From an uncultured bacterium (lineage in GTDB: Bacteria > Hydrothermota > E44-bin80): 64,000 bases of DNA. The stretch covers positions 895 through 64,894 of the forward strand of contig CAYMQB010000010.1 of assembly GCA_964392665.1 (NCBI GenBank). Reading direction: 5' to 3'. Shown piece by piece: positions 1 to 64,000 of this stretch. The translations under genes were made by a program, and so were the position numbers. The notes under the pieces were generated by a model. The model was not told the DNA's origin. It made no database searches and was given only the letters and a program-made list of their open reading frames with translations. How positions within the stretch are numbered: position 1 is the first letter of the stretch; each line of letters starts with the position of its first letter.

Positions 1-4
1 AATA

Positions 5-871
5 TTACAATTTTTCTGCGGTGGCTACCCTTTTTATTCCCCTCAGGTCAGGGATTATTCTAATATCTTTGTATGATTTTTCTTTTTCAAATAGTTGTTT
101 TACATTTTCCGCCTGATCGATGCCAATCTCCAGAGCAATGAAACTTCGAGGTTTCAAGAAATCGTTGGCTTCATGAATTATTCTTTTAATGAACTTCAAT
201 CCATCATCGCCACCGTCAAATGCTTCTCTGGGTTCCTGTTTAACAATCTCTGGAAGCTTCTCGAGCTCAGAGGATGGAATGTAAGGGGGGTTTGAGATTA
301 AGACATTTGCTTTTTCTTTGTTTTTAAAGGGTTCAAGGACTTGTCCCGTAAGTAAGAATATTTTTTCGTCTAAGTGATAATTCATGCTATTTGTTTTTGC
401 ACATTCGAAGGCGATTTCAGATATATCGGATGCATAGATTTCCATATTTTCAAAGCGTTTTGCAAAGAAGATGGAAATTGCGCCTGTCCCCGTTCCAATT
501 TCAAACAAGATGAATTTACCAGATTTATTTGCTTCAATCCATTTCTTTGTTTCAGAGACAAGAATTTCCGTTTCCTGTCTTGGGATAAAAACGCCCTTTT
601 TTGTTTCTATATCAAAACCCATAAATCCGCTTCTTCCTATTATGTACTGAACAGGTTCGTCATCCAGTCGCCTTTTTATGTAATCTCTGAATATGGAGAG
701 TTCTTTATGCGTTATTGGCTGATTGAAATTAAGATACAAAGAAACTCTTTTTAAATTAAGGGTGTGAGCAAGAAGAATTTCTGTTGTTAACCTCGGTTCA
801 TCTATAGATTTTTTCCTTAAGTAATCGGTTGTAACCTTTATGAGTTCTTTTACCGTCCACTTTTTCTGCAT
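5..871 (-). CDS. prmC: Release-factor glutamine N5-methyltransferase (PrmC/HemK)
   Basis: 288 aa; AdoMet-binding GxGxG ('FEIGTGTGAIS') and catalytic NPPY ('ISNPPYIPS'); directly downstream of prfA on the same strand. Confidence 0.85.
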   Translation of the reverse strand: MQKKWTVKELIKVTTDYLRKKSIDEPRLTTEILLAHTLNLKRVSLYLNFNQPITHKELSIFRDYIKRRLDDEPVQYIIGRSGFMGFDIETKKGVFIPRQETEILVSETKKWIEANKSGKFILFEIGTGTGAISIFFAKRFENMEIYASDISEIAFECAKTNSMNYHLDEKIFLLTGQVLEPFKNKEKANVLISNPPYIPSSELEKLPEIVKQEPREAFDGGDDGLKFIKRIIHEANDFLKPRSFIALEIGIDQAENVKQLFEKEKSYKDIRIIPDLRGIKRVATAEKL

Positions 872-972
872 AGTTTTCTAATTTGATTGCTTCTATAATA
901 GGATGGAGGTTTCGATATCACTAATTCATTCCAGGTAGGCTGAAACCTGCGACTAACTATGAAACGTTTTTT

Positions 973-2022
973 CTAACGTTTCTCGCTTGCCAGCGTGAGT
1001 TTTTCTATAATTTCATCCAGGTCTCCACCCAATATGGATTCTAACCTGTGGAGTGATAATTTGATTCTATGGTCCGTGACACGATTTTGTGGGAAATTGT
1101 ATGTTCTTATTCTCTCGCTTCTGTCCCCGGTTCCTACCTGATTTCTTCTTTTGTCGGCGATTTTCTTCTCTTCTTCTTTGGTTTTTTTATTGAGAAGTCT
1201 TGAACGAAGTACTTTCATTGCTTTGTCTCTATTCTTGTGCTGAGACCTTTCATCTTGGCAGGTTACGACCATTCCTGTAGGCAGATATGTAATCCTTATT
1301 GCCGTTGATAGTTTATTTACGTTCTGTCCACCCGGACCTGATGAATGAAAGACATCTATTTTCAAATCCTTTGGGTCAATATTTATGTCCACTTCTTGCG
1401 CCTCCGGAAGGACGGCAACCGTTGCAGTTGATGTATGAATTCTACCTCCCGATTCCGTGATCGGGACCCTTTGTACTCTGTGGACACCACTTTCGAATTT
1501 GAATTTGTTGAATGCGTCTTTGCCATGAAGTAGAAATATAACCTCTTTAAATCCACCAATACCGGTCGTGTGTGTGTTCAATATTTCTATTTTCCAGTTT
1601 TTTATATTGGCGAATTTCGTGTACATGTCAAAAAGGTCCTTAACAAAAAGCGCCGCTTCTTCACCGCCGGCTCCTGCCCTTATTTCAACAATAATATTCT
1701 TATTTTCCATTGAATCTTTCGGGTAAAGGATTTGTCTTATTAGGTTTGTTTTATCTTTGATTTCCTGATTAACCTCGTCCAATTCTGTTTTTGCGATGGT
1801 TCTCAGTTCTTCGTCTTTATCCATCTCTACGATATTTTCTGCCTCTATCTTTCTGCGTTCCAATTTTTTGAGTTGTTTATACAGAGTAACTATATCCTTA
1901 AGCTCACTCCTTTCTTTCGAAAGTGATATGAGTTTTCCCTTATTTTTCATTACTCCCTCTGATTCAAGCAGCTTTGTAATCTCATCAAATCTCTTTTTTA
2001 ATTCTTCAAGCTTGTCAATCAT
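973..2022 (-). CDS. prfA: Peptide chain release factor 1
   Basis: RF-1 family with GGQ motif ('SGPGGQNVNK'). The ORF track start is 2082, but the conserved N-terminus 'MIDKLEELKKRF' begins at an internal Met (codon 2020-2022) with AAGGA about 9 nt upstream; the longer start would overlap the upstream gene by 68 nt. Confidence 0.9.
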   Translation of the reverse strand: MIDKLEELKKRFDEITKLLESEGVMKNKGKLISLSKERSELKDIVTLYKQLKKLERRKIEAENIVEMDKDEELRTIAKTELDEVNQEIKDKTNLIRQILYPKDSMENKNIIVEIRAGAGGEEAALFVKDLFDMYTKFANIKNWKIEILNTHTTGIGGFKEVIFLLHGKDAFNKFKFESGVHRVQRVPITESGGRIHTSTATVAVLPEAQEVDINIDPKDLKIDVFHSSGPGGQNVNKLSTAIRITYLPTGMVVTCQDERSQHKNRDKAMKVLRSRLLNKKTKEEEKKIADKRRNQVGTGDRSERIRTYNFPQNRVTDHRIKLSLHRLESILGGDLDEIIEKLTLASEKR

Positions 2023-2953
2023 TTTCTTTGTCCTTGTGTTCCATATTAAGAGCCGAGCGTAACGCAGCAAATCCAACCTCAAGTTGCGCTGGTGTTGGTT
2101 CTTTTGTCGTTACATATTGAAATGCAAGTCCGGGACTTAGCAAGATTTTAAGCAATCTATTCTTTGGATGTTTTCCGGCGAATTTAATAATTTCATAAGA
2201 TGTTCCTACAAGGAAAGGGAGAAAAAGCAAATGTATGCCAAGTCTGAGTAACTTCACAGAAGGTATTCCCCACACGCCAAAAATGAATGTATCAAGAACT
2301 GCAAAGAATATGATTGCAACGATAAAAACAATGAAAATAAAGGAAGTGCCACAGCGAGGGTGTTTGGTTGAATAGCATGAACAGTTTTTTTCTGTGAGTT
2401 CTTTGCCATCTTCCCAGCAGAAGATAGATTTGTGCTCTGCTCCGTGGTACTGGAAAAGACGTTTAACATCGGGGATAAATGATATTATCAAAATGTAGAG
2501 GATAAAGAAAATAATCCTGATTAATCCTGCAAGAATATTAAAGGTCACAGGTTTTGTATCCAAACCTGTTTTACTTGCTATAAATATGGGGAGAAATAAA
2601 AAGATGAAAAGTGCCAGGATTATTGCAAGGAAAGAGATTATCCCCGAGAGGAAGCCCTCATGGCGTTTTTTTTTGTTCTTCTGCTGTTGCTCGAAAGCAA
2701 TTTCTGCTGAGTAGTTAATTGCATTGATACCTTCGTATAGCATTTCGGCAAGTGCTACTATTCCTCTTACAAGGAACAACTTAAAGAATTTGATTTTTCT
2801 TAGCATTTCGTTACGCTTATGAGAATGAAGCACAATGTTTCCGTTAGGGGCTCTGACCGCGATTGAAACCTTTTCCGGTGATATCATCATTACGCCTTCA
2901 ATTACAGCCTGTCCACCTACATTAGTTTTTTTCATAGACGCAATATACAGCAT
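2015..2953 (-). CDS. DUF1385-family membrane protein
   Basis: 312 aa. N-terminal soluble segment 'GGQAVIEGVMM' followed by several hydrophobic helices; overlaps the prfA start by 8 nt, so co-transcription is likely. Confidence 0.55.
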   Translation of the reverse strand: MLYIASMKKTNVGGQAVIEGVMMISPEKVSIAVRAPNGNIVLHSHKRNEMLRKIKFFKLFLVRGIVALAEMLYEGINAINYSAEIAFEQQQKNKKKRHEGFLSGIISFLAIILALFIFLFLPIFIASKTGLDTKPVTFNILAGLIRIIFFILYILIISFIPDVKRLFQYHGAEHKSIFCWEDGKELTEKNCSCYSTKHPRCGTSFIFIVFIVAIIFFAVLDTFIFGVWGIPSVKLLRLGIHLLFLPFLVGTSYEIIKFAGKHPKNRLLKILLSPGLAFQYVTTKEPTPAQLEVGFAALRSALNMEHKDKEND

Positions 2954-3109
2954 AATTTCATTTATGTCAACCTTTTGGTAGTTATTTCAGGTTTTTTCTG
3001 AAAACATTGCGTTACGAATGTACATAATTTAACCACAAGGTTCCTTGGTTTGTGTAAAAATTACTGGGCTATTTATTTTGCTTGACTTTTATATGAGAAT
3101 AGGTTAAAT

Positions 3110-5128
3110 TTGAAAATAGTAATGAAGAAAATAGAAAAATTCAGAAGATTACATGAGATTTCGACTGTTTTGCTAACCGAGAAAAAGCTCGATCGAGTTC
3201 TCGATGCAATTGTAAAAAATGCTGCGGAGTTTTTTGCTGCGGATGCCTGTTCTATCCTGCTTTTTGACGAGAATCGCGAATTCTTAACTATTGCAAATTC
3301 ATACAGGCTGTCAAAAGCATATGTTAAAATTGTAAGGGTTCGGTATGATGAAGAGGTTGCGGGAAAGGTTGTAAGCAAACAAAAGCCGATCATTATTCCT
3401 GACCTCGACAACTTGTTTGCATCATTTGGTGACGATCTATCTATAAAGTGGTTTAGGAAGGAAGGCTTGGTTTCCTGCGTAGATGCACCGGTAGTTGTAA
3501 ACAAGAAATCCATTGGGTGTTTGAACCTTTATTACAAGAAAAAGTTTACCTTTAGAGAGAGGGATCTGGATGTGCTAAAAGTATTTTGTGATTTTTCTGC
3601 AATAGCAATTTACAATGCGGATCTTATTAAAAGAATAAAGGATGAGCTAAAAGAAAGGGCAACACTGGAGAATGTGAGTCTTATCTTGACATCGACACTT
3701 AGATTAAGAGAAGTGCTAAAAGCATTAATATCTAGCGCTGTTGAATTGACTGGCACAACCAAAGGTAGTATACTTTTAGTAGATGAGAAAAAACGAAGGA
3801 TTGTAGAAGCGTACAATTACAATAAAAAAGGCAAGAAATTTGAATCGTATTCAAGTACAGCCAGGTTAAATAGAGGTATTTCCGGCAAGATTCTAAAGAC
3901 AAAACAGGCTATTTCAATCGATAATCTCAGCAAACTAAGGGGAGTAAATCCTACGGCGGTGAAGAAAAAACGAAAAGGCGTTCTTGTTGTTCCAGTACTT
4001 ATCGAAGGAAAGGTAATTGCAATACTGTATGTTGATTCGCTAAAGCCCAGAATTTTCACGAAAAGGGATATTAGACTGGTTTCTGCTCTTACGAATCAAG
4101 CTGGAGTGGCTATTGAGAATGCAAGATTGTATGCGCAGGTTGAGCGGAAAATAAGAGATTTGTCTATTTCCTACAGAATCAGTCAAGCTTTGATATCTAC
4201 TATCGATCTTAATGTGCTTCTGTCGAAAATTTTGGAGGAACTCAAGGAAGCATTTGGTTATTCGAATCTTGCAATACTACTCGTAGATCGCGAAAGCAAT
4301 AAACTTGTATTCAAAGCAGCAACCGGTTATCCAGAGAAGATAAAGAAGATGATGTTAACAATTGGCAAGGATGGTATCACAGGTTATGTTGCTGCGAAAG
4401 GAAGGACTTATTATTCAAAGGATGTTCTGAAGGATAAACATTATATAAAGGGAATTGCAAATGTGAAATCCGAAGTTACCATTCCCTTGAAAATCGGAAA
4501 AAAAACTACAGGAGTTCTCAATGTTGAAAGCAAAGAGTATAACGATTTCGATGAATGGGAAATTAAACTTCTGTCATCCATTGCAGCGCAGATCGCCAAT
4601 GCCATTGAAAAATCGAGACTATATGAAGAGTCCAAGATGCTTTCCTTAACCGATCCTCTTACTAATCTTCCAAATAGAAGGCACTTTGATATCGTGGTCG
4701 ATGCAGAACTCAGAAAATCCGAAAGGTATAACAGACCTTTGAGCTTATTGCTCATGGATTTTGACAATTTCAAGCAGTATAATGATAAAAACGGTCATAT
4801 TGCCGGAGATAAGGTTCTTATTGAATATGCAAAGGTTATGAAATCATATGTTCGCAACATAGACCTTATCTGCAGATATGGAGGGGATGAGTTTATTGTC
4901 GTTTTACCGGAGACAGATGAAATTTATGCCAGGGGGGTTGCGGAAAGAATTCGCAAGAAAATACACAATAAGAGCAAGAAAATGGGTATAACCCTCAGTG
5001 TTGGAATCTCTACATATCCAGTCGATGGTGAGGAGAAGACAGCACTGATTAGGGCATCTGACAAGGCTTGTTACACTGCCAAGGAAGGGGGAGGGGATTG
5101 CGTAAGAAGCGTGCTGGATCAAAAATAG
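3110..5128 (+). CDS. Diguanylate cyclase with tandem GAF sensor domains (GAF-GAF-GGDEF)
   Basis: 672 aa; C-terminal GGDEF domain with an intact 'RYGGDEFIV' active site and 'LTDPLTNLPNRRHFD' linker; N-terminal ~450 aa look like two GAF-like domains. Confidence 0.8.
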   Translation: MKIVMKKIEKFRRLHEISTVLLTEKKLDRVLDAIVKNAAEFFAADACSILLFDENREFLTIANSYRLSKAYVKIVRVRYDEEVAGKVVSKQKPIIIPDLDNLFASFGDDLSIKWFRKEGLVSCVDAPVVVNKKSIGCLNLYYKKKFTFRERDLDVLKVFCDFSAIAIYNADLIKRIKDELKERATLENVSLILTSTLRLREVLKALISSAVELTGTTKGSILLVDEKKRRIVEAYNYNKKGKKFESYSSTARLNRGISGKILKTKQAISIDNLSKLRGVNPTAVKKKRKGVLVVPVLIEGKVIAILYVDSLKPRIFTKRDIRLVSALTNQAGVAIENARLYAQVERKIRDLSISYRISQALISTIDLNVLLSKILEELKEAFGYSNLAILLVDRESNKLVFKAATGYPEKIKKMMLTIGKDGITGYVAAKGRTYYSKDVLKDKHYIKGIANVKSEVTIPLKIGKKTTGVLNVESKEYNDFDEWEIKLLSSIAAQIANAIEKSRLYEESKMLSLTDPLTNLPNRRHFDIVVDAELRKSERYNRPLSLLLMDFDNFKQYNDKNGHIAGDKVLIEYAKVMKSYVRNIDLICRYGGDEFIVVLPETDEIYARGVAERIRKKIHNKSKKMGITLSVGISTYPVDGEEKTALIRASDKACYTAKEGGGDCVRSVLDQK

Positions 5129-5553
5129 AAATAAGAAGGTTGTCGGTTTCGGATTATGAGAAAATGGTAGATGTGTGGAAACGTGCCAAGCTTCCAGTTA
5201 AGCTTCGAGGAAGGGAAAGTCGGATGTCCATTGAAAAGCAAATGCGCGAGGCACCCGACCTGTTTCTTGGTGCTTTCGAGAATGATGAACTAATAGGGAT
5301 TATAATTGGTTCATCTGAAGTGAGAAAGGGGTGGCTTAATCGCATTGCGGTTGTTCCAGAGAAAAGAGGGAGGGGGATTGCAAAGGATTTGACGGTAAAA
5401 GCTGAGAAAGCATTGAAAAATAGAGGAATAGCAATTATAGGTCTTTTGGTCGAAAAGAACAATATAGACAGCATACAACTTGCTAAGTCGCTTGGATATA
5501 AGGAACACCCGAACATACTGTATCTTACGAAGAGAGAGAACGAAGATGTATGA
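5068..5553 (+). CDS. GNAT-family N-acetyltransferase
   Basis: Acetyl-CoA binding motif 'RIAVVPEKRGRGIAKDL'. The ORF-track start overlaps the GGDEF stop by 61 nt; the true start is probably a downstream codon (TTG 5140 or ATG 5164). Confidence 0.6.
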   Translation: MLHCQGRGRGLRKKRAGSKIEIRRLSVSDYEKMVDVWKRAKLPVKLRGRESRMSIEKQMREAPDLFLGAFENDELIGIIIGSSEVRKGWLNRIAVVPEKRGRGIAKDLTVKAEKALKNRGIAIIGLLVEKNNIDSIQLAKSLGYKEHPNILYLTKRENEDV

Positions 5554-5629
5554 AAGTGGTGAAGCCTGAAATTGGGAAATTGTAAACTACAAAGTGAGAG
5601 AAAGCATTGTTCAAAAAAGAGTGTAAGAA

Positions 5630-6955
5630 ATGATAAGTAAATATTTTCATTTTGACGAGATGGGTACGAACATAAGAGTGGAGACAGTTGCGGGATTTAC
5701 TACCTTTATGGCAATGGCTTACATAATGTTTGTTCAACCAGCCGTTCTTCAGGTGGCAGGCATGAATTTCGATGCGGTTTTTGTTGCAACCTGTCTTTCC
5801 TCGTTTATTGCAACACTCATTATGGGGGTTTATGCCAATTACCCGATTGCGTTGGCACCGGGTATGGGTGAGAATTTTTTCTTTGTTTACACTGTAGTTC
5901 TTACGATGGGACTAACCTGGCAGGCTGCACTCGGCGCTGTTTTAATATCCGGCGTTGTTTTTGTTATTCTCACTTTTTTAAGAATAAGAGAAATGATAAT
6001 AAATGCTATACCAGCGTCTCTAAAGAGTGGAATTGCTGCAGGAATTGGACTCTTTGTTGCATTTATTGGGTTTGTTCAGGCAGGTATTATAGTAAAAAGC
6101 CCTGGTGGAGTTGTAGAGTTGGGAAATCTGCATTCCTCCCCGGTTACTCTCGCTATAATCGGCATATTCATAATTGCTATCTTACTATCCCTCCGAATAA
6201 AGGGAGCGATACTTATTGGAATGGTTGTAACAGCAATACTTGGAATACCATTGGGTATTATTGAATTTCAAGGTATTGCAAGCCTTCCTCCTTCTATTTC
6301 GCCAACATTTTTTAAGCTGGATTTGGCAAGTACATTCAAGTTGGGTGGTATTACGGTAATAGCTATATTTCTCTTTATGGATATGTTCGACACTATTGGA
6401 ACACTTGTTGGTGTTGGAACGGCATCAGGGCTTATGAAAGACGGGAAACTACCCAGGGCGAATAAAGCGTTACTTGCAGATGCAACAGGAACTATCTTTG
6501 GAGCGGTTCTTGGAACCTCCACTGTTACTAGTTATATAGAGAGCACGACCGGAGTTTCCTCGGGTGGTAGAACCGGATTTGCAAGTGTTATTACAGGCAT
6601 TCTTTTTCTTGTAAGCCTTTTCTTTGCACCACTTGTAAGGATGATCGGTGGGGGCGTGGAAATGAGCAATAATGTCTTTCTTTATCCTGTTACAGCACCT
6701 GCTCTTGTAATAGTAGGTAGTATGATGCTGAAATCCATAGTTAAAATTGACTGGAAGGATCCTTCCGAATACATACCGGCATTTCTTACTATAATAGGAA
6801 TGCCACTAACTTACAGCATTGCGGATGGTCTTGCGTTTGGTTTTGTCTCATATCCTATAGTAAAACTGGCAAGTGGCAAAGGAAAGCAAGTAAACTGGCT
6901 TTGTTATTTGCTTGCCGTGCTTTTCATCCTAAGGTATATTTTTCTCCCACATTAA
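5630..6955 (+). CDS. NCS2/AzgA-family purine (adenine/guanine/hypoxanthine) permease
   Basis: 441 aa polytopic membrane protein; the N-terminal 'TTFMAMAYIMFVQPAVL' region and overall topology are typical of AzgA/PbuG permeases. Confidence 0.7.
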   Translation: MISKYFHFDEMGTNIRVETVAGFTTFMAMAYIMFVQPAVLQVAGMNFDAVFVATCLSSFIATLIMGVYANYPIALAPGMGENFFFVYTVVLTMGLTWQAALGAVLISGVVFVILTFLRIREMIINAIPASLKSGIAAGIGLFVAFIGFVQAGIIVKSPGGVVELGNLHSSPVTLAIIGIFIIAILLSLRIKGAILIGMVVTAILGIPLGIIEFQGIASLPPSISPTFFKLDLASTFKLGGITVIAIFLFMDMFDTIGTLVGVGTASGLMKDGKLPRANKALLADATGTIFGAVLGTSTVTSYIESTTGVSSGGRTGFASVITGILFLVSLFFAPLVRMIGGGVEMSNNVFLYPVTAPALVIVGSMMLKSIVKIDWKDPSEYIPAFLTIIGMPLTYSIADGLAFGFVSYPIVKLASGKGKQVNWLCYLLAVLFILRYIFLPH

Positions 6956-6970
6956 ATTGATGGAAAGAAT

Positions 6971-7864
6971 ATGGTGAAGTGCAACGAGCGGGGATTCCAC
7001 CCTCGCATTATCGAAGGAAAGGACTATAGGAATCTCGCCAGCAAATTGAACTATAGGATTTGGGTAGTGGTGATATTAGTTAGCATATATCTACTTTTCA
7101 ATTTTGACCGGTTTTACGGGAACGAAAGCAAAAAAAATTTTGCGCAGGAATTGTTTTCGGAGAAGGAATACTTGAGGGCTATCGGGGAATACCAAAGGTT
7201 GATGTATTTTTCTCTCGACAGTGATTCAACTGATTTTTACAAGTTTCAAATAGGTGAATGTTATAGAAAAATGGAGAGTTACGAGTTAGCAAAAAAAAAT
7301 TACTACGAACTCATTCTTGAAGGAGTGAAAGATACATACCTTTTGCTTAGCATACAGATTGCTTATGCAAAATGCTTAATAAATACGGGTTCAGTTAAGA
7401 CAGCCCGTTCAGTACTGAATGGTATTACTGCAGAAGGTCCCCAATCTGACACTATTAATCTGCTTGTCGGTATAACGCATATCAAGGCAATGGAATGGGA
7501 AAACGCAAAAGTAGAATTTAACAAAATTCACTCTCCGATAATGAAAGAAAATGCATTTCAAATGCTGGATAGGATATCAGGAGAGAATTTTAAGTCGGAG
7601 AAAACTGCATTACTTCTTTCCACTTTCATTCCGGGAGCCGGGCAGATTTATGCAAAGAGAACACTCAAAGGAATTATATCGTTTTCGCTTAATTTTTCCC
7701 TTGGATATCTAACATACAAGGCTGGTAGGGAAGGTAGAAGGATGGATGCAATCTTGATTGTTTATTTCGGACTTCAAAGATTCTATTTTGGAAATATCGA
7801 GCAAGCGAGAAAATATTCAAGCGAATTCAATAGTTGTATACTTGACAGTATAATCGTAGAATAA
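6971..7864 (+). CDS. Hypothetical membrane protein with TPR-like repeats and a DUF5683-like 'PGAGQIY' C-terminal segment
   Basis: 297 aa; one N-terminal TM helix, a TPR-like helical region, and C-terminal 'LSTFIPGAGQIYAKRTLKG' resembling Bacteroidota DUF5683 proteins. Confidence 0.35.
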   Translation: MVKCNERGFHPRIIEGKDYRNLASKLNYRIWVVVILVSIYLLFNFDRFYGNESKKNFAQELFSEKEYLRAIGEYQRLMYFSLDSDSTDFYKFQIGECYRKMESYELAKKNYYELILEGVKDTYLLLSIQIAYAKCLINTGSVKTARSVLNGITAEGPQSDTINLLVGITHIKAMEWENAKVEFNKIHSPIMKENAFQMLDRISGENFKSEKTALLLSTFIPGAGQIYAKRTLKGIISFSLNFSLGYLTYKAGREGRRMDAILIVYFGLQRFYFGNIEQARKYSSEFNSCILDSIIVE

Positions 7865-7865
7865 G

Positions 7866-8681
7866 TTGTGCATAATGCTAATCCTCCATTATCTTGGTAA
7901 TGCATTCTTCCATACGCTTCAAACCATTTTACTATTTCTTCCTGTTGTTGCATCCTGCATCGTTATTGAAATATTTTCGACATTTGCCAATAGACGGCTT
8001 GGAAAAAAGTTTGGCTGGTGCGGAATTCTACCTTTTGCCATTGTAGGTACGCCAATACACGAATTGAGTCATGCAGTAGTTGCTTTTCTCACCGGGCACA
8101 GAATACAAGAACTTGCCCTTTTTAAACCAAATCCACTAACCGGTGAATTGGGGCACTTGAAACATTCGTGGAATGATAGAAATCCCATTCAGAAATACAT
8201 AGGCAATCCTTTAATAGCAATAGCACCATTTTTTGGAGGTTCGCTTGTTCTCTATCTTCTCACAAAACTGCTTATGCCCCAACTTATCGCAGGCAATTCG
8301 CTGTCAGCGCTTTCTTCAAATCTGCTGAAGGACTTTTCGCAATTCAGGCTCTACATCGGCGCGCTTTTTTCGGCAACAGCTTCAATGTTACGAATATTCT
8401 TTAACTGGCGAAATCTCCTGAGTATTAGATTTTACATTTATGTTTTAGTTGCTTTCGGGATAAGCTTACATCTTACACCATCGAGACAGGACTTCTTTCA
8501 CTTCTGGACATATCTTTTCGGGCTTCTCATTATGATTTTCGTTTTAAATCTTGTTTTTCCGAATTTTATCGTTTTTCTTGAAATTCACTTTGTTGGTTTC
8601 ATTTTAAAATTGCATCCTTTGCTTTCACTGGCTGCTTTTTTTAGTCTCGTTAGCGCCCTGATAACAGGTTTTCTCTTGTGA
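7866..8681 (+). CDS. Polytopic membrane protein with an HExxH zinc-metalloprotease-like motif
   Basis: 271 aa with at least 6 hydrophobic helices; 'PIHELSHAVVAF' HExxH motif next to a TM segment, DUF3267-like; starts 1 nt after the upstream stop. Confidence 0.4.
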   Translation: MCIMLILHYLGNAFFHTLQTILLFLPVVASCIVIEIFSTFANRRLGKKFGWCGILPFAIVGTPIHELSHAVVAFLTGHRIQELALFKPNPLTGELGHLKHSWNDRNPIQKYIGNPLIAIAPFFGGSLVLYLLTKLLMPQLIAGNSLSALSSNLLKDFSQFRLYIGALFSATASMLRIFFNWRNLLSIRFYIYVLVAFGISLHLTPSRQDFFHFWTYLFGLLIMIFVLNLVFPNFIVFLEIHFVGFILKLHPLLSLAAFFSLVSALITGFLL

Positions 8682-8753
8682 GCAAATGAAGATTTTTCAT
8701 TGCAGCAGATTCCTCCGAACTGCAAATTCCCAGAATGTAGTTTAACAAATTGC

Positions 8754-8782
8754 TTGACTATGTCATTTTCATATAGTATAAA
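8754..8782 (+). promoter_or_regulatory. Sigma-70-like promoter (TTGACT, 17-nt spacer, TATAAA) for the CBS-antiporter pair
   Basis: TTGACT at 8754-8759, 17-nt spacer, TATAAA at 8777-8782; strong SD AAGGAGG at 8811-8817 before the ATG at 8825. Confidence 0.35.
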
Positions 8783-8824
8783 TTTTGACGCATGGAATTT
8801 AAGGGAAGATAAGGAGGAAATTCA

Positions 8825-9082
8825 ATGCGAAACTTCGAGAAGTTAAAAGTCAAAAATGTGTGGAAAACTATTTCAAAAAAGGCAACTACTGTCCGAATGG
8901 ATGCTGATATCGATGAGGCTATGCATCACCCTATATTCGTTTATGAAAATGACTTGCTTTTGAAAATTCTCAAGAGTATGGTGGATGAAAAGGTTCAGGA
9001 ACTACCTGTTGTTAATAGCGAGAAAAAAATAATTGGAGATTTGAACTGCCTTGAAATACTGAAAGGGTTCTGGAAGTTGTAG
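8825..9082 (+). CDS. Small standalone single-CBS-domain protein
   Basis: 85 aa; 'ELPVVNSEKKIIGDLNCLEILKG' looks like a CBS motif; its stop TAG overlaps the GTG start of the downstream antiporter (TAGTG), suggesting translational coupling. Confidence 0.45.
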   Translation: MRNFEKLKVKNVWKTISKKATTVRMDADIDEAMHHPIFVYENDLLLKILKSMVDEKVQELPVVNSEKKIIGDLNCLEILKGFWKL

Positions 9083-10290
9083 TGGAAACATTTGCCTATA
9101 TTTTTTTACTCGTAGGTATTTCTACCTATCTCGGGCACCTTGCGCGGAGAGTAAAACAACCTGAGATTATAGGGGAGATTCTCGGCGGAATTATCCTCGG
9201 TCCGGTAGTTGCTATTATTGCCACTTTACTGTTTCACGAAGGACATAGCATTCACATTTTCTTATCGTCAGAATATGCAAGCACAAAACTCATATCCCTT
9301 GTCGATTTTGCTGGTATTATGATAATGTTTGGTGCCGGGCTTGAAACGGATCTGTCGGCACTATTTTCTGCTGCAAAGAATGGTTTATTTGCGGCTATAG
9401 GTGGTGTTGTTTTACCATTTGCGCTGGGTTTGTTTGTCGGTAAGTATTTCCTTCATTTGGGACTTCTCGCTTCGCTTTATTTAGGTGCGGCTGTTTCCAT
9501 CACAGCCGTTGCTCTCAGCATTGCAACTTTGATACAGCTAAAGAAACTTTCGACGAAGGTTGGAATGAGTATTGTTATTGCTGCAGTAATCGATGATATT
9601 CTAGGGGTTATGATTTTATCGGTTATAATGAATATGACCAGGGGCGAGGGGAGTTTTTCAGTCAAGCATGTCTTTATTATGTTTATAATAGCCGCAGTGT
9701 TTGTAGTTTTTAGCGTCTTACTTGGGCATTTTGGAAAGAAATGGCGAAAGCATTTTCGTTTCGGAACGATATCAACGCAAGAAAGGCTATCGTTCTTTCT
9801 GCTTTTTCTTTTTCTTTTCTCCATTGTTTCGCATTTTGCCGGTCTTCATCTTGTTATTGGAGCATTTTTGGCAGGACTAATTCTGGGCCCCTTTCTTAAA
9901 ATGCGAGAGAAAGAAAATCTAAGCAACTGGATATGGGGATTGTTTGCTCCTCTCTTCTTTGCCTGGGTGGGTTTTTCCGTTCAATTCTCCGCAGATGCGT
10001 TCGGTATGGCTTTGCTACTTATTGTTGCAGCGGCATTTATCGGAAAAATTGTAGGAGCGGGTTTGGGTGCACTTTGTTCGGGTATAAGACCGATGGAATC
10101 ACTCGCAGTGGGAATAGGTATGAATGGAAGGGCAGCTGTTGAACTTATAATAGCGGAAATTGCTTTAAGAAATGGCGTTATTGGACGGAATATTTTTTCC
10201 TCGGTAGTTTTTATGGCTATCCTTGCGGCTATTACAACTCCGTTACTGCTGAAACTAATGGCTTCCAGGATAACTACGCCTGCCCGATGA
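9082..10290 (+). CDS. CPA2-family monovalent cation:proton antiporter (Kef/NapA-like)
   Basis: 402 aa with 11-13 TM helices; N-terminal 'LGHLARRVKQPEIIGEILGGIILGP' is typical of the Na_H_Exchanger family; GTG start. Confidence 0.75.
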   Translation: METFAYIFLLVGISTYLGHLARRVKQPEIIGEILGGIILGPVVAIIATLLFHEGHSIHIFLSSEYASTKLISLVDFAGIMIMFGAGLETDLSALFSAAKNGLFAAIGGVVLPFALGLFVGKYFLHLGLLASLYLGAAVSITAVALSIATLIQLKKLSTKVGMSIVIAAVIDDILGVMILSVIMNMTRGEGSFSVKHVFIMFIIAAVFVVFSVLLGHFGKKWRKHFRFGTISTQERLSFFLLFLFLFSIVSHFAGLHLVIGAFLAGLILGPFLKMREKENLSNWIWGLFAPLFFAWVGFSVQFSADAFGMALLLIVAAAFIGKIVGAGLGALCSGIRPMESLAVGIGMNGRAAVELIIAEIALRNGVIGRNIFSSVVFMAILAAITTPLLLKLMASRITTPAR

Positions 10291-10603
10291 ACTTATCCAA
10301 TTTTAGAATACCGATTTTGCAAATTTCTTCAAGATTTGAGTCTTTTACGGTATCCTTTAGTAGCGCATTAATCTTTTCTCCAGTACCCTCATCATCCGTA
10401 AATGAAAGAATAACCTTGGTATAAGCTCTTTTCCCTTCTATCTGGCTTCTCAATCCTGCAAATATGGGAACTTCGTAAGCGAGATAACGACTCATTGATT
10501 GCGCTTCAATCACTGAAGTTTCTTCTGCGCCTAATTCCGTCAATATTGAGATAATCTCGTCGAGATACTCGGCTTTGTATAAAAAAAGTACGAGCAGATA
10601 CAT
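10274..10603 (-). CDS. P-II-like (GlnB-fold / DUF190-like) small regulatory protein
   Basis: 109 aa; the N-terminal half 'LLVLFLYKAEYLDEIISILTELGAEETSVIEAQSMSR' matches the GlnB beta-alpha-beta pattern (KIEAIIKPFKLDDVREAL...GITGMTVTEV.G.GR); last gene of a minus-strand unit beginning with a CPA antiporter. Confidence 0.4.
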   Translation of the reverse strand: MYLLVLFLYKAEYLDEIISILTELGAEETSVIEAQSMSRYLAYEVPIFAGLRSQIEGKRAYTKVILSFTDDEGTGEKINALLKDTVKDSNLEEICKIGILKLDKFIGQA

Positions 10604-10806
10604 TTTACATCTCCTTTTCCCACGGCTGTGGTCTCTATCTCTTCTCTTGTTTGTGTAAGAACCTCAACCATCTCTTTTATGATTGAGTTATTATCCTCAC
10701 CGGTAAGTTGCGGTATTATATTCTCCTTTTTCACATAATCTCCTGATAGCACTTTAGCTCCCCCTATTTCGTTTTTTGCCTGATTCTCCGGCTTTTGTGA
10801 TTGCAA
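10540..10806 (-). CDS. Hypothetical small ORF between the antiporter and the P-II-like gene
   Basis: 88-aa ORF overlapping both neighbours by 53 and 64 nt; no recognisable motif; may be shorter (internal Met at 10671) or non-coding. Confidence 0.2.
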   Translation of the reverse strand: MQSQKPENQAKNEIGGAKVLSGDYVKKENIIPQLTGEDNNSIIKEMVEVLTQTREEIETTAVGKGDVKCICSYFFYTKPSISTRLSQY

Positions 10807-11974
10807 ATTTTGTCGAAAATGGTCCTACAAGTTCGGTTACAATAGTTGTCCCGAGAGCAATGGCAACGATCTCTGCAGAGTACTGCGGAAAGTCCTTTGC
10901 TGCTATAAGGCAGAGTCCTATTGCTATCCCTGCCTGAGAAAAAAGGCCTAAGCCCGTATATTTTCTTACGACTTTGGGAGATTTCGAAATAGTAGCCCCT
11001 AAGTAAGCTCCGAGAATCTTCCCTGAAAACCTGCCAAGTAGATACCCAATAGCTACAAAACCTAGTTTAAATAGTTTTCCTAATTTCAACCTTGCTCCAG
11101 CAAGAACAAAATATATGATAAAAAATGGATAACTGAAACCTTCGATCGAGGAGAATATTTGCCTTTTATGTCTTGAGAAATTGGAAATGAAGAAACCCAT
11201 AGTCATACTTGCAAGCAAGGGAGAAAATCGCATACCCCAGAGTTTGTATTCTAACAGACCTGCGAAAAAAACCATAACTCCAAGTGAGGCTGTTAGTATC
11301 TCTGCTTTGAATCGAAGCATCTTGAAAATTTGATTGAGCAGAAAAGCAGCAAAAATACCAACCGAAATTGACACTATAAGGGAACCAAGGACGCGGAAAA
11401 TCAAAAATACAATAAAAATATGTTCAGACCCTACTATTGCGTGAACTATAGATGAGGATACTGCATAAAGTGTCAAACCCAGAGCATCGTCGAGTCCGAC
11501 ACAAGCGAGTAAAGTTAAACTCAACGGTCCCTTCGCTTTGAGTTCTTCGAGAACCAGTACGGTCACGGCAGGAGCAGTTGCCGAACCGAGTGCTGCAACG
11601 AGCAAAGACATCGGAAAAGAGAGCTTAAAAAGCAGTAAAAAGAAAAGTATGAGGAAAAATGTAAAAAGGGTTTCAAAAACGACTATTATGATTATTTTCT
11701 TCCCGAGCTTTTTGAACATACTTGTCTTCAATTCTCCGCCAATGCTGAAAGCTACTATTATGAGGGCGAACTCGATTAACCACCCTAATTTTTTATTCAT
11801 TGCTTCCGGTATTAGCTGAGAGAAAGAAACGCCGATTGCTATTCCAATAAGGATGTATCCGGTAACTGCAGGAACTTTAACTTTTGCGAGAAGTTTAGCT
11901 GCAAGAAAACCAAAAAATAGAATTGAACCAATCGTTAAAATATCATTCATTTTGCAATAGATTAATACTTTCAA
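10754..11974 (-). CDS. CPA-family cation:proton antiporter (Na+/H+ exchanger family)
   Basis: 406 aa with 11-12 TM helices; 'GYILIGIAIGVSF' and 'SIGGELK' segments are typical of Na_H_Exchanger; likely true start 'MNDILTIGSI' (11950). Confidence 0.7.
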   Translation of the reverse strand: MKVLIYCKMNDILTIGSILFFGFLAAKLLAKVKVPAVTGYILIGIAIGVSFSQLIPEAMNKKLGWLIEFALIIVAFSIGGELKTSMFKKLGKKIIIIVVFETLFTFFLILFFLLLFKLSFPMSLLVAALGSATAPAVTVLVLEELKAKGPLSLTLLACVGLDDALGLTLYAVSSSIVHAIVGSEHIFIVFLIFRVLGSLIVSISVGIFAAFLLNQIFKMLRFKAEILTASLGVMVFFAGLLEYKLWGMRFSPLLASMTMGFFISNFSRHKRQIFSSIEGFSYPFFIIYFVLAGARLKLGKLFKLGFVAIGYLLGRFSGKILGAYLGATISKSPKVVRKYTGLGLFSQAGIAIGLCLIAAKDFPQYSAEIVAIALGTTIVTELVGPFSTKFAITKAGESGKKRNRGS

Positions 11975-12140
11975 ATAGTCGAAGGAATTTATAACTACTT
12001 TCCTTTTTTGTCAAGAAGTAAATGCTCGAAACGCAGGATTAAATTACCGGAAACACATTCTTTTTGCAAGTATTTTCCCTTGACAATGCACAGAATTTGT
12101 GGTAAAGGAGCAGGAGAAAAGAAGTTGTCTGGAGGTAAGA

Positions 12141-13379
12141 TTGAAAAAAATAATGGTAATTATTTTTGCATTGATTCTTTGTAGTTCGGTTCTTTCATAC
12201 TCGCAGGTTTCCGAAATGAGTAAGGAGTATCTGATTATGCAATCGCTGAGGAATGCTTCTCTTGCACCAGTAACATACACTCTTGGTCCCGGGGACGGAA
12301 TTGTATTGAACCTCTGGGGAAACACCAATGCAACATACAAACTTTCGGTATCACAAGATGGTAGCATATTTATCCCAAAATCATCCGGAGTTACCGCTTC
12401 GGCTATTCCTTTGTCAGCATATTCAGGAATTTCATCCTCTGAAAATGTGCCTTCTCTGGGAGAAGTCTATGCAGAAGGACTAACATTAGAGGAATTGAAA
12501 AAGGAGATTGAAAACAGGGTAAGCAAATATTTTCACGGTGTAAATGTTAATGTCTCGCTAACACGTTTGAGGATGTTTTCTGTTTCCATCCTTGGAAGCG
12601 TGAGGGACCCGGGTGTTTATTCAATAACACCCCTGTATAGATTATCAAACCTGCTTGACGTTGCAGGCGGAAATACGCCAACCGGGTCATACAGAAAAAT
12701 AACAATCAAAAGTGCGGATGGTTCATCAAAAACATACGACCTTTATCAGTTTCTATATAAGGCGAATTTAGAGGAGAATCCTTATATCAAAACTGGTGAT
12801 ATTGTGATGGTTCCACAGGCTCTTATGAGTGTTAAGGTAATGGGAAGGGTTTACAAACGAGGGAACTTTGAATTAAGAGAAGGGGAAAGGTTAAAAGATT
12901 TGATTGAATTTGCAAGAGGATTCCAGAGCAGGGGTTCATTGACAAGGCAAATTAAGGTTTATAACATAAAAAGTCCGGATGAAGTGGAAGAAATCGACCC
13001 GTATAAGCTTCTTATCGAGAATGACAGTTTAAGCAACATAGAGCTCAAAACAGGTGATGTTGTGACGGTTCCAACGGAGCCTTTCACAGTAACCGTTGTA
13101 GGTCAGGTAACTTTAGGCGGAAGTTTTGAATATGAGCCAGGAGCAGATTTTAACTACTACCTTGGTCTTGCCGGTGGTTATGGAGAGCGGGCAAACGAAG
13201 GCAATGTTCGTATAACAAGATGGGATGGAACAAGACTGAAATGGAAGACCGGTGTTGAGATAAAACCTGGCGATACAATAGTTATTGGGAGAGCCGAACT
13301 TAAAGGATGGAAAGATTACTTAGAGGTTACACTGAATGCTGCCAACCTACTCTTTATTATCTGGACCGTCTCAAGGTGA
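12141..13379 (+). CDS. wza: Polysaccharide export protein (Wza/KpsD family, Poly_export + SLBB domains)
   Basis: 'LGPGDGIVLNLWGN' Poly_export motif and repeated 'TGD-V-VP' SLBB-like segments. TTG start at 12141 is proposed because GGAGG lies 5 nt upstream and it yields a clean signal peptide 'LKKIMVIIFALILCSSVLS'; the ORF-track ATG is at 12099. Confidence 0.7.
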   Translation: MKKIMVIIFALILCSSVLSYSQVSEMSKEYLIMQSLRNASLAPVTYTLGPGDGIVLNLWGNTNATYKLSVSQDGSIFIPKSSGVTASAIPLSAYSGISSSENVPSLGEVYAEGLTLEELKKEIENRVSKYFHGVNVNVSLTRLRMFSVSILGSVRDPGVYSITPLYRLSNLLDVAGGNTPTGSYRKITIKSADGSSKTYDLYQFLYKANLEENPYIKTGDIVMVPQALMSVKVMGRVYKRGNFELREGERLKDLIEFARGFQSRGSLTRQIKVYNIKSPDEVEEIDPYKLLIENDSLSNIELKTGDVVTVPTEPFTVTVVGQVTLGGSFEYEPGADFNYYLGLAGGYGERANEGNVRITRWDGTRLKWKTGVEIKPGDTIVIGRAELKGWKDYLEVTLNAANLLFIIWTVSR

Positions 13380-13436
13380 AATCGCGTTTTTGGGAAGACA
13401 AAATTAGCTGCTTTTACACACATAAATCATAATAGT

Positions 13437-14450
13437 TCAGTCCTTTGTGTAGTTCCAGTATTCTTTGATATCTCTGCCAATCAATTCCGACAGTCCTCTA
13501 TTTTCCTTAAAAAAAAGTCTTTCTAAGAATCTTCTTGTTTCAATTTTCATTTTTGGGTATGACTTATTACTTGTGAAGTTAAATTTGCAATCGAGTTTGT
13601 CCATTCTTCTCCAGAACCTATTGGGTTTTGTCTTTGATAAATTGGGAAGATGTGAACCAAATTGTTGAGTAACGAGACGTTGAGTTCGGGAAATATAGTT
13701 ATAAAATATTTGGAGTTTTATGTAGCGGGGAATCATTGTTGCATTTTTATGGGTGTCAATTTTACTTATGTCTATGCTCGTCCTTAATCCAAGAAATTTG
13801 CATATTTCATCGATGTTCTGCTGAGTATTTTTTATGAAGTCTTCGAAGATTATAAATTTCATTTGTGAATCCGGAAAATAGTTTTTGTATCTTTCTATCT
13901 GCTGTTTATAAAGACTTCTTTTTAAGAGAGTTCCAGGCATATATCGAAGTGTGTTTTCAAAATCATAAATTGCATGTCCACCACGGACCAGATGCCAATA
14001 GTTAGAATATGTTCGAGAAACTGGGTTTCTTAACATAAATATAAGCTTTACATTGGGTATCAAATTGGCTATACGAGAAGGAGCTTTTGAAGATGCCATA
14101 TAAGTCGTTGAATCTTCACCTATTAATTGCCCTTTTTTCGCTTCCCTAAAGAATGATTTATACCACTTTAGATATTCTTCGAAATTCGTTTTGTAGTCGA
14201 AAAATTGCCATTCCTTAGATGTTTGAACGAAAAAATCGAAATTTTGCTCAATGTCATCTATGTCAAAAAACATTATTTCTCTATTTGGTATAAAAATGTC
14301 TTTGTGTTGGCTTAGAATGTAGTGAAGAGAAGTTGTTCCCGCTTTCATTGCACCAACAATAATAAAGGCAGGCAACCCTTGCCCATCTTTACCAAGCCTT
14401 CTCCCGTACTTTATATTTTTTTCATTCATACAGAATAAGAATTTACACAA
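13437..14450 (-). CDS. Sulfotransferase-domain protein (PAPS-dependent)
   Basis: 337 aa; 5'-PSB P-loop-like 'FIIVGAMKAGTTSLHYIL', then 'RNPVSRTYSNYWH' (3'-PB region); sits inside a polysaccharide locus. Confidence 0.7.
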   Translation of the reverse strand: MCKFLFCMNEKNIKYGRRLGKDGQGLPAFIIVGAMKAGTTSLHYILSQHKDIFIPNREIMFFDIDDIEQNFDFFVQTSKEWQFFDYKTNFEEYLKWYKSFFREAKKGQLIGEDSTTYMASSKAPSRIANLIPNVKLIFMLRNPVSRTYSNYWHLVRGGHAIYDFENTLRYMPGTLLKRSLYKQQIERYKNYFPDSQMKFIIFEDFIKNTQQNIDEICKFLGLRTSIDISKIDTHKNATMIPRYIKLQIFYNYISRTQRLVTQQFGSHLPNLSKTKPNRFWRRMDKLDCKFNFTSNKSYPKMKIETRRFLERLFFKENRGLSELIGRDIKEYWNYTKD

Positions 14451-14522
14451 AAAAATGCTTTTGTCAAGTTCTATCTTGAAATGTAAGCATGAGCTCTATT
14501 ATACGGTTGTCGCAAAAAGGTC

Positions 14523-14551
14523 TTGACTGCATTGAGTTTATGTGTTACTAT
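14523..14551 (+). promoter_or_regulatory. Sigma-70-like promoter for the wzz-wzy-wzx-GT operon
   Basis: TTGACT at 14523-14528, 17-nt spacer, TACTAT at 14546-14551; followed by a ~170-nt leader. Confidence 0.4.
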
Positions 14552-14654
14552 TTATGCGAGTAAAAATAAGGAGAGATGCGTATAGGCTCGTAAATGTTTG
14601 TGTCATAAATGAATTGAGATTTTCGGTTAAATGTGACACATATGTTGAATCGAG

Positions 14655-14696
14655 CCCGGTTGTTTCCGGGGACCCCAAAACGGGTCTCAGTTTTTT
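14655..14696 (+). promoter_or_regulatory. Leader hairpins and intrinsic-terminator-like structure (candidate attenuator) 25 nt upstream of wzz
   Basis: Hairpin 1 is CCCGG-TTGTTT-CCGGG (14655-14670). Hairpin 2 is GACCC-CAAAAC-GGGTC (14671-14686), followed by TCAG and a T6 run (14691-14696). Hairpin 2 plus the T-run resembles a rho-independent terminator lying between the promoter and the wzz start. Confidence 0.3.
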
Positions 14697-14721
14697 ATCA
14701 AAAAGTTGAGTAGGAGAGAAA

Positions 14722-15960
14722 ATGAAAGATAAAGAAAAATTGGATTTCTGGATATTTCTTGAAACATTTTTTAAGTGGTGGAGAGTCATTGTGTTCAATG
14801 TTTTGATAATAACTCTTTTAACAGTGGTCATAAGTCTTGTGCTGCCAAAGAAGTGGGAGGCAACAACTGTCATTTTACCTCCATCGCTATCTTCGACTTC
14901 TTTGAATGTGGAAGATATAGGTTCTACTTATGCATTAAGTTCGATGGCATTATCTGCTCTGCCTGGCATTATTTCGCCTTCCGATATTGTTGCTGGTGTA
15001 TTACAAAGCGAAACAATTAAGAAGAAAATTATTGACCGTTTTAACCTTATGAAAATTTTTAAGGCAAAGAGACTGGAGACGGCATTCAAGAAAGTTGACA
15101 AAATGACGAGTATTTCGGTTACAAAAGAACAAATGGTAAAAATCAAAGTTACAACAAGCAAGCCTCAGCTTTCAGCCGACATCGCAAATGCATATGTAGA
15201 GGAAATAGATAGATTTAACAGGGATGTGTTGATGACAACAGGTAAGCAATTTAGGGTGTTTCTTGAAAAAAGGCTAAAAGAAGCTGAAGAAGAGTTAAAA
15301 ACTGCCGCAGAATCATTGAAGTCATTTCAAGAAAAAAATAAGGTATTTTCACTTGAGGTTGAAACAAAAAAGTCTATTGAGTTGCTTGGCAGTCTTCAAG
15401 GCCAGATAATTGCAAAAAAGGTGCAACTGAATGCTTTGAAAAGTTACTCATATAAAGGTAATCCTGGAATTGTGAAACTGGAGAAAGATATTTCTGCTCT
15501 GGAGAAACAGTTGAAGGAACTTGAGTACGGAAAAGAGGTAAAAGACAAGAAAAAGAGAAAGGACTTTGGTGTTGGTTTTTCTTTTCCATTGAATGAAGTT
15601 CCAGAGATTGGATTAAAACTAACAAAACTTGAGATGAATATTGAGGTGAAAAAAACAGTATATGCACTCTTGGCAGAACAGTATGAAAAAGCGAGAATTC
15701 TTGAATCAAAAGATACTCCAACAATCACGGTTCTTGACAAAGCACGGGCACCCGAGCTGCGAAATTTCCCTAAAAGAAAAAAAATGGTGGTTATCGCTTT
15801 TATACTGAGTGTATTCTATGGATTTGGACTTGCGGTTGTGTGTGAGGTTTTGGAAAGAATTAAAAGTAGCCATGACAAGTATTATAGATTTTTCTCCATC
15901 GTTGACAAATTTCTCACGGAAATAAGACCAATTTTAAGGAAGTTTAGGATAAAAAAATGA
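14722..15960 (+). CDS. wzz: Polysaccharide chain-length determinant / co-polymerase (Wzz/GumC-like, no kinase domain)
   Basis: 412 aa; N-terminal TM 'WRVIVFNVLIITLLTVVISLVL', long coiled-coil periplasmic region, C-terminal TM 'MVVIAFILSVFYGFGLAVV'. Confidence 0.65.
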   Translation: MKDKEKLDFWIFLETFFKWWRVIVFNVLIITLLTVVISLVLPKKWEATTVILPPSLSSTSLNVEDIGSTYALSSMALSALPGIISPSDIVAGVLQSETIKKKIIDRFNLMKIFKAKRLETAFKKVDKMTSISVTKEQMVKIKVTTSKPQLSADIANAYVEEIDRFNRDVLMTTGKQFRVFLEKRLKEAEEELKTAAESLKSFQEKNKVFSLEVETKKSIELLGSLQGQIIAKKVQLNALKSYSYKGNPGIVKLEKDISALEKQLKELEYGKEVKDKKKRKDFGVGFSFPLNEVPEIGLKLTKLEMNIEVKKTVYALLAEQYEKARILESKDTPTITVLDKARAPELRNFPKRKKMVVIAFILSVFYGFGLAVVCEVLERIKSSHDKYYRFFSIVDKFLTEIRPILRKFRIKK

Positions 15961-17423
15961 AACTGGCTGGATTTTGGAATTTCATTTTTCCCTTTGTCCC
16001 CGATAATAGAAAACAAGTATATTCATTTCTTATCTTCTTTATTATCTGTCTTCAGATATGTGCAATTTCACTGCTTTTTCTCGATATCTCTTTTTCTAAA
16101 TTTCTTTTTGTTGCTGGTTTTCTACCGATTCTTATTCTGCTACTTTCGTCTGCGGAGAATTTCTTTATTTTTATTGTGATATACAGTTTCTGCTTTCACC
16201 TTGATTCTTATGCTCATATCTTCAAAGGAGTTATTTCCGTGAGACTATCGTGGAAAAATCTTTATGCTTTATACGCTATTTTTCTTGTATACTGGATTTT
16301 TTCAATAATTTTACGGAAAACAAAAGTGAGAATTGGAGCTTTAGGTTGGTCAATCATTATTTATGTGAGCATTGCTGTTCTTAGTTTTACTTACGGATTA
16401 TTTAACGGATACTATTCAAGCATGGTGGCTCTACAGAGGAGCGAAATATTCCCTCAACTGATGTACCTTGGTTTTTTTGTCTTTATTACTACCAAATTGA
16501 GGCAGATAAACAGAAAAATAATATTTGATTTTTTCCTTTTCGCTTCAACATTTATCGGTCTGCAACTTATTTATGCGTTTTCTAAGAATAGTATAGCTGC
16601 TTTCACGCGGATTAACACAATTACTGTACAGATATCTTTGCTTGCTTTTCCTTATGTCCTTGGTATCTTCTACTTCACAAAAGGAATTAAGAGGAAAATT
16701 ATCTTTCTAATTGCTTTACTCCCTATATCGTTAGGTGTTCTTATTTCACTCCAGAGGAGTCTTTGGTTAGCGGTTATTGTAGTCTTTGTTGGTTCTCTTT
16801 TTATATACTTTTATAAGAAAGGATTTTCTTTTACCAAAATTGTCGGGCTATTAATTGCAGGAATAATAGGTTCTCTCGTTATGCTTACACTTGCGGTCTG
16901 GGGTTTATCAAGGATTACTTCAGGTGCGGCAGTATTGGTTTTATTAAGACGATTTATAAGCCTTTCGAACATTCAATATCTTCAAGTTGATACTTCTGGT
17001 TTTGTTAGGATGACAGAGATAAGGCAAGCGTTATCGAAAATTCATGGAATTCAATGGTTTTTCGGACGAGGAATAGGGGATACTTTCTATTCTTTTCTTA
17101 GAACAAAGACAAAGACTTATTTCGATAATAGTTATGCGTGGGTGTTGTGGAAGATGGGTATCATCGGATTAATATCATTTCTAAGTATGTTTGTTATATT
17201 CTTTCGGAGAGCACTTTTTGTCCTGAGAAAATGTACTGACAAAAACGATTTAATACATACAATGACAATTTCGTTGAATATGCTTGGAATTATGATTTGT
17301 TCCCTTGGCAATGCTTCTTTGATACAGTTCAGATACATAATTGTCTGGTCAGTTTCAATGGCAATGATGGAAATTATTTACAGAAAATATAAATATGAAA
17401 CTTCTGCTAACCTGCTCAAATGA
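15957..17423 (+). CDS. wzy: O-antigen polymerase / ligase-like polytopic membrane protein (Wzy-type)
   Basis: 488 aa with about 11-12 TM helices and a large loop; lies between wzz and wzx; start overlaps the wzz stop by 4 nt. Confidence 0.5.
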   Translation: MKLAGFWNFIFPFVPDNRKQVYSFLIFFIICLQICAISLLFLDISFSKFLFVAGFLPILILLLSSAENFFIFIVIYSFCFHLDSYAHIFKGVISVRLSWKNLYALYAIFLVYWIFSIILRKTKVRIGALGWSIIIYVSIAVLSFTYGLFNGYYSSMVALQRSEIFPQLMYLGFFVFITTKLRQINRKIIFDFFLFASTFIGLQLIYAFSKNSIAAFTRINTITVQISLLAFPYVLGIFYFTKGIKRKIIFLIALLPISLGVLISLQRSLWLAVIVVFVGSLFIYFYKKGFSFTKIVGLLIAGIIGSLVMLTLAVWGLSRITSGAAVLVLLRRFISLSNIQYLQVDTSGFVRMTEIRQALSKIHGIQWFFGRGIGDTFYSFLRTKTKTYFDNSYAWVLWKMGIIGLISFLSMFVIFFRRALFVLRKCTDKNDLIHTMTISLNMLGIMICSLGNASLIQFRYIIVWSVSMAMMEIIYRKYKYETSANLLK

Positions 17424-18432
17424 ACATCCTGGGGTAAAGACTCATCTTCTTCAACTGAAAAAAGTCTGGGGAAACAATTCTGTTTTTTATCCAGTAGAAG
17501 AACTCGTAACTTTTTATCCCGATTATCGAAAAACGAAAATAAAGGTGCCAAAAGTAAAGAGTCTTCTAAAAACAATATCAAGACTTCGTTTCTCCCGCAA
17601 ATGTTTGGATTTTGGAGATAATATCATTTTAGGAAGCTGGAAAGTTTATTATTCTGAAATCATTAAAAAATTAAATAAACTGGGTATACGACCAAGTATT
17701 TTGTGGTGTAGTACTCTTGGGCAAAGTGAAATGACCTGGAAGGCTGAACTCGAGCCGCTTAACAAGATATTTGAGCTGTTAAAAAAGGGAGCCATACGTT
17801 ACTTGCTTGTTCCAGAAAAAACATACGAGTCATTGCGATTCATCAATAATGTTGAATATCTTCCGCATCCTCTTGATTTATCTACACCTTTGAAATTCAA
17901 GGAAATCAATCTCTGGGGGAAAAATATTGACCTTTTCATGGAAGCCAGACCAGGGAAAAATGTTCTTCAGCAGTTGGCAGCACAAAAATACACGAAATCA
18001 GCTTTTCGTTTACATACTAACATAAGAAATGACACAGTTCTCAGTATTGCGCGGAAACTCAATCTTTCGTTTATTCAATATCCTTGGTTAGCGGAAAAGG
18101 AATACTATGGATTAATAAAAGCAATGGATTTAAGTTTGCAGGTAACCTGGACAGAAAGTTTTAACTATGCAGTTTGTGAGAGAATGATTCTTGGAATCCC
18201 AACGCTTGTTTCCTCTGAAATATTTCTTGTTAGCAAAGACGCTTTTCTTAAAAAATATCTTGTTGTTAAAACTCCTGATTCTCCCAGTGTAATCGCAAAA
18301 AAGATAGACTTTCTTTTTCACAATCAAAGCTTAAGAGCGGAAATTAAGCATCGGGGGAAAGAAAGAGTCAAAACTATTGGGAGAAGATATAACAGGATGG
18401 TCAGAGATCAGATAAAAATCCTTTTTAGTTAA
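17395..18432 (+). CDS. Divergent glycosyltransferase-like protein (degenerate GT4/GT1 C-terminal domain)
   Basis: 345 aa; C-terminal 'ESFNYAVCERMILGIPTLVS' aligns with the Glycos_transf_1 'EGFGLV-LEAMA-G-PVIAT' motif; N-terminal half unrecognisable. Confidence 0.3.
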   Translation: MKLLLTCSNEHPGVKTHLLQLKKVWGNNSVFYPVEELVTFYPDYRKTKIKVPKVKSLLKTISRLRFSRKCLDFGDNIILGSWKVYYSEIIKKLNKLGIRPSILWCSTLGQSEMTWKAELEPLNKIFELLKKGAIRYLLVPEKTYESLRFINNVEYLPHPLDLSTPLKFKEINLWGKNIDLFMEARPGKNVLQQLAAQKYTKSAFRLHTNIRNDTVLSIARKLNLSFIQYPWLAEKEYYGLIKAMDLSLQVTWTESFNYAVCERMILGIPTLVSSEIFLVSKDAFLKKYLVVKTPDSPSVIAKKIDFLFHNQSLRAEIKHRGKERVKTIGRRYNRMVRDQIKILFS

Positions 18433-18434
18433 TT

Positions 18435-19889
18435 ATGTATACGGAAATTAAAAAATTAGTAAAACATTCAAGCATATATTCTTTTGGGAGTTTAAGTGGA
18501 CACATTCTCTCGTTTCTTTTGTTACCGGTATATACAAGATTGCTCACGACAGAAGAGTATGGAATTCTTGCAATAATAGGAGTGTTCCGCACAATTGTTC
18601 AAAGAGTAGTAAATCTAGGGACTCAGTCTTCGGTTGTCAAAGTATATTTTGAAGTGGACAACACAGAAAAGAGGAAAGAAGTCACCTCAACTGCTTTTAT
18701 TTTCCTCACAGTTATTGCGGGTATTTTTACACTTTGGTTCTGGCTTTTCAGGGAGAAATTATCAATATTTTTGCTTGATTCACCGCATTTTAGTTTTCTA
18801 TTCTCTTTCGCTCTCATTACATCGTTCTTTTATATAATTAAAACTGTTCCTCTTTCAGTTTTTCGTGCTCAGGGACGAGCATTCACCTACACAATATTTG
18901 CTTTTCTCACGCTTGTTTTGGGACTTTTATTCAATATTATTTTTGTAATTATCTTCCGCGAAAATGTAACAGGGATACTCAAAAGCTCTTTACTCAGTCA
19001 CGTCATAGTTTTTGTACTGGTTCTCATTCCTTTTTGGAAGAACTTTGTGTTTAAGTTCAAAAAAGAATATTTGTCACGAATGTTGAGTTTTGGTTTGCCA
19101 ATAGTTCCGTCAGGCCTTGCTATCTGGATATTGACGCTACTCGACAGATATTTTCTTAAAGTCTTTGCTGATATGGAAACAGTTGGTATTTATTCACTTG
19201 GGTATAAAATAGCAACAATAATGAGTATGCTGGTTATTGTCCCATTCTCAATGGCATGGAGTCCACTTATGCTAAGATGGTATAAGCAGAAAAAGGCGAA
19301 AGAACTCTTTACTAAAACATTTAAGTATTTTTCAGTTTTTGGATTTTTCCTTGTTCTTGCAATTTCACTTTTTTCAAAAGATATTATTCATGTTATGACA
19401 ACACCAGCTTTTTTTGATGCATATAAAATTGTATATTTTATAACTCTTGCTTATCTTTTTCAGGGATTCTATATGATATTTACTACAGGGTGTACTTTCG
19501 TAAGGAAGACCTATTATTTCCCTATTGCCACAGGAGTGGCTGCCGGATTGAACACAATTTTAAACATACTGTTAATTCCAAAATATCAAATGATAGGAGC
19601 CGCAGTTGCGACTGTATTTTCCTATTTGGTTATGACTATACTTATGTATTTATTTTCTGAAAAATATTACCACATTCCGTTTGAATTCAACATTAGCCTA
19701 AAAATTTTCTTTGTTACGACAGTTCTTTATATTGCCGGATTATTCATTGGAGGCAAACTTGTGACTATTGTTGTTATTAAGCTCATGCTTCTTGTTGGTT
19801 TTTTTGTGTTTCTTTTCTTATTCAAGGTTTTTAACAATCAAGAAATTGCTTATGCAAAGGCGTTTTTGAGAAAGAGGAAAAGCGTATGA
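18435..19889 (+). CDS. wzx: Polysaccharide flippase (Wzx, MOP superfamily)
   Basis: 484 aa with 12-14 TM helices; N-terminus 'SIYSFGSLSGHILSFLLLPVYTRLLTTEEYG' is typical of Polysacc_synt/Wzx. Confidence 0.7.
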   Translation: MYTEIKKLVKHSSIYSFGSLSGHILSFLLLPVYTRLLTTEEYGILAIIGVFRTIVQRVVNLGTQSSVVKVYFEVDNTEKRKEVTSTAFIFLTVIAGIFTLWFWLFREKLSIFLLDSPHFSFLFSFALITSFFYIIKTVPLSVFRAQGRAFTYTIFAFLTLVLGLLFNIIFVIIFRENVTGILKSSLLSHVIVFVLVLIPFWKNFVFKFKKEYLSRMLSFGLPIVPSGLAIWILTLLDRYFLKVFADMETVGIYSLGYKIATIMSMLVIVPFSMAWSPLMLRWYKQKKAKELFTKTFKYFSVFGFFLVLAISLFSKDIIHVMTTPAFFDAYKIVYFITLAYLFQGFYMIFTTGCTFVRKTYYFPIATGVAAGLNTILNILLIPKYQMIGAAVATVFSYLVMTILMYLFSEKYYHIPFEFNISLKIFFVTTVLYIAGLFIGGKLVTIVVIKLMLLVGFFVFLFLFKVFNNQEIAYAKAFLRKRKSV

Positions 19890-21232
19890 AAATTTTGCAA
19901 GTCACGATAGGTTTTCCGCCCTATCAAACTGGAGGAACTGACCATCTTTCTTACTTGTTATCTTTTGGACTTGAACAAAAAGATGATGTAGAGTTATATG
20001 TTTTATCTGGAAGGTTGCCGAGAGATTACACGGCTGATATAGAGAGCGAAATATTTGAAAATATGAGAGTTCGGCGTGTTCATTCCTCACGGAGAAAATT
20101 CCTCGAAAGTAGAGTTCCTAATGTAGAAATATCAACCTATAAAAATCTCTACTACGAAGGATTGTTTGAGAAATTTATAAAAGAGCTTAAACCAGATATA
20201 GTTCACTTTCAGCATACAATAGAACTATCTACTTCACTAATACATATCGCCAAACGGTATGCCAATAAAACAATAGTTTCATTACAGGATTTTTGGTATT
20301 TTTGTCCTCGTATTCATTTGTTGAAGCTTGATGGGGCGGTTTGCAGCGGTCCCGAATTCGGATTCAATTGTTACTATTGTAGAACCAAAAATAATGTTAG
20401 TTGTCGAGGATTGCACACATATAAGAGTTCTCGTGGTAAGATTATCTCGAAAATCCCGTTACCTATAAAAACATTCCTGAAAGATAGAATTCAGAGAAAA
20501 CAGTATTATAGAACTGAAAGAGAATACGGTAAAATATTGCCTTTTATTTCCAGATATTATTATGTTATGGAAACATTAAAAAGCGCAGATTATATTCTTT
20601 CGCCATCACGGTTCTTGAAGGAATCATATGTTAAGATCGCGAAAATTAATCCTTCGTCTGTTCTGACGATTCCGCTTGGTATTGTTCCATTTAGCATTAA
20701 GAAGAAAAATTCGTTTTCAAAACCTGTTTGCTTTGGTTTTGCTGGTTCACCTTCAAAGCATAAGGGTTCACAACTCTTATTTGATGTTTTCAAGAAAATT
20801 CCTGAGGATAAGGCAAAGCTTGAAATCTGGGGGAAAGGTTGGGAAGCTTTCTCTAAAAAAGCAAGATTATCAAAAAACATCGATTTTAAGGGAGAATATA
20901 CCCATAGGAATATTGGTGAAGTTTTTTCTTCATTTGATGTATTGGTTATTCCATCTATTTGGGGAGAAACATTTTCCTTCGTTGCTCACGAAGCATTCTA
21001 TGCGAAAATGCCCGTGATAGCTTCAAATATTGGTGTTTTTCCGGATATAATCCAGGACGCGAAGAATGGTTTCCTCTTCAATGTAAACGATAGCGAATCA
21101 CTGTTAAAAAGTATTAATATAATAGTTGAGAATCCTGAGATGATAAAGAAACTGTCAAAAAACATAGAGAAGCCAAAATCTGCAGAAGAATATGTAGATG
21201 AAATTTTCAGTATGTACAAGAACATATTGTGA
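19886..21232 (+). CDS. Glycosyltransferase family 4
   Basis: 448 aa; 'MKILQVTIGFPPYQTGGTDH' N-terminal GT4 motif; C-terminal 'ETFSFVAHEAFYAKMPVIASNIG' is the E-x7-E-like Glycos_transf_1 region. Confidence 0.7.
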   Translation: MKILQVTIGFPPYQTGGTDHLSYLLSFGLEQKDDVELYVLSGRLPRDYTADIESEIFENMRVRRVHSSRRKFLESRVPNVEISTYKNLYYEGLFEKFIKELKPDIVHFQHTIELSTSLIHIAKRYANKTIVSLQDFWYFCPRIHLLKLDGAVCSGPEFGFNCYYCRTKNNVSCRGLHTYKSSRGKIISKIPLPIKTFLKDRIQRKQYYRTEREYGKILPFISRYYYVMETLKSADYILSPSRFLKESYVKIAKINPSSVLTIPLGIVPFSIKKKNSFSKPVCFGFAGSPSKHKGSQLLFDVFKKIPEDKAKLEIWGKGWEAFSKKARLSKNIDFKGEYTHRNIGEVFSSFDVLVIPSIWGETFSFVAHEAFYAKMPVIASNIGVFPDIIQDAKNGFLFNVNDSESLLKSINIIVENPEMIKKLSKNIEKPKSAEEYVDEIFSMYKNIL

Positions 21233-22104
21233 CAATGTTATCCGTAGTTGTTGTAAATTGGAATACGAGAAACATCCTCTTTAAATGTTTACAGTTGTTA
21301 GAAAAAGAAAGGGTTGATGAAATCATAGTAGTTGATAACGCTTCCTCTGATGGTAGTGTGATGATGTTAAAGGATCACTTCGAGGGAATTCATGTTATTG
21401 AGAACAAGAAGAATGTTGGTTTTGCCAAAGCAGCAAATGTGGGAATCAGATATTCCTCGGGCAACTTGATCTTGCTAATCAATTCTGATATATTTGTTAA
21501 AAAGGGTGCGATTGAGCAGATAAAGAGATTCATGGAAAACAATATGGATGTAGAAATTTCTTCTCCTTTGTTATATTCGGAAGATGGGGAGGAAATTGAA
21601 AACCACCGCCCTATTCCAAACTTGACATATATGTTGTTGAATTACTCATTTGCGTTACGACTTTTCCCTTTTTTGATTGTGTTTGTTCCAAAATACCTAC
21701 AGGGGGCTGCATTGGTTTTTAGAAAAACGTTTTTTAAGAAAGTTGGCTTGTTAGACGAAAGATTTTTCTTCTACGCAGAGGATGTGGATTTATGCCTTCG
21801 AACGAAAAAAAAAGGATTAAAAATAGGTATCATACCAACGGCAAAAGCAGTTCACCTTTGTGGTGGTAGTTCAAAAAGAGTGTCAAAAGAAAAGTACTAT
21901 CTCAAGAATATTGAATCGAATCTGCAATTGTTTGAGAAATATTATCCTAAATTAGTAAATTTCTTTATTAAAAAACTTATTATAACCCATTTTGCTATTA
22001 GAAACATTTTCAATTCCTTCATCTCACTTTCATATGTAGATGGAAAGGAGATAGAAAAAAAGATGTGTTTCTACAGACAAATAATGGATATATGCAGAAA
22101 ATAA
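21229..22104 (+). CDS. Glycosyltransferase family 2
   Basis: 291 aa; 'LSVVVVNWNT...VVDNASSDGS' GT2 signature, DxD-like 'NSDIF', 'YAEDVDLCLR'. Confidence 0.75.
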   Translation: MTMLSVVVVNWNTRNILFKCLQLLEKERVDEIIVVDNASSDGSVMMLKDHFEGIHVIENKKNVGFAKAANVGIRYSSGNLILLINSDIFVKKGAIEQIKRFMENNMDVEISSPLLYSEDGEEIENHRPIPNLTYMLLNYSFALRLFPFLIVFVPKYLQGAALVFRKTFFKKVGLLDERFFFYAEDVDLCLRTKKKGLKIGIIPTAKAVHLCGGSSKRVSKEKYYLKNIESNLQLFEKYYPKLVNFFIKKLIITHFAIRNIFNSFISLSYVDGKEIEKKMCFYRQIMDICRK

Positions 22105-23252
22105 AAGTAGCAATGGTTGATGATAGATACAGAATGTATCGAAATGATCTTGTAAAAGCATTAGATAAAACCAGTGTTTCTATAACTGTTATTTCTCCAT
22201 ATAATGATAAGGATTCCGGTATAATAAGGGGGGGTAAATGGCTTACCCCTATCTCGAAATATAAATCCTATCTTAGAGTAAGACCACTGAGAGTGTTAAG
22301 CTACTTTCTTATCAGAGAAAACAATATTTTATTAAGAGATAAATTTATTGATGAATTAAAACCGACAGTAATACATATGCAAGGAATATCCTTTCCATTG
22401 CTTGAATTATTGGTGGGGAAGGCATTTGATATTCCCAAAGTTATAACTGTGCACAATATTTTTCCTCATGAGAAGTCATTATATAATTTGTACAATTATC
22501 CTCAAGTGGTTAAAAAAGCCTATGACAAAATGGGATTTAATGCTTTTGTTGTTCATTCAGAGATACTTAGAAAGAGACTGTGTTCATTTTATCCACCAAG
22601 TTGTCAACGAATAAACGTAATTCCGCACGGATGCAATGGAGAGGTGAAAATTGTGAAAAAGAAGGAAGCGAGAAACGCACTCAATTTGTCTAAAGATATT
22701 TATCCCTTAATCCTATTTTTGGGTGGTATTCGAAGGTATAAAGGATTAAAATATCTCATAAACGCTTTACCTCATCTATTTAAAGATTATCCTAAAGGGA
22801 AACTCATAATTGCTGGAAGGCCTATGTATGAGAAATTCAGCAGATATAATATGATTATAAGGAAGATGAAGCTTGAGGATAAAATAATACTAAGAATTGG
22901 TTATATACCTGAAGAAGAGGCAAACTTTTATTTTCAGGCAGCAGATTTAACTGTTTTGCCATATACAAGATTTACCGCACAGAGCGGAGTACTTCTACGT
23001 GCATACGCTAATCAGTGTCCTGTGGTTGTAACCGATGTTGGTGCAATGGGTGAGTTGGTAAGAGAAGATTCAACAGGTATTGTTGTACCACCAGAATCAA
23101 GCAAAGCCCTCGAAGGTGGCATATTGGAGATCTTATCGGATAGAGTAATGCAGGAGAAGGTAAAACGAAATATGAAAGCCGCTGTTCAAGAGAAGTATAA
23201 CTGGGAAAAAATTGCAGAAGAGACCGTTGCACTATATAATCAAGTCCTCTAA
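22092..23252 (+). CDS. Glycosyltransferase family 4
   Basis: C-terminal 'TAQSGVLLRAYANQCPVVVTDVGAMGELV' Glycos_transf_1 motif; likely start 'MQKIKVAMV' at 22092 (ORF track 22065); contains a G7 tract at 22228-22234. Confidence 0.65.
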   Translation: MQKIKVAMVDDRYRMYRNDLVKALDKTSVSITVISPYNDKDSGIIRGGKWLTPISKYKSYLRVRPLRVLSYFLIRENNILLRDKFIDELKPTVIHMQGISFPLLELLVGKAFDIPKVITVHNIFPHEKSLYNLYNYPQVVKKAYDKMGFNAFVVHSEILRKRLCSFYPPSCQRINVIPHGCNGEVKIVKKKEARNALNLSKDIYPLILFLGGIRRYKGLKYLINALPHLFKDYPKGKLIIAGRPMYEKFSRYNMIIRKMKLEDKIILRIGYIPEEEANFYFQAADLTVLPYTRFTAQSGVLLRAYANQCPVVVTDVGAMGELVREDSTGIVVPPESSKALEGGILEILSDRVMQEKVKRNMKAAVQEKYNWEKIAEETVALYNQVL

Positions 23253-23303
23253 TATTTTGTTTCAAAGGGATTGCAAGGTTAGTGGAATATTGTTAACAAG
23301 ATC

Positions 23304-24590
23304 ATGAAAAATAATGTATTAATAATTGCATATTATTTCCCTCCTGTTGGGGGTGGGGGTGTTCAGAGAACTACTAAATTTGTAAAGTATTTACCTGAAT
23401 TTGGATGGGAGCCGGTTGTTTTAACAGTAAGAGAGGAAGTATATAAAAAGGCAGGTCGTGCTATCGATGTAACTCTACTAGATGATATTTCTCCGAATGT
23501 CCATATTGTGAGAACAAATTCGATTGACCTTGCACGGGTATCTTCCCGAATTAAGACGCAAAACGAATCGAAAATGTTTTGGATGAACTTCAAAAGTTTG
23601 CTGAACAAGAGCAGTGGTTTATTTATAAATCCTGATGCACAAATGCTATGGATACCTGTTGCTGTGAGAGAAGGGCTTAAGATTATTAAGAAATACAATA
23701 TAGGGGTTATCTATTCAACAGGTAATCCTTGGTCAGATCACATTACAGGTATGATACTTAGAAGAATAACGGGAATTCCGTTCGTGGTAGACTATAGAGA
23801 TCCATGGAATGTTAAACCGTATGTTCCGTATTCTTCAAAGATGAGGAAAAGTATTCAGTTTTTCCTTGAAACGATGGTAATGAAGAGCGCAGACCAAGTT
23901 ATTTTTGCAACTAAAGGAATGAAGAGAGATTATAGAGAAGTGTTTGCAAATGGGAGATTTGAAGTAATTCGGAATGGGTTTGATGCGAGCGATTTTACTT
24001 ACGTAAAGCCAAAAAAGTTTCCTGAATTCACTTTTCTTTACGCAGGGAACATCCCGGGATATTTTAAAAGGCCCTCCGGTTTGATCTATGCTATGGCAAA
24101 GTGGCTTGAAGAACATCCAGAGCTGAGGGAAAGGATAATGATTAATTTTTTGGGAAAGAAAGATGAAAGAATGGAGTTGATTGTAAAAGAGAATCACTTG
24201 TTGGATGTAGTTTATTTTCGTGGATACAAATCTCATAAAGAGAGCATTGCTTTTCAACTCGGAGCGGATGTGCTTTTCTTGGCACTTGAAGAAGATATTG
24301 GGAAAACAGCCATTCCAGGAAAATTATTCGAGTATCTTGCATGTGGAAAACCTATACTTGCTCTTGTCCCTCGCAAAGGAAAAGCTGCCGACATATTAAG
24401 AAAAGAAGGAAGAGAGGAGTTTATAGTGAGTCCTGGGAATGTGGAAGCCATCAAAAATGCGATTGCGACACTATATGAGAAGCATAGGAAAGCTTGCTTT
24501 CCTCACCATTCTGTCAAGCATCTTGAAGATTATACTCGAAAAAAGGCAACCGAAAAACTAAGTAAGATATTTTTCAAGTTGAAAAGATGA
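23304..24590 (+). CDS. Glycosyltransferase family 4
   Basis: 428 aa; 'IIAYYFPPVGGGGVQRT' GT4 N-terminus; C-terminal 'GKLFEYLACGKPILAL' Glycos_transf_1-like. Confidence 0.65.
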   Translation: MKNNVLIIAYYFPPVGGGGVQRTTKFVKYLPEFGWEPVVLTVREEVYKKAGRAIDVTLLDDISPNVHIVRTNSIDLARVSSRIKTQNESKMFWMNFKSLLNKSSGLFINPDAQMLWIPVAVREGLKIIKKYNIGVIYSTGNPWSDHITGMILRRITGIPFVVDYRDPWNVKPYVPYSSKMRKSIQFFLETMVMKSADQVIFATKGMKRDYREVFANGRFEVIRNGFDASDFTYVKPKKFPEFTFLYAGNIPGYFKRPSGLIYAMAKWLEEHPELRERIMINFLGKKDERMELIVKENHLLDVVYFRGYKSHKESIAFQLGADVLFLALEEDIGKTAIPGKLFEYLACGKPILALVPRKGKAADILRKEGREEFIVSPGNVEAIKNAIATLYEKHRKACFPHHSVKHLEDYTRKKATEKLSKIFFKLKR

Positions 24591-24650
24591 ACCTGTGCAA
24601 TTTTAACACAAAAATATAATGAAATCAGACTATTAAAGTGGAAAGATGCT

Positions 24651-25853
24651 GTGCTAAATAAAATTGATGAGAAGACATTGTCTCTGCAGATTTCAAAGGT
24701 TACATACAATGGCAGTGGGACAAATAAGAGTGTAGAAACCAACAAAACGGTAATTTTGCATATTATTACTAATGTTAACATTGGAGGTGCGGAAATAACT
24801 TTGCTAAGAACAATGAAGCATTTTGATAAAGGCAAATTCAATCATATTGTGCTAACGCTTCTTCCAAAAGGATATTTGCTGGAAAATTTCAAGAAAATTG
24901 GAGTCGAGGTTCATTGTCTTGGCATGAAAAGTCGCTTCGATATCTTAGCGTTATTCAGATATTTTCGTTTCTTAAGGAAAAAAAAACCCAAGATAGTTGT
25001 AGCTTACCTTTTTCATGCGCTCAGTTTTGCTGTAATAGGAAAGATATTTTATTCAAGAACCATTTTGATTCACTATAAACGTAGTATTACTTTTTCTACA
25101 ATTTTTAGAGATAAAATGGGAAAGGTTTTCAGTTTTTTTATTGACTATCTTATTGGGATTTCCAAGGGGGTTGTTGATTCCGAGCCAAGAAAATTTCAAT
25201 ACGGGTTCAATAGCTTCATTGTTTACAATGGCATTGAACTACCCTCAATTACTTCGTCGAATCAAGAAAGGACACAACATCAAATCATCATTGGAACAAT
25301 TGCCAGACTAAATCAAGCAAAGGGTTTACGTTACTTAATTGAATCTGCACGAAGAGTAAAGCTGAAAAAGCCGAGTGCCAAATTTCTTATCATCGGTGGT
25401 GGTGAACTATATAGTAGTTTAAGAGAAGCAATAGAGAGAAAAGGGCTTGAAAACTACGTAAAATTAGAGGGAGAACAAATAAATACTGAGCGCTATTTCA
25501 GATTGTTTGATATCTTTGTTCTACCATCATTATATGAGGGTCTTGGCAATGTTCTTCTTGAGGCAATGTCCTATGGAATACCGGTTATAGGAACTAATGT
25601 TAGTGGAATAAACGAAATTATTAAGAATAGTGAAAACGGACTGTTAATAGAACCGAAATCTTCCGAAGCAATAACAGAAGCAATAGTCAGACTAATTGAA
25701 AAGCCAATCTTAAGACAAAGGCTGGGACAGAGAGGTAGAAAAACTGTTGAAAGAGTTTTTACAATCGAGAGAACAGTTAATAGACTGGAATCAATATTTG
25801 CACAAATATTAGAAAAGGATTTAACCTCAAGCAAAGGAATGGGAAATGGTTAA
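24651..25853 (+). CDS. Glycosyltransferase family 4
   Basis: 'ILHIITNVNIGGAEI' and 'EGLGNVLLEAMSYGIPVIGTNVSGINEII'; contains an A9 tract at 24978-24986. Confidence 0.7.
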   Translation: MLNKIDEKTLSLQISKVTYNGSGTNKSVETNKTVILHIITNVNIGGAEITLLRTMKHFDKGKFNHIVLTLLPKGYLLENFKKIGVEVHCLGMKSRFDILALFRYFRFLRKKKPKIVVAYLFHALSFAVIGKIFYSRTILIHYKRSITFSTIFRDKMGKVFSFFIDYLIGISKGVVDSEPRKFQYGFNSFIVYNGIELPSITSSNQERTQHQIIIGTIARLNQAKGLRYLIESARRVKLKKPSAKFLIIGGGELYSSLREAIERKGLENYVKLEGEQINTERYFRLFDIFVLPSLYEGLGNVLLEAMSYGIPVIGTNVSGINEIIKNSENGLLIEPKSSEAITEAIVRLIEKPILRQRLGQRGRKTVERVFTIERTVNRLESIFAQILEKDLTSSKGMGNG

Positions 25854-26820
25854 GAGGTATTTAAATAACAGTAGAACAAGGGTTTTGGTGACAGGGGCTG
25901 CAGGTTTCATAGGTTCTCATCTCTGCGAAAAACTGTTAAAAAAAGGACACAAGGTACTAGGAATAGATTGTTTTACGGATTTTTATCCGAAGGCAATAAA
26001 GACAAGAAACTTGCAGACTTGCCTAAAAAACCCAAATTTTGAATTTCGTGAAACTGATATATTGAGTTTGACCTCTATTGATAAAGATATTGGATATATA
26101 TTTCATACTGCTGCCCAAGCGGGCGTAAGAGCAAGTTGGGGGGGGAATTTTGATATCTATACAAGAAATAATATCCTTGCTACTCAGCATCTCCTTGAAT
26201 TATCCAAAAACCATAAAAAGGTTAAGAAAATCATTTATTCTTCATCTTCATCAGTCTATGGTGATGCAAAAATATTGCCTACAAAAGAAGATACTGTGCC
26301 TAAGCCTGTTTCTCCTTATGGAGTTACAAAACTTGCTGGTGAACATCTGTGTCGCCTGTACAATAAAAACTTTGGTGTTCCCGTTGTTTGTCTCAGATAT
26401 TTTACAGTTTTTGGACCACGACAGAGACCGGATATGGCTTTTTACAAATTTATAAAATCCGCAATTAACGGTAAACCCATAATTATTTATGGGGATGGCA
26501 GACAATCGAGGGATTTTACTTATGTTTCGGATGTCGTAGCAGCAAATATTCTTGCAATGCAAAAGGACACTGAAGATACCATTTTTAATATCGGAGGAGG
26601 TAATTATGTGACAGTTAATGAGACGATAGAACTCCTTGGAAAATTGTTGAAATTACCTGTCAATGTTAAGTATAAAGAAAAAGAAAAAGGTGATGTAAGA
26701 GATACAAGTGCAGATATTAACAGGGCAAAACGAGAACTGGGGTTTAATCCAAAATACGATTTGAACTATGGTTTGGAAAAGGAATTAGAATGGATAAAAA
26801 AAATATATAACATATCCTAA
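25846..26820 (+). CDS. NAD-dependent epimerase/dehydratase (extended SDR; UDP-sugar 4-epimerase / WbpP-like)
   Basis: 324 aa; Rossmann 'VLVTGAAGFIGSHLCEKLL', catalytic 'SPYGVTKLAGE' (YxxxK); contains a G8 homopolymer at 26138-26145. Confidence 0.75.
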   Translation: MVKRYLNNSRTRVLVTGAAGFIGSHLCEKLLKKGHKVLGIDCFTDFYPKAIKTRNLQTCLKNPNFEFRETDILSLTSIDKDIGYIFHTAAQAGVRASWGGNFDIYTRNNILATQHLLELSKNHKKVKKIIYSSSSSVYGDAKILPTKEDTVPKPVSPYGVTKLAGEHLCRLYNKNFGVPVVCLRYFTVFGPRQRPDMAFYKFIKSAINGKPIIIYGDGRQSRDFTYVSDVVAANILAMQKDTEDTIFNIGGGNYVTVNETIELLGKLLKLPVNVKYKEKEKGDVRDTSADINRAKRELGFNPKYDLNYGLEKELEWIKKIYNIS

Positions 26821-26839
26821 GCTTTGAATTGTTTTCAAA

Positions 26840-28003
26840 ATGAACAAAAAAAAGATAAATGTTATTCATATAATAACTGAGTTAGCCATTGGTGGGGCAA
26901 CCGAAAATACCATAATTACTGCTTCTTCTTTGAATAGAAGAAAATTCAATACTATTATTGTCTCTGGGAAAGAAGAACAAAATGACGATCTTGTAAAACG
27001 TGTTAAGCAGGAGGAAATCCCATATTTTGTTAATAAAAACCTTTGCAGGTTAATAAATCCGGCAAGGGATTTACTATGTTTATTGACGCTTACCAAATTT
27101 ATCAGGGAACACAAAGGGATTGTTGTCCATACACATAGTTCAAAAGCAGGTATCATTGGTAGGATAGCAGCATTTTTGGCCGGGAGCACAATTATTATCC
27201 ATACAGTTCACGGGTGGAGTTTTCATCAATATTGGAAGAGATGGGAAATGTATATTTTTATTCTTTTAGAAAGATTTGTAGCACGATTTACCGATAGGAT
27301 TGTGTGCGTTACCACAATGGATATTCTTAAAGGATTAGCAAGCAATATTGGAAGAATTAATCAATATGGTGTGATTCGCAGTGGATTTGATATTAAGAAA
27401 TTCCAGGGTAACAAAGATACTACAGACAAAATGAAGAAACAATTTGATTTTCCCTTGAATCAAAGGATTGTGGGAACAGTTGGAAGATTATCACAACAAA
27501 AAGATCCTGAAACATTTGTTAACGTAGCGCACTTGGTAAGTAAGATAAGGAAAGATGTGATATTTGTTTTTGTTGGAGAAGGAGAGTTGCGGAAAAAGAC
27601 AGATAATCTGATACAACATCTCAAAATGGAGAAATATATCTATCTTCTGGGTGCACAGAAGAATGTTGAAAAGATTTTTCCACTCTTCGATGTATTTCTT
27701 CTAACATCATTATGGGAAGGTTTACCAAAAGTTATTCCACAGGCTATGGCATCGGGTATACCAATAGTTTCTACTGCAGTCGATGGTGTTAAAGAAGTGA
27801 TTAAAAATGAAACAAATGGTTATCTTTCAAAACCCGGAGATGCTGAATCTCTTGCAGAAAATGTAATTAAACTACTTAACGATAAAGAGAAATCCAGACG
27901 ATTTGTATACAACTCAAAACGCTTAATAAAACAGTTTGACTCTAAATTAATGGTAAAACAGATTGAAAGAACTTACAGTGATTTAATTAGCAAGAAAACA
28001 TAA
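26840..28003 (+). CDS. Glycosyltransferase family 4
   Basis: 387 aa; 'INVIHIITELAIGGATE' and 'EGLPKVIPQAMASGIPIVSTAVDGVKEVI'. Confidence 0.7.
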   Translation: MNKKKINVIHIITELAIGGATENTIITASSLNRRKFNTIIVSGKEEQNDDLVKRVKQEEIPYFVNKNLCRLINPARDLLCLLTLTKFIREHKGIVVHTHSSKAGIIGRIAAFLAGSTIIIHTVHGWSFHQYWKRWEMYIFILLERFVARFTDRIVCVTTMDILKGLASNIGRINQYGVIRSGFDIKKFQGNKDTTDKMKKQFDFPLNQRIVGTVGRLSQQKDPETFVNVAHLVSKIRKDVIFVFVGEGELRKKTDNLIQHLKMEKYIYLLGAQKNVEKIFPLFDVFLLTSLWEGLPKVIPQAMASGIPIVSTAVDGVKEVIKNETNGYLSKPGDAESLAENVIKLLNDKEKSRRFVYNSKRLIKQFDSKLMVKQIERTYSDLISKKT

Positions 28004-28009
28004 GCAATA

Positions 28010-28433
28010 ATGAATAAACCTATTATTCTTGTTGTTGGGGCAAGACCCAATTTTGTTAAGGCTTCTCCTCTCTTCAACGCAATGAGAGAAAGAAAGATAA
28101 ATACTATTCTAATTCATACGGGTCAACATTATGATTATGAATTGTCCAAAACATTCTTTGAGGATTTTAGCCTGGGTAAACCCGACATAAATCTTGAGGT
28201 GAGTTCTGGAAATCATGGTGAACAGACAGGTAGGACTCCGGAGTTACGATAGAAGAATGCCAGAAGAGATAAACCGTGTGCTTACAGATGCTATTGCGGA
28301 TTATTTATTTACGCCTTCGTTGAATGCGAATGAAAATCTTAAGAAAGAAGGTATTGCGGATGAACAAATCTTTTTTGTAGGGAACATTATGATAGATTCG
28401 CTGGTAAAACATCTACCGCTTATGTGGACATAA
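28010..28433 (+). pseudogene. Decayed UDP-N-acetylglucosamine 2-epimerase (wecB-like) remnant: N-terminal ~150 aa only, internally deleted and frameshifted
   Basis: Two short ORFs, 28010-28252 and 28215-28433. The first, 'ILVVGARPNFVKASPL...IHTGQHYDYELSKTFF...NLEVSSGNHGEQTG', matches the WecB N-terminus. The second, 'LRSYDRRMPEEINRVLTD', matches WecB at about residues 125-180. About 45 aa between them are missing and the whole C-terminal domain is absent; ~55% identical to the intact convergent wecB. Confidence 0.6.
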
Positions 28434-29585
28434 GTATTTAAGAATGTTCTGTGCTGTCTGACCGTCACCGTATAAAAATCGGGACATGTATTTTGGGACT
28501 GGGGATGAATGCAATGCAACCCTAACTATGTTTTTTCTATTAGTCCCCACGATAACATTATTACCACTTTTTACCGTTTCTATCCATTCAGTTTCATTTC
28601 GTAAAGTTATGCAAGGAACACCTAAGAAATATGCTTCTTTCTGTATTCCACCTGAGTCTGTCAAAATTTTTCTTGCATTTTTCTCAAGTGTTAACATATC
28701 AAAATAGCTGACTGGATCAATCAAGTGTATGTTAGCATAATTTGATGGTAAGAGATTAAAGTTCTTTAAGGTTTTTTTCGTTCTCGGGTGAACTGGAAAG
28801 ACTACAGGATAACATTTACCGATTTCAATCAAGGCATCAAGAATATTCTTTAATTTTCTTTTATTGTCAGTGTTTTCAGCCCTGTGAATAGTTACTAAAA
28901 AATATTGTTTGCTGATTCTTTTAAGTTGTTTCAAAATGTCCGATTTTTTTTCCGCAATTTTCAGACTTATCAGCGTAGCATCATACATAATATCACCAAC
29001 ATTTACAACAACTGGAAATTTGTTGTAGCACATTTGTGATGTTGAGAAAGAAGGATTAATCAGTTTTCCGTCATTTATTATGTTAGTATAACCTTCTTTC
29101 TTTAAATTCTTCACACCGTTCTCTGTGGGACAGAAAAGAATATCCGAGCAATGGTCGGTAAGTATTCGATTTATCTCTTCCGGCATTTTTCTATTATAAC
29201 TTCGTAAGCCAGCTTCTATATGTACTATTGGAATTTGTAGTTTTACAGCTGCCAAGGCACCTGCTAATGTTGAATTTGTGTCACCATATACTATTGTAAG
29301 AGCGGGTTTTTCTTTCATCAAGATTGGTTCCAGTCGTTTTATCATTTCACCTGTCTGCCAACCATGAAACCCGGAACCTACTTCAAGATTATATTCGGGT
29401 TCTGGAATATCAAGTTCGGTAAAAAAGATTTTATTCATTTCATAGTCATAATGCTGACCCGTATGAATTATAATATGATTTACTTTAGGTTTTTTATTAC
29501 TGTTCTTTTGTCCCCTAATTGCTTGCACCAAAGGAGCAAGTTTAATAAATTGAGGACGTGCACCAACAACACTTATTAGTTTCAT
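28413..29585 (-). CDS. wecB: UDP-N-acetylglucosamine (or UDP-2,3-diacetamido-2,3-dideoxy-glucuronate) 2-epimerase, WecB/WbpI family
   Basis: 390 aa full-length Epimerase_2: 'VVGARPQFIKLAPL', 'HTGQHYDYEMNKIFF', 'LRSYNRKMPEEINRILTD', 'VHPRT'; last gene of the wbpE-wbpB/D unit. Confidence 0.8.
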   Translation of the reverse strand: MKLISVVGARPQFIKLAPLVQAIRGQKNSNKKPKVNHIIIHTGQHYDYEMNKIFFTELDIPEPEYNLEVGSGFHGWQTGEMIKRLEPILMKEKPALTIVYGDTNSTLAGALAAVKLQIPIVHIEAGLRSYNRKMPEEINRILTDHCSDILFCPTENGVKNLKKEGYTNIINDGKLINPSFSTSQMCYNKFPVVVNVGDIMYDATLISLKIAEKKSDILKQLKRISKQYFLVTIHRAENTDNKRKLKNILDALIEIGKCYPVVFPVHPRTKKTLKNFNLLPSNYANIHLIDPVSYFDMLTLEKNARKILTDSGGIQKEAYFLGVPCITLRNETEWIETVKSGNNVIVGTNRKNIVRVALHSSPVPKYMSRFLYGDGQTAQNILKYLCPHKR

Positions 29586-29676
29586 ATAATTGTTATCACG
29601 CCATTCAGGTCAAGTGGATTGTTTTCCTTTTTCAACATCAAATGAGGGGTATTGTTGAAGTAAGTGTTGTGAGAGA

Positions 29677-31311
29677 CTAATTTATTTGCTTCACAACATC
29701 AGCCTTTTTTTGATATTGCCTTGAACATTTTGGGCAAGTTGCTTTGTTTTTACTGAATTTTAATTTTGTGCCGCATTCACATATCCAGCCAATGGGTTTG
29801 GCAGGGACCCCTGCGACTATGGTGTAATCGGGAACATCTTTTGTAACAACAGCACCAGCACCAATCATAGCCGACTTTCCTATAATTATCCCGCAGACGA
29901 TTGTTGCGTTTGCACCAATTGATGCACCTTGCTTAACTGAGGTTGGTATCCATTTCCCATATTTCGGATACTTTTTCTTGGGATACTTTGCACGGGGATT
30001 AATATCGTTGGTAAAAACAGCAGATGGTCCTACAAAAACATAGTCTTCAAGAGTAACTAAGTCCCAGACATCTATGTTGCATTCCAATTTAACTCCGTTA
30101 CCAAGTTTTGCCTTGGAGCCAACAAAGCAGTTATGACCAATTATGCAATTTTCTCCAATCTCTGCACCTGATTGAATTTGAGAATGATGCCATATCTTGG
30201 TCCCTCTGCCAATTGTGCAATTATCCTCCACAGAAGCAGATTTCTGAACGAAATAGGGTATTTCTGCGTGTGGATTTCGGATTACGGGTTGTGAATGCAG
30301 GATAACTTTTTCTCCAGAATTGTTGAGGGATTGTTGTGCTGCAGAAAGAATCTCAAGAACTTGAAGGCCTTCGTAACCATCAGTTATTGGGATTTCCTTG
30401 TTTTGAATACAATCCAGAAAATGTTTACATTCGAGTTTGAGAGGTTCGGAGAATTTAATGGGGATTGTTTCAGCATCAGCCTTAGAAACGACAGGGATAC
30501 GATTCTGCCACTCAATTGTATGTGGATACAAGAAGAGTTTTTCGTTGGTTAAATCATCGAAAACAGCCATTTTCTTATCACCTACTACTACAAGTTTTTG
30601 CTCCTTAAATGGATGAAGCCAGGATACAAAAATGTGGCTTTTAACACCATTAGAGAACTGCATCGAGGTTAGAGTTACATCTGCAATGTCGTGTTGCAGA
30701 TAATTGCCACCGGTGGCACTGACAGTTTCCGGAGATTCACCTAAAAGAAATAGAATTGTAGATATATCGTGTGGTGCAAAGCTCCAGAGAATGTTTTCTT
30801 CAGCTCTTATTTTCCCTATATTTAAACGATTTGAGTAAATATATTGGATTTTACCGAGTTCTCCTGAGTCAATCAGTTCTTTAAGTTTATTAATTGCAGG
30901 ATGATAACGTAAAATGTGGCCTACCATCAGAATACTTTTTTCCCCCTCTGCCAGGAATATTAGGTCTTTTGCTTCTTCAATATTTAATGCGAGGGGTTTT
31001 TCTACATAGACATTTTTATTTGCAGATAGTGCTTGCTTGGCTATTTCGTAGTGAGTTGCAGCTGGGGTAGCGATAACTATTCCTTTAATCTCAGGATCTT
31101 TTAGCACATCTTTATATGTTTCAGTAAAATGTATATCTGGATACTGAGATTTACGAGTTCTTAAGGTTGCTTTATCTGAATCACAGACAGTTTTTAAGAC
31201 ACCAAGTTCACTAAAATTGCGGACGAGATTCTTTCCCCAGCCTCCTGCCCCTACTACAGCAATATTAAGGCATTTCGGATTGCGGATTGCGGATTGCGGA
31301 TTTTTATCCAT
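29677..31311 (-). CDS. Bifunctional fusion: Gfo/Idh/MocA NAD-oxidoreductase (WbpB/GnnA-like) + hexapeptide-repeat N-acetyltransferase (WbpD/PglD-like) + C-terminal Cys4 zinc ribbon
   Basis: 544 aa. N-terminal 'LNIAVVGAGGWGKNLVRNF...YVEKPLALNIEEA' (Gfo/Idh/MocA); C-terminal left-handed beta-helix 'IGENCIIGHNCFVGSKAKLGNGVKLE...IGANATIVCGIIIGKSAMIGAGAVV'; the final 40 aa 'WICECGTKLKFSKNKATCPKCSRQY' form a CxxC...CxxC ribbon. Confidence 0.7.
   Translation of the reverse strand: MDKNPQSAIRNPKCLNIAVVGAGGWGKNLVRNFSELGVLKTVCDSDKATLRTRKSQYPDIHFTETYKDVLKDPEIKGIVIATPAATHYEIAKQALSANKNVYVEKPLALNIEEAKDLIFLAEGEKSILMVGHILRYHPAINKLKELIDSGELGKIQYIYSNRLNIGKIRAEENILWSFAPHDISTILFLLGESPETVSATGGNYLQHDIADVTLTSMQFSNGVKSHIFVSWLHPFKEQKLVVVGDKKMAVFDDLTNEKLFLYPHTIEWQNRIPVVSKADAETIPIKFSEPLKLECKHFLDCIQNKEIPITDGYEGLQVLEILSAAQQSLNNSGEKVILHSQPVIRNPHAEIPYFVQKSASVEDNCTIGRGTKIWHHSQIQSGAEIGENCIIGHNCFVGSKAKLGNGVKLECNIDVWDLVTLEDYVFVGPSAVFTNDINPRAKYPKKKYPKYGKWIPTSVKQGASIGANATIVCGIIIGKSAMIGAGAVVTKDVPDYTIVAGVPAKPIGWICECGTKLKFSKNKATCPKCSRQYQKKADVVKQIN
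31276..31300 (-). repeat. Heptanucleotide tandem repeat (CGGATTG x 3.6) within codons 5-12 of the wbpB/D fusion ORF
   Basis: Plus strand reads cGGATTGcGGATTGcGGATTGcGGA; on the coding strand this is AATCCGC x3, encoding 'PQSAIRN'; the unit length is 7, not a multiple of 3. Confidence 0.85.
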
Positions 31312-31322
31312 AAAAGCACTCC

Positions 31323-32423
31323 TTACTTTTCAAAAAATTCTCGAATTGTTATAATGACATACTCTATTTCTTCGTCTGCTAAATCAGGATGAATCGGTAA
31401 TGAGAGGACCTCTTTTGCAGCTTTTTCAGACTCTGGAAAATCACCTTCTTTGTAACCAAGATAATCAAATGCCTTTTGAAGGTGCAAAGGTATAGGATAA
31501 TGAATTGCAGTTCCTATATTCTTTTCAGTCAAATACTGTTTCAGTTCATCCCTTCTGGATGTTCTTATTGTATACTGGTGATAAACAGTTTCATTCCCAG
31601 GTGTTATATACGGAACTTCAACGCTATCTTTTAGTCCCTCATCATATTTAAGAGCAGTCTCTCGTCTTTTCTTGTTCCATTCATCTAAGTATTTTAACTT
31701 AATCCGCAAGAAGGTAGCTTGAATAGCATCAAGACGGTCATTATAGCCAAGAACATCGTGATAATACTTTTTTGACGCTCCATGCACTCGTAGAGCGCGT
31801 AATTTATTATCCAAAAATTCGTTGTTTGTTACAATCATTCCAGCATCTCCCAAAGCATTCAGATTTTTGGTGGGGAAAAAACTTATGCAAGCAGTATCAC
31901 CGAATTTTCCAATATTCTCTCCGTTATACTTTGAGCCTATTGCCTGTGCCATATCTTCTACAACTTTTAGATTGTTTTCTTTGGCAATTTTCATAATCTT
32001 GTCCATATCAGCTGCTTGCCCGTATAAATGTACAGGTAAAATTGCTTTTGTTTTCTCGGAAATAAGCGGGGTAATTTTGTCGGGACTGATGTTGAAAGTT
32101 TTAGGTTCAATATCACAGAAGATTGGCTTTGCCCCAAGCAATGCAATAACTTCGGCAGTGGCCATAAAAGTAAACGGGCTTGTTATAACTTCATCGCCAG
32201 AGTGGACGCCCAATGCTGCCAGAGACAATAGTAAAGCATCTGTCCCATTTGATACGCCAATTGCGTATTCAGTGCCAATATACGAGGCAACTTCGTGCTC
32301 AAAGTTCTTGACCTCATCTCCAAGAATAAATTGCCCGCTGTCTAATACCTTTTCAAATGCATTCATCAGTTCTTTTTTTATGGGCTTATGTTGACGCTGT
32401 AAATCTATAAACGGTACTTTCAT
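31323..32423 (-). CDS. DegT/DnrJ/EryC1/StrS-family PLP-dependent sugar aminotransferase (WbpE/GnnB-like)
   Basis: 366 aa; 'FIDLQRQHKPIKKELMNAFEKVLDSGQFILGDEV', 'AIGVSNGTDALLL'; the active-site lysine region lies in the 'SFFPTKNLNALGDAGMI' segment. Confidence 0.8.
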   Translation of the reverse strand: MKVPFIDLQRQHKPIKKELMNAFEKVLDSGQFILGDEVKNFEHEVASYIGTEYAIGVSNGTDALLLSLAALGVHSGDEVITSPFTFMATAEVIALLGAKPIFCDIEPKTFNISPDKITPLISEKTKAILPVHLYGQAADMDKIMKIAKENNLKVVEDMAQAIGSKYNGENIGKFGDTACISFFPTKNLNALGDAGMIVTNNEFLDNKLRALRVHGASKKYYHDVLGYNDRLDAIQATFLRIKLKYLDEWNKKRRETALKYDEGLKDSVEVPYITPGNETVYHQYTIRTSRRDELKQYLTEKNIGTAIHYPIPLHLQKAFDYLGYKEGDFPESEKAAKEVLSLPIHPDLADEEIEYVIITIREFFEK

Positions 32424-32638
32424 TTTTCTCCTTTTCTATTGAGTAAAAGGTATATTATTTTACATCTATGACCAAGATAGTCCACCACCACAGGATTATT
32501 TTATTCGACACCAATCCGTTTCTTATAACTTAAAAACTTTATACTGCCTAATCTCTTTTGTCAAGAACTTTGTACATGACAAGTTTATGTTGGAAGTTTC
32601 CGGAATAATTATTTCTACGCAAAATTGCAATAATATTG

Positions 32639-33379
32639 TTACTCCAGTGAGTGAATAGCGGTTAAAAATTCATTTAGGAGAGAGGGTGTCCTTTCTATGA
32701 TGCTTCCTGTCACGATAAAATCGGCGCCTGCTTCTACCTTTTTTCTCGCTTCATCTGGGGTTTTTATACCGCCACCGATAATCAAGGGTAGTGCAGTTTC
32801 CTTTTTGACTGTCCTTATAACATCTTCGGGAATACTGTATTTTGCACCACTTCCCGCATCCATATAGACCATTTTCATTCCCAAATACTTCCCAGCAAGA
32901 GCGTGTGAGGCAATCAGTTCTGTGTTGTCTCTTGGCAAAGGTTTTGTATTGCTTACGCGTTCAACACTTGTTATATTTCCGGATTCAATTATAAGGTATG
33001 CGACAGGGATTGTTTCAATGCCACAGTTTTTAACCAAAGGTGCAGCCTTTACCTGCTCTTCAATGAGGAATTGTGGGTTTCTTCCGCTTAAAAGTGACAT
33101 AAAGAAGATAGCATCCGCTTCGCCCGTTACTTGATAATGACAACCTGGGAAGATAATAACAGGTTTTGTTGTGACTTTTTTTATTTCCTCTATCAATCCA
33201 GCTAATTCAATGCTCCTGAGTGTGCTTCCTCCAACGAGAACACCGTCTATGTCAGCATCCTTCAGAAATCTAAGCACATCTTCAAAAGCCTCATCCTTTG
33301 CATTTTCGGGGTCAATAAGAGGAAGATACCCAGCCCCTCTTTCTTTCCTAACATTAATTAAATAGTCGAAAATTGACAT
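32639..33379 (-). CDS. pcrB: Geranylgeranylglyceryl-phosphate synthase family protein (GGGPS / PcrB, TIM-barrel prenyltransferase)
   Basis: 246 aa; 'DGVLVGGS' and C-terminal 'IIGGGIKTPDEARK' phosphate-binding motifs typical of GGGPS/PcrB. Confidence 0.6.
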   Translation of the reverse strand: MSIFDYLINVRKERGAGYLPLIDPENAKDEAFEDVLRFLKDADIDGVLVGGSTLRSIELAGLIEEIKKVTTKPVIIFPGCHYQVTGEADAIFFMSLLSGRNPQFLIEEQVKAAPLVKNCGIETIPVAYLIIESGNITSVERVSNTKPLPRDNTELIASHALAGKYLGMKMVYMDAGSGAKYSIPEDVIRTVKKETALPLIIGGGIKTPDEARKKVEAGADFIVTGSIIERTPSLLNEFLTAIHSLE

Positions 33380-33396
33380 ATGTTTCGGTATTGGGG

Positions 33397-35958
33397 CTAG
33401 CCTAATTTCTCAATAATGAAATTTCGTGCAATTTGCAGGGCTTCATCTATTTTCTCCATTTTCTTTCCACCCGCAGTTGCGAAATCTGCTCTGCCGCCGC
33501 CTCCACCATCTATGATTGGAGATATTTCTTTGACTATTTCGCTCGCTTTGATTTTTTCAGTAAGGTCATCGGAAACGAAGGCGACAATGACAACATTGTT
33601 ATCGTAATCACTTGCGAATAGCCCTATGCTCTTCTTATCCCAGATTTTTTTTACTTCATCTAAAAGCTTTCGAAGGCTATTGATATTTTGATGCGGGATT
33701 CTTTTTATTAACAGGTAGACACCACCTTTAATTTCTTCCGGTTTAATAGCTTTAGCATCGGTTGAACTTAGTTTCTTCTCCATCTGCTCTATCCTGTGGG
33801 TTAGTTTCTTCTCATTTTCAACCAAATGACGTAGCCTTTCCTCGATTTTCTCTTTATCTACCTTTAACAAACGAGAAATAGTTTCTTCTCTTTCTTTTAT
33901 AGCGTTTATGTATTTCAATGAATTTCTTCCCGTTATCGCTTCGATTCTCCTTACGCCGCTTGCTATCGAAGATTCGGTAAGAATCTTGAACAATCCAATC
34001 TCTCCTGTATTTTTTACATGGGTTCCACCGCAAAGCTCCATCGAGAAATCACCGATTTTTAGCACCCGAACATTATCTCCATATTTTTCGTTAAAGAGCG
34101 CTATTGCCCCCATCTTTTTTGCCTTCTTAAAATCCATTTCGAAAGATTCAACGGGAAGGTTCGATAGAATTTGCTCATTGACAACTGTTTCGACCTTTTC
34201 CAGTTCATCCTGCTTTACTTTGGAAAAATGCGTAAAGTCAAATCTAAATCTATCCGGTGCGACAAGCGAACCTTGCTGATGAATATGCTTCCCCAGAATT
34301 TCTCTCAAGGTAGCCTGAAGAAGGTGTGTTGCCGTATGATTCCTTGCAATGTCCATCCTTCTTTCTCTATCAACATTTACAGCTACCGTCATACTTTCTT
34401 TGGGTTTTCCGTGGACAATTTTACCAATGTGCAGGTTTCCATATGATGATGTTTTAGTACTAATGACTTGAATCTCCAGATCTTTACCCTGGATGGTTCC
34501 TGTATCTCCCACCTGTCCACCCATCTCAGCATAGAATGGTGTTTCTTCAAGTAATATTCCGATATTATCGTTTATTTCTTTTAATGCAATAATCTTTGTT
34601 CTGCAGGTAAGTTTTTCATAACCGGAGAATTGAGATTTGTTTGCTAACTTCTTATCAAAAAGCTTTATATCTTTGTCAAACTTCGTTTTTCCTTTTGCGC
34701 GAACCCTCTGTTTCTCCATTTCCTTTTCATAATCTCTCTCGTCTATGTTAAATCCTTCTTCCTCCGCGAGTTGACGGGACAGCTCAAGAGGAAAGCCGTA
34801 CGTATCGTATAACTTGAATGCATATTCACCAGGCAGCGTTTTGGTCTTATTTTTTCGAAGTTCGTCAATCATCTCCTTGAATATGGAAATTCCGGACTCA
34901 AGTGTGGCGAGAAATCTTTCTTCCTCTGCCTTGATGACAAGGGAAGTGTGTTGTGCTTTCCCCTCTAATTCAGGATATTCTTTTCCCATTATGTCAACAA
35001 CATTGCGAGCAAGTTTGTACAGGAAAGGTTTTTTGTATCCCAGCTTTTTTCCTTCAAGAACTGCTTTTCTGAGGATTCTTCTTATGACATATCCTCGCTC
35101 CTCGTTCGAGGGGAGGATACCTTCGGTAATTGCAAAGGTGAGTGCTCTTATGTGGTCTGCAATAATTTTTTTATTCAGTTTATCTTCACCTTTTCTTATT
35201 CCTTCTATTATGGGTGTGAAAAGGTCTGTATCGAAAATATTTTGCTTCCCTTGACACACCATAAGGGTTCTTTCCAATCCCATTCCTGTATCAATGCCTC
35301 GATTCTTAAGGGGGATATTGGTTCCGTCTTTTAGTCTTTCGAACTGCGGTAATACGATGTTCCAGATTTCGACAAATCTATCGCATTCGTTCTCAATCGT
35401 GCAACCGTTTCCTGTTTTGCCGAATTCCTCTCCAAGGTCGAAAAATATTTCCGTAGATGGTCCACAGGCACCGGTCTTCCCTGCTGGTCCCCAGAAGTTT
35501 GTTTTCTCGCTTAACCTGTATATCCTATCCAGAGGAAACCCAATATGTTTTTTCCATATATCATACGATTCTTTGTCATCTTTGAACACAGTAACGGAAA
35601 GTTTATCCAAAGGGAGCTCGAGCACATCTTTGATGAATTGCCATCCCCACTCGATTGCCTGTTTCTTGAAATAATCTCCAAATGAGAAGTTGCCCAACAT
35701 CTCGAAGAATGTTTCGTGAAATGGAGTTTGACCAACCTTTTCTAAATCACTCATTCTCAAACATTTCTGAACACTGCAAGCTCTTGTGTAAGGAAGCGGA
35801 ACATTGCCTGTCCAGTAAGGTTTAAACTGAACCATACCCGCACTGTTGAACAGAAGAGATGGATCGTCCTTAACAACAAGAGGAGCACTTTTAACAACTG
35901 AATGCTTCTTCTGTTTGAAGAATTCTAAAAAAGTCTTTCTTAATCCTTCTGCGGTCAT
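33397..35958 (-). CDS. alaS: Alanine--tRNA ligase
   Basis: 853 aa; class II core, tRNA_SAD editing domain HxxxH ('HTATHLLQ') and 'CGGTH' zinc motif, C-terminal DHHA1 'GGGGGRADFATAGG'. Confidence 0.95.
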   Translation of the reverse strand: MTAEGLRKTFLEFFKQKKHSVVKSAPLVVKDDPSLLFNSAGMVQFKPYWTGNVPLPYTRACSVQKCLRMSDLEKVGQTPFHETFFEMLGNFSFGDYFKKQAIEWGWQFIKDVLELPLDKLSVTVFKDDKESYDIWKKHIGFPLDRIYRLSEKTNFWGPAGKTGACGPSTEIFFDLGEEFGKTGNGCTIENECDRFVEIWNIVLPQFERLKDGTNIPLKNRGIDTGMGLERTLMVCQGKQNIFDTDLFTPIIEGIRKGEDKLNKKIIADHIRALTFAITEGILPSNEERGYVIRRILRKAVLEGKKLGYKKPFLYKLARNVVDIMGKEYPELEGKAQHTSLVIKAEEERFLATLESGISIFKEMIDELRKNKTKTLPGEYAFKLYDTYGFPLELSRQLAEEEGFNIDERDYEKEMEKQRVRAKGKTKFDKDIKLFDKKLANKSQFSGYEKLTCRTKIIALKEINDNIGILLEETPFYAEMGGQVGDTGTIQGKDLEIQVISTKTSSYGNLHIGKIVHGKPKESMTVAVNVDRERRMDIARNHTATHLLQATLREILGKHIHQQGSLVAPDRFRFDFTHFSKVKQDELEKVETVVNEQILSNLPVESFEMDFKKAKKMGAIALFNEKYGDNVRVLKIGDFSMELCGGTHVKNTGEIGLFKILTESSIASGVRRIEAITGRNSLKYINAIKEREETISRLLKVDKEKIEERLRHLVENEKKLTHRIEQMEKKLSSTDAKAIKPEEIKGGVYLLIKRIPHQNINSLRKLLDEVKKIWDKKSIGLFASDYDNNVVIVAFVSDDLTEKIKASEIVKEISPIIDGGGGGRADFATAGGKKMEKIDEALQIARNFIIEKLG

Positions 35959-36031
35959 TTTGTAACCTCTAAAGCTTCAAACCACAGAGCCTGTACTTCA
36001 TTTCATTCAAGAGTAAGCTCCGCACTTTCTC

Positions 36032-36334
36032 CTATTGTCCCTCTACAAGATGACTGCCTGTTTGGGGAACAGAAAAATGAACCACATCTCCATCCTTCAG
36101 TACCGTTCCGTTTTCAGGTGCTGTGCCGTTGATCGTGAATCCAAGAATACCGGGAGGGAAGCTTTTTTTAATCTCCGGATAACTTTCGAGCACGGATGCG
36201 AGTATGAAGAAAAAAAATGTATTTTTTGACACAATACATTCCTCGGTTTCTTTGTTTGTAATTAATTGAAGAGTTCTGTCGTATGTTATGATAATCTTCT
36301 GCGAATCGAAAATATCATCATTCATAGATACCAA
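36032..36334 (-). CDS. Hypothetical small protein, possibly MoaD/ThiS-like beta-grasp with a C-terminal extension
   Basis: 100 aa; 'VLKDGDVVHFSVPQTGSHLVEGQ' resembles the MoaD 'L-DGDEV-F-PPVSGG' C-terminus but continues past the expected Gly-Gly; weak assignment. Confidence 0.2.
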   Translation of the reverse strand: MVSMNDDIFDSQKIIITYDRTLQLITNKETEECIVSKNTFFFFILASVLESYPEIKKSFPPGILGFTINGTAPENGTVLKDGDVVHFSVPQTGSHLVEGQ

Positions 36335-36582
36335 TATAACCTATCGGATGAGGAATTTCAAGAAGTTTTTTAAAAAACATTAGCCACGGTTACTACACGG
36401 TAAAACACAATATCAAGGTTAAACTAATAAAACCAATCCAACCAACACCAAACCAATTTTACCACAGAGACGCAGAGAAAATACTTATTTCAAGGTTTAA
36501 ACCAATTAAACAAAACAAATAAACAGGGATTGAAAGAGAACTTAAAGAGATTTCTCAATCAGTCGGGACTGGGAAGTTTTTC

Positions 36583-36924
36583 CTACCTCTTCACAATTTT
36601 ATAGATGAGTTCACCATCCTTGAGCATTCCTAATTTCTCGCGCGCAATTTTTTCGATGGTGAAAAGATCGGTCTTCAATTTTTCGCAGTTTTTAGTGAGG
36701 GAAATTTCTTCTACGGTTAACCTATCGGCACTTTTCTCTATTCTTTTTATCTTGGTGTGAAGGGAAATGATTTTAAATAAACCGTACGAACCTCCGAGAA
36801 AAAGATATAGGAACCAGGCAACAAATCCAATTTTTATCAATCTATAAAACCAGAGTTTAAGTTTGGAAGTTTTTTTCCTTCTCCTTGGTTTTCTGTAGTA
36901 ATAATTTCTGTTAGTAAACCGCAT
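36583..36924 (-). CDS. ftsB: Septum formation initiator family protein (FtsB/DivIC-like)
   Basis: 113 aa; basic N-terminus, single TM 'IGFVAWFLYLFLGG', coiled coil ending in 'EKIAREKLGM', the typical FtsB C-terminal motif. Confidence 0.55.
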   Translation of the reverse strand: MRFTNRNYYYRKPRRRKKTSKLKLWFYRLIKIGFVAWFLYLFLGGSYGLFKIISLHTKIKRIEKSADRLTVEEISLTKNCEKLKTDLFTIEKIAREKLGMLKDGELIYKIVKR

Positions 36925-37062
36925 TATTTTTTATACTATTCATTGCGTGATTTGTCAAGAGAAAAATGTGGAGAAACTTCTTCTTAGATTCTTCCAAAGT
37001 CAATATGGAAAGGATTACTCAGAATGACAGCTTGCTCGATCTATTCGGTTTGTTTGGTTTAC

Positions 37063-38049
37063 TTACTTTGTATGGAATTCTATAATATCTCCATCCTGCA
37101 AGATTTCATCTCTATCAACTCTCATCCCTTTAAGCTTTTGGTTCCTCCATAACCTAACATATTTCAAATTGGTAATGAAATCCTTATGAATTTGAGAGGC
37201 AAGTTCTATAATTTTGGTGTTTTTCTTAAGAACGAACGGGTGAGATTTGTCGATATCCTTCTTGGGAGGCTTAGTGTAGACCCTTATTATGTTAAGGGAT
37301 TTATAGATATCGTCTTTTAGTTTTTTTATTCCCGAATTTTTTAGAGCGGATATACTGATAAATTCGAGCTGTCGGTGATATTTTTTCGATAGGAATTGAA
37401 AATTATACTGCGCAGCTTCCATGTCTTCCTTGTTACAGAGCACCAATGACTGCTTGTACATAAAATTCTCATCTGTCTGCTGTGCGTCATTCTTGAAAGT
37501 CCTTATGTGCGAGGATTCGAGAAGATTGAGCAGAATTTCGATTTGTTTGCTAACATCTTTTTTTGAAATGTCGAGTACGATTAGAAGAAGGTTGCTTGAT
37601 CTCGCAATTCCAAAAATCCAACCAGGAGCATAATCAAGTGAAACAGGAGGCATATCGACAATTTGAATCTGTATATCTTCGTAAATAAGCATTCCTATCT
37701 GCGGTTTTCTTGTTGTAAAGGGATAATTTCTAATCTCTGGTTCGGCATTTGTCAAAACACCGAGGATCTGCGATTTTCCGGAATTTGGCAATCCCAACAT
37801 CACAGCTTGAGCTGCGCCTTCCTTTGGAACATGATAAAAATCGAAGCGGGCAACACCAGATTTTTTACCCAGTTCTCTTTTTAGTTTTGCGATTTTTGAC
37901 CTTAGGTCTGCCTTGAGTTTGTCCGTGCCCTTATGTTTGGGCATAATGGAAAGTAGTTCTAAATAAATTTGTATCTTTTCCTCGGGGGTAGAGGCAAATT
38001 TCAACTCTCTTTCTTTCTCGTAATAATTTGGAGGGAGATTTGCAGGCAT
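37063..38049 (-). CDS. DRG-family (developmentally regulated GTP-binding protein-like, Obg superfamily) GTPase with C-terminal TGS domain
   Basis: 328 aa. N-terminal helix 'KIQIYLELLSIMPKHKGTDKLKADLRSKIAKLKREL' parallels the DRG N-terminus; G1 'GLPNSGKS', G2 'YPFTT', G4 'NKED'; 'IIRVYTKPPKKD...' and TGS-like 'DGDIIEFH' match DRG C-terminal regions. Confidence 0.55.
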   Translation of the reverse strand: MPANLPPNYYEKERELKFASTPEEKIQIYLELLSIMPKHKGTDKLKADLRSKIAKLKRELGKKSGVARFDFYHVPKEGAAQAVMLGLPNSGKSQILGVLTNAEPEIRNYPFTTRKPQIGMLIYEDIQIQIVDMPPVSLDYAPGWIFGIARSSNLLLIVLDISKKDVSKQIEILLNLLESSHIRTFKNDAQQTDENFMYKQSLVLCNKEDMEAAQYNFQFLSKKYHRQLEFISISALKNSGIKKLKDDIYKSLNIIRVYTKPPKKDIDKSHPFVLKKNTKIIELASQIHKDFITNLKYVRLWRNQKLKGMRVDRDEILQDGDIIEFHTK

Positions 38050-38237
38050 ATGTTTATCTTTGGTCCGGGTTAAACAATTTTATGGAATGGCAAAACTTGC
38101 GATGCATGGTTCAGCGTGTGTGGTTATAGGCAACCCAAAGGCTGCGTATAACCATGCGAAAATTCACATTTTAACATAGTTTCTAAAAGCTCAGTGTGAC
38201 ACTGGATTTTTTATGTAGTCTCACGACTGCTTCGATG

Positions 38238-39653
38238 TTATCTCAGTTTTATTACTTTTTGCGTAATTGTCCTTTCCTGCAGATTTGCTTTGATATAGTA
38301 TATACCTGGAGGAATCTTAGAACTATTCCATGCAAAGGTATATCTTCCGCGATTTAGTTCTTTTGAAACAAGGGTAGCTATTTTTCTTCCTGAGATGCCG
38401 TAGATGGAAATTTCCGCATTCACTTTTCCCAGAACACTTAAATTGACCGAGACAGAGTTTATAATCAGAGTTGGGAAAATACGAAGAGAAAAGTTCTTAT
38501 TCTGCAGATTTGTTTCAGAAACCCCACCTCCCAGAACTATGTCATTGGAGTCTCGTGGTTCTATCTTGAAGTTTCCAAAAGAATAATTTAGTGGTCCTGT
38601 TACTGTGTATACTTCGCTTATAACAGGGATATAACTGACACCCATATCATCGATTCTAACCGGCCCCGAACTATCATCCAACTCCCATTCGCCGTTACCC
38701 AGAGAGTCGTCTGTACATGTGGCAGTGACTCTTACAAGGGAACTTTCATAGTCTTCGACCGGAACAGAACCTGTTTGTAAAACTGTTGGTCCAGGAATAG
38801 AAGCTCCACTCGATAGCACTTCGGTAAGCGGCCCAGTAAGTTCGGTCATTCCGAAGTACTCGGTCACCATGCCTGTTATGCGAACACTATCTCCCCTTGC
38901 AGGTGCAGTTGAACTACCATATACATAGATACCGTGCCATGGTCCTCCAGGTTGCTCTTCTATGAAGAAATCGTTTCCATATACTCCACTCACTATACCG
39001 TAGGTTACAACAGCAGAATTTTCCCAGGGTGAAGAGGTTGCCTGTCCCTGTATTTCATATATGCTCAAAGTTTCAGGAGGTGTTCCCGAGCCGAGGTCTT
39101 CGAAATAAGCATCATCGACGTAAATCAGGGCACTGTCAGTAAAACCGCTAACATCGTATAGTCTGATCTCGACATGAGCAGTTTCTGCCAATGCCGGTGC
39201 ACCTTGTGGACCCGACAACAATTGCTGCCATTCTGTTGAATCGGAACTGTAATCACCATAGTAGCCGTTGATAAATCCACCGGTGCCGTCATACCATCGT
39301 ATGTTAACCCTCGCTCTTCCATACTGGTCGTTGTCAAAACACCAGAAAGAGAAATTGTAGTCATTAGCTGGATTGATTGGCGCAACATACTGAGTGAATC
39401 TCTGGGTTGAGGTGGACCTGAGGATTAGTTTTGCACTGAAAGTTCCAGAGTGAACAATACCGGATTCTTTTACTGCATCAAAGCCAGTTGTTTCGGTATA
39501 CCAGTATTGACATGTAGAGTCATCGACCCAATTTTCGAATCCTGGATTCAGGAGCAGATTCTGTCCCCAGGCGGTTGGTAAGGGTAACAAGAAAAAAGCA
39601 ATAATGGTCATTAAAACAGAATTTTTCATAAAACCTCCTTTTTTACAAACCAA
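38238..39653 (-). CDS. Secreted protein with an N-terminal CBM4/9-like domain, an ExeM/NucH-type OB-like domain and a T9SS C-terminal sorting domain
   Basis: Signal peptide 'MKNSVLMTIIAFFLLPLPTAWG'; 'LLNPGFENW' beta-sandwich start; 'IYEIQGQATSSPWENSAVVTYGIVSGVYGN'; C-terminal ~80 aa 'LRIFP...NLSVLGKVNAEISIYGISGRKIATL...GIYYIKANLQ...KVIKLR' matches the T9SS/FlgD-Ig-like CTD. Confidence 0.5.
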   Translation of the reverse strand: MVCKKGGFMKNSVLMTIIAFFLLPLPTAWGQNLLLNPGFENWVDDSTCQYWYTETTGFDAVKESGIVHSGTFSAKLILRSTSTQRFTQYVAPINPANDYNFSFWCFDNDQYGRARVNIRWYDGTGGFINGYYGDYSSDSTEWQQLLSGPQGAPALAETAHVEIRLYDVSGFTDSALIYVDDAYFEDLGSGTPPETLSIYEIQGQATSSPWENSAVVTYGIVSGVYGNDFFIEEQPGGPWHGIYVYGSSTAPARGDSVRITGMVTEYFGMTELTGPLTEVLSSGASIPGPTVLQTGSVPVEDYESSLVRVTATCTDDSLGNGEWELDDSSGPVRIDDMGVSYIPVISEVYTVTGPLNYSFGNFKIEPRDSNDIVLGGGVSETNLQNKNFSLRIFPTLIINSVSVNLSVLGKVNAEISIYGISGRKIATLVSKELNRGRYTFAWNSSKIPPGIYYIKANLQERTITQKVIKLR

Positions 39654-39754
39654 TTTATATTGTTTTGCTTAAGTTGTCAAGGAAAAATTTACCAAAGGGA
39701 ATAGCAGGCAAGAAAAAGGTTGACTTAAACAGAAATATGTAATAGTAGATAGTT

Positions 39755-40252
39755 ATGAGTATCAACTTGCTTGATGCGGTTGGAGATTTTCTAAGGGATT
39801 ACGATGAGGTAGTTGTTTCTGTCAGGAAACTGTGGAAGGATCTTCAATTGGACCAAAAGTTTAAAGACATTGAGATTCCAGACTTCACGGGATTCGTTGA
39901 AATGTTGAAAAATGACGAAAGGTTTGAGTTTATGGCACCAATGAATTTTGCAGAAATTTATCAGAGTCTGGGTGAAGAAAAGAAAAAAGACAGAGAACAT
40001 GAAATGGAATCCATAGGATTGTATGGCGGAGAACGTGTAAAATTGAAAGAGACCAAATTGACCGATGAATTGCTTGCAGAAATGATAGAAAAATCTGTGA
40101 ACAGGATGATGAATGCATTAAAAAATGCATGGGAAAAAAGACCCCAGAACAAAGATGCGGAGAATAGATTAATTGAGATAATGAGAAAAGCAGAGCAAGT
40201 CAAAAAGGAATTAGATGGTGTAATTCAGAAGTTAAAGAATAAAATCAGTTAG
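39755..40252 (+). CDS. Hypothetical cytoplasmic protein (charged, helical)
   Basis: 165-aa ORF with good coding appearance and no recognisable motifs. Confidence 0.3.
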   Translation: MSINLLDAVGDFLRDYDEVVVSVRKLWKDLQLDQKFKDIEIPDFTGFVEMLKNDERFEFMAPMNFAEIYQSLGEEKKKDREHEMESIGLYGGERVKLKETKLTDELLAEMIEKSVNRMMNALKNAWEKRPQNKDAENRLIEIMRKAEQVKKELDGVIQKLKNKIS

Positions 40253-40301
40253 GAAATACAAAGAGCGTTAAAAATCCGATTTTGTTAGTAACCAATATTA
40301 A

Positions 40302-41507
40302 TTACCGAACGGTTTTAGTTGATTTTACAATCTGCTTCTTGATCTTGTCAAGGAACATACAATTCACATCTTTGGCAGAGGAGAAGAAGGTTTTGAGAAT
40401 TTCCGCGTTGTAAAGATTTAATCTCATAATTATTTTTTGGTCAAGCGCAAGAATTTGATTCGTACCAGTTCCAGCGACATACAAAATGTGTTCACCATCC
40501 GGACTAAATACCAGTTTTCTTCCCTGGTTAAAACAATCGTTTATTCTTGAAAAGTTTGGGTCATACGATTGGATTTCTTTTCCATCGAGAACAATAATAG
40601 CTTTCTTGACATTTGCCTTCATAATTGTGAATGCATAGTGGAGATCATCATTTGAGAAAGCTATTGAGTTGGTGAAAACCTTAAGAGCGACAGAAACAAC
40701 TTCACCATCGTACTTGATTTTTATTTGGTTTGCAGATGGGTCATCCTGTAGAGCAATGAAGTGTTTTCCTTTATGGGAGAGAACGAAATAAGTAATTGCA
40801 TTCTTTGACTCGATTGTCGTTGTCTCGTTTCCATCGATAATGACTTTCATCTTGTTTCCATTTCGTGTCACTGCACCGTAGTGTTCGCCATCCCCTGAAA
40901 TCGAGGTGAATAATGGCATATTGCTGATGCGCTGTCTTTTTCCGTCAAAAACCAGAAAATCACCTGTTCCGTCTACAACCCAGTAAAGTAAATGATTACC
41001 GTCGATGCTGACCTTAGGTTTTGCTGAATAAGGTGATTTGTCGATTGGCTTAGCGTCTTTCATAATCTTGTTCATTTTTTCGGTTACTCTCGTCGTATAT
41101 ATAAGGCTGCCGTCATTTAGGAATTGAAGTGATTTTGGAGTGTCGTCTTCCCTTATTATAGTCTTATAGGGATATGTCGCAATTGTATTACCATCCTTAA
41201 CGACAATCTCTTTCTTCCCCAAAAGAGCGATGTATGCAAAATGATTTCCATCGGAACTCAATGAAAGAACATCTATTGCAGGATATGTTTTATCAGATTT
41301 TTCATCGTAGACTACTGCTTCTCCTTCGGTTTTCTCTTCAACATATGCAAGATGAGGGGCATAATTCGAAAACACTATTGAACATTCCTTAACATTCGTG
41401 CCCGCTGGAATTTTGTATAAAACCTCTTTTGATTCCCGGGAGCAGGAGGAAATGGAAAGGGATATTCCTAAAAGCAGAAGACAAAATAGGCAATTCTTCA
41501 TAGTCAA
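40302..41507 (-). CDS. Lipoprotein with repeated beta-propeller-like modules
   Basis: Lipobox 'LLLGISLSISSC'; repeated 'DG-H-AY/ DGNHLLY/ DGEHYGA/ DGEHILY' segments suggest a beta-propeller. Confidence 0.45.
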   Translation of the reverse strand: MTMKNCLFCLLLLGISLSISSCSRESKEVLYKIPAGTNVKECSIVFSNYAPHLAYVEEKTEGEAVVYDEKSDKTYPAIDVLSLSSDGNHFAYIALLGKKEIVVKDGNTIATYPYKTIIREDDTPKSLQFLNDGSLIYTTRVTEKMNKIMKDAKPIDKSPYSAKPKVSIDGNHLLYWVVDGTGDFLVFDGKRQRISNMPLFTSISGDGEHYGAVTRNGNKMKVIIDGNETTTIESKNAITYFVLSHKGKHFIALQDDPSANQIKIKYDGEVVSVALKVFTNSIAFSNDDLHYAFTIMKANVKKAIIVLDGKEIQSYDPNFSRINDCFNQGRKLVFSPDGEHILYVAGTGTNQILALDQKIIMRLNLYNAEILKTFFSSAKDVNCMFLDKIKKQIVKSTKTVR

Positions 41508-41575
41508 ACCTCCTGGTATAGTGTTAATTGCACCGAAATCTGTGCTCTTAAGTCATTGGTGTTGAGTTTGCTGCT

Positions 41576-42145
41576 TTAGACCTTTTTTAATGCTTCTTTT
41601 ATTAGTTCTTCTACAGTCTCTGTTTGTTTTTCCTTCAGGACTTTTTCTGTCAATTCTCTCGCCTTCATTACCTTGAAGCCGAGAGAGATGAGAGCATTTA
41701 TGGCATCTGATTTCATAGGTGAGATTTCAGCACTCGGAATTGCAGTTTTTATTTCTTCTTTTAATTCAAATAGCATCCTTTTTGCAGTTTTAGGTCCTAT
41801 TCCGTGTATGGAAGTAAGCGTAAGCATATCATCTTCAACTATTGCCCTTTCGAAACTACCTACTGTAATTTCGGAGAGTATTCCAAGGGCTGTTTTTGTT
41901 CCAATACCTTGAACTTTCACCAATTTCCTAAATAGTCCTTTTTCTTTAATCGTGGCAAATCCATAAAGGTTAAGTTCTTCATTTTTAATGGAGATAAATG
42001 TGTGCAGTTTGATCTCTTCGCCTATGGTACCTATTAACTCTGAAGTTGATATGGGGATGTTTACCTTAATGCCAATACCTCCAATTTCCACAACAACTGC
42101 AGTTGGTTTTTTTGCTGTTATTTTTCCTTTAATATAGTCAATCAT
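41576..42145 (-). CDS. ruvA: Holliday junction DNA helicase subunit RuvA
   Basis: 189 aa; 'MIDYIKGKI...VVEIGGIGIKVNIP' OB domain, twin HhH 'GIGTKTALGIL' / 'GIGPKTAKRM', C-terminal domain III. Confidence 0.9.
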   Translation of the reverse strand: MIDYIKGKITAKKPTAVVVEIGGIGIKVNIPISTSELIGTIGEEIKLHTFISIKNEELNLYGFATIKEKGLFRKLVKVQGIGTKTALGILSEITVGSFERAIVEDDMLTLTSIHGIGPKTAKRMLFELKEEIKTAIPSAEISPMKSDAINALISLGFKVMKARELTEKVLKEKQTETVEELIKEALKKV

Positions 42146-42294
42146 TTATAGCTATATTTCTACGCTTTTTGACTCTTAATGTCAAGTAAAAAGTGATAAT
42201 GCTTGGGTCAGAACCATAATAAACCTTATTGGAGTTAGCACATTTTCGTTTTTTTACTTGCTTATTGATAAGAAATTTGGTATAATTTTTTATT

Positions 42295-43683
42295 ATGCTT
42301 AAAAAAGTGGAACGAAAGGTTTTTGACTTTATCGATAGATACAAATTGATTGAAGAAGGTGACAACGTCCTCGTCGCGGTTTCAGGAGGTCCGGATTCTG
42401 TCTTCCTGTTACACCTGTTTTTTCTTCTCCAAAGGAAGTTTGGCGTCGAATTTACGGGTTGCCATATAAATCATCATCTTAGGGGCGTAGATTCGAATGG
42501 AGATGAGAAATTCGTGGTAAATATGTGTAAGAAAATGAATGTGCCATTGATCGTAAAAGATGTAGATGTTTCATTGTTTATGAAAAGGAAAAAAGTAAGC
42601 CTGGAGGAAGCAGCAAGGGAGTTAAGGCTGAAGGTTCTCGAGGAGGAAGCGAGCAAACTGAAAGCCCAAAAGATTGCTATCGGACACACATCGGACGACA
42701 ATGTTGAAACGTTTTTTCTTAATCTTCTCAGAGGAAGTGGGAAAACAGGAATACTTGGAATTGGCAAGAAAAGGGGTAGGATAATCAGACCGCTTTTGTG
42801 TTTGACCAAGCAGGAAATAGTAATATATCTTAAGGTCAAAAGATTAAACTACAGAATAGATGCATCGAACTGGGACATTCAATATAGAAGGAACTTTGTC
42901 AGAAGGGAACTCGTTCCAATGATTGAGAAGCATTTGAATAAGCAGGTTAAGAAAAACATTTTGAATCTAATCGAGATTATTTCCGATGAAGAGGAAATTG
43001 TTTTGGACGCAGTAGAAAGCGAAAAATTAATTACGAACTCGGAGAGCCCGGATGGTATTTTGATTGACAGAATTGCATTCAGGAAATGTAAAGCTGCAAT
43101 ACAGAGAAGGATTATAATAAATGTGTTTCAAGATGTATCAGGAGATTATTTGCACCTTAATTTCAGAGCGATTGAATCGTTACGAAAAGCGATTAATGGT
43201 GTAGCATCAGGTTTGAAGTTTTGCTTTTTTAAAACCAATTTTTTCTTAAGTGTAAATTCGGTTCTTGTAAGTCAAAAGGAGGTGTTTGAACCTGAAAAAC
43301 ACGTGGATGTTGAACTTAACATACCGTTAAAAACGAGATTTCGCAATCGTTGGATTATTGAGACATCGATTCTTGAAAGCGTTGACGGAGATATTAAGGA
43401 GGTAAACTGTGCCTATTTTGACCTCGACGAGGTTCATCCGCCAATCGTTTTAAGAACGAAATGTAACGGTGATAAGTTTGTACCCTTTGGTATGAAGCAA
43501 GAAAAGAAAATTAAGGACTACTTCATTGATTCGAAAATTCCATTCTGGCAGAGGATGGAAATTCCCATTGTTGTCGATAGAAGCGGCATTCTCTGGATTA
43601 CTGGTTTGCGAAGGTCAAATAGGGCAAGAATCAAAGAATCCACAAAGAGAATTCTAAAGATAGTAAAAAGAGAAATTGTATGA
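42295..43683 (+). CDS. tilS: tRNA(Ile)-lysidine synthetase
   Basis: 462 aa; PP-loop 'VLVAVSGGPDSVFLL', 'AIGHTSDDNVETFFLNLLRGSG'. Confidence 0.85.
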   Translation: MLKKVERKVFDFIDRYKLIEEGDNVLVAVSGGPDSVFLLHLFFLLQRKFGVEFTGCHINHHLRGVDSNGDEKFVVNMCKKMNVPLIVKDVDVSLFMKRKKVSLEEAARELRLKVLEEEASKLKAQKIAIGHTSDDNVETFFLNLLRGSGKTGILGIGKKRGRIIRPLLCLTKQEIVIYLKVKRLNYRIDASNWDIQYRRNFVRRELVPMIEKHLNKQVKKNILNLIEIISDEEEIVLDAVESEKLITNSESPDGILIDRIAFRKCKAAIQRRIIINVFQDVSGDYLHLNFRAIESLRKAINGVASGLKFCFFKTNFFLSVNSVLVSQKEVFEPEKHVDVELNIPLKTRFRNRWIIETSILESVDGDIKEVNCAYFDLDEVHPPIVLRTKCNGDKFVPFGMKQEKKIKDYFIDSKIPFWQRMEIPIVVDRSGILWITGLRRSNRARIKESTKRILKIVKREIV

Positions 43684-44198
43684 CGAGAAAAAAAGTGTTG
43701 TTAGGAAAAAGAGAAATTAAGAAAGGTATAAAAAGGATTGCAGGTCAACTGAATAATGATTACAATAACAAATCGCCCATACTTGTTGGAATACTTAAAG
43801 GAGCATTTGTCTTTCTCGCAGATCTGGTAAGAGAGTTAACTTTTCCAACAAAAATAGATTTTATATCTGTTTCCAGTTATGGTGATTCTACAAGGTCCAG
43901 TGGTGTTGTTAAAATAACACGGGATATTTCCATAGATATCGAAGGGGAAGATGTAATACTTATAGAGGATGTTATCGATACGGGATTAACACTTTCCTTT
44001 ATCTATGATTTTCTGAAGAGAAAGAATCCGAAGTCATTGAGGATATGTGCTTTTCTTGAGAAAAAAGTGGAGAGAGCAAAAAAATTTAAAGTTGATTACA
44101 GAGGATTCTTGATTCCAAACAAATATATTGTTGGCTACGGGCTTGATTTTAGCGAAAGATTAAGAAATCTTCCCGAAATCAATACTATGGAGTTTTAA
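43680..44198 (+). CDS. hpt: Hypoxanthine-guanine phosphoribosyltransferase
   Basis: 172 aa; PRPP-binding '[15 protein letters not shown]'; conserved tilS-hpt-ftsH order. Confidence 0.9.
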
Positions 44199-46139
44199 AT
44201 GGATAAACAGGAAAAACCAAAAAAGCAACAGCCTTCCAATACAATGTGGAAAGGTATAATGATCTGGATAAGCATAATTCTCCTCTTGATGGTTGCTATA
44301 GGAATTTTCAATACGAAAAAAAAGGGAGAAATGCAGATTTCATTCTCCAGATTCTTAAAAGAGGTAAACTCTGAAAACGTTGACAAGATCGTGATCGTGA
44401 ATTTAGATATCAAGGGAAAATTGAGAAACACATCTAGTGTAACTACAAAAGAGGGTGAAGTTTCTTTTGAAAGGTTTAAAACACACATTCCTTTCGAGGA
44501 TGCAGACCTGGCAAAAAAACTTGCCGAACGAGGAATTGAGATTGAATCTAAGGCTGAAAGCGGATGGTGGAAATACTTCTGGCCCACGCTTCCACTGATT
44601 ATATTGATTGCCATCTGGATATTCTTTTTCAGGCAGGTGCAGAGTGGACCAACGAAAGCACTTTCTTTTGGAAAAACTCGAGCAAGGATGACACTTCCTA
44701 ATAAACCAAGCGTAACTTTTAATGATGTTGCCGGAGTGGAGGAGGCAAAGGACGAACTCAGGGAAATAATAGAGTTTTTGAAAAATCCCAAGAAATTCCA
44801 GAGGTTAGGTGCCAAGATTCCGAAAGGAGTTTTACTTCTTGGCCCTCCGGGAACAGGTAAAACGCTTCTGGCAAAGGCAGTTGCAGGCGAGGCTGCGGTT
44901 CCTTTTTTCTCGCTTTCAGGCTCTGATTTTGTCGAGATGTTCGTCGGTGTTGGCGCATCGAGGGTGAGAGACCTTTTCGAAAAGAGTAAAAAATTTGCTC
45001 CAAGTATAATATTCATCGATGAAATCGATGCGGTCGGAAGATACAGAGGAGCTGGTATAGGTGGGGGACATGATGAGAGGGAACAGACTTTAAATGCTTT
45101 ACTTGCCGAAATGGATGGTTTTGAAACGAATGAGGGGGTTATTCTAATTGCCGCCACGAACAGACCAGATGTGCTGGATCCTGCACTTCTGAGACCTGGC
45201 AGATTTGACCGACGGGTTGTTGTTGATTTTCCGGATGTTCGCGGAAGGGAAGGAATATTGGAAGTTCACACAAGGAAAATTCCGCTGGATAAGGCTGTGA
45301 AACTTAATGAACTGGCAAGAGGAACACCCGGTTTCTCAGGCGCAGATATAGCCAATATGGTAAATGAGGCAGCCCTTCTTGCTGCGAAACTTAATAGACA
45401 AAAAGTTGAAATGGCTGACTTCGAAAAGGCGAAGGATAAAATCCTTATGGGTGTGGAACGAAAGAGTCTGTTGATAAGCGAAGAGGAAAAGAGGATTACA
45501 GCATATCATGAATCAGGGCATGTGCTTGTTTCTCTTATGACTCCGGGAACAGACCCGATACACAAGGTTACAATAATTCCACATGGAAGATCACTGGGAA
45601 CCACTCAGCAATTGCCAATCGATGATAGACATAATTATTCGGAGGTTTATCTAAAAGCAAAACTTGCAACACTACTCGGAGGTAGATGTGCTGAACTCCT
45701 TATTTTTGGATACAGGTCAACGGGAGCGCAGAATGATATTATGAACGCGACCGAGATTGCAAGAAATATGGTAACAAAGTGGGGGATGAGCGAAGAAGTG
45801 GGACCTTTGACATTGAGTGACAGAGAAGAGCAAATTTTTTTGGGAAGAGAGATAGCACAACATAGAGACTATTCAGACAGCACCGCCCAGGTTATAGACA
45901 GGGAAATTCGGAAGATAATTACCGGGGCGGAGGAAAATGCGTATAAAATTCTTAAAAGTAAGAAAAAAACACTTGATAAACTTGCGAATGAACTATTGGT
46001 GAAGGAAGTGCTTACAAAGGTGGAGATTGAAAAACTTCTGGATAGGAAGATGAGGAAGAATTCCAATAAGGTGAAGTCGCAGCACAGGGGGAAGACAGCA
46101 CAACAGGCAGGAAAGAAAAAGAATAGTAAGAAAAGATAG
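44199..46139 (+). CDS. ftsH: ATP-dependent zinc metalloprotease FtsH
   Basis: 646 aa; Walker A 'GPPGTGKT', Walker B '[10 protein letters not shown]', SRH '[19 protein letters not shown]', protease 'HESGH'. Confidence 0.95.
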
Positions 46140-46146
46140 AACAAAA

Positions 46147-46707
46147 ATGAACAAAGATAATGTCAAAAAACTGATAAGGGAATTTATAAGAGAAATTGGT
46201 TTAAATCCCGGAAGCAAGAGATTAAAAAAGACCCCGGAGAGGGTTGCAGTGATGATTGAACAGATATTTGCATGTAGCAGGAAAGATCCTAAGAAGGAAT
46301 TAAATGTATTTAAAACTTCAGTTAAAAATGAGATAATTCTGATTAAGGACATTCCTTTTTTCTCCTTCTGTGAGCATCATCTATTACCGTTTTTTGGAAA
46401 GGTTCATATCGCATATACACCCAGGGATGGAGTTATTGCAGGTTTCTCAAATTTTGTTTCGCTTGTGAAAGTTGTTTCAAGGAAGTTACAGCTGCAGGAG
46501 AGGTTGACGGATGATATAGTAGATTCGCTGATGGATGTTTTGAAGCCGGAAGGAGCGATGGTTGTTGTCGAGGCAAGACATCTCTGCGTGGAAATGCGAG
46601 CAGAGAAACAAGCTGAAACTTTGATTACGACATCTTCCGTGAGAGGAACGATGAAGGACGAAAATACTAAAGCAAGAATCATAGAAATGCTAAGAGTTAA
46701 TCGATAG
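46147..46707 (+). CDS. folE: GTP cyclohydrolase I
   Basis: 186 aa; 'FFSFCEHHLLPFFGKVHIAY' active-site region. Confidence 0.9.
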   Translation: MNKDNVKKLIREFIREIGLNPGSKRLKKTPERVAVMIEQIFACSRKDPKKELNVFKTSVKNEIILIKDIPFFSFCEHHLLPFFGKVHIAYTPRDGVIAGFSNFVSLVKVVSRKLQLQERLTDDIVDSLMDVLKPEGAMVVVEARHLCVEMRAEKQAETLITTSSVRGTMKDENTKARIIEMLRVNR

Positions 46708-46711
46708 TGAT

Positions 46712-47914
46712 ATGAGCGACATAAGGACATTAAGGCTGAAATCTGTTGAAGAATTGAAAAGTGAGATGGCAAAAATTGGAGTTGACACCGGATGTATCGA
46801 TTCACTTGCATTGAAAGGCAAATTCACCGTATTCAAAATATCGAACTTAAGCCCGGCGTGCTGCAATATCATCAAACAAACCGCGCTTTCGAGCGGAACC
46901 GATGCAGCTGTTAATCGAGATGTGATAACCGGTAAGAAAAAGAGTTCGTCGCTTCTTCTATTTGGAAGTCTTAAGGAGATTGAAAGGGTTGCAGAAAAAC
47001 TACAAGGTCAACCTTTCGGGCTTGGAGAAATTTCGGAAAAACTTCTCCTCAATATCAGGCAAAATGGAGAGACAAGGATTTTTAAGTTTGCACATAGGCA
47101 GATGGAACTGGGGAAGAGAGTTTACATTATGGGCGTTCTGAATGTTACAATCGATTCTTTCTCAGACGGCGGAAAGTATTTTGAAAAATCAAAGGCAGTG
47201 GAAAAAGCATTTGAGATGGTAGAAGATGGCGCGGATATTGTAGATATTGGAGGGGAATCGAGTCGACCAGGTTCGGAATCTATTTCACAGGAACGGGAGA
47301 TGGAAAGGGTAATTCCCGTTATTGACGAGCTAAAGGGAAAAATAAAGGCTGGCATCTCAGTCGATACGTGTAAAAGTGCTGTGGCATCCGAGGCTATCAA
47401 GAGTGGTGCCGAGATAGTAAACGATATAAGTGGTTTAAGATTTGATGAAAGGATGAAGGAAATAATAAAAGAAGCACAGGTGGGTATTGTAATAATGCAT
47501 ATGTTAGGAAATCCGGAGAATATGCAGGATAATCCTTACTATGAAGACACGATTCAGGAGATTTACGATTTTCTAAAAAGGAGAACAGAGTATGCTGTAG
47601 GTTTCGGAATAGAAAAGGAAAGGATTATAATCGATCCTGGAATAGGTTTTGGCAAAAGAGTTAGTGATAACTTAGAAATACTTGACAGATGTTCTGAATT
47701 TAAGTCATTGGGATTCCCCGTGCTTGTCGGTGCATCGAGGAAGTCGTTTATAGGGAAGACATTGAATCTTCCTGTTCAAGAACGACTCGAGGGAAGTCTT
47801 GCTTCCTGTGCGATTGCACTTGAGGGAGGAGTTGATATTCTGAGAGTTCATGATGTTTGTGAAACCAGGAAATTCGTTGATATGTTTGAAAGCATAAAAG
47901 GGAGAAAGTTTTAG
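46712..47914 (+). CDS. folP: Dihydropteroate synthase with a ~125-aa N-terminal extension of unknown function
   Basis: The C-terminal ~275 aa form the pterin-binding TIM barrel ('ILNVTIDSFSDGG', 'DIGGESSRPG', 'DPGIGFGK'). The N-terminal 'MSDIRTLRLKSVEEL...GQPFGLGEI' has no counterpart in canonical FolP. Confidence 0.8.
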   Translation: MSDIRTLRLKSVEELKSEMAKIGVDTGCIDSLALKGKFTVFKISNLSPACCNIIKQTALSSGTDAAVNRDVITGKKKSSSLLLFGSLKEIERVAEKLQGQPFGLGEISEKLLLNIRQNGETRIFKFAHRQMELGKRVYIMGVLNVTIDSFSDGGKYFEKSKAVEKAFEMVEDGADIVDIGGESSRPGSESISQEREMERVIPVIDELKGKIKAGISVDTCKSAVASEAIKSGAEIVNDISGLRFDERMKEIIKEAQVGIVIMHMLGNPENMQDNPYYEDTIQEIYDFLKRRTEYAVGFGIEKERIIIDPGIGFGKRVSDNLEILDRCSEFKSLGFPVLVGASRKSFIGKTLNLPVQERLEGSLASCAIALEGGVDILRVHDVCETRKFVDMFESIKGRKF

Positions 47915-48660
47915 TGCACTATATCCAGTTTAGACTGGTAGATTTCATAGATATAATTATTGTTGCTTTCATTTTCTATCAGATTCTGAAATTCGTTAAA
48001 GGAACGAGAGCAATACAGATGATTATCGGGTTAGTGTTTGTCCTGGTTTTTGCTCTTATTGCAAACATATGGCAACTGCAAGGACTCAGGTGGATTGTCG
48101 ACGGAGTTAAGACGATATGGATTATTGCATTTGTCATTGTGTTCCAGCCGGAGATTCGTAGGGCGTTGACAAATATTGGCAAGACCCGGCTTATAAGATT
48201 TTTTCTAAAAGAAACGAGTGAAAAAACCATCGATGAACTTGTTAAATCTGCCAACACTTTGAGTAAGAGGGGGCTTGGAGGACTTGTAGTGGTGAAGCGA
48301 AAGGTTGGTTTGAAAGGATATCTGGAAACAGGTAAGTCTCTTGAAGCAAAAGTTTCTTCAGACCTTATTGTGACTATATTTTCGCCGTATTCTCCACTGC
48401 ACGATGGTGCAGTCGTTGTAGAAGGAGACATTATTATTGCGGCGGGCTGTATTCTTCCTCTATCACCAAATCCATCCCTTGATGTAGCTGTGGGAACAAG
48501 ACATAGAGCTGCTCTGGGTATTACAGAGGAGAGCGATGCAGTTGTAATTCTTGTTTCTGAGGAGACGAGAGAAATATCGTTTGCTCACAAAGGTAAATTA
48601 CTCAGAGGAATGGATTCCGTTAGTTTAAAAAGGAATCTTGAAAAGGCAATGAGATATTAG
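47914..48660 (+). CDS. cdaA: Membrane-anchored diadenylate cyclase (c-di-AMP synthase CdaA/DacA)
   Basis: 248 aa; 3 N-terminal TM helices, DAC domain with 'HDGAVVV' and 'GTRHRAALGI' motifs. Confidence 0.8.
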   Translation: MHYIQFRLVDFIDIIIVAFIFYQILKFVKGTRAIQMIIGLVFVLVFALIANIWQLQGLRWIVDGVKTIWIIAFVIVFQPEIRRALTNIGKTRLIRFFLKETSEKTIDELVKSANTLSKRGLGGLVVVKRKVGLKGYLETGKSLEAKVSSDLIVTIFSPYSPLHDGAVVVEGDIIIAAGCILPLSPNPSLDVAVGTRHRAALGITEESDAVVILVSEETREISFAHKGKLLRGMDSVSLKRNLEKAMRY

Positions 48661-48827
48661 AGACGGAAGAGAGAAGAGGGAAACGGAGAAACGGCGAGAG
48701 GCGAGGAGAAAAATTGTGTATATTCATAGTGTATTTAGTAGTATATTTGTAGTGTATTTATTGTTTACAATGAATAACGGTCAGTAAATACACAGTGAAG
48801 CGAATATACGCAGAATGCAAATAACCT

Positions 48828-48899
48828 AATTGACCAATGACCAATAACAAAGTATGTCTCTGTGGTGAAATTTGTATCGAAATTACGAAATTGGAAATT
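48828..48899 (+). repeat. Copy 1 of a ~70-nt intergenic direct repeat (AATTGACCAATGACCAATAACAAAGTATGTCTCTGTGGTGAAATTTGTATCGAAATTACGAAATTGGAAATT)
   Basis: About 95% identical to copy 2 at 49096-49166; both lie in non-coding sequence upstream of the DUF2723 gene. Confidence 0.85.
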
Positions 48900-49095
48900 A
48901 TGAATATGAGATTGCTTCACAAGAAATACGAGAGAAATATTCGCAATGACGAACTGAAAGACAGAGAAGTGATAAGAGAAGAGAGAGAGGGTAGGCGCAG
49001 GCTTTAGCCTGCGAAAGAAAATATGAGATTGTTTGCATAGTTAGAGCAAAGAAGAGGAGCTCGCAATGACAGTATTCGGTAAAACCACTAATGCC

Positions 49096-49166
49096 AATTG
49101 ACCAATAACCAATAACAAAGTATGTCTCTGTGGTGAAATTGTTATCGAAATTAGGAAATTGGAAAA
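49096..49166 (+). repeat. Copy 2 of the ~70-nt intergenic direct repeat
   Basis: AATTGACCAATAACCAATAACAAAGTATGTCTCTGTGGTGAAATTGTTATCGAAATTAGGAAATTGGAAA; differs from copy 1 at about 4 positions. Confidence 0.85.
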
Positions 49167-49188
49167 ATGGAAATTAAAAACAAAACAG

Positions 49189-49241
49189 TAACTAATAACT
49201 AATGACCAATAACTAATGACCAATAACTAATGATCAATAAC
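49189..49241 (+). repeat. Tandem 14-mer array (TAACTAATGACCAA x about 3.5) sharing the ACCAATAAC core of the 70-nt repeats
   Basis: taactaa-TAACTAATGACCAA-TAACTAATGACCAA-TAACTAATGATCAA-taacc, ending 24 nt before the AAGGAG SD of the 49265 gene. Confidence 0.85.
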
Positions 49242-49264
49242 CAGGTTGTAACAGAAAAGGAGAT

Positions 49265-51787
49265 GTGATGGAAAAGAGGAAAAAAATTAAGCTTTTCGTA
49301 GGGTTGGGCGTATTCGTTATTGTTCTGCTTGTCTATCTCTTAACACTCGCACCGACTTCTTCGTTCTGGGATTGTGGTGAATTTATTGCCTGTTCATATA
49401 TACTCGGTGTACCTCATCCGCCCGGTACACCTTTGCAAATTCTGATAGGCAGAATTTTTACTTTAATTCCCATTGGCAAAGAAATTGCATTCAGAATGAA
49501 TTTATATTCGGCATTAAGTGGAGCATTGGCTGCGTTCTTTATTTATTTGGTTTTCGTCAAAGTTGTCGGACGATTCAGAAAATTGGAGACAATATGGGAA
49601 AGAGTGTTAGTTCATACTTTTGGAGCAGCGACTGCGCTGCTTGCATCTTTTACATTTTCGAACTGGGATAATTCCGTTGAGGCAGAAGTTTATTCAACAT
49701 CTTCCTTAATTATGTTCTTCTGTATTTGGTTTGCATTAGTTTGGCAGGAAAACATCGGAAAGAGGGGAAACAAAAATCTCCTCGTTGTCCTCATTTATAT
49801 AATTTTTCTCAGTATGGGGATTCATCTTTTGCCTTTACTAATCTTACCCGGATTGTTTGTGTTTATTCTAATTGTAAACCCCAAGGACTTGCTTGATTCG
49901 AAATTCTTTCTTATAATTCTTGGACTCATTGGCATTTCGGTTACGACCTACTTTTATCTTATGTTAAGAGCGCGGTTAAATCCGGGTATAAATGAAGTAG
50001 ACCCGACTACATTTAGAAAACTCTGGGACGTTTTTACAAGAAAACAGTATGGACCAATGAAGTTTTTTCCTCGAAAAACGGCAATGGAAACTGGCTATAA
50101 CGTGTTTTTTGCAGTATGGCAGCAGATACTGGTGTATGTGAAGTACTTTTCCTGGCAGTTCGTAGCATTTCCAAGAGAGGTAATGAGCATTTCCACTGCA
50201 GGTCGTTTTGGCTCTTTTTTTGTAACCTGGTTGTATGCGATCTTAGGTTTCTGGGGTTTATGGTCACATTTTAGGAGGGACAAGAAAACATTTGCATTGA
50301 TTGCACTAATATTCTTATTTACGAGTGTTGGACTGGTTTTATACCTCAATCTCAGGTTTTCGCCATCCGACCTGGATCCCAGGCACATTCCGAAAGAAGT
50401 CAGAGAAAGGGACTATTTTTACAGTACTTCGTATCTTTTCTTCGTTTTCTTCATTGGGATTGGATTATGGGAGGTCGCTACGAACTTGATAGAAGCGAGC
50501 AGAAAGAAATGGAAATCGATTGTTGCAATTGCCTGTGTCGTTCTTATCTTCGCATTTCCGGTGGTTCCTTTATTCAGCAATTTCAATTCTCATGTGAATA
50601 GACATAATAACTGGATACCAAATGATTATGGAATGAATCTTCTTATGACATGTGATGAGGGAAGCATAATTTTTACCAATGGTGACAATGATACCTTTCC
50701 TTTATGGTTTGTCCAGGAAGTCAAGAGTTACAGAAATTTCGACCCGGAGAAGAGGAAAGGCGTTGTCGTTGCCAACTTGAGCCTATTAAACACCGATTGG
50801 TATATAAGGGAACTCAAGGAGTGGGGAGTTCCTATAGGTTTTACGGATAGAGAAATACAGATGTTAAGACCTGTGAAACTTCCAAATGGTGAGATACTGT
50901 ACATAAAGGATCTTGCGATAAGAAGTATTATTGCGACAAATCAAGGCAAAAAACTATCTCCCAAGGATCTGTTTTCCCCGAGGGAAGAATTCGTGAAGAA
51001 ATATGTTAATGAAAACTACAAGGGGAGATTCAATATTTATTTTGCCGTTACAGTATCAAGGGAAAATATGAAGGGATATGAAAGGCATCTCAAGCTTGAA
51101 GCTCTTGCATACAAGATTGTGGCAGAAGAAGGAAGAGGTATGATAGATGCGGAAAAGACGGAAGATTTACTTATGAATAAATTCAGTTATAGGAGTATTT
51201 TCGATGATAGAGTTTACAAGGACGGTAATACGATAAAACTGTTCAGTAACTATGCTGCGGGATTTTTCGCACTCGGTACATACTATAAGAACGCGGATAA
51301 CTATGATAAAGCGATTGAAGTGCTTGAATTTGGAAAGAAATTTGCCATGAGGGACGTTATGCCTTTCGCATATACTCTTGCCGAAATATACAAAAATAGG
51401 AAGCAGTATGAGAAGGCTAAGCAAAACCTGATGGAGGTTACGAGGAAAATTGATTCCGGGCTCATTTTTTATATGCTTGGACAGATCGACGAAGCCCAGG
51501 GAAATGACGAGGAAGCACTGCTCAACTATATCAAGGCAAAGGAAAGTGGAAACGACAAAGTTGCAGGTTATGCAGGGCTTGTATCATACTATTTCAGGAA
51601 AGGAGATAGTATGAATGCTTCCAGATACTTAAGAGAGGCAATGGAGCAGAGAGACATATATAAATATCTTTGGACTTTCTATATGCAAAACGGTGATACT
51701 GCGGTAGCGAAATTTCTGATTAAAGATTATCTAAAGGTTCGTCCAGACGATGAAAGTGCAAAGAAACTCCTTAACCAAATGGGATAA
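49265..51787 (+). CDS. DUF2723/TMEM260-like polytopic membrane protein (putative glycosyltransferase, protein O-mannosyltransferase-like fold) with C-terminal TPR repeats
   Basis: 840 aa. N-terminus 'VYLLTLAPTSSFWDCGEFIACSYILGVPHPPGTPL' is the DUF2723 signature; about 11 TM helices in the first 420 aa; C-terminal 400 aa are helical/TPR-like ('YYKNADNYDKAIEVLEFGKK'). Confidence 0.55.
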   Translation: MMEKRKKIKLFVGLGVFVIVLLVYLLTLAPTSSFWDCGEFIACSYILGVPHPPGTPLQILIGRIFTLIPIGKEIAFRMNLYSALSGALAAFFIYLVFVKVVGRFRKLETIWERVLVHTFGAATALLASFTFSNWDNSVEAEVYSTSSLIMFFCIWFALVWQENIGKRGNKNLLVVLIYIIFLSMGIHLLPLLILPGLFVFILIVNPKDLLDSKFFLIILGLIGISVTTYFYLMLRARLNPGINEVDPTTFRKLWDVFTRKQYGPMKFFPRKTAMETGYNVFFAVWQQILVYVKYFSWQFVAFPREVMSISTAGRFGSFFVTWLYAILGFWGLWSHFRRDKKTFALIALIFLFTSVGLVLYLNLRFSPSDLDPRHIPKEVRERDYFYSTSYLFFVFFIGIGLWEVATNLIEASRKKWKSIVAIACVVLIFAFPVVPLFSNFNSHVNRHNNWIPNDYGMNLLMTCDEGSIIFTNGDNDTFPLWFVQEVKSYRNFDPEKRKGVVVANLSLLNTDWYIRELKEWGVPIGFTDREIQMLRPVKLPNGEILYIKDLAIRSIIATNQGKKLSPKDLFSPREEFVKKYVNENYKGRFNIYFAVTVSRENMKGYERHLKLEALAYKIVAEEGRGMIDAEKTEDLLMNKFSYRSIFDDRVYKDGNTIKLFSNYAAGFFALGTYYKNADNYDKAIEVLEFGKKFAMRDVMPFAYTLAEIYKNRKQYEKAKQNLMEVTRKIDSGLIFYMLGQIDEAQGNDEEALLNYIKAKESGNDKVAGYAGLVSYYFRKGDSMNASRYLREAMEQRDIYKYLWTFYMQNGDTAVAKFLIKDYLKVRPDDESAKKLLNQMG

Positions 51788-51849
51788 TTATTCAAGTTAA
51801 GTAAAACCGATCCATTGGAAGCACAACTCTTCAGTTTCCCATATATTTG

Positions 51850-51877
51850 GGAACTTTCTCACAAGAAATTCGTCTAA
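51850..51877 (+). promoter_or_regulatory. ECF-type promoter motif (GGAAC, 16-nt spacer, CGTCTAA) immediately upstream of the ECF sigma gene
   Basis: GGAAC at 51850-51854, 16-nt spacer, CGTCTAA at 51871-51877, resembling autoregulated ECF promoters (AAC...CGT). Its -10 lies only ~10 nt before the annotated ATG, implying a leaderless mRNA or a downstream start. Confidence 0.3.
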
Positions 51878-51884
51878 AGAACAG

Positions 51885-52439
51885 ATGAACAGAACTAAAG
51901 AAATACCCGACCAGGTATTGTTGTTCGAGATTGCAGAGAATAATGATGAAGATGCATTTAGATTACTATTCGATAGATACTCAGGAAGGCTTTTCAATGT
52001 TCTCTATAGAATGACACAGCATTATGAGGATTCCAATGACCTTCTGCAGGATGTTTTTATCAAGGTTTACAAAAACAAAAATAAGTGTTTTAAGATGAAG
52101 AATTTTAGGGGTTGGGTTTATACCGTAACACTGAATGTGGCAAGGGATTATCTTAGAATGCACAAGAGAAAGCAGGAAGTAGTGTTTGATGAAACAAATG
52201 GAAAAAGTCAGCAGGATGACCCCTTTAGGAGTTATGAAAACGATGAAATCAAGAGAATGATTCTTGATGCACTCAACAAGCTAAGCGACAAGTACAGAAG
52301 GGTTTTTGTGCTTCGTGACATAGAGGGTTTAAGTTACCAGGAGATATCGGAAAACCTGAGAATTAGGGAAGGCACCGTAAAATCGAGACTAAACAGGGCA
52401 AGGCTACAGATTGCCGATAGCTTGAGAAGAAAAATTTAA
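51885..52439 (+). CDS. ECF-subfamily RNA polymerase sigma-70 factor
   Basis: 184 aa; region 2 'LLQDVFIKVYKN...GWVYTVTLNVARDYLR' and region 4 HTH 'LSYQEISENLRIREGTVKSRLNRAR'. Confidence 0.8.
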   Translation: MNRTKEIPDQVLLFEIAENNDEDAFRLLFDRYSGRLFNVLYRMTQHYEDSNDLLQDVFIKVYKNKNKCFKMKNFRGWVYTVTLNVARDYLRMHKRKQEVVFDETNGKSQQDDPFRSYENDEIKRMILDALNKLSDKYRRVFVLRDIEGLSYQEISENLRIREGTVKSRLNRARLQIADSLRRKI

Positions 52440-52444
52440 AAGAG

Positions 52445-52930
52445 GTGAGTGTTATGAATTGTAGGCAAGTTAAATTACTGTATACAGCTTTTCGTGACAA
52501 AGACCTTGATAAAGATTCGGAAAGGGAAGTATTAGAACATATTAAAGGGTGCGATAGTTGTAGAATACTTTATTCGACACTTGATGTTGTAACATCTTTT
52601 GCCGGACAGTATGAGGAAATTAAACCTGCATCAAGAGTTATCGATGGAATTTTGAAAAGGATTGAAACACAAAGAGGAAAAGCAAGGTTTTTGAAACCCA
52701 GCTTTGTTATTATTTACGGTACGCTTTTGTTTTTCATTGTAATTATTTCATTGGGAATTTTTCACAGAGTTAGTGTAAAAAGACAGTTGATAGCACGGAA
52801 AAAACAGGAAGAGATGATAAAAAACAGAAATAGGTATATTATGGATTATGGGCATTTTGATAAGGGTAGAGTAGTTTACACAGTACAGGATAATGGGTAT
52901 TCTGTTAAGGTTATCGAAACGAGTTACTGA
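52445..52930 (+). CDS. Putative zinc-binding anti-sigma factor (single TM)
   Basis: 161 aa directly downstream of the ECF sigma; 'HIKGCDSCR' (Hx3Cx2C zinc-finger anti-sigma motif), TM 'FVIIYGTLLFFIVIISLGIF'. Confidence 0.5.
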   Translation: MSVMNCRQVKLLYTAFRDKDLDKDSEREVLEHIKGCDSCRILYSTLDVVTSFAGQYEEIKPASRVIDGILKRIETQRGKARFLKPSFVIIYGTLLFFIVIISLGIFHRVSVKRQLIARKKQEEMIKNRNRYIMDYGHFDKGRVVYTVQDNGYSVKVIETSY

Positions 52931-52967
52931 TGGATATGTATAATGAATAATATACCAGGAGGAACTG

Positions 52968-54116
52968 ATGAGATTCTTTGTTAGGGCAGTGGTTTTACCG
53001 GTAATTTTATCGGGGAGTTTCTTATGGGGAGATCAGCTAAATAAGTTGGGACAGGAGATAAACGCTCTGTACGAGGACATATCTCCTTCTATAGTTTCTA
53101 TTCATTACGGAGAAAAAGGGAAAAAGGACCTCGTGGGAACAGGAGTCGTGATAGATAAAATGGGCAATATGGTTACGGTTATGAGATTTTTAAGTGGCAG
53201 AGATATCTGGGTGGAGACCGCGGCAGGAGAAGAACTTCGGGCTGAACTTCGTGGCGTTGATTCTGAGACAGGGGTTGCGGTATTGAAAGTGAAAAGACCC
53301 TTGAAAGCGGTTGAGTTATGCGATTTGAATACGCTTTCGAAAGGTGATATTCTTTTTGTTGTAGGAAACTCTTTTGGTCTTATGAATGGAATATCGATTA
53401 GTCTGTACTCAGGCAGAAGAGAGAATGGAGAATATTTGCAGCTTGGCAATTCTGTTCTTCCTGGAAATAGTGGTGCAGGCGTGTTTAATGTGAATGGAGA
53501 ACTTGTAGGAATCGTGAGTTTTGCACTTAAATCAGGTTTTGATATGGGAATTTCTGAGAGCAAAAGCGTTATGAAAAAGGAGATTCGTTTAAAAATGTCC
53601 CCTGAATTGGGATTTTCAGTAGGCATGATGGGGCCAGGAGTAGTTATACCTGCTGACAGAATGATGGACCTCGCCAGGGAAATAATAGAGAAGGGAAAGG
53701 TTGAAAGAGGGTGGCTTGGTGTATTCATCAAAGAAAATGCAAAGGGTGTTGCGGTAACAGGTGTTGTTGAGGACAGCCCGGCAAAAAAATCCAGAATAAA
53801 AGAGGGAGATGTTATTACTAAGTATGGTGAAAAACAGGTTAAAGACTTAGGCAGTTTCATTGATATGGTAAAAAATACAAAACCCGGGGAAAAGGTTCAA
53901 GTTTACGTGTTGAGGAAGAAAAAGACACTAAAATTCGAAGTGAAAATAGGAGAAAGACCGTCGGAGGAAAAGAAGTTTTTCAGGCTGAAGAAATTGATAC
54001 CTCCCGTAAATATCTTTTCTGAAAACAGTGAAATGGAAAAAATTAAATTGGAAATAAGAGAACTCAAAAAACAACTGGAAGATACAAAGAAGAAGCTAAA
54101 AAAGGAAGAATTGTAG
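52968..54116 (+). CDS. HtrA/DegP-like trypsin-family serine protease with PDZ domain and C-terminal coiled coil
   Basis: Signal peptide; 'LPGNSGAGVFNVNGELVGIVS' (GNSGG-like catalytic serine), 'IHYGE' His region, PDZ 'GVAVTGVVEDSPAKKSRIKEGDVITKYGEKQV'. Confidence 0.65.
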   Translation: MRFFVRAVVLPVILSGSFLWGDQLNKLGQEINALYEDISPSIVSIHYGEKGKKDLVGTGVVIDKMGNMVTVMRFLSGRDIWVETAAGEELRAELRGVDSETGVAVLKVKRPLKAVELCDLNTLSKGDILFVVGNSFGLMNGISISLYSGRRENGEYLQLGNSVLPGNSGAGVFNVNGELVGIVSFALKSGFDMGISESKSVMKKEIRLKMSPELGFSVGMMGPGVVIPADRMMDLAREIIEKGKVERGWLGVFIKENAKGVAVTGVVEDSPAKKSRIKEGDVITKYGEKQVKDLGSFIDMVKNTKPGEKVQVYVLRKKKTLKFEVKIGERPSEEKKFFRLKKLIPPVNIFSENSEMEKIKLEIRELKKQLEDTKKKLKKEEL

Positions 54117-54188
54117 GGGATTTCCAGCACTCGGAATGACAAACTAAACTGTGTCAACTAAGCAAACTATGTAAAGAGTTGATGGAAA

Positions 54189-54228
54189 TAAAAAAAGTGA
54201 GCTGCCAGCTTGACAGCTCACTTTTTTT
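54189..54228. terminator. Bidirectional rho-independent terminator between convergent htrA-like and porV-like genes
   Basis: A-tract (54189-54196), 9-bp perfect stem AGTGAGCTG (54196-54204) / CAGCTCACT (54214-54222), 9-nt loop, T7 (54222-54228). Confidence 0.7.
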
Positions 54229-54242
54229 ATTCGTGCTATTTC

Positions 54243-55292
54243 TTAGAAGCCAAATCCAATGGAAACTCTGTGTATCAGCGATAGTCTTCCAAGGTCTTCA
54301 CCTGCGTAATCGATATTTACATGCTGGTTGCCAAACGGGAGCAGTGCACCAAAACCGAATGCAAGCCCTTCATGTCCGTTCAACTTGTCTTCGAATAAGT
54401 CAGGTTCATATTTGTAGCCACCTCTGACAGCGAACATATTGTTCCACACGTATTCCATTCCAAGACGGACAATTTCCTTGCTGTCATTTGGATGTGATGC
54501 ATCAAGCGCTATTGTCAGGATACCGGTTTCGCTCTTCAATGCATCATACGCCAAACCTATGCTGAAGTTCATCGGCAGTGGATATGGGGATGCTGAAATT
54601 TCCATTGGTTGATTTTTGCCGCTCCAATCACCTTCTTTAAGCTCGGTACCCAACTGTCCTCCTTTGAAAACCATCTCCGGTCCGAAGTTTGTCATCACGA
54701 ATGCGATTTTCAGGTTTTTAACAAAGGAAGGACTGTACAGAGTACCAAAATCGAACGCTAAGCCATTAGCTGCCATATCCCAGATGTTTTCCTGAATCCA
54801 CTTTAGATTCAAGCCGAAAGCAAACTTGTCGGTAAGCTTTTTCGAGTAATTGAATGTCGCAGCAATGCTACTGGCTCCAAAAGTTTCACCTGTTCCTTCG
54901 GGTTCATACACGGTAGTTACATCCATTTCACCCAATGAAAGAACGGTCAATCCAAAGCCAATATTACCGAGAAGTCCCATTGGTTTGACATAAGAAACGA
55001 AGTTGTTCCTTATGTCGAGAACCCACTCGACATCACTGACAAAAAATGCGTTCGTGTTTACCTGTGCTGCACAGGCAGGATTCCAATAAAGTGCTGATGG
55101 ACCATCCGCGACGGCACTGAATGCACCAGCCATTGAAGCTCCCCTGGCTCCCACACCTATCTTTAAGAATTGTGCACCTGCTGTTCCAAGTTTGGAAAAC
55201 GCTGCATAAGATAAGGATGTTATGAGGAGAACCAGAGTTACTACCAATGCAATTCTCTTTATCATTTTATACCTCCATTCTGTAAGTTTCAT
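54243..55292 (-). CDS. porV: PorV/PorQ-family outer-membrane beta-barrel protein (T9SS shuttle protein, FadL-like)
   Basis: Signal peptide; 'GTAGAQFLKIGVGARGASMAGAFSAVADGPSALYWNPA' resembles the conserved PorV N-terminal strand; C-terminal 'SIGFGF' OMP terminus; start overlaps the upstream gene stop by 1 nt. Confidence 0.5.
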   Translation of the reverse strand: MKLTEWRYKMIKRIALVVTLVLLITSLSYAAFSKLGTAGAQFLKIGVGARGASMAGAFSAVADGPSALYWNPACAAQVNTNAFFVSDVEWVLDIRNNFVSYVKPMGLLGNIGFGLTVLSLGEMDVTTVYEPEGTGETFGASSIAATFNYSKKLTDKFAFGLNLKWIQENIWDMAANGLAFDFGTLYSPSFVKNLKIAFVMTNFGPEMVFKGGQLGTELKEGDWSGKNQPMEISASPYPLPMNFSIGLAYDALKSETGILTIALDASHPNDSKEIVRLGMEYVWNNMFAVRGGYKYEPDLFEDKLNGHEGLAFGFGALLPFGNQHVNIDYAGEDLGRLSLIHRVSIGFGF

Positions 55293-58231
55293 TATCTTAT
55301 CAGAGCAAATTTTCCTGTTTTGGTTTCTTCGCTGTTTGGCATTGAGATATGATAGATGAATATGCCGCTTGCTGGTCTCTGATTATTATCTGTAAGCATA
55401 TCCCATTTTTCGCTTCCGCCCTGAATTGCACTGGAAGCAGTTGCTTCGACTTTGTGCTCTATCGTCTTGATAAGATTTCCCGCAAGGGTGTAAACTCTGA
55501 TTGTGCATTCGCTTGGTAGATTTGTGAATCTCAAAACTGCATATTCACTGCTTACTTCCCAGGGATTTCTTACAACATAAGGGTTAGGGACAACCTTTAT
55601 GTTGTCAAGATTTGCATCTCCAATTGAGAATGCCGTGGTACCAATGGTGAAAATATTACCTTCGGAAGGAACAACCTCGCCTGAGTTATATAATGTCCAG
55701 ATGTCATTGTCGCCGGGATGCTTGGACCAGTTCATTGGATATGCTTCATTCCCAATTCTGTTGAAATAGTATTTTACACCACACACATAGAAGTATGTTC
55801 TTGACGAAAGATTGTTAACACTTATGTATTGAGAATTCACCTCAGGATTGGCTAAACTTCTTGGACCGAAACTCCAATTATCTCCCCAGGTAGCTCCGAA
55901 TGGTACCATCACAGTGTTCGTAACATCCCATACAGTTGCCGTTACACTGTCGCTATTGATCTGTTTCCATCTGATTTCATAGGTTATTCCGCCTCTGAAA
56001 GCCCATAGATTCTCTATACCTGAAATTGTAAGGTTATCAGTATAAGAAGAGTCAGCTATGATCGAATCGGCGGTCATCACCATTGTTAGTGCTGCAGTAG
56101 AGTCTTCGGTAACGGTTGTAACCGTGTCACTAACAACTACAACAGTGTTGGTGATTGTCCATGTTGAATCTGCGAAGTGAATACTTATATCACCCGAATA
56201 TTCGACACCATCGAATAGAGGAGAAATGAAACTACCTGCGACGCTTAGAGCATATACGGAATCGTATTTTGTGGTCGTTGTAACCGTATCTCCACTCGTT
56301 TCGACCGTAACGGACTCTGTTGCTGCTGTGAAAGCAGGACTTAGTTCGACAAAGGCATCGATATCTGAGAGTAACAAAGAATCCGTTTGATAGTATATGT
56401 TATAGTTGTAAACGGGCAGGTAATCGGTTCCTTCTTTGACGGTCTGGAATTTTACATTATATGTATCACCGGTCACGAGCATTCCGCCTTTTGGTGTGGC
56501 GGTTGACGTGACTGCATTTGTGACACCTGCGGTCTGCGTTACGTTTGAATTGGCATTACCTATTTCGTTTCCGAAATCGCTTCTTGGAACGACGACGACT
56601 TCGTTTTTACCACTTTCGAGTGATGTGAAGGTCGTGTCTCCAAGTTCACCTGATGTGTTGTAATCGTATGCGGAAACACCGTAGTAATAGTCAAAACCGT
56701 TGTAAATTCCCACGGAATCAACGTAGGTATATTGCATACCTTCGTCTATTCCGTTTTCAGTTCCATCGGGAAGCAGTTTGATACCATCTTTCTTGTCGAA
56801 CTCCGCAATTTCGGTCCAATCACCTATTTTCCCTAACTTTCTCCACACTCTGTAACCCTGAACATCATACTCCCTGTAGATTGTGTCTCCTGCTGCCTGC
56901 ATTGCAGGATAGTATTTATCAGGTGTCTTTTCGGCGGTGTTATCCCAGCAAACCGTTACCTGTTCGTTTCCAGGAATGATTGCCGTGATCGAAGGTGGAG
57001 GAGAAGGAGGTCCGGGTGATGCCCAGTCAAGGTCGTAGAGTTGTTTTGCAGCGTCGCCTTCCTGTTTCAGATAAAGAAGTCCCCCTGTGTTTCCGTTTGA
57101 GAACATCATTGCCATAATAATTGTATCTGCTTCACCTGGTGCAAGTGTAAATGGACCGGCAGACATTGCCATTCTCTTATCGCTCGGGTCAACATCAACG
57201 CTGTCTCCAAATGGATTGTAAGATGGTGGTGTGACAGTAAAATCATAACCAGCCATAACAAGAAATCTTTCCCTGTCTATGGTTGCATCTATATCTCTTG
57301 TGAATTTCTTGAAAGCGGTTAAAGGAATTCTTTCACCGGGATAAATTAAAGTATCGGGATTTGCAGGATCCTGACCGACCTTGATCGTATCATCCGCTAT
57401 AGGTCCTTGAAGAAATCTGAAACCTATGTAGTATGGTGGTAAAGCATCCCAACCTGCTTCCTGGGTTGTCGTAAAAGTATAACCAAGACTTCTTTTTCTG
57501 TCCAGTCCGACAAGGTCATCATCTGCATTTCCAATATCAAGGTCACTTCCAAGTCCAACGTACATTTGCTTTACAGTATCCGTGCCTGTATTTTCAATAA
57601 AGTATTCGATAAACAGCATATTTTCAAGCAGCTTCTGAGTCCATGCAAATGTATGTCTTGTGACAGTAATGGGAAGTGTTACATCGTCCGGCATACACTG
57701 TTTGCTTGCTTCATGACCATTGAATAAACACCAGGTGTCTTCGTCACCCAGAAGAATTTTTTCGGTACCTGTAGAATCAAGATATGGCCATTCGTTCCAA
57801 TCAGTAGGGTTTGTACTTACATAGAGTCTGTCTTCAGGATGACTTTGGGGGTCATTGAGATGGTCTTGATTATGTGCCTCGGGTCCAGGCATAAACTCAT
57901 CTCCTGCGCCAACAGTGTTATACCCGTTAATACAAACACTATCCCCTGCACTTGTCAATCCTGCGATCCAGATACCGGCACCGTATATGTATGCATTGGC
58001 ACTACCCTTTGGCCACCAGCATCCCGAAGTCCCTGCGAGATTCTGTCCATACTGACCATAGTTTGTAATGAATGTTTCCACCTGGTTAATCTCGATTTTC
58101 TCGTTTTCATACGCTCTTGTCCCTGAAGATGTCTTTTTGTAAGAAAAAGCACCCGTAGTCAGTAGAAGAAGAAGGGAGCAAGAGAGCATCATCACCAAGA
58201 GAAACTTTCCTGCTTTTGGGCTTATCATCAT
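55292..58231 (-). CDS. Large secreted protein with T9SS C-terminal sorting domain; position immediately upstream of porV makes it a PorU-like (T9SS sortase) candidate
   Basis: 979 aa; signal peptide 'FLLVMMLSCSLLLLLTTGAFS'; CTD 'LRFTNLPSECTIRVYTLAGNLIKTI...GIFIYHISMPN...GKFALIR'. No catalytic motifs could be confirmed by eye. Confidence 0.45.
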   Translation of the reverse strand: MMISPKAGKFLLVMMLSCSLLLLLTTGAFSYKKTSSGTRAYENEKIEINQVETFITNYGQYGQNLAGTSGCWWPKGSANAYIYGAGIWIAGLTSAGDSVCINGYNTVGAGDEFMPGPEAHNQDHLNDPQSHPEDRLYVSTNPTDWNEWPYLDSTGTEKILLGDEDTWCLFNGHEASKQCMPDDVTLPITVTRHTFAWTQKLLENMLFIEYFIENTGTDTVKQMYVGLGSDLDIGNADDDLVGLDRKRSLGYTFTTTQEAGWDALPPYYIGFRFLQGPIADDTIKVGQDPANPDTLIYPGERIPLTAFKKFTRDIDATIDRERFLVMAGYDFTVTPPSYNPFGDSVDVDPSDKRMAMSAGPFTLAPGEADTIIMAMMFSNGNTGGLLYLKQEGDAAKQLYDLDWASPGPPSPPPSITAIIPGNEQVTVCWDNTAEKTPDKYYPAMQAAGDTIYREYDVQGYRVWRKLGKIGDWTEIAEFDKKDGIKLLPDGTENGIDEGMQYTYVDSVGIYNGFDYYYGVSAYDYNTSGELGDTTFTSLESGKNEVVVVPRSDFGNEIGNANSNVTQTAGVTNAVTSTATPKGGMLVTGDTYNVKFQTVKEGTDYLPVYNYNIYYQTDSLLLSDIDAFVELSPAFTAATESVTVETSGDTVTTTTKYDSVYALSVAGSFISPLFDGVEYSGDISIHFADSTWTITNTVVVVSDTVTTVTEDSTAALTMVMTADSIIADSSYTDNLTISGIENLWAFRGGITYEIRWKQINSDSVTATVWDVTNTVMVPFGATWGDNWSFGPRSLANPEVNSQYISVNNLSSRTYFYVCGVKYYFNRIGNEAYPMNWSKHPGDNDIWTLYNSGEVVPSEGNIFTIGTTAFSIGDANLDNIKVVPNPYVVRNPWEVSSEYAVLRFTNLPSECTIRVYTLAGNLIKTIEHKVEATASSAIQGGSEKWDMLTDNNQRPASGIFIYHISMPNSEETKTGKFALIR

Positions 58232-58260
58232 AGCCTCCGTTTTTGGTTTTGTGTTTTAGG

Positions 58261-61200
58261 TTAAAAGCTTACGCTGATTCCGATATGGATTTTTCTCGGG
58301 TCTCCATAGAGATACGGGTCGTTTAGCAGATCCTGATAAGCGACTTTGTAAGAATCGTACCATTCCTGTTGTGAGATTTCTCCATTGCCATCGAAATCCC
58401 TTCTATCATCGTACTTACTGTGGTTTGATGGTATCGTATTGGTAACATCTGATGGCCAGGTCGAGGAGATGTATCCGTCGAAAGTTGATAGTTTATCATT
58501 ATCGTCTGTTTTCCCGGTTTCGGGATAAACATTGACAACATTTTCCGTATTAAGCAGATTTGTTATCTCGGCAAACAGAGAATAATAGAAGTTCAAAACT
58601 TTCAGTTCCTTTGAGACCTTCAGGTCTGTTATCCAGTTCCAGGGCATACGTTCTCCATTGACTTCTCCGATTATCAACTGGGATGTGTTCCTCTTTGTAT
58701 AGGGAAGTCCACTGGAAAGACTTGACAACAAATTAATGTTTATGTTCTCCAATGGATAGATGGTGCCCATCGTAGGACCACTCTCAGCTGGAATCCTGAA
58801 ATTCGCTTGTGCCGATACAATATGCCTCTGGTCAAATTCAAGAGCATAATCAGTCTTTGGAATCGGAACAGCTTCTCCCGTGACAGGGTCAACAGGTACA
58901 TTTGCAATGTAGTCATAGTATGCCTGTGTTCCGTAAGAGCTGGTTCCTTTTGCCTGAGATAATGTATAAACAAGTTTACCTGAAAGGAATCTTGTCGCTC
59001 TTTTTGTAAGGGTGAACTCTGCACCTTTGACATTGCCGTAATCTTCTGTAACGAACTGGGTGTATGTGTTAGGCAATGCGGGAACGAATCTAACTCCGAT
59101 CAAGTCATAAAGATCTTTATAGTAAACCGTTACGAACAGCGCAGCATCAGTTCCCAGTTGTTGTGCAAGACCAATTTCATATGAAGTTGTTTGTTGCGCA
59201 CTTATGTCAGGGTTTCCTAGTCTTGTCCATCCACCTCTTGCTTTAGCAAGGTCAGTGTTGATGTTATCATAAAGGCGGATTAACCTGGGAATCTGGAAGA
59301 ACTGTCCATAAGATACATGCAATACGGTATTTTCAGTTACCGGGAATGAAACACCGAGCCTTGGGCTGAACTTGTATTTAGGATTGGCATCTTCCTTACC
59401 AACACTAATTCTGGTCGGGTCGATGTATTTCTGAGCGTTTGCATCCAGGTAGTCGCCTCTGATACCAATATTAAGGATGAATCCTGGATATTCCATTTTG
59501 TCCTGGATATACAGGGCTCCCTGAAGTGGTTCATATGTATAGTCGTCAAAATACAAACATTCAGTAAGGTCGTGACTGCTTTGTGCACTAGGGCTTGTAG
59601 CAATATATCCACCGTAATGACGCTCTGCTGTGTGCTTGATACCCTCCAACCCAACCTTCAGCTGGTGATGGTCTGTAATCTGACTTGTTATATCGAGTTT
59701 ACCATCTATATAGGAGGATAGTCTTTCGGTCCAGTTTCCACTTCCACTGTATCCAAAGGCAAAATTATTACCTGACTGACCATTTACACCCCAAGGGTAA
59801 TAGTAGTTTCCATCTGCATCTTTTGCATAGTAATCGAGACTGTCGATGTCTGCTCCGCGCTGCCCTGAACTCGTCACTTCGTCGATATCATAATACCACC
59901 AGTCTAAGAAATCGTAATCTTCCCATAGTTTCCTATCTGCTTCAACGACAATGTCCCTTGTTCCCTCCCATGTATGGGTGGTGAAGTAGGCGAGGTTTAA
60001 GGTATAAAAGGTTGATTGCGAAAGCACGTGGTTGAGTGTGAAGTGCCCTTGCTGAGCTTTTTTCAGGACTGCTGATCTCTGAAATGGTGGTTTGTACTTA
60101 TCGTCCTGTTCGCTCCACTGTGATTCGCCAGGTAGTCCAAATGTGCCACAGTATTCGCCGTACTGGGTTCGCGTTGTGAATCCACTTCCAGTGACACGAA
60201 TTTTAGGACTTATCTGGTATGATACTTTGGCATTCAGGGAATAGTAATCTCTGTCTGTATTGGACATCGGGAAGAATGTGTTTCCCTGGTCTCTTGTAAT
60301 CTGAGAAGCGAATGCATTTTGATGGTCTCTTGCCGTAACTTCTGATGAGATGAAGTAAGACAAACCTTTTATTCCTGGAATGGATCCACCAAAGTTCAAT
60401 TCACCCCTGTGAAAACCTTCGTAAAGACTTCCGCCACTTGGTCCAACCTCGTTTCCGTTGATAACATATTTTTCGCTATCATTCTTAAAAGGAAAATCTG
60501 TTGTATATCTTAAGAAACCTTCTGTTTTCTTTCCTTCTTTTGTTACGAGATTTACTATTCCACTCATTGCCTGTCCATATTCGGCATTGAAGCCACCTGT
60601 CTGGACAACCACTTCTTTTATGGCGTTCATATTGACCTGAGCGCCAGCCTGTCCAGTAATAGCATCATTGATGGACATACCATCAACCATATAGACAATT
60701 TCGTCTGCTCTTCCACCTCGTATGTGTAAACCTTCAGTTGCACCACTGGCACCACCGGCGGAATTTAGAACACCAGCTTGTTCGCTGATAACATCGTTGT
60801 AATTGTGTGTAATTCTATTTTCCATCTCCTCCGTGGTAACGAAATGTGTGGTTGATGTTACATCTTTTTTAACCATAGTTTTCTTAGCGACAACGATTAC
60901 TCCTTCAACCTTGATAACTGTTTGTGAAAGTTCGAAATCGATCGTTGTGGTAAAATCCTGGACCACTCTCACGTCGGTTTTTGTTACAGGTTTATAACCA
61001 ATCATTGTTGCCGTAAGAGAATATGTTCCTACTGGAACATTAATAACGAAGTATTTACCGCTCGTATTTGCTGCTCCTCCCATCGAGGTGCCTATGATGA
61101 CGACATTTACACCGGGAAGGACTTCGCCTGTATTTGCATCGATTATCCGTCCCATAATCTTTCCTGTAACTCCAGCAAAGACGCTTGAGATGGAGAAGAG

Positions 61201-61290
61201 CAAAAGGAGAGTAATCAAGAACGGTATCTTTATGAATCTTTTTGCTTCGTTCTTCATGGAATACTCCTTTCGTTGAATTGCATTAAGCAT
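58261..61290 (-). CDS. TonB-dependent-receptor-like outer-membrane protein (CarboxypepD_reg + plug + beta-barrel; SusC/RagA-like)
   Basis: 1009 aa; 'GKIMGRIIDANTGEVLPGVNVVI...TSGKYFVINVPVGTYSLTATMIGY' (carboxypeptidase-regulatory-like), plug 'YMVDGMSINDAITG', C-terminal 'IGISVSF' aromatic terminus. Confidence 0.55.
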   Translation of the reverse strand: MLNAIQRKEYSMKNEAKRFIKIPFLITLLLLFSISSVFAGVTGKIMGRIIDANTGEVLPGVNVVIIGTSMGGAANTSGKYFVINVPVGTYSLTATMIGYKPVTKTDVRVVQDFTTTIDFELSQTVIKVEGVIVVAKKTMVKKDVTSTTHFVTTEEMENRITHNYNDVISEQAGVLNSAGGASGATEGLHIRGGRADEIVYMVDGMSINDAITGQAGAQVNMNAIKEVVVQTGGFNAEYGQAMSGIVNLVTKEGKKTEGFLRYTTDFPFKNDSEKYVINGNEVGPSGGSLYEGFHRGELNFGGSIPGIKGLSYFISSEVTARDHQNAFASQITRDQGNTFFPMSNTDRDYYSLNAKVSYQISPKIRVTGSGFTTRTQYGEYCGTFGLPGESQWSEQDDKYKPPFQRSAVLKKAQQGHFTLNHVLSQSTFYTLNLAYFTTHTWEGTRDIVVEADRKLWEDYDFLDWWYYDIDEVTSSGQRGADIDSLDYYAKDADGNYYYPWGVNGQSGNNFAFGYSGSGNWTERLSSYIDGKLDITSQITDHHQLKVGLEGIKHTAERHYGGYIATSPSAQSSHDLTECLYFDDYTYEPLQGALYIQDKMEYPGFILNIGIRGDYLDANAQKYIDPTRISVGKEDANPKYKFSPRLGVSFPVTENTVLHVSYGQFFQIPRLIRLYDNINTDLAKARGGWTRLGNPDISAQQTTSYEIGLAQQLGTDAALFVTVYYKDLYDLIGVRFVPALPNTYTQFVTEDYGNVKGAEFTLTKRATRFLSGKLVYTLSQAKGTSSYGTQAYYDYIANVPVDPVTGEAVPIPKTDYALEFDQRHIVSAQANFRIPAESGPTMGTIYPLENININLLSSLSSGLPYTKRNTSQLIIGEVNGERMPWNWITDLKVSKELKVLNFYYSLFAEITNLLNTENVVNVYPETGKTDDNDKLSTFDGYISSTWPSDVTNTIPSNHSKYDDRRDFDGNGEISQQEWYDSYKVAYQDLLNDPYLYGDPRKIHIGISVSF

Positions 61291-64000
61291 TATCTCAGAA
61301 CCAGAAGTTTCTTTGTTGCTCTAAAATTGCCTGCACTGAGTTTGTAGAAGTAAACACCCTGCGCTACTCTCTTATTATTGTTGTCGCTGCTGTTCCAGAG
61401 CACACTTTTGTATCCTGGTTCTTCTACACCACTAACAAGTGTTTTTACAAGTCGTCCTGCTGAGTTATAGATTCTCAGGGACACGTTCGATTTTTTGGGA
61501 ATTGAATAAAGAATATTCGTTCTGTTCTTGAATGGGTTAGGTCTATTCTGAGAAAGGGCAAAAACCTTTGGCATATTTGGTGTTTCCTTATCTTCGGATG
61601 TAATCTTGATTGCCGCACCAAACCATGTCAAAACATTACCCATAACTGTTATTTGGTCCGATTTCGGTAGCGATACATACATAAATGGTAAGAAAACGAC
61701 CTTGTTGCTTGTATCTTCCCATCTGACTCCTCGAACCGTGGTTGCTCCAGCGTCTGTGAAAATAGCAATTGCACTGGGTTCAATACCAATTTCATCATTC
61801 CAGTTTGTTAGAGGAAATGTTTCTTCTGCCACAATACCGTCTGAAATCGGATCGCCTGTGATTCCATAGACTGAATCATAACAGACATCGTTGTAAATGT
61901 AATTTACCTTAAGTACATCGTAAGGAAAATCACCGGAAGCATAGGCGACGTTTGCCCAACCGTCCCATAATCCGAGGATTTCATCCGAATTAAAGAAGAT
62001 ATTTCCACCCTTTGACATATAATCGTAGAGCACATTTCCAGCACTTGTTTTTGTAAGAATTGTTCCATAACCATAATCGCCATTCCAGATTATTGCGTTG
62101 TAGTTAGGAAATACGGTTGAATCCGGTGTTCCGTATACTATGGGGTCATAGACATCGTATCCACCTGTAATACCAAGTGAATCGAGGACATCCTGGTAAT
62201 CGAGTAACGCATCTCCTGATTCGTTTACATAGAGGACGTTTGCTGTTGGAACCAGAAACCAGAATTCATAGGTAGGCGATGATGAAACTTGGTTGTCCGA
62301 GTCCAATGCCTCAACATGATAAACAATGTCGGTTTGGCTAGGATAAACGGGAATGTTTGCCGAATAGTCAACGCCACTTTTTGTGGATGTCATCGGAATC
62401 GTATCAGGAACTCCATTTGCAACAACAATAAGATCAACCGAAAGTAGTGAATCTGCAAAGTTTGTAACTGTTACGGTCACAGGATAAGGTCCTGATGTTG
62501 TGGTTGTGCAGTACTGCTTGAGTCCCAATATGGCTGCGGACGGTGTATTATCAAACCAGTCGAGAATTCTACCTATTAGTTCCTGCTGTTGCTGTATCTC
62601 AGGAGTGTATGGAACTGCATAATCTTCTATGTAAGCAAATGGGAAATACAGCCAAACTACCTTATATAAACCTGGCTGTTCGTATCTGAAAGCACTGCAG
62701 TATCCCCATTCATCGTATAGAATCCCGCGCCATTGTGTTGTATCTGCTGGTTCATCGAATTTTCCAGCGTAATTGTATCCGGGACCGACAAAGTAATAGG
62801 GAAAGCTTGTTATGGGCCAGTCTTCATTGAAGACTGCAGTAATCTGGTCATTCGTTCTCCCATAATAAACAGATATGGAGTCAGATGCATAGTCATCCGT
62901 TCCTCCGAGGATGCCGAAGTAATCATAAAGAAATTCACCGGACTCCGTTGTGTAGTCTCCCCAATCGTATCCGAATTCTCCTGCAGGTATATCCATACCT
63001 GAAACAAGCAGATTACCACCACCATCGAGAAAATCCTCTATCATTGACTGAGCATCGTAAAATGATGCCCCTGAATATTCCCAGGAATTCCAGATAATTA
63101 CATTGTATCCTGCGTTGAGAACGGAATTATCCGGGGCTCCGTCTGATGGAATATCCCACCAATCTGCAGTTGGAATAACATCCGTAATAACGTCATATGA
63201 GTAACCTCCACCGTAGTAATCGTCATTAACGAAGAGGATATCCCCTGTCTTTTCTTTTACAGTATAGGATACGGGAATCATTGCAGGAAGGTTTTCCAAG
63301 CCCTGCATATCGAAGCAATTAATATAGTAATCCATTGTTTGCCCAGCATTTATTCCGGGTAGTATCGCCTTCCATACACCACTTGCGGGGTCACCGGAGA
63401 TAAGGGTCATAGAAAGGGTGTCATATGCTCCTCCATCGATACTATAAAATAGGTTTCCTGCTACAACTCCTGTGGAGTCCAGCGGAATACCTAAATCGGA
63501 AAAAGTTGCTGTTACTTCTCTTCCCGTAGTTAAATAAGTATTTGCTAATTTCTCGTATGCATCTATTGACGGGGGTGGGTTTTCATACATCCTTACCAGT
63601 GCCCTGACATAAACATGGTGCCAGGATGAATACCATCCGAACGGACCTGTTCCACCGGAAGTACGCTGCATTATCGTATGATAAGGTGGCGAAACACTTG
63701 CGTCTATGATTGGACTGGAAACTCCGTCATCCATTATGTATGCAGCATAGAAAACATTTTTTGCAACATCCGGCATCGATGTAATATCCAGAGTATCCCA
63801 GCCATCCGGTGCGGTTGCCGAAACCTCAGGGTGCAGATATGTTTCTATAGGACTGGGACCTGCATTTGCCCCGCCATGATATTCCTCGTAGTCGGTTTCA
63901 AAATTAATGGTGTCCGCCGGGTCCGAAACATAGTATGTGACTGCACCGCCAGTGGCAAAGTAGTAGTATACCTGTAGTAGTGTACATGCAGATGGTGATT
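61290..64000 (-). CDS. Large secreted protein with T9SS C-terminal sorting domain (5'-partial; ORF stays open in frame to the window edge)
   Basis: At least 900 aa. Internal duplicated alpha/beta modules ('YNVIIWNSWEYSG...' / 'YNAIIWNGDYGYG...'); CTD 'RIYNSAGRLVKTLVSG...GVYFYKLSAGNFRATKKLLVLR'. The frame upstream of Met 63776 has no stop through 64000, so the listed Met is not the true start. Confidence 0.5.
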   Translation of the reverse strand, partial: SPSACTLLQVYYYFATGGAVTYYVSDPADTINFETDYEEYHGGANAGPSPIETYLHPEVSATAPDGWDTLDITSMPDVAKNVFYAAYIMDDGVSSPIIDASVSPPYHTIMQRTSGGTGPFGWYSSWHHVYVRALVRMYENPPPSIDAYEKLANTYLTTGREVTATFSDLGIPLDSTGVVAGNLFYSIDGGAYDTLSMTLISGDPASGVWKAILPGINAGQTMDYYINCFDMQGLENLPAMIPVSYTVKEKTGDILFVNDDYYGGGYSYDVITDVIPTADWWDIPSDGAPDNSVLNAGYNVIIWNSWEYSGASFYDAQSMIEDFLDGGGNLLVSGMDIPAGEFGYDWGDYTTESGEFLYDYFGILGGTDDYASDSISVYYGRTNDQITAVFNEDWPITSFPYYFVGPGYNYAGKFDEPADTTQWRGILYDEWGYCSAFRYEQPGLYKVVWLYFPFAYIEDYAVPYTPEIQQQQELIGRILDWFDNTPSAAILGLKQYCTTTTSGPYPVTVTVTNFADSLLSVDLIVVANGVPDTIPMTSTKSGVDYSANIPVYPSQTDIVYHVEALDSDNQVSSSPTYEFWFLVPTANVLYVNESGDALLDYQDVLDSLGITGGYDVYDPIVYGTPDSTVFPNYNAIIWNGDYGYGTILTKTSAGNVLYDYMSKGGNIFFNSDEILGLWDGWANVAYASGDFPYDVLKVNYIYNDVCYDSVYGITGDPISDGIVAEETFPLTNWNDEIGIEPSAIAIFTDAGATTVRGVRWEDTSNKVVFLPFMYVSLPKSDQITVMGNVLTWFGAAIKITSEDKETPNMPKVFALSQNRPNPFKNRTNILYSIPKKSNVSLRIYNSAGRLVKTLVSGVEEPGYKSVLWNSSDNNNKRVAQGVYFYKLSAGNFRATKKLLVLR

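Follow-up and report, generated by a model that had tools for sequence, protein, structure and literature searches.

The locus considered here raises the question of how CPA antiporters are controlled when they carry no cytoplasmic regulatory domain of their own. The regulation of CPA antiporters without RCK domains is largely unknown in the field, and the control of a K+/H+ antiporter by PtsN was worked out recently, for one proteobacterial CPA1 protein. In the stretch of DNA analysed (the window, 64,000 nucleotides in all), we found two convergent transport units, each of which joins a CPA2-type antiporter without a cytoplasmic regulatory domain to co-transcribed soluble regulators provided in trans (Table 1). 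In this organism, both transporters and the P-II-like regulator are intact; deletions have reduced the other two regulators to remnants. The anatomy of the locus, the deletions and the conservation of the module in other genomes, taken jointly, are put forward here with high confidence.

Table 1. Features of the two convergent transport units (positions in the window).
Feature	Position	Strand	Basis of assignment
Truncated CBS gene, 85 aa	8825..9082	+	Pfam CBS
Antiporter A, 402 aa, CPA2-type, transmembrane domain only	9082..10290	+	Na_H_Exchanger
P-II-like protein, 109 aa, intact	10274..10603	-	P-II-type double beta-alpha-beta core
PTS EIIA-2 (PtsN-like) pseudogene remnant, 70 codons	10540..10752	-	Syntenic relatives, alignments
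Antiporter B, ORF 406 aa from TTG	10754..11974	-	Na_H_Exchanger

All five ORFs were confirmed at the coordinates that a sequence-only reading of this DNA had given beforehand, and their homologues, conserved in the same order in other assemblies, establish that they are genes rather than chance ORFs. Unit A consists of a CBS-pair protein translationally coupled to antiporter A, and unit B of antiporter B, then a PtsN-like EIIA-2, then the P-II-like protein. The 3' ends of the two units overlap by 17 nt (10274-10290), and a terminator scan found none between the convergent genes. As for the small genes, the earlier reading was right to treat the ORFs as real, whereas the 85-aa protein and the small ORF that it took at face value proved to be remnants of longer genes.

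Both transporters are CPA-family proteins without a fused RCK/KTN domain, just as had been supposed. The Pfam transporter domain (Na_H_Exchanger, PF00999; curated cutoff 26.2 bits) spans nearly the whole of each protein, with 164.8 bits over residues 16-390 of 402 for antiporter A and 98 bits over residues 23-391 of 406 for antiporter B, and TrkA_N or TrkA_C (RCK/KTN) domains were found by Pfam neither in the antiporters nor in the neighbouring genes. The CPA2 subfamily model TIGR00932 was the top NCBIfam model for both, at 113.3 bits (A) and 50 bits (B), each below the cutoff of 238.3 bits, and the two are therefore divergent CPA2-like antiporters. The ion-binding helix holds an Asp-Asp pair in CPA2 and ND in CPA1; a DD motif occurs in antiporter A (D171-D172, IDDILG) as well as in antiporter B (D162-D163, LDDALG), the pair being placed in that helix by position and motif alone. 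The two antiporters share 26% identity with each other, and antiporter A has 88% DNA identity to the relative L005. Antiporter B is the first gene of an antiporter-EIIA-P-II-like operon, before which a promoter scan located a promoter-like site (TTGACA-17-TAAATT, 12014-11986); translation probably begins at the ATG at 11950, and the resulting 398 aa are also the length called in the assemblies L089-L091.

For unit A, a control design built on a stand-alone single-CBS protein had been proposed, and this did not survive comparison with relatives. The 85-aa protein matches Pfam CBS (PF00571) at 31.2 bits (cutoff 24) in one stretch, residues 32-74, with no second CBS motif in the Pfam result; in the intact relative P0006, Pfam finds two such stretches (55 bits). 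Aligned to the 146-149-aa relatives P0006-P0009, the 85-aa protein shows a 64-column gap, and at the DNA level 192 nt are cleanly missing from the CBS gene relative to L005. What is retained is the first 28 residues and the entire second CBS motif of a 149-aa CBS-pair protein, the in-frame loss of 64 codons having removed most of CBS1 and the linker. Judged by these alignments, the 85-aa protein arose from a normal CBS pair by a lineage-specific, in-frame deletion of 64 codons, and the pair is full-length (146-149 aa) in every relative at 44-86% identity. The TAGTG coupling claimed earlier, on the other hand, is there: the TAG of the CBS gene and the GTG of antiporter A overlap by one base (9080-9084), and the same overlap of end and start is kept in the relatives L005, L093 and L095. 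The sequence-only reading had staked itself on finding the small genes conserved beside antiporters in relatives, and for the CBS gene this is so. Orthologous pairs lie directly upstream of a CPA antiporter in L014 (33% identity) and L016 (32%), in both cases in the same operon as EIIA-2 and P-II-like genes; in L056 the CBS pair is fused to the C-terminus of the antiporter; and L092-L095 provide further CBS-antiporter examples. A metagenome scan with the CBS-pair alignment returned 4 loci and added little, the derived patterns being too specific. The 85-aa CBS protein may still be functional.

In unit B, the small ORF (10540-10806, minus strand) had been left unnamed, and its EIIA-2 origin had been missed; it is the module's third component, and the one that tells us most. 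Its real start is likely the GTG at 10752, 2 nt past the stop of antiporter B and preceded by a GGGGGAG Shine-Dalgarno sequence; read from there, the product has 70 aa. Exactly this position is occupied in relatives by a 171-aa PTS_EIIA_2 gene (121.8 bits against Pfam PTS EIIA-2, PF00359), and alignment of protein and DNA alike identifies the small ORF as what is left of this PtsN-like gene after a 45-nt and a 323-nt deletion, 368 nt in all. The stump has lost the active-site His (IAIPH motif) together with roughly two thirds of the domain, and through a frameshift it reads 64 nt into the P-II-like gene. A custom EIIA HMM matches the 70-aa remnant at E 2.3e-7; Pfam gives it no match, the full ~144-residue EIIA_2 domain (PF00359) being absent. 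In the stand-alone EIIA genes of the module, the PH motif of the [IV]A[IL]PH phospho-acceptor site is invariant (44/44). Genes for EI and HPr/NPr were not found within the 64-kb window.

At least three metagenome assemblies, obtained independently, carry the two deletions in identical form, and the deletions are therefore real. Positions 8000-12100, both deletion junctions included, are 100% identical in L089, L090 and L091, three assemblies independent of one another in sample and assembler (JGI 3300031864, JGI 3300031620 and Logan SRR9700529), and L004 is likewise 100% identical as far as its contig reaches; the 85-aa protein is present on 26 contigs and indexed in 37 blocks of the sequence collection. 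If the truncations were artefacts of assembly or sequencing, and the organism truly had full-length CBS-pair and EIIA genes, one might point to L004, whose assembly breaks within the 109-aa gene at the deletion junction beside a T7 run. Against the agreement of the three other assemblies and the wide indexing of the 85-aa protein, and with junctions free of any long DNA repeat that would collapse, such an artefact is extremely improbable.

The 109-aa protein had been read as GlnB/P-II-like, and this was borne out for its fold: it has the double beta-alpha-beta, ferredoxin-like core of P-II type. It did not hold for the family signatures, as there is no match to Pfam P-II (PF00543) at E<=1, and a predicted helical hairpin (residues 37-55) with the conserved motif VPIFAGLR stands in place of the P-II T-loop. 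Neither the T-loop nor the T-G-x-x-G-D-G-K-I-F B-loop nucleotide motif of P-II was found in the protein. Most relatives have a B-loop of the form G-x-G-[RK]-I (PGVGRI), which is degenerate (EICKIG) in the clade of this organism, and nucleotide binding is therefore uncertain here. The P-II model matches 5 of 37 family members weakly (best E 5.5e-6), and hhalign against E. coli GlnB gave a probability of 57% and an E of 1e-4 over 31 columns. Pfam and NCBIfam returned no matches for the 109-aa protein or for the small ORF, and in public records the P-II-like protein is labelled 'hypothetical protein' and its EIIA fusions 'PTS sugar transporter subunit IIA'. A word-indexed homologue search brought up 4-5 close relatives per small protein, and it was an exhaustive profile search that revealed the P-II-like family. 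The 109-aa protein is an intact member of this divergent P-II-superfamily family, for which there is no Pfam or NCBIfam model. A CorC-like or ACT-like identity was rejected, sequence profiles and the better model favouring P-II, and none of the top structural or sequence matches was labelled as a PstA/DarA c-di-AMP receptor.

The intact form of the module is seen in relatives. Its gene order is antiporter (393-399 aa)-EIIA_2 (171)-P-II-like (104-107) in L001, L002 and L003, and in the syntenic close relatives L005-L008 a CBS (149)-antiporter (402) unit converges on P-II-like (107)-EIIA_2 (171)-antiporter (398). Our counts cover 73 of 80 species-level genomes, namely those in which the P-II-like gene was found by ORF calling, and span Cloacimonadota, Omnitrophota, Planctomycetia, Latescibacterota, KSB1, WOR-3, Clostridia, Spirochaetes and Elusimicrobiota. 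A CPA antiporter lies within two genes of the P-II-like gene, on the same strand, at 58 of the 73 loci and is its most frequent neighbour, so the conservation beside antiporters demanded by the sequence-only reading extends to this gene too. EIIA-2 is adjacent or fused at 50 of the 73 (36 separate, 14 fused). Antiporter-P-II-like pairs without EIIA occur at 14 loci, and EIIA-2 with the P-II-like gene and no nearby antiporter at a few (L015, L025, L085). From the library profile search, 9 of 10 scanned longer matches were EIIA_2~P-II-like fusions, and the reverse order, P-II-like~EIIA_2, was found as well; such single-polypeptide forms occur in several phyla. Our literature searches for the antiporter/EIIA-2/P-II-like module yielded no description; the intact module of the relatives (antiporter, PtsN-like EIIA and P-II-like protein) is an undescribed and widespread one.

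Its closest functional precedent is the inhibition of E. coli YcgO/CvrA by PtsN (EIIA-Ntr). YcgO, a CPA1 K+/H+ antiporter, is inhibited by unphosphorylated PtsN binding to its CorC domain, and phosphorylation of PtsN at H73 relieves the inhibition (PMC11808508; bioRxiv 10.64898/2026.08.14.744764). Here, too, an EIIA-2-family protein with a conserved phosphorylatable His is tied to a CPA-superfamily antiporter, and in the E. coli system EIIA acts via a small alpha/beta cytoplasmic domain. YcgO, however, is a CPA1 protein with fused RCK and CorC and an unlinked ptsN, whereas our antiporters are CPA2-like, with the DD motif, and bare; the EIIA of the module is encoded in the same operon or fused, its small domain is a separate P-II-like protein and not CorC, and in this organism the EIIA gene is destroyed. 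As in GlnK-AmtB, SbtB-SbtA and P-II-NrtBCD, the P-II-like gene adjoins its presumed transporter target, and the element at the T-loop position is the most conserved. Compared with those transporter-gating P-II proteins, the 109-aa protein stands apart in its missing Pfam P-II match, in the VPIFAGL helical hairpin that replaces the T-loop, in the B-loop degenerate in this clade and in the absence of the C-terminal Arg residues; moreover, its partner is a dimeric CPA antiporter, not a trimeric channel or transporter, and its link to EIIA-2 is obligatory in most lineages. A CPA2-type core under cytoplasmic ligand-sensing modules is shared with Kef, KhtTU and CpaA, the modules sometimes being separate polypeptides, as with KhtT and KefF/G. 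Regulation in those systems is by c-di-AMP and by RCK/KTN domains, either fused or supplied in trans, in contrast to the CBS pair, EIIA-2 and P-II-like sensors found here, where antiporters and neighbours are free of RCK/KTN. Like the CBS-pair transporters (CorB/CNNM, MgtE, OpuA, ClC), the relatives couple a CBS pair to their antiporter, by fusion in L056; unlike in those, the pair forms a protein of its own (146-161 aa), encoded upstream of a CPA antiporter and in translational coupling with it, with one CBS motif surviving in this organism.

By analogy with PtsN-YcgO, unphosphorylated EIIA-2 would keep the antiporter of an intact unit B inactive, and phosphorylation on the conserved His would free it. 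EIIA would act through a small alpha/beta cytoplasmic domain, a part taken in trans by the P-II-like protein, which probably also brings in a signal from adenine nucleotides or another metabolite; contact is likely to be made by its conserved VPIFAGL hairpin, at the position of the T-loop. As CPA antiporters are dimers and P-II proteins trimers, a symmetric plug in the style of GlnK-AmtB or SbtB-SbtA is not expected. In the present organism, the phospho-EIIA input to antiporter B would be lost and, with that input gone, the P-II-like protein would become its sole controller. For antiporter A, no more than half a Bateman module would remain, and the surviving CBS reading frame would mainly maintain translational coupling to it. 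We thus infer a two-sensor gate (phospho-EIIA plus P-II-like protein) on the antiporter, half dismantled in this strain. Drawn from gene neighbourhood, domain fusions and analogy, the gating mechanism by itself has, in our estimation, slightly less than an even chance of being right; the best explanation overall, in which anatomy and mechanism are blended, deserves moderate confidence; and that a new P-II subfamily, with its VPIFAGL hairpin and an obligate PtsN-like EIIA-2 partner, gates bare CPA2 antiporters is a tentative proposal that leans to the doubtful side. The predicted EIIA-free state of antiporter B matches the natural antiporter-P-II-like pairs that have no EIIA.

The sequence-only reading had put forward a cation-efflux module responsive to c-di-AMP, and this has its own attractions. 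In it, the c-di-AMP produced by CdaA would be the ligand of the stand-alone CBS protein and of a P-II protein resembling PstA/DarA, and these two would gate both antiporters. The CBS and P-II-like families each include c-di-AMP receptors, other CPA2 systems, CpaA and KhtTU for instance, are under c-di-AMP control, and a cdaA gene (DAC 132 bits, plus CdaA_N) lies in the window at 47914-48660. That gene, however, is ~37 kb distant and near-universal in many phyla, and so its presence is uninformative; the weak CbpB match of the CBS remnant (NCBIfam, E 0.0015) amounts to 18.5 bits against a cutoff of 125; and an Rfam scan of the whole 64-kb window matched no family, the ydaO/c-di-AMP riboswitch included. 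With a PTS EIIA-2 domain as the conserved partner, which points to phosphorelay input, we hold control by c-di-AMP to be improbable. Rather easier to entertain, and still unlikely, is the notion that the shortened genes are functional minimal regulators and not products of decay, the 85-aa protein dimerising into a Bateman-like module that still gates antiporter A, and the EIIA stump being repurposed or serving as a coupling leader peptide. The CBS deletion is precisely in frame and spares a complete CBS motif (31 bits), the stop/start overlap with antiporter A is retained, the deletion allele is fixed and identical in many samples, and, as we read the alignment, the differences from L005 in the retained part are mostly synonymous. 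Yet such a bias could stem from selection that preceded the deletion or acted in the sister lineage, and the deletion carriers show no sequence variation to reveal selection since; the full CBS pair is kept by every one of the relatives mentioned above, and the EIIA stump is frameshifted and has lost its invariant His.

It might also be that the antiporter is not a target of the P-II-like protein at all, the latter being a partner or modulator of EIIA-2 only, for instance through control of EIIA-2 phosphorylation, or directed to an unrelated target and merely co-transcribed. The occurrence of EIIA / P-II-like fusions in both orders and the three loci with EIIA-2 and P-II-like genes apart from any antiporter fit this well, and the symmetry mismatch between trimer and dimer argues against direct docking. 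Still, 14 loci pair the antiporter with the P-II-like gene where EIIA is absent, the P-II-like gene is intact here after the loss of EIIA, and the antiporter is its commonest neighbour, all of which makes so detached a role seem quite improbable to us.

The gating of a bare antiporter by phospho-EIIA and a P-II-like protein would, if true, mean that a PTS-type phosphorelay and P-II are physically joined on one ion-homeostasis target, with this lineage as a naturally occurring 'EIIA-minus, half-CBS' mutant of the module. The conserved operon and the fusions across many uncultured phyla suggest that the PtsN-antiporter logic is ancient and modular; the module itself defines an unannotated P-II subfamily and offers a concrete three-protein system. 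For annotation, the 'single-CBS' gene and the 'small ORF' of this locus are deletion remnants to be flagged, not new regulators.

All five open reading frames (ORFs) that the sequence-only reading had arranged in two convergent units were present, and its assignment of both large proteins to the CPA antiporters held, the Pfam Na_H_Exchanger domain spanning nearly their whole length; the CPA2 subfamily model was the top NCBIfam match for each, yet fell below the cutoff in both. A DD pair was located in each antiporter (D171-D172 in A, D162-D163 in B), neither carries a fused cytoplasmic domain, and, because they share only 26% identity, A and B are ancient paralogues. The TAG/GTG overlap that couples the CBS gene to antiporter A, likewise reported earlier, was found in the sequence and is also kept in relatives. 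The two units overlap at their 3' ends by 17 nt (antiporter A and the P-II-like gene, positions 10274-10290), and a terminator scan returned no terminator-like site or structure between them; transcription of both units should entail collision or antisense overlap.

Features of the antiporter region and of the cdaA region in the window
Feature	Position	Strand	Domain evidence
CBS ORF, 85 aa	8825-9082	+	Pfam CBS, one stretch, residues 32-74, 31.2 bits
Antiporter A, 402 aa	9082-10290	+	Pfam Na_H_Exchanger, 164.8 bits
P-II-like ORF, 109 aa	10274-10603	-	
Small ORF (EIIA-2 stump)	10540-10806	-	
Antiporter B, 406-aa ORF	10754-11974	-	Pfam Na_H_Exchanger, 98 bits
646-aa ORF	44199-46139	+	
186-aa ORF	46147-46707	+	
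Pterin-binding (FolP-like) protein	46712-47914	+	
cdaA	47914-48660	+	DAC and CdaA_N domains

The 85-aa protein does contain one CBS stretch, but the "single-CBS" regulator formerly proposed is, from its alignment, a CBS pair after deletion: every homologue (44-86% identity) is 146-149 aa long, and a single clean gap of 64 columns, in frame and 192 nt long at the DNA level, takes out the linker and the greater part of CBS1, the intact relative having two CBS stretches in Pfam. In a similar manner, the small ORF of the minus-strand unit is what remains of a PTS EIIA-2 gene. Four close homologues of the 109-aa protein came up in the homologue search, and the order antiporter (393-399 aa)-PTS_EIIA_2 (171 aa)-P-II-like (104-107 aa) occurred in all readable contigs (L001, L002, and L003). 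The EIIA interval measures 149 nt in the window versus 517 nt in relatives; its translation corresponds to the N-terminal EIIA part (LSGDYVKKENIIPQLTGEDNNSIIKEMVEVL...TREEIETTAVGKGD), with one internal 15-codon gap and without everything from the IAIPH active-site motif through the stop. DNA alignment with the nearest intact relative (L005) resolved two deletions of 45 nt and 323 nt, the latter causing a frameshift after which the remnant extends 64 nt into the P-II-like gene, whose Shine-Dalgarno sequence and ATG were left intact. The stump had no Pfam match and is still matched by an HMM from the relatives' EIIA genes (E 2.3e-7). The intact set, CBS (149)-antiporter (402) convergent with P-II-like (107)-EIIA_2 (171)-antiporter (398), is carried by contigs L005-L008, which are 82-88% identical to the window in DNA and syntenic on both flanks.

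These deletions are real. Positions 8000-12100, covering the whole region and both junctions, are 100% identical in three independent assemblies from different samples (JGI 3300031864, JGI 3300031620, and Logan SRR9700529); a fourth, JGI 3300031357 (L004), is 100% identical as far as its contig end within the 109-aa gene, and the 85-aa and 109-aa proteins were each encountered on about 25 contigs. Given this identity across independent assemblies, one natural population has undergone three deletions that took away the greater part of two regulators out of three, while both transporters and the P-II-like gene were retained intact. The fourth contig ends at about position 10543, exactly the EIIA-deletion junction, beside a T7 run; this break could reflect strain heterogeneity in the sample, with alleles bearing and lacking the deletion.

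The P-II-like label given to the 109-aa protein stood at the level of fold and weak profile matches, but not in Pfam or NCBIfam, neither of which matched it. When 1.84 billion representatives were searched exhaustively with a profile, a family of 189 representatives was recovered at E<=1e-3, and those with a name in public records are called "hypothetical protein". The AlphaFold2 model from 37 family members (pLDDT 88) has the topology beta1-alpha1-beta2, a helical hairpin at residues 37-55, and beta3-alpha2-beta4, and the best 50 Foldseek matches in the PDB were all GlnB, GlnK, GlnZ or SbtB (E 1.6e-4 to 1.7e-3). The Pfam P-II model was reached weakly by 5 of the 37 members and Nit_Regul_Hom by one, several P-II proteins came up at E 0.006-1 in a profile search of PDB sequences, and hhalign matched the family to E. 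coli GlnB over the alpha1-beta2 segment (E 1e-4). We conclude that the protein belongs to the P-II superfamily, as a divergent branch of it, and this subfamily is unannotated. Its most conserved element, the hairpin motif [LA]x[YF]xVPIFAGL (F48 invariant, P46 at least 90%), lies at the T-loop position; most members have G-x-G-[RK]-I as their B-loop, and the window's clade has EICKIG.

A GTDB scan with one genome per species returned 80 loci from Cloacimonadota, Omnitrophota, Planctomycetia, Latescibacterota, KSB1, WOR-3, Gemmatimonadota, Clostridia, Spirochaetes, Elusimicrobiota, and Deferribacteres, in 73 of which our own ORF caller and clean HMMs called the P-II-like gene. The small genes thus proved to be conserved beside antiporters: a CPA antiporter lies on the same strand within two genes of the P-II-like gene at 58/73 loci, and the CBS pair is antiporter-linked in relatives too. 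A separate EIIA-2 gene was nearby at 36/73 loci, EIIA-2 was fused to the P-II-like domain at 14/73, and nine had neither EIIA nor antiporter nearby (three of them at a contig edge). With X for the antiporter, E for EIIA-2, P for the P-II-like protein and ~ for fusion, the orders were X-E-P, E-X-P, X-[E~P], X-X-P, and X-P. Nine of ten longer library matches scanned for domains were EIIA_2~P-II-like fusions; the reverse fusion (268-319 aa) and HTH_17~EIIA_2 proteins were found too. The active-site PH is invariant in 44/44 stand-alone module EIIA genes, and therefore phosphorylation of these proteins is probably retained. Extra EIIA-2 proteins were observed upstream of the antiporter-P-II-like pair in Omnitrophota/Planctomycetia loci (L026, at 1847-2554 and 2811-3770, L029, L050, L053, and L061), being either HTH_17~EIIA_2 (231-236 aa), which may be a transcription factor, or EIIA_2 with the P-II-like domain at its N-terminus (268-319 aa).

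Antiporters adjoining the P-II-like gene are mostly of B type, and closer to A type in Cloacimonadota and the L017-L019 group. L014 and L016 each encode an orthologous CBS pair (33% and 32% identity) immediately 5' of a CPA antiporter, and all five gene types there share one strand (CBS-A-B-E-P in L016). L092-L095 hold the coupled CBS-antiporter pair without the E-P unit. The X-E-P unit lies beside thrS-infC-rplT in L001 (1527-3566) and L002 (989-3030), and L093 and L094, otherwise syntenic at the CBS-antiporter locus, lack it there; the unit therefore relocates as one block. In L056 (3-899), a B-type CPA antiporter has a CBS pair fused at its C-terminus, a fused counterpart of the window's separate CBS-antiporter pair.

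How might such a module work? In E. coli, PtsN that is not phosphorylated binds the small CorC domain of the CPA1 K+/H+ antiporter YcgO and locks the transporter, and phosphorylation of PtsN H73 frees it (PMC11808508; bioRxiv 10.64898/2026.08.14.744764). This is the nearest experimentally characterised precedent, YcgO being a CPA1 protein with a CorC domain. By analogy, we infer that in the intact module the EIIA-2 protein would take the PtsN role and the P-II-like protein would serve as a small cytoplasmic domain in trans, the point at which EIIA acts, with the VPIFAGL hairpin as the presumed contact surface and possibly with a metabolite input of its own. The window's strain would then have lost its EIIA input, resembling the natural X-P pairs (14 loci), and antiporter A would keep half a Bateman module at most. 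The mismatch of dimer versus trimer symmetry is a weak point of this scheme, as is the degenerate B-loop of the window's clade. A further one is that no EI or HPr gene was visible within the 64-kb window.

The suggested c-di-AMP-responsive module is possible but unsupported: cdaA does lie in the window, but no riboswitch was found there, no PstA/DarA label appeared among the top structural or sequence matches, and the CbpB match was far below threshold.

Literature searches found no description of a module that joins a CPA antiporter to EIIA and a P-II-like protein, or of EIIA fused to P-II. Transporters gated by P-II-like proteins or fitted with CBS modules, and a K+/H+ antiporter controlled by PtsN, are known kinds; because components and logic are already known, we regard the arrangement as a variant of them, resting on an unannotated P-II subfamily. 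Its partial erosion reduces the value of this locus, which at the same time offers a natural "mutant" of the module.

Elsewhere in the window, the conserved syntenic block includes, upstream, a 672-aa protein (3110-5128) that combines three GAF domains with a GGDEF diguanylate cyclase domain, and a TMEM260-like O-mannosyltransferase of 840 aa that contains TPR repeats lies 3' of cdaA (region 44199-51787). Directly downstream of the antiporter region runs a long same-strand cluster (12099-28003) with a GC content of 0.34-0.36, below that of its flanks, whose first genes in syntenic relatives match polysaccharide export/chain-length families (Poly_export/SLBB, sulfotransferase, Wzz, and Wzy_C).

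Follow-up and report, generated by a model that had tools for sequence, protein, structure and literature searches.

Capsule and O-antigen loci may be hypervariable while the genes on either side of them are conserved, as at galF-gnd in Escherichia coli and dexB-aliA in pneumococci, and the cyanobacterial synechan xss cluster is known to specify a sulfated exopolysaccharide. In the wbp locus for the B-band of Pseudomonas aeruginosa O5 and in the wlb locus of Bordetella, the pathway to UDP-ManNAc3NAcA involves WbpA, B, E, D and I, and O-antigens and LPS are the best-known setting of this sugar (PMC10622841). [quoted passage not shown]

The DNA analyzed here is a window of 64,000 nucleotides from an uncultured FCB-group sediment bacterium, whose related MAGs carry the labels Cloacimonadota or WOR-3. 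With a probability of about 0.8, positions 12099-32423 of this window correspond to a resident surface-polysaccharide locus of the capsule or EPS type. The scan covered all open reading frames of 120 aa or more, and Pfam and NCBIfam assignments were made for 17 features, the largest gap without an assigned gene being 1.1 kb. Every gene listed in a preliminary description of this DNA was recovered by Pfam at its place and strand. The core-gene flanks it reported are likewise present, with a pair of Na+/H+ exchanger genes to the left (9082-10290, 10754-11974) and pcrB and alaS to the right (32639-35958, minus strand; Pfam PcrB and tRNA-synt_2c), which form a conserved anchor outside the pathway. 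The locus appears to be of an ordinary and well-preserved kind, with genes to make, sulfate and export a surface polysaccharide, its substrate assignments resting on homology throughout.

The first gene, wza (12099-13379, plus strand), encodes a predicted outer-membrane polysaccharide export (OPX) protein (SLBB, 3.8e-22; Poly_export, 2e-15; SLBB_2, 5e-15) with a single N-terminal hydrophobic segment, either signal or anchor. The polysaccharide co-polymerase Wzz (14722-15960, plus strand; Pfam Wzz and GNVR) has predicted transmembrane (TM) segments at residues 22-40 and 356-374 and a short tail, and no kinase domain was found in it by Pfam, NCBIfam or topology prediction. The OPX exporter and this chain-length protein support the earlier proposal of a Wzx/Wzy-type locus. 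A putative wzy polymerase gene (15957-17423, plus strand) was recognized through a weak Wzy_C match (3.6e-5, 24 bits for a cut-off of 31.7 bits); it holds the same position across related loci and its product has a large loop (residues 313-396). Finally, the flippase gene wzx (18435-19889, plus strand) matches Pfam Polysacc_synt at 7.7e-25. The predicted topologies, with 12 TM segments in Wzx, about 10 plus the loop in Wzy and two in Wzz, fit these roles.

This set of genes is reminiscent of the Wza-Wzb-Wzc systems of group-1 capsules and colanic acid, which also combine a Wza-family exporter, a co-polymerase, Wzx, Wzy and many glycosyltransferases. Unlike in classical group-1 systems, neither a tyrosine kinase nor a phosphatase was found beside Wza and Wzz: the co-polymerase is kinase-less, and both a Wzb phosphatase and a separate kinase are missing. 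The priming transferase also differs in lying outside the locus, no priming phosphoglycosyl transferase having been found within the window. An O-antigen, assembled by Wzx/Wzy/Wzz and attached to lipid A-core by a WaaL ligase encoded elsewhere, is an unlikely product, as a Wza-type exporter, which is not needed for O-antigen export, heads the locus and is kept in all relatives. Moreover, no WaaL was found within the window, where the sole Wzy_C-like protein occupies the polymerase position. Such a product would nevertheless be consistent with Wzx, Wzy and a kinase-less Wzz forming the classical O-antigen trio, and with the Wbp/Wlb sugar being most familiar as a component of O-antigens and LPS (PMC10622841). 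The capsule or EPS-type assignment is preferred.

Two glycosyltransferase genes belong to the part of the locus common to relatives. The first of these (17395-18432, plus strand), a divergent GT-like gene with a weak Glycos_transf_1 match, has only 43 homologues in a search of 5.8 billion clusters and appears to be lineage-restricted. Its AlphaFold2 model (mean pLDDT 92.6) has GT4 enzymes as best Foldseek matches (6eji, BshA, PimA and MshA), and the invariant E254 and E262 show the spacing of the EX7E motif of GT4 enzymes. At the level of the predicted structure, the GT-like protein is confirmed as a GT4 glycosyltransferase with a GT-B fold. GT4a (19886-21232, plus strand; Glycos_transf_1, 7e-30) is the final backbone gene, with orthologues at the same position in relative A (65% identity), L040 (55%) and L041 (55%).

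The following genes, all on the plus strand, make up a variable slot (slot 2). They comprise GT2 (21229-22104; Glycos_transf_2, 2e-22; 48% identity in relative A), GT4b (22065-23252; Pfam GT4/GT1 domains; 40% in relative A), GT4c (23304-24590; Pfam GT4/GT1 domains; no orthologue in relative A and no NCBIfam match), GT4d (24651-25853; Glycos_transf_1, 8e-40; every NCBIfam match under its cut-off) and GT4e (26840-28003; Glycos_transf_1, 6e-37; not found in relative A). Slot 2 also contains an SDR (25846-26820) resembling UDP-glucuronate 4-epimerases. Its best PDB matches are 6zl6/6zla (1.6e-86), the former of which we take to be the Bacillus cereus UDP-GlcA 4-epimerase, followed by MoeE5 (1e-63), and it falls short of the cut-offs of the GalE and TviC models in NCBIfam. 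Missing from relative A, this gene has a copy 65% identical in L036/L040. As judged from its family, the SDR would probably provide UDP-GalA.

Another variable slot (slot 1) holds a sulfotransferase gene (13437-14450, minus strand), for which Pfam (Sulfotransfer_3, 1.5e-20; Sulfotransfer_1, 1.9e-18) and PDB matches (3rnl first, at 2e-27, then heparan-sulfate 3-O- and N-sulfotransferases) support the sulfotransferase described earlier and point to a PAPS-type enzyme acting on carbohydrate. Its sequence contains GAMKAGTTSL and RNPVSRTYS, presumably the 5'-PSB and 3'-PB PAPS-binding motifs. Topology prediction found no TM segment, and the enzyme is predicted to be cytoplasmic and soluble. While it shares 85% identity with its counterpart in the nearest relative, other genes fill this slot in L040 and L041. 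A Wzx/Wzy-type locus with a PAPS-type sulfotransferase is also found in synechan xss, which differs by its phylum and gene set and from which the present enzyme is set apart by its proximity to 3rnl and the heparan-sulfate 3-O/N-sulfotransferases.

By analogy with these families, up to seven glycosyltransferases would assemble a repeat unit on undecaprenyl phosphate, after priming by a transferase which would be encoded outside the window, and the soluble sulfotransferase would sulfate this unit on the cytoplasmic side. Wzx would then flip it, Wzy would polymerize it under the control of Wzz, and Wza would export the polymer. The pathway is incomplete as seen, because the priming transferase, a 6-dehydrogenase and the PAPS-synthesis genes are missing from the window.

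Converging on these genes, a three-gene operon on the minus strand likely specifies a UDP-2,3-diacetamido-2,3-dideoxy sugar. The four activities expected for such a module, as initially proposed, are supported by family and PDB matches. The aminotransferase (31323-32423; DegT_DnrJ_EryC1, 5e-126) belongs with PLP-dependent sugar C-3 aminotransferases of the WbpE/QdtB/DesV group (7b0d, 1.5e-117; QdtB, 1.6e-110; DesV, 7e-90; WbpE, 2e-89). The second gene (29677-31311) encodes a dehydrogenase-acetyltransferase fusion (Pfam GFO_IDH_MocA and Hexapep), an architecture which is common across metagenomes and the same in all of its best 120 homologues (120/120). Residues 356-533 match WlbB (3mqg, 2e-49), indicating a left-handed beta-helix 3-N-acetyltransferase of the WlbB/WbpD type. 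The dehydrogenase half had been described as WbpB. This identity was not borne out, as residues 1-340 have 3c1a (3e-29) and GnnA (7bvj, 2.5e-21) as their closest solved structures, and no chain labeled WbpB or WlbA occurs among the 60 PDB matches listed (E to 1.9e-8). The best NCBIfam model is that of the archaeal UDP-GlcNAc 3-dehydrogenase (UDP-GlcNAcDh_Arch, 1e-53), with 183 bits for a cut-off of 450 bits, which suggests a relative of this family rather than a member. The domain thus appears closest to UDP-GlcNAc 3-dehydrogenases of the GnnA and archaeal types.

The third enzyme (28413-29585), a full-length Epimerase_2 protein, has as best PDB match the biochemically verified UDP-GlcNAc3NAcA 2-epimerase of T. 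thermophilus (8sxv, 9e-115). A Trp (ETEW) replaces the Arg of UDP-GlcNAc epimerases and a Tyr is present in VYGD; these diagnostic residues of the Thermus enzyme point to a WbpI-type 2-epimerase, which also clears the broad NCBIfam wecB model. As judged from the families of these enzymes, the dehydrogenase domain of the fusion would oxidize its substrate, most likely UDP-GlcNAc, at C-3, the DegT enzyme would aminate the oxidized sugar, the WlbB-like domain would N-acetylate it, and the WbpI-type enzyme would epimerize C-2. Any C-6 oxidation to a uronic acid would require a dehydrogenase encoded elsewhere, since the scan of open reading frames of at least 120 aa found no UDP-sugar 6-dehydrogenase in the window, in line with the reported absence of a WbpA-type enzyme.

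The C-6 oxidation state of the epimerase substrate is uncertain because Leu16 stands in place of Ala18 of the uronate-specific Thermus enzyme. A module ending at non-uronic UDP-GlcNAc3NAc or UDP-ManNAc3NAc, a possible though somewhat doubtful outcome, is suggested by the GnnA-like dehydrogenase, nearest to UDP-GlcNAc 3-dehydrogenases and not to WbpB/WlbA, and by the absence of a 6-dehydrogenase here and in every related locus examined. Leu16 itself is found in enzymes using 6-hydroxyl sugars. However, the epimerase is closest to an enzyme shown to act on a uronic substrate and shares its Tyr and Trp, and the neighboring SDR also implies that a UDP-uronate is supplied from outside the locus. 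In addition, the archaeal route reportedly described by Namboori and Graham in 2008 is said to include a later 6-oxidation after a 3-dehydrogenase of the same type. The references of the preliminary description to a non-uronic analogue and to the GnnA/GnnB route were apt.

This diacetamido-sugar module resembles the wbp locus of P. aeruginosa O5 and the wlb locus of Bordetella by its C-3 aminotransferase, its WlbB/WbpD-like acetyltransferase, its WbpI-type epimerase and its position inside a Wzx/Wzy locus (PMC10622841). It differs from them by the lack of WbpA in the window, a 3-dehydrogenase outside the WbpB/WlbA subfamily, its fusion to the acetyltransferase, and the presence of further genes in the locus, for Wza, a sulfotransferase and an SDR similar to UDP-GlcA 4-epimerase. 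The best characterized relatives of the dehydrogenase domain are two UDP-GlcNAc 3-dehydrogenases, namely GnnA of Acidithiobacillus, which acts in the GlcN3N route of lipid A, and MMP0352 of Methanococcus maripaludis, from the archaeal acetamido-sugar pathway. Unlike in these proteins, the domain is joined to an N-acetyltransferase in one polypeptide and accompanied by a 2-epimerase, which points to a diacetamido sugar of a polymer and not of lipid A.

Similarly to P. gingivalis and its A-LPS/Wbp-Vim system, this FCB-group organism has T9SS cargo proteins and Wbp-type enzymes (PMC7468200). Proteins with T9SS C-terminal sorting domains (CTD) are encoded at 38238-39653 and 61290-63776, and with the precedent of P. 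gingivalis and T. forsythia (PMC7468200), the polymer or its Wbp-type sugar might anchor such cargo to the cell surface. We regard this as very improbable: the scan of the window revealed neither Vim genes (vimA/vimE-like) nor genes of the T9SS attachment complex, and no link of the locus to secretion was seen. In relatives still encoding CTD proteins nearby, the module is decayed (L034/35) or not at the locus (L036/40), and is thus dispensable there.

The preliminary description viewed the whole block of about 20 kb as an island, likely horizontally acquired. By-eye AT-richness, on which it drew, was confirmed by computation: GC is 35.5% in 12099-32423 for 39.6% in the remaining window, about 4 points lower. 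Per gene, GC is 0.354 in the locus versus 0.392 in the flanks (Mann-Whitney p = 1e-4) and GC3 0.311 versus 0.368 (p = 3e-5), a difference of 5.7 points; wza (41.1%) resembles the flanks. Gene content also varies among relatives between conserved flanks, as had been anticipated. However, codon-usage distance to flank genes is only marginally higher in the locus (p = 0.06), and the loci of relatives are all likewise GC-poor, by 2.5-6 points relative to their own flanks. Searches of the locus for a tRNA, an integrase, an Rfam element and direct repeats on either side found none.

In L031, L034/35 and L036/37, alaS-pcrB is followed by a polysaccharide locus, which is present at the pcrB site in relatives with PcrB identities of 86, 78 and 72% and is kept at the pcrB-alaS site down to about 70% AlaRS identity. 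A backbone of wza, wzz, wzy, the GT-like gene, wzx and GT4a is common to relatives, including L038, L040 and L041. Its genes are 53-78% identical in relatives with about 70% AlaRS identity, a divergence roughly parallel to that of core genes. Wzz, for instance, shares 93% identity with its counterpart in relative A and 73-78% with those in L040/L041. Flanks are the same in the nearest relative, whose end modules are orthologous to the present ones at 82-97% DNA identity. A recent acquisition of the whole block as a genomic island is therefore highly improbable and largely refuted by these comparisons.

Only about 10.6 kb of the 20 kb was exchanged relative to the nearest relative (17800-28450, from the 3' part of the GT-like gene through a wecB pseudogene). 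In sliding comparison, DNA identity drops around 17800, from values of 82-97% to 61-76%, no similarity remains from 21400 to 28450, and identity of 85-97% resumes after 28500, which places the breakpoints near 17.8 kb, inside the GT-like gene, and 28.45 kb. Wzx is 65% identical to its counterpart in the nearest relative versus 67-69% in distant ones. In wza, the 5' 600 bp are about 62% identical to the nearest relative and the remainder about 90%.

The wecB-type UDP-GlcNAc 2-epimerase pseudogene (28010-28440, plus strand) sits where the convergent operons meet. It contains an 80-aa Epimerase_2 fragment (28010-28252) and covers family residues 3-79 in one frame and 120-168 in the next, with an internal deletion of roughly 130 bp and loss of the C-terminal half. 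Its nucleotide identity is 83-93% to an intact 376-aa wecB adjoining pcrB in L034/L035, which retains the canonical TERP arginine. The remnant noticed earlier is thereby confirmed as a frame-split, deleted relic of a canonical wecB.

As in galF-gnd and dexB-aliA, the site is fixed, GC is low, the ends are conserved, a central glycosyltransferase block is replaceable and pseudogenes mark junctions, whereas here Wzy and the GT-like/GT4a pair are conserved and variation is limited to the two slots, in which the differences among relatives fall. Collectively, comparison with relatives shows that the central 10.6 kb or so arrived by within-lineage recombination, leaving the wecB pseudogene at the junction, and that this surface-polysaccharide locus is old at its site and internally reshuffled, with a backbone and two swappable slots.

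ORF listing and Pfam scans confirmed the order and strand of every gene in the preliminary description of this region, which, judged from its sequence, is a Wzx/Wzy-type, Wza-exported heteropolysaccharide locus with a Wbp/Wlb-like diacetamido-sugar branch. Between a left flank of two Na+/H+ exchangers and a right flank of PcrB and AlaRS, the first gene is wza (12099-13379, forward strand), whose product carries the Poly_export and SLBB domains of an OPX exporter. It is followed by a sulfotransferase gene (13437-14450, reverse strand), scoring over cut-off for both Sulfotransfer_1 and Sulfotransfer_3, and, on the forward strand, by wzz (14722-15960), which encodes the Wzz and GNVR domains and two transmembrane segments of a co-polymerase (Wzz/PCP), with no kinase domain. 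The wzy candidate (15957-17423) has a weak Wzy_C match (24 bits, under the 31.7-bit cut-off), about 10 predicted transmembrane segments and a large loop, and its position between wzz and wzx is kept in all related loci. After a divergent glycosyltransferase-like (GT-like) gene (17395-18432), wzx (18435-19889) encodes a MOP-family flippase (Polysacc_synt, 7.7e-25, 88 bits versus a 28-bit cut-off; 12 predicted transmembrane segments). The membrane-segment numbers of Wzx, Wzy and Wzz are as expected for each protein. The forward-strand genes end with GT4, GT2, GT4, GT4, GT4, SDR and GT4 in that order (19886-28003) and an 80-aa Epimerase_2 fragment (28010-28252), while the reverse strand encodes a full epimerase (28413-29585), a 544-aa protein in which GFO_IDH_MocA and Hexapep domains are fused (29677-31311), and an aminotransferase of the DegT family (31323-32423). 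The fusion protein was also found, identical, on JGI metagenome contigs with matching gene order.

Domain scans took in every window ORF of at least 120 aa, the largest unassigned gap being 1.1 kb. In none of these ORFs was a match found to the UDPG_MGDP_dh family of UDP-sugar 6-dehydrogenases, so that the reported absence of a WbpA-type enzyme from the window stands. The same ORFs contain no Bac_transf or Glycos_transf_4 (MraY-like) domain indicative of a priming phosphoglycosyl transferase of the WbaP/PglC or WecA type, and neither do the gene tables of the related loci; the gene for such a transferase may lie in another part of the genome. Operon boundaries could not be inferred, as promoter and terminator counts over 13000-32700 were at shuffled expectation (69 versus 68, and 12 versus 12.5).

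The GT-like protein, with a GT1-like Pfam score under cut-off, has only 43 homologues in a large protein search and no match in a PDB sequence search, and its identity was therefore settled by structure prediction and fold search. The model (pLDDT 92.6) was matched by Foldseek with a probability of 1.00 to PglH, BshA, PimA and MshA (TM-score 0.6-0.7), and an alignment of 41 sequences has two invariant glutamates, E254 and E262, with the spacing of an EX7E motif. The modeled GT-B fold and this motif are those of a predicted GT4 enzyme. NCBIfam assigned donor or acceptor specificity to none of the glycosyltransferases. The SDR protein matched 6zl6/6zla at 1.6e-86 and MoeE5 at 1e-63 in the PDB search. 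We take 6zl6 to be the UDP-glucuronate 4-epimerase of Bacillus cereus; the likeness to it suggests that the polymer contains galacturonate and that UDP-glucuronate is supplied from outside the locus. The sulfotransferase is similar to 3rnl and to heparan-sulfate 3-O/N-sulfotransferases, and its GAMKAGTTSL and RNPVSRTYS segments, presumably the two PAPS-binding motifs (5'-phosphosulfate and 3'-phosphate), align with 3rnl. It thus appears to have the fold and motifs of a putative PAPS-dependent carbohydrate sulfotransferase; as the protein is predicted to be soluble and bears the PAPS motifs, sulfation would occur on the cytoplasmic side.

The diacetamido-sugar module had been assigned to WbpE-, WbpB-, WbpD- and WbpI-type enzymes. 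The best solved relative of the epimerase is the Thermus thermophilus UDP-GlcNAc3NAcA enzyme 8sxv (E = 9e-115), a 2-epimerase which acts on UDP-GlcNAc3NAcA and differs from UDP-GlcNAc 2-epimerases by Trp307 in place of Arg, Tyr96 in place of His/Gln and Ala18 in place of Leu/Met (PMC10622841). Two of these three signature residues, Trp (ETEW) and Tyr (VYGD), are present in the window enzyme, with Leu at the Ala18 position, and the WbpI-type assignment is thus largely retained; a canonical wecB, that of L034 (a locus from a relative at 78% PcrB identity), has Arg (TERP) and Phe at the Trp and Tyr positions. Residues 356-533 of the fusion have WlbB (3mqg) as best match (2e-49, 172 bits, the next matches scoring 131 bits), as expected of a WbpD/WlbB-type 3-N-acetyltransferase, which this half probably is. 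The aminotransferase aligns with WbpE structures across its full length (2e-89); since 7b0d and QdtB are closer than WbpE, with DesV also among the C-3 aminotransferase matches, it was assigned to the C-3 aminotransferase group and not strictly to WbpE.

The WbpB label of the fusion's N-terminal half, in contrast, has to be abandoned. This Gfo/Idh/MocA domain has 3c1a and 7bvj, cited as the UDP-GlcNAc 3-dehydrogenase GnnA, as best solved relatives, among NCBIfam models that of the archaeal UDP-GlcNAc 3-dehydrogenase scores highest (183 bits, under the 450-bit cut-off), and none of the 60 PDB matches listed (down to E = 1.9e-8) is a WbpB/WlbA-labelled chain. By homology, the first enzyme of the branch is thus a putative GnnA/archaeal-type dehydrogenase. 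In the Methanococcus pathway, whose UDP-GlcNAc 3-dehydrogenase is MMP0352, Namboori and Graham reportedly found 3-oxidation of UDP-GlcNAc to come first and 6-oxidation afterwards. In the window, 3-oxidation would most likely likewise start from UDP-GlcNAc, and any 6-oxidation would be a later step, catalyzed by an enzyme whose gene lies outside the window. The locus is not a strict member of the Pseudomonas Wbp pathway, as it has no WbpA and its 3-dehydrogenase is not of the WbpB/WlbA subfamily; it agrees with that pathway in its acetyltransferase and aminotransferase, and for the most part in its epimerase. A lipid A role, in which the module would follow the GnnA/GnnB route, was rejected, since this dehydrogenase shares one protein with an N-acetyltransferase and has a 2-epimerase as its partner. 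The fusion architecture itself is common: the best 120 of at least 8000 candidates (all with E <= 1e-30) are all full-length fusions, and these 120 come from WOR-3, Cloacimonas, Syntrophobacterales, Thermodesulfobacteriota, Scalindua and Pseudomonadota.

The preliminary description saw in this locus an AT-rich island of ~20 kb, likely horizontally acquired. The compositional difference is real: GC is 35.5% in the locus and 39.6% in the rest of the window, and locus and flank genes differ in per-gene GC (p = 1e-4) and GC3 (p = 3e-5), the GC of wza resembling that of the flanks. Codon-usage distance, with only a marginal difference (p = 0.06), was left out of the argument. In the relatives, all loci likewise lie 2.5-6 GC points under their own flanks, and low GC therefore does not date an acquisition. 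These relatives were chosen at graded PcrB identity: 86% (L031), 78% (L034/L035) and 72% (L036/L037, a Cloacimonadota MAG). All three have alaS-pcrB and then a polysaccharide locus, with different contents each time, and the expected replacement of cassettes between conserved flanks was thus indeed seen at this site. Among the more distant PcrB relatives of a genome collection (identity of 50% or less), two have alaS-pcrB, with no polysaccharide-gene matches beyond pcrB on the side away from alaS, a result that carries no information on cassette replacement. Signatures of mobility were lacking: the tRNA scan found no tRNA, the Rfam scan gave no match, the repeat scan found only short chance-level repeats and no flanking direct repeats, and no scanned window ORF (at least 120 aa) has an integrase or transposase domain.

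In the nearest relative (85% AlaRS identity), the locus lies between the same flanks as in the window and only ~17.8-28.45 kb differs. Its left half, L038, was one of only two loci returned by a metagenome scan with Wza; it shares the left flank and has the order wza-sulfotransferase-wzz-wzy-GT-like-wzx-GT4a. DNA identity to this relative is 82-97% over 12.7-17.8 kb, drops sharply inside the GT-like gene to 61-76% (17.8-21.4 kb), gives way to no detectable similarity over 21.4-28.45 kb, and returns to 85-97% over 28.5-31.3 kb and to 74-88% in wbpE, pcrB and alaS. The SDR, GT4e and wecB pseudogene are missing from it. Wzz (93%) and Wzy (88%) are in line with genome relatedness, whereas Wzx is 65% identical to that of the nearest relative versus 67-69% to those of distant ones. 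The first ~600 bp of wza (12099-12700) are ~62% identical and the remainder ~90%, suggestive of a further small patch of mosaicism in the N-terminal part of the putative exporter.

The more distant loci L040 and L041 keep the backbone of wza, a first variable slot, wzz-wzy-GT-like-wzx-GT4a and a second variable slot. The first slot holds a sulfatase-family gene and a methyltransferase in L040 (4811-6789) and a GT2 in L041; the second holds SDRs and another, unrelated 289-aa sulfotransferase (18610-19479) in L040, and a D-glucuronyl C5-epimerase-like protein (PF06662, 17596-18552) in L041. These comparisons argue that the locus is long-resident and hypervariable, with exchange within the lineage, and is not a newly imported 20-kb island. 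In this it resembles the classical serotype loci known from cultured bacteria (capsule, O-antigen), with their fixed site, conserved chassis and swappable slots.

The gene fragment earlier called a wecB remnant was borne out as a true pseudogene: family residues 3-79 and 120-168 are matched in two different reading frames, with an internal deletion of ~130 bp and the C-terminal half missing. It is 83-93% identical in DNA to an intact canonical wecB adjoining pcrB in L034/L035, and it marks the right-hand recombination junction. In these same loci (L034 10791-14600; L035 10791-14770) the diacetamido-sugar module is decaying, an ~850-bp deletion having removed the dehydrogenase domain and left a 203-aa acetyltransferase ORF, and the WbpI-type epimerase being shortened to 63 residues. 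The only notable inverted repeat of the repeat scan (62 nt, 81% complementary) pairs 28098-28159 in the pseudogene with 29421-29482 in the 5' coding part of the intact epimerase gene, and might serve as substrate for an inversion or a deletion involving both epimerase paralogues.

Other genes of the window touch on the cell envelope and signaling. The pcrB gene (32639-33379, reverse strand) encodes an archaeal-type (hepta/geranylgeranyl)glyceryl phosphate synthase; its best matches in the genome collection (44-50% identity) are from Bacteroidota MAGs and archaea (Aenigmatarchaeota, Bathyarchaeia), and closer homologues (71-72%) are found in Cloacimonadota and candidate division WOR-3 MAGs. This predicted enzyme is in keeping with a published proposal that archaeal-type ether lipids can be made by bacteria of the FCB group, Cloacimonetes among them (PMC7852524). 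That the bacterium O-glycosylates proteins is suggested by an 840-aa gene product (49265-51787, forward strand) in which TPR repeats follow a TMEM260-like protein O-mannosyltransferase domain. A diguanylate cyclase with three GAF domains (3110-5128, forward strand) and a CdaA-type diadenylate cyclase (47914-48660, forward strand) place c-di-GMP and c-di-AMP signaling genes near the polysaccharide locus. An ECF sigma factor, a zf-HC2 anti-sigma factor and an HtrA-like trypsin/PDZ protease are encoded consecutively (51885-54116, forward strand) in what is, by its predicted domains, a typical envelope-stress module. T9SS C-terminal sorting domains occur in two proteins (38238-39653 and 61290-63776, both reverse strand), the length of the former varying among relatives (307, 464 and 274 aa), and a TonB-dependent receptor (58261-61290, reverse strand) lies between large unannotated genes. 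Together with the PcrB homologues from Cloacimonadota and WOR-3 MAGs, the sorting domains place the host among uncultured bacteria of the FCB group.

For the polymer itself, the predicted enzymes point to a sulfated, acidic, diacetamido-sugar-containing chain, and the heparan-sulfate-like sulfotransferase of the window, along with the modifying enzymes of L040 and L041, gives a hint that glycosaminoglycan-like chemistry occurs in this lineage. A Wbp/Vim linking sugar anchors type IX secretion cargo (PMC7468200), and by analogy a similar link to cargo anchoring is conceivable, though unlikely, for the window locus. It is a long shot, to which we give well under one chance in ten, that a Cloacimonadota/WOR-3-like lineage would combine a fixed polymerization and export chassis (Wza, Wzz, Wzy, the lineage-specific GT4, Wzx and GT4a) with swapped decoration modules to make glycosaminoglycan-like sulfated acidic polymers, and perhaps also to anchor T9SS cargo via a Wbp-type sugar. 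These modules would be the sulfotransferase, uronate 4-epimerase and diacetamido operon in the window, and the C5-epimerase-like, sulfatase-family and methyltransferase genes in its relatives.

While current concepts are left unchanged by these findings, they offer a first annotated picture of a surface-polysaccharide locus in an uncultured sediment lineage. Proteins that join a GnnA-like 3-dehydrogenase to a WlbB-like acetyltransferase are very common, with no biochemical study found in the literature, and would conveniently open the way to 3-acetamido sugars with a single polypeptide.

Follow-up and report, generated by a model that had tools for sequence, protein, structure and literature searches.

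The question raised by this locus is whether a single putative sulfotransferase (ST) gene, lying between genes for the export and the polymerisation of a polysaccharide, serves to sulfate that polysaccharide. The locus lies in a stretch of 64,000 nucleotides that was analysed as a whole and is called the window below. A sequence-only reading had taken the ST as the product of positions 13437-14450 of the minus strand. These coordinates, the strand and the 337-aa open reading frame, which starts with a TTG at 14450 in the mechanical ORF list, were recovered as described, but the gene is probably 13437-14429 and its protein 330 aa long, starting at an ATG at 14429. The ATG was preferred over the TTG because more than 20 public contigs (NCBI, JGI and Logan) carry a gene call for the identical 330-aa protein (P0001), because the N-termini of all homologs align from this position, and because the TTG overlaps a promoter-like site. 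The features of this region are:

13437..14429, minus strand: ST coding sequence, stop codon included, 330 aa from the ATG (Pfam, PDB relatives, AlphaFold2 model and Foldseek)
14430..14450, minus strand: in-frame TTG extension of 7 codons, probably untranslated (gene calls, homolog N-termini and the overlapping promoter-like site)
14440..14467, minus strand: sigma-70-like promoter candidate, putatively of the ST gene (TTGACA, 16 nt, TAAATT; consensus scan)

The promoter candidate comes from a sigma-70 consensus scan that overall did not rise above the shuffled expectation; a CTTGACA box is also present upstream of the ST gene in three related loci (L003, L088 and L089). The GC content of the ST gene, 0.334, equals that of the adjoining wzy and wzx genes. 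No signal peptide, transmembrane helix or hydrophobic segment was found in the ST protein, whose maximal 19-residue Kyte-Doolittle mean is 1.26, so the enzyme is predicted to be soluble and cytoplasmic.

Two Pfam models matched the protein above their curated cutoffs, Sulfotransfer_3 (PF13469) with an E-value of 1.5e-20 (74.9 bits for a gathering cutoff of 27) and Sulfotransfer_1 (PF00685) with an E-value of 1.9e-18 (67.2 bits for a gathering cutoff of 22). The top match of a phmmer search against the PDB was 3rnl, a sulfotransferase of Alicyclobacillus acidocaldarius (E 2.2e-27); the human heparan-sulfate (HS) 3-O-sulfotransferases 3-OST-1/3/5 gave E-values of about 1e-14, the N-sulfotransferase (NST) domain of NDST1 4.6e-13, and the curacin CurM sulfotransferase was far weaker (8e-4). 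The P-loop GAMKAGTTSL, which had been picked out from the sequence, aligns with GVKKGGTRAL of 3-OST-3 and corresponds to the 5'-phosphosulfate-binding (5'-PSB) loop. The 3'-phosphate-binding (3'-PB) region proposed along with it was located at RNPVSRTYS, as LRNPVSRTYS aligns with the 3'-PB motif VRDPVTRAIS of 3-OST-3. The Glu of LIGEDSTTY (E105) aligns with the catalytic Glu of the same enzyme. In an alignment of 20 homologs, 44-86% identical, residues K29, T32, G104-E105, R134, S142 and H146 (P0001 numbering) are invariant.

The AlphaFold2 model computed on this 20-homolog alignment has a pLDDT of 87 and a pTM of 0.87. When it was compared with the PDB by Foldseek, the best 50 matches were all PAPS-dependent sulfotransferases, led by 3rnl (E 2e-13), NDST1 and the 3-OSTs, with TM-scores, normalised to the target, of 0.70-0.79. 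The E-values of cytosolic SULTs, tyrosylprotein sulfotransferases (TPSTs) and polyketide sulfotransferases trailed those of the HS sulfotransferases by 4 orders of magnitude or more. By sequence and predicted fold, the ST can thus be assigned firmly to the PAPS-dependent carbohydrate sulfotransferases, in the HS NST/3-OST-like branch; this grouping rules out membership in a non-sulfotransferase P-loop family and upholds the identity first read from the sequence. The human 3-OST-1/3/5 and the NST domain of NDST1 are its best characterised relatives in sequence and fold; the Lys of the 5'-PSB loop, the catalytic Glu and the Arg and Ser of the 3'-PB motif are present in them as well, and they act on a polysaccharide acceptor. 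However, they are only 20-22% identical to the ST and are Golgi-lumenal, whereas the ST is predicted to be cytoplasmic and carries an extra C-terminal region of about 100 residues. This region (residues ~230-330) is conserved among the homologs, is modelled with high pLDDT and reaches past the matched HS sulfotransferase chains of ~255-270 residues; judged from alignment and model, it is a family-specific feature. The closest solved structure, 3rnl, comes from structural genomics and has the same set of motifs, and its entry description names no function.

Two other readings of the protein can be weighed on these data. One is that a sulfotransferase-like P-loop protein without catalytic activity, or in decay, is encoded here, or that the ORF is spurious. 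The search of NCBIfam, in which no model matched the ST protein, agrees with it, and nothing else does. The invariance of all cofactor-binding and catalytic residues, the high confidence of the predicted fold, the identical protein on more than 20 contigs and a dN/dS of 0.18 relative to the 86% identical ortholog all contradict it; the ST is under purifying selection, and a dead or spurious gene is scarcely credible here. The other is that a secreted or envelope protein is sulfated on tyrosine, as by the RaxST/TPST type of enzyme. TPST structures do appear among the weaker Foldseek matches (E ~1e-5, TM-score ~0.4), but they lie five orders of magnitude behind the HS sulfotransferases, no candidate peptide substrate or secretion partner is encoded nearby, and glycan genes make up the genomic context throughout, which renders this reading highly improbable.

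The genomic context agrees with the placement given in the sequence-only reading, that is, between wza and wzz and divergent from the wzz operon: the gene to the left matches Poly_export/SLBB and that to the right Wzz/GNVR in Pfam. The genes of the polysaccharide cluster and its neighbourhood are:

12099..13379, plus strand: Wza/outer-membrane export (OPX) protein (Pfam Poly_export, SLBB and SLBB_2; NCBIfam EpsE/pepcterm_export-like matches below cutoffs)
14722..15960, plus strand: Wzz/polysaccharide co-polymerase (PCP) that lacks a kinase domain; its gene opens the operon (Pfam Wzz and GNVR; NCBIfam below cutoff)
15957..17423, plus strand: Wzy-like polymerase or O-antigen-ligase-like membrane protein (Pfam Wzy_C, E 3.6e-5, below the gathering score)
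17395..18432, plus strand: conserved 345-aa protein, weakly GT1-like (Pfam Glycos_transf_1, E 7e-4, below cutoff)
18435..19889, plus strand: Wzx-type flippase (Pfam Polysacc_synt and Polysacc_synt_3)
19886..28003, plus strand: five GT4 glycosyltransferases, one GT2 glycosyltransferase and one NAD-dependent sugar epimerase/dehydratase (Pfam and NCBIfam), in seven ORFs at 19886-21232, 21229-22104, 22065-23252, 23304-24590, 24651-25853, 25846-26820 and 26840-28003
28413..32423, minus strand: adjoining amino-sugar precursor genes, encoding WecB, a fusion protein and a DegT aminotransferase (Pfam and NCBIfam)

The ST gene is convergent with wza and divergent from the wzz operon, to which a 292-bp spacer leads, and the genes 3' of the PCP gene are tightly packed on the plus strand. 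The orthologs of the Wzy-like protein in L003 and L088 also match Wzy_C. The 345-aa protein is syntenic in all relatives and has no NCBIfam match. WecB, a UDP-GlcNAc 2-epimerase, reached 343.7 bits with the NCBIfam wecB model (cutoff 210); the fusion protein, which joins a UDP-GlcNAc 3-dehydrogenase-like domain to a hexapeptide acetyltransferase, and DegT stayed below the NCBIfam cutoffs. The domain content of these three proteins suggests acetamido-sugar precursors, and their genes would belong to the same pathway as the cluster. No priming phosphoglycosyl transferase was seen in the 64-kb window.

The arrangement of the locus was then compared with that in its relatives. The order Wza -> <- ST <-> PCP-Wzy-GT-Wzx-GT4 is kept at ST identities of 86% (L003-L005), 74% (L088) and 57% (L089), and around this core the outer flanks vary. 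L113, with an ST identity of 59%, keeps only the side from the ST to PCP-Wzy-GT-Wzx-GT4 and has a methyltransferase gene and a PF00884 sulfatase-family gene at the position that Wza takes in the window; the cluster of L089 contains a heparinase II/III-like gene. Alanyl-tRNA synthetase (AlaRS) homologs in these lineages are 85, 73 and 62% identical to that of the window, the 62% one being on the L089 contig, so by this comparison of sequences the ST diverges at about the pace of AlaRS. The window's AlaRS itself matches a protein with the label candidate division WOR-3 at 70% identity; of the other named matches, at ~47%, most are WOR-3 as well. Given these matches, and the T9SS C-terminal sorting domains and a PcrB gene in the window, the organism is assigned to WOR-3 with moderate confidence.

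More distant homologs were also found among genes for glycans. In L090 (54%), a cluster of the ABC-transporter type includes a second ST, Wza and a Wzc-like PCP, and in L112 and L114 the homolog has glycosyltransferases and a flippase for neighbours. The species representatives of GTDB contain 448 ST relatives in many phyla, the best being 54% identical; the rarity that the sequence-only reading implied is not borne out, since sulfotransferases in bacterial polysaccharide clusters are less rare than that. Forty-three of the GTDB loci had full 10-kb flanks, and the following counts on them are descriptive: one or more glycan-pathway genes in 35/43 (within 2.5 kb of the ST in 30/43), at least two glycosyltransferases in 27/43, an export or polymerisation gene in 25/43 and a second ST in 12/43. 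Neighbours were counted with iterated profile HMMs, as single-sequence phmmer undercounted Wzx, PCP and OPX genes.

This context bears on a further reading, in which the ST is an active PAPS sulfotransferase for another acceptor (a glycolipid, an LPS or lipid A sugar, the nucleotide sugar pool or a small metabolite) and its position between wza and wzz is historical. The ST is a transcription unit apart from the operon, transcribed alone from the opposite strand, which counts against a tailoring role and in favour of this reading. Of the 43 full-flank GTDB loci, 8 showed no glycan gene close to the homolog, and on the Anabaena cylindrica plasmid pANACY.04 a 48.5% identical homolog is accompanied only by sugar-nucleotide enzymes (DegT, an epimerase and GalE), export genes being absent. 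Moreover, rhizobial and mycobacterial relatives sulfate lipo-oligosaccharides and glycolipids. Sulfation of this kind by rhizobial and mycobacterial enzymes is mentioned in PMC8205485. Against such an acceptor, the divergent pair of ST and PCP operon is found in every relative examined down to 57% identity, with Wza in 3/4, while the outer flanks change; the closest structural relatives work on polysaccharide chains; and homologs co-cluster with Wza, PCP and Wzx. We consider sulfation of another acceptor unlikely. The modification of the polymer repeat unit, to which the sequence-only reading pointed, gains support from the conserved link with Wza, PCP, Wzy and Wzx, which is typical of the wider family too.

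As PAPS is the sulfate donor, its supply was considered. The window ORFs of at least 150 aa include no gene for APS kinase, ATP sulfurylase, CysD/N, CysQ or a sulfate transporter; for CysC and CysN-D this absence had been stated when the ST was first pointed out. It counts, as does that of a priming phosphoglycosyl transferase, against the tailoring role proposed below, for which a PAPS supply is presumed. In a published survey of 181 WOR-3 MAGs, sat, cysC and cysH were all recorded; 11 MAGs have the three of them, other MAGs single ones, and sulfite reductase is missing (PMC12542636). These genes are compatible with PAPS being made for sulfation, and the survey is silent on the window's own genome.

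In other genomes the two functions are found side by side. In an uncultured Melioribacter MAG of the FCB superphylum (L042), a 42% identical ST homolog lies in one co-directional cluster with the order TauE-Wza-Wza-PCP-CysC-CysD-CysN-ST-ST-CysQ-ST...Wzx, in which CysN has an APS-kinase domain and CysQ is a CysQ-like phosphatase. L037 has a cluster that resembles it, and in L021, of the Acidobacteriota, a fusion of transporter, ATP sulfurylase and APS kinase is encoded 7 kb from the ST. In these genomes the genes for making PAPS, transferring sulfate, recycling PAP and exporting the polysaccharide form a single physical unit. No other comparison supports the function proposed for the ST of the window as strongly as this co-clustering. 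L042 and the window have the same ST family, Wza, PCP, Wzx and the FCB superphylum in common; L042, however, has a TauE-family transporter, several STs and PAPS genes in a single co-directional cluster, whereas the window has none of these, and the cysC, cysD/N or sat, and cysQ genes that stand in the ST cluster in L042 and L037 have no counterpart in the window. Only L021, L037 and L042 were counted as having PAPS-gene neighbours. Matches to the CysC profile in L052, L057, L072, L076 and L082 (~608 aa) also match an ABC ATPase profile and were taken as false positives, and weak CysD-like or CysN-like matches in L038 and L056, being unconfirmed, were left out of the count.

Considering the enzyme family, the fold, the catalytic residues, the purifying selection, the synteny and the co-clustering of homologs with PAPS-synthesis and export genes, the ST is probably a PAPS-dependent tailoring enzyme of the adjacent Wzx/Wzy polysaccharide, which would sulfate the repeat unit before it is flipped. 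The glycosyltransferases would build the repeat unit on undecaprenyl diphosphate at the inner membrane face, and the ST would move the sulfate of PAPS to a hydroxyl or amino group of this unit before the Wzx flip. Since PAPS is cytoplasmic and the ST has no export signal, sulfation would have to precede flipping. Wzx would then flip the sulfated unit, Wzy and the PCP would polymerise it, and Wza would export a sulfated capsule or exopolysaccharide. For the acceptor, we infer that the undecaprenyl-diphosphate-linked repeat unit is the most plausible and a nucleotide sugar less likely. The relatives of HS type and the adjoining UDP-GlcNAc-modifying genes give, by analogy, a hint of an amino-sugar acceptor. 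The polysaccharide of the cluster is, in our view, likely to be sulfated, and the organism probably makes a sulfated slime, capsule or exopolysaccharide.

Among bacterial systems of this kind, only the xss/synechan cluster of Synechocystis has been dissected genetically, and it is the closest one that has been tested. In Synechocystis sp. PCC 6803 two sulfotransferases lie inside a Wzx/Wzy cluster, and XssA is needed for the sulfated exopolysaccharide (EPS) (PMC8205485). Of the two, XssA (sll5042) is the closer homolog of the ST, 27% identical across 198 aa (E 5e-23), against 24% (E 3e-8) for XssE. Both loci are of the Wzx/Wzy type and have an ST among PCP, flippase, polymerase and many glycosyltransferases. 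However, xss has two STs, the XssQ/R/S regulators and its OPX gene elsewhere, whereas the window has one ST, with Wza adjoining; phylum and habitat also differ, and sulfation of the polymer is a prediction in the window. A regulatory module of the XssS/XssR/XssQ type, a two-component system with a STAND activator, was sought through its domains; the window ORFs of at least 150 aa contain neither NACHT/STAND nor histidine kinase or response regulator domains.

Similar proposals have been made for bacteria outside the cyanobacteria. WpsH, encoded in the Wzx/Wzy cluster wps-1 of Actinoplanes missouriensis, is HS-sulfotransferase-like, and sulfation in that system is unverified (PMC13390465). Pontiella has putative glycosaminoglycan sulfotransferases, with an ST in a glycosyltransferase cluster, and sulfated exopolymers were detected chemically (PMC7356697); an equivalent prediction exists for MAGs of Shark Bay mats (PMC9723792). 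In Actinoplanes and Pontiella, as in the window, an HS-sulfotransferase-like gene in a bacterial polysaccharide cluster has been read as a sign of sulfated EPS. These two belong to other phyla and are cultured, whereas the organism of the window is known from metagenomes only, and the likeness of their STs to that of the window is one of description. A literature search on WOR-3 together with sulfotransferase found no paper.

Bacterial sulfated polysaccharides have been stated, in several recent papers, to be confined to cyanobacteria (PMC8205485, PMC13390465). The locus and the family survey give genomic evidence for PAPS-type carbohydrate sulfotransferases in Wzx/Wzy, ABC and Wza/PCP clusters of many phyla, with a WOR-3-like lineage as the present case. 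If the polymer is indeed sulfated, it would add to the pool of sulfated organic matter in sediments, and the enzyme would be a compact bacterial one of HS type with which sulfated glycans could be made. Predictions of this sort already exist for other bacteria; the present one fits their pattern and changes no concept.

The spacer between the ST gene and the PCP operon contains a further conserved element:

14523..14721, plus strand: promoter and conserved structured leader with an intrinsic terminator (14669-14688 and a T-run), conserved in five lineages

Conservation of the 200 bp 5' of the PCP gene is unexpectedly high: it extends to all five lineages, even where the proteins are only 57-59% identical. 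Read from 5' to 3', the element has a promoter CTTGACT(17)TACTAT and an AAGGAG block. These are followed by TATAGGCTCGTAAATGTT(TG)TGTGTCA, a block of 27 nt in which L113 differs by one C-to-T change, and by a long hairpin in which GGCUCG pairs with CGAGCC and UGUGUCA with UGACACA and of which the apex varies. A small CCGG hairpin comes next, and last an intrinsic terminator with compensatory changes, whose U-run immediately precedes the Shine-Dalgarno sequence and the PCP start codon, the ATG at 14722. From these sequence features the element looks like an attenuator or antitermination leader of the polysaccharide operon. It is single-copy in the window. Rfam returned nothing for the window at gathering thresholds, and for the leader no match at E<=10. 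An ops/JUMPStart identity of the conserved block was set aside, the match being poor by eye. A metagenome scan with an 18-mer of the leader gave 19 loci, of which 3 are real, all from the 86% relative, and the remainder are chance matches.

Taken together with the lineage, these data allow a wider and more tentative proposal, which we regard as possible rather than probable. WOR-3 bacteria may make, in anoxic habitats, an HS-like, amino-sugar-rich sulfated exopolysaccharide by way of a Wza/ST/PCP module that is conserved in the lineage. In that case sat and cysC, as reported in WOR-3 MAGs that lack sulfite reductase (PMC12542636), would serve sulfation and not sulfur assimilation, and the operon would be gated by an undescribed leader RNA that contains a terminator.

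The polysaccharide operon that begins with the gene for PCP, the Wzz-type co-polymerase without kinase domain, is preceded by a conserved structured 5' leader, which is found in the window and in four loci from relatives that carry the predicted PAPS-dependent sulfotransferase (ST):

Window, 14523-14721, plus strand: leader
L003, ~9707-9911, minus strand: leader
L088, ~9582-9800, minus strand: leader
L089, ~9647-9860, minus strand: leader
L113, ~5674-5900, minus strand: leader

The leader contains a sigma-70-like promoter, a near-invariant block of 27 nt, TATAGGCTCGTAAATGTT(TG)TGTGTCA, with a single C-to-T difference, in L113, as well as a long hairpin and a small CCGG hairpin. It is closed by an intrinsic terminator with its U-run, immediately before the PCP start codon. 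A search of Rfam with the leader gave no match, even at a threshold as loose as E<=10. The leader may control the polysaccharide operon through attenuation or antitermination.

The gene content around ST and PCP varies among these loci. In L089 (1161-3104) a heparinase II/III-like gene lies within the cluster. In L113 (6977-9043) a methyltransferase gene and a PF00884 sulfatase-family gene adjoin ST, in place of the Wza gene of the window. Among the ORFs of at least 150 aa in window positions 12099-32423, we found neither a priming phosphoglycosyl transferase, of the Bac_transf or WecA/MraY type, nor a tyrosine kinase that could act with PCP, which has no kinase domain of its own. Genes for both functions must lie elsewhere, or else proteins that escaped recognition supply them, for instance the product of the conserved 345-aa ORF at 17395-18432. 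The same region encodes a fusion protein of 544 aa:

Window, 29677-31311, minus strand: GFO/IDH-type UDP-GlcNAc 3-dehydrogenase-like domain joined to a NeuD/PglB-like hexapeptide N-acetyltransferase

Its gene is flanked by DegT aminotransferase and WecB genes, an arrangement suggestive of a compact pathway that would yield a 2,3-diacetamido sugar.

Among the more distant loci with ST homologs, L042 (CAZEBL010000011.1, 1115-14948, from an uncultured Melioribacter MAG) is a single co-directional cluster encoding a TauE-family transporter, two Wza, PCP, CysC, CysD, CysN, at least three sulfotransferases, a CysQ-like phosphatase and Wzx. It is a candidate self-contained sulfated-polysaccharide locus that would itself provide PAPS and recycle PAP, and a cluster resembling it is present in L037. 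In an Acidobacteriota MAG, a long ORF lies ~7 kb away from the ST homolog:

L021, 16982-20815, minus strand: ORF of 1277 aa

Its domains, a CitMHS-type transporter with TrkA_C, a PUA-like domain with ATP sulfurylase, and APS kinase, may belong to a fusion of a sulfate-uptake protein with a PAPS synthase, or the ORF may run through neighbouring genes.

Further genes of the window are the following:

3110-5128, plus strand: diguanylate cyclase with three GAF domains, ~9 kb from the polysaccharide cluster
32639-33379, minus strand: PcrB-family prenyl-glyceryl-phosphate synthase
38238-39653, minus strand: protein with T9SS C-terminal sorting domain
49265-51787, plus strand: TMEM260-like protein O-mannosyltransferase with TPR repeats
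61290-63776, minus strand: protein with T9SS C-terminal sorting domain

The synteny of the diguanylate cyclase gene is kept in the relative whose ST is 86% identical, and through this enzyme a c-di-GMP tie to polysaccharide production is conceivable. The TMEM260-like, T9SS-sorted and PcrB proteins are consistent with an organism of the FCB superphylum (WOR-3-like).
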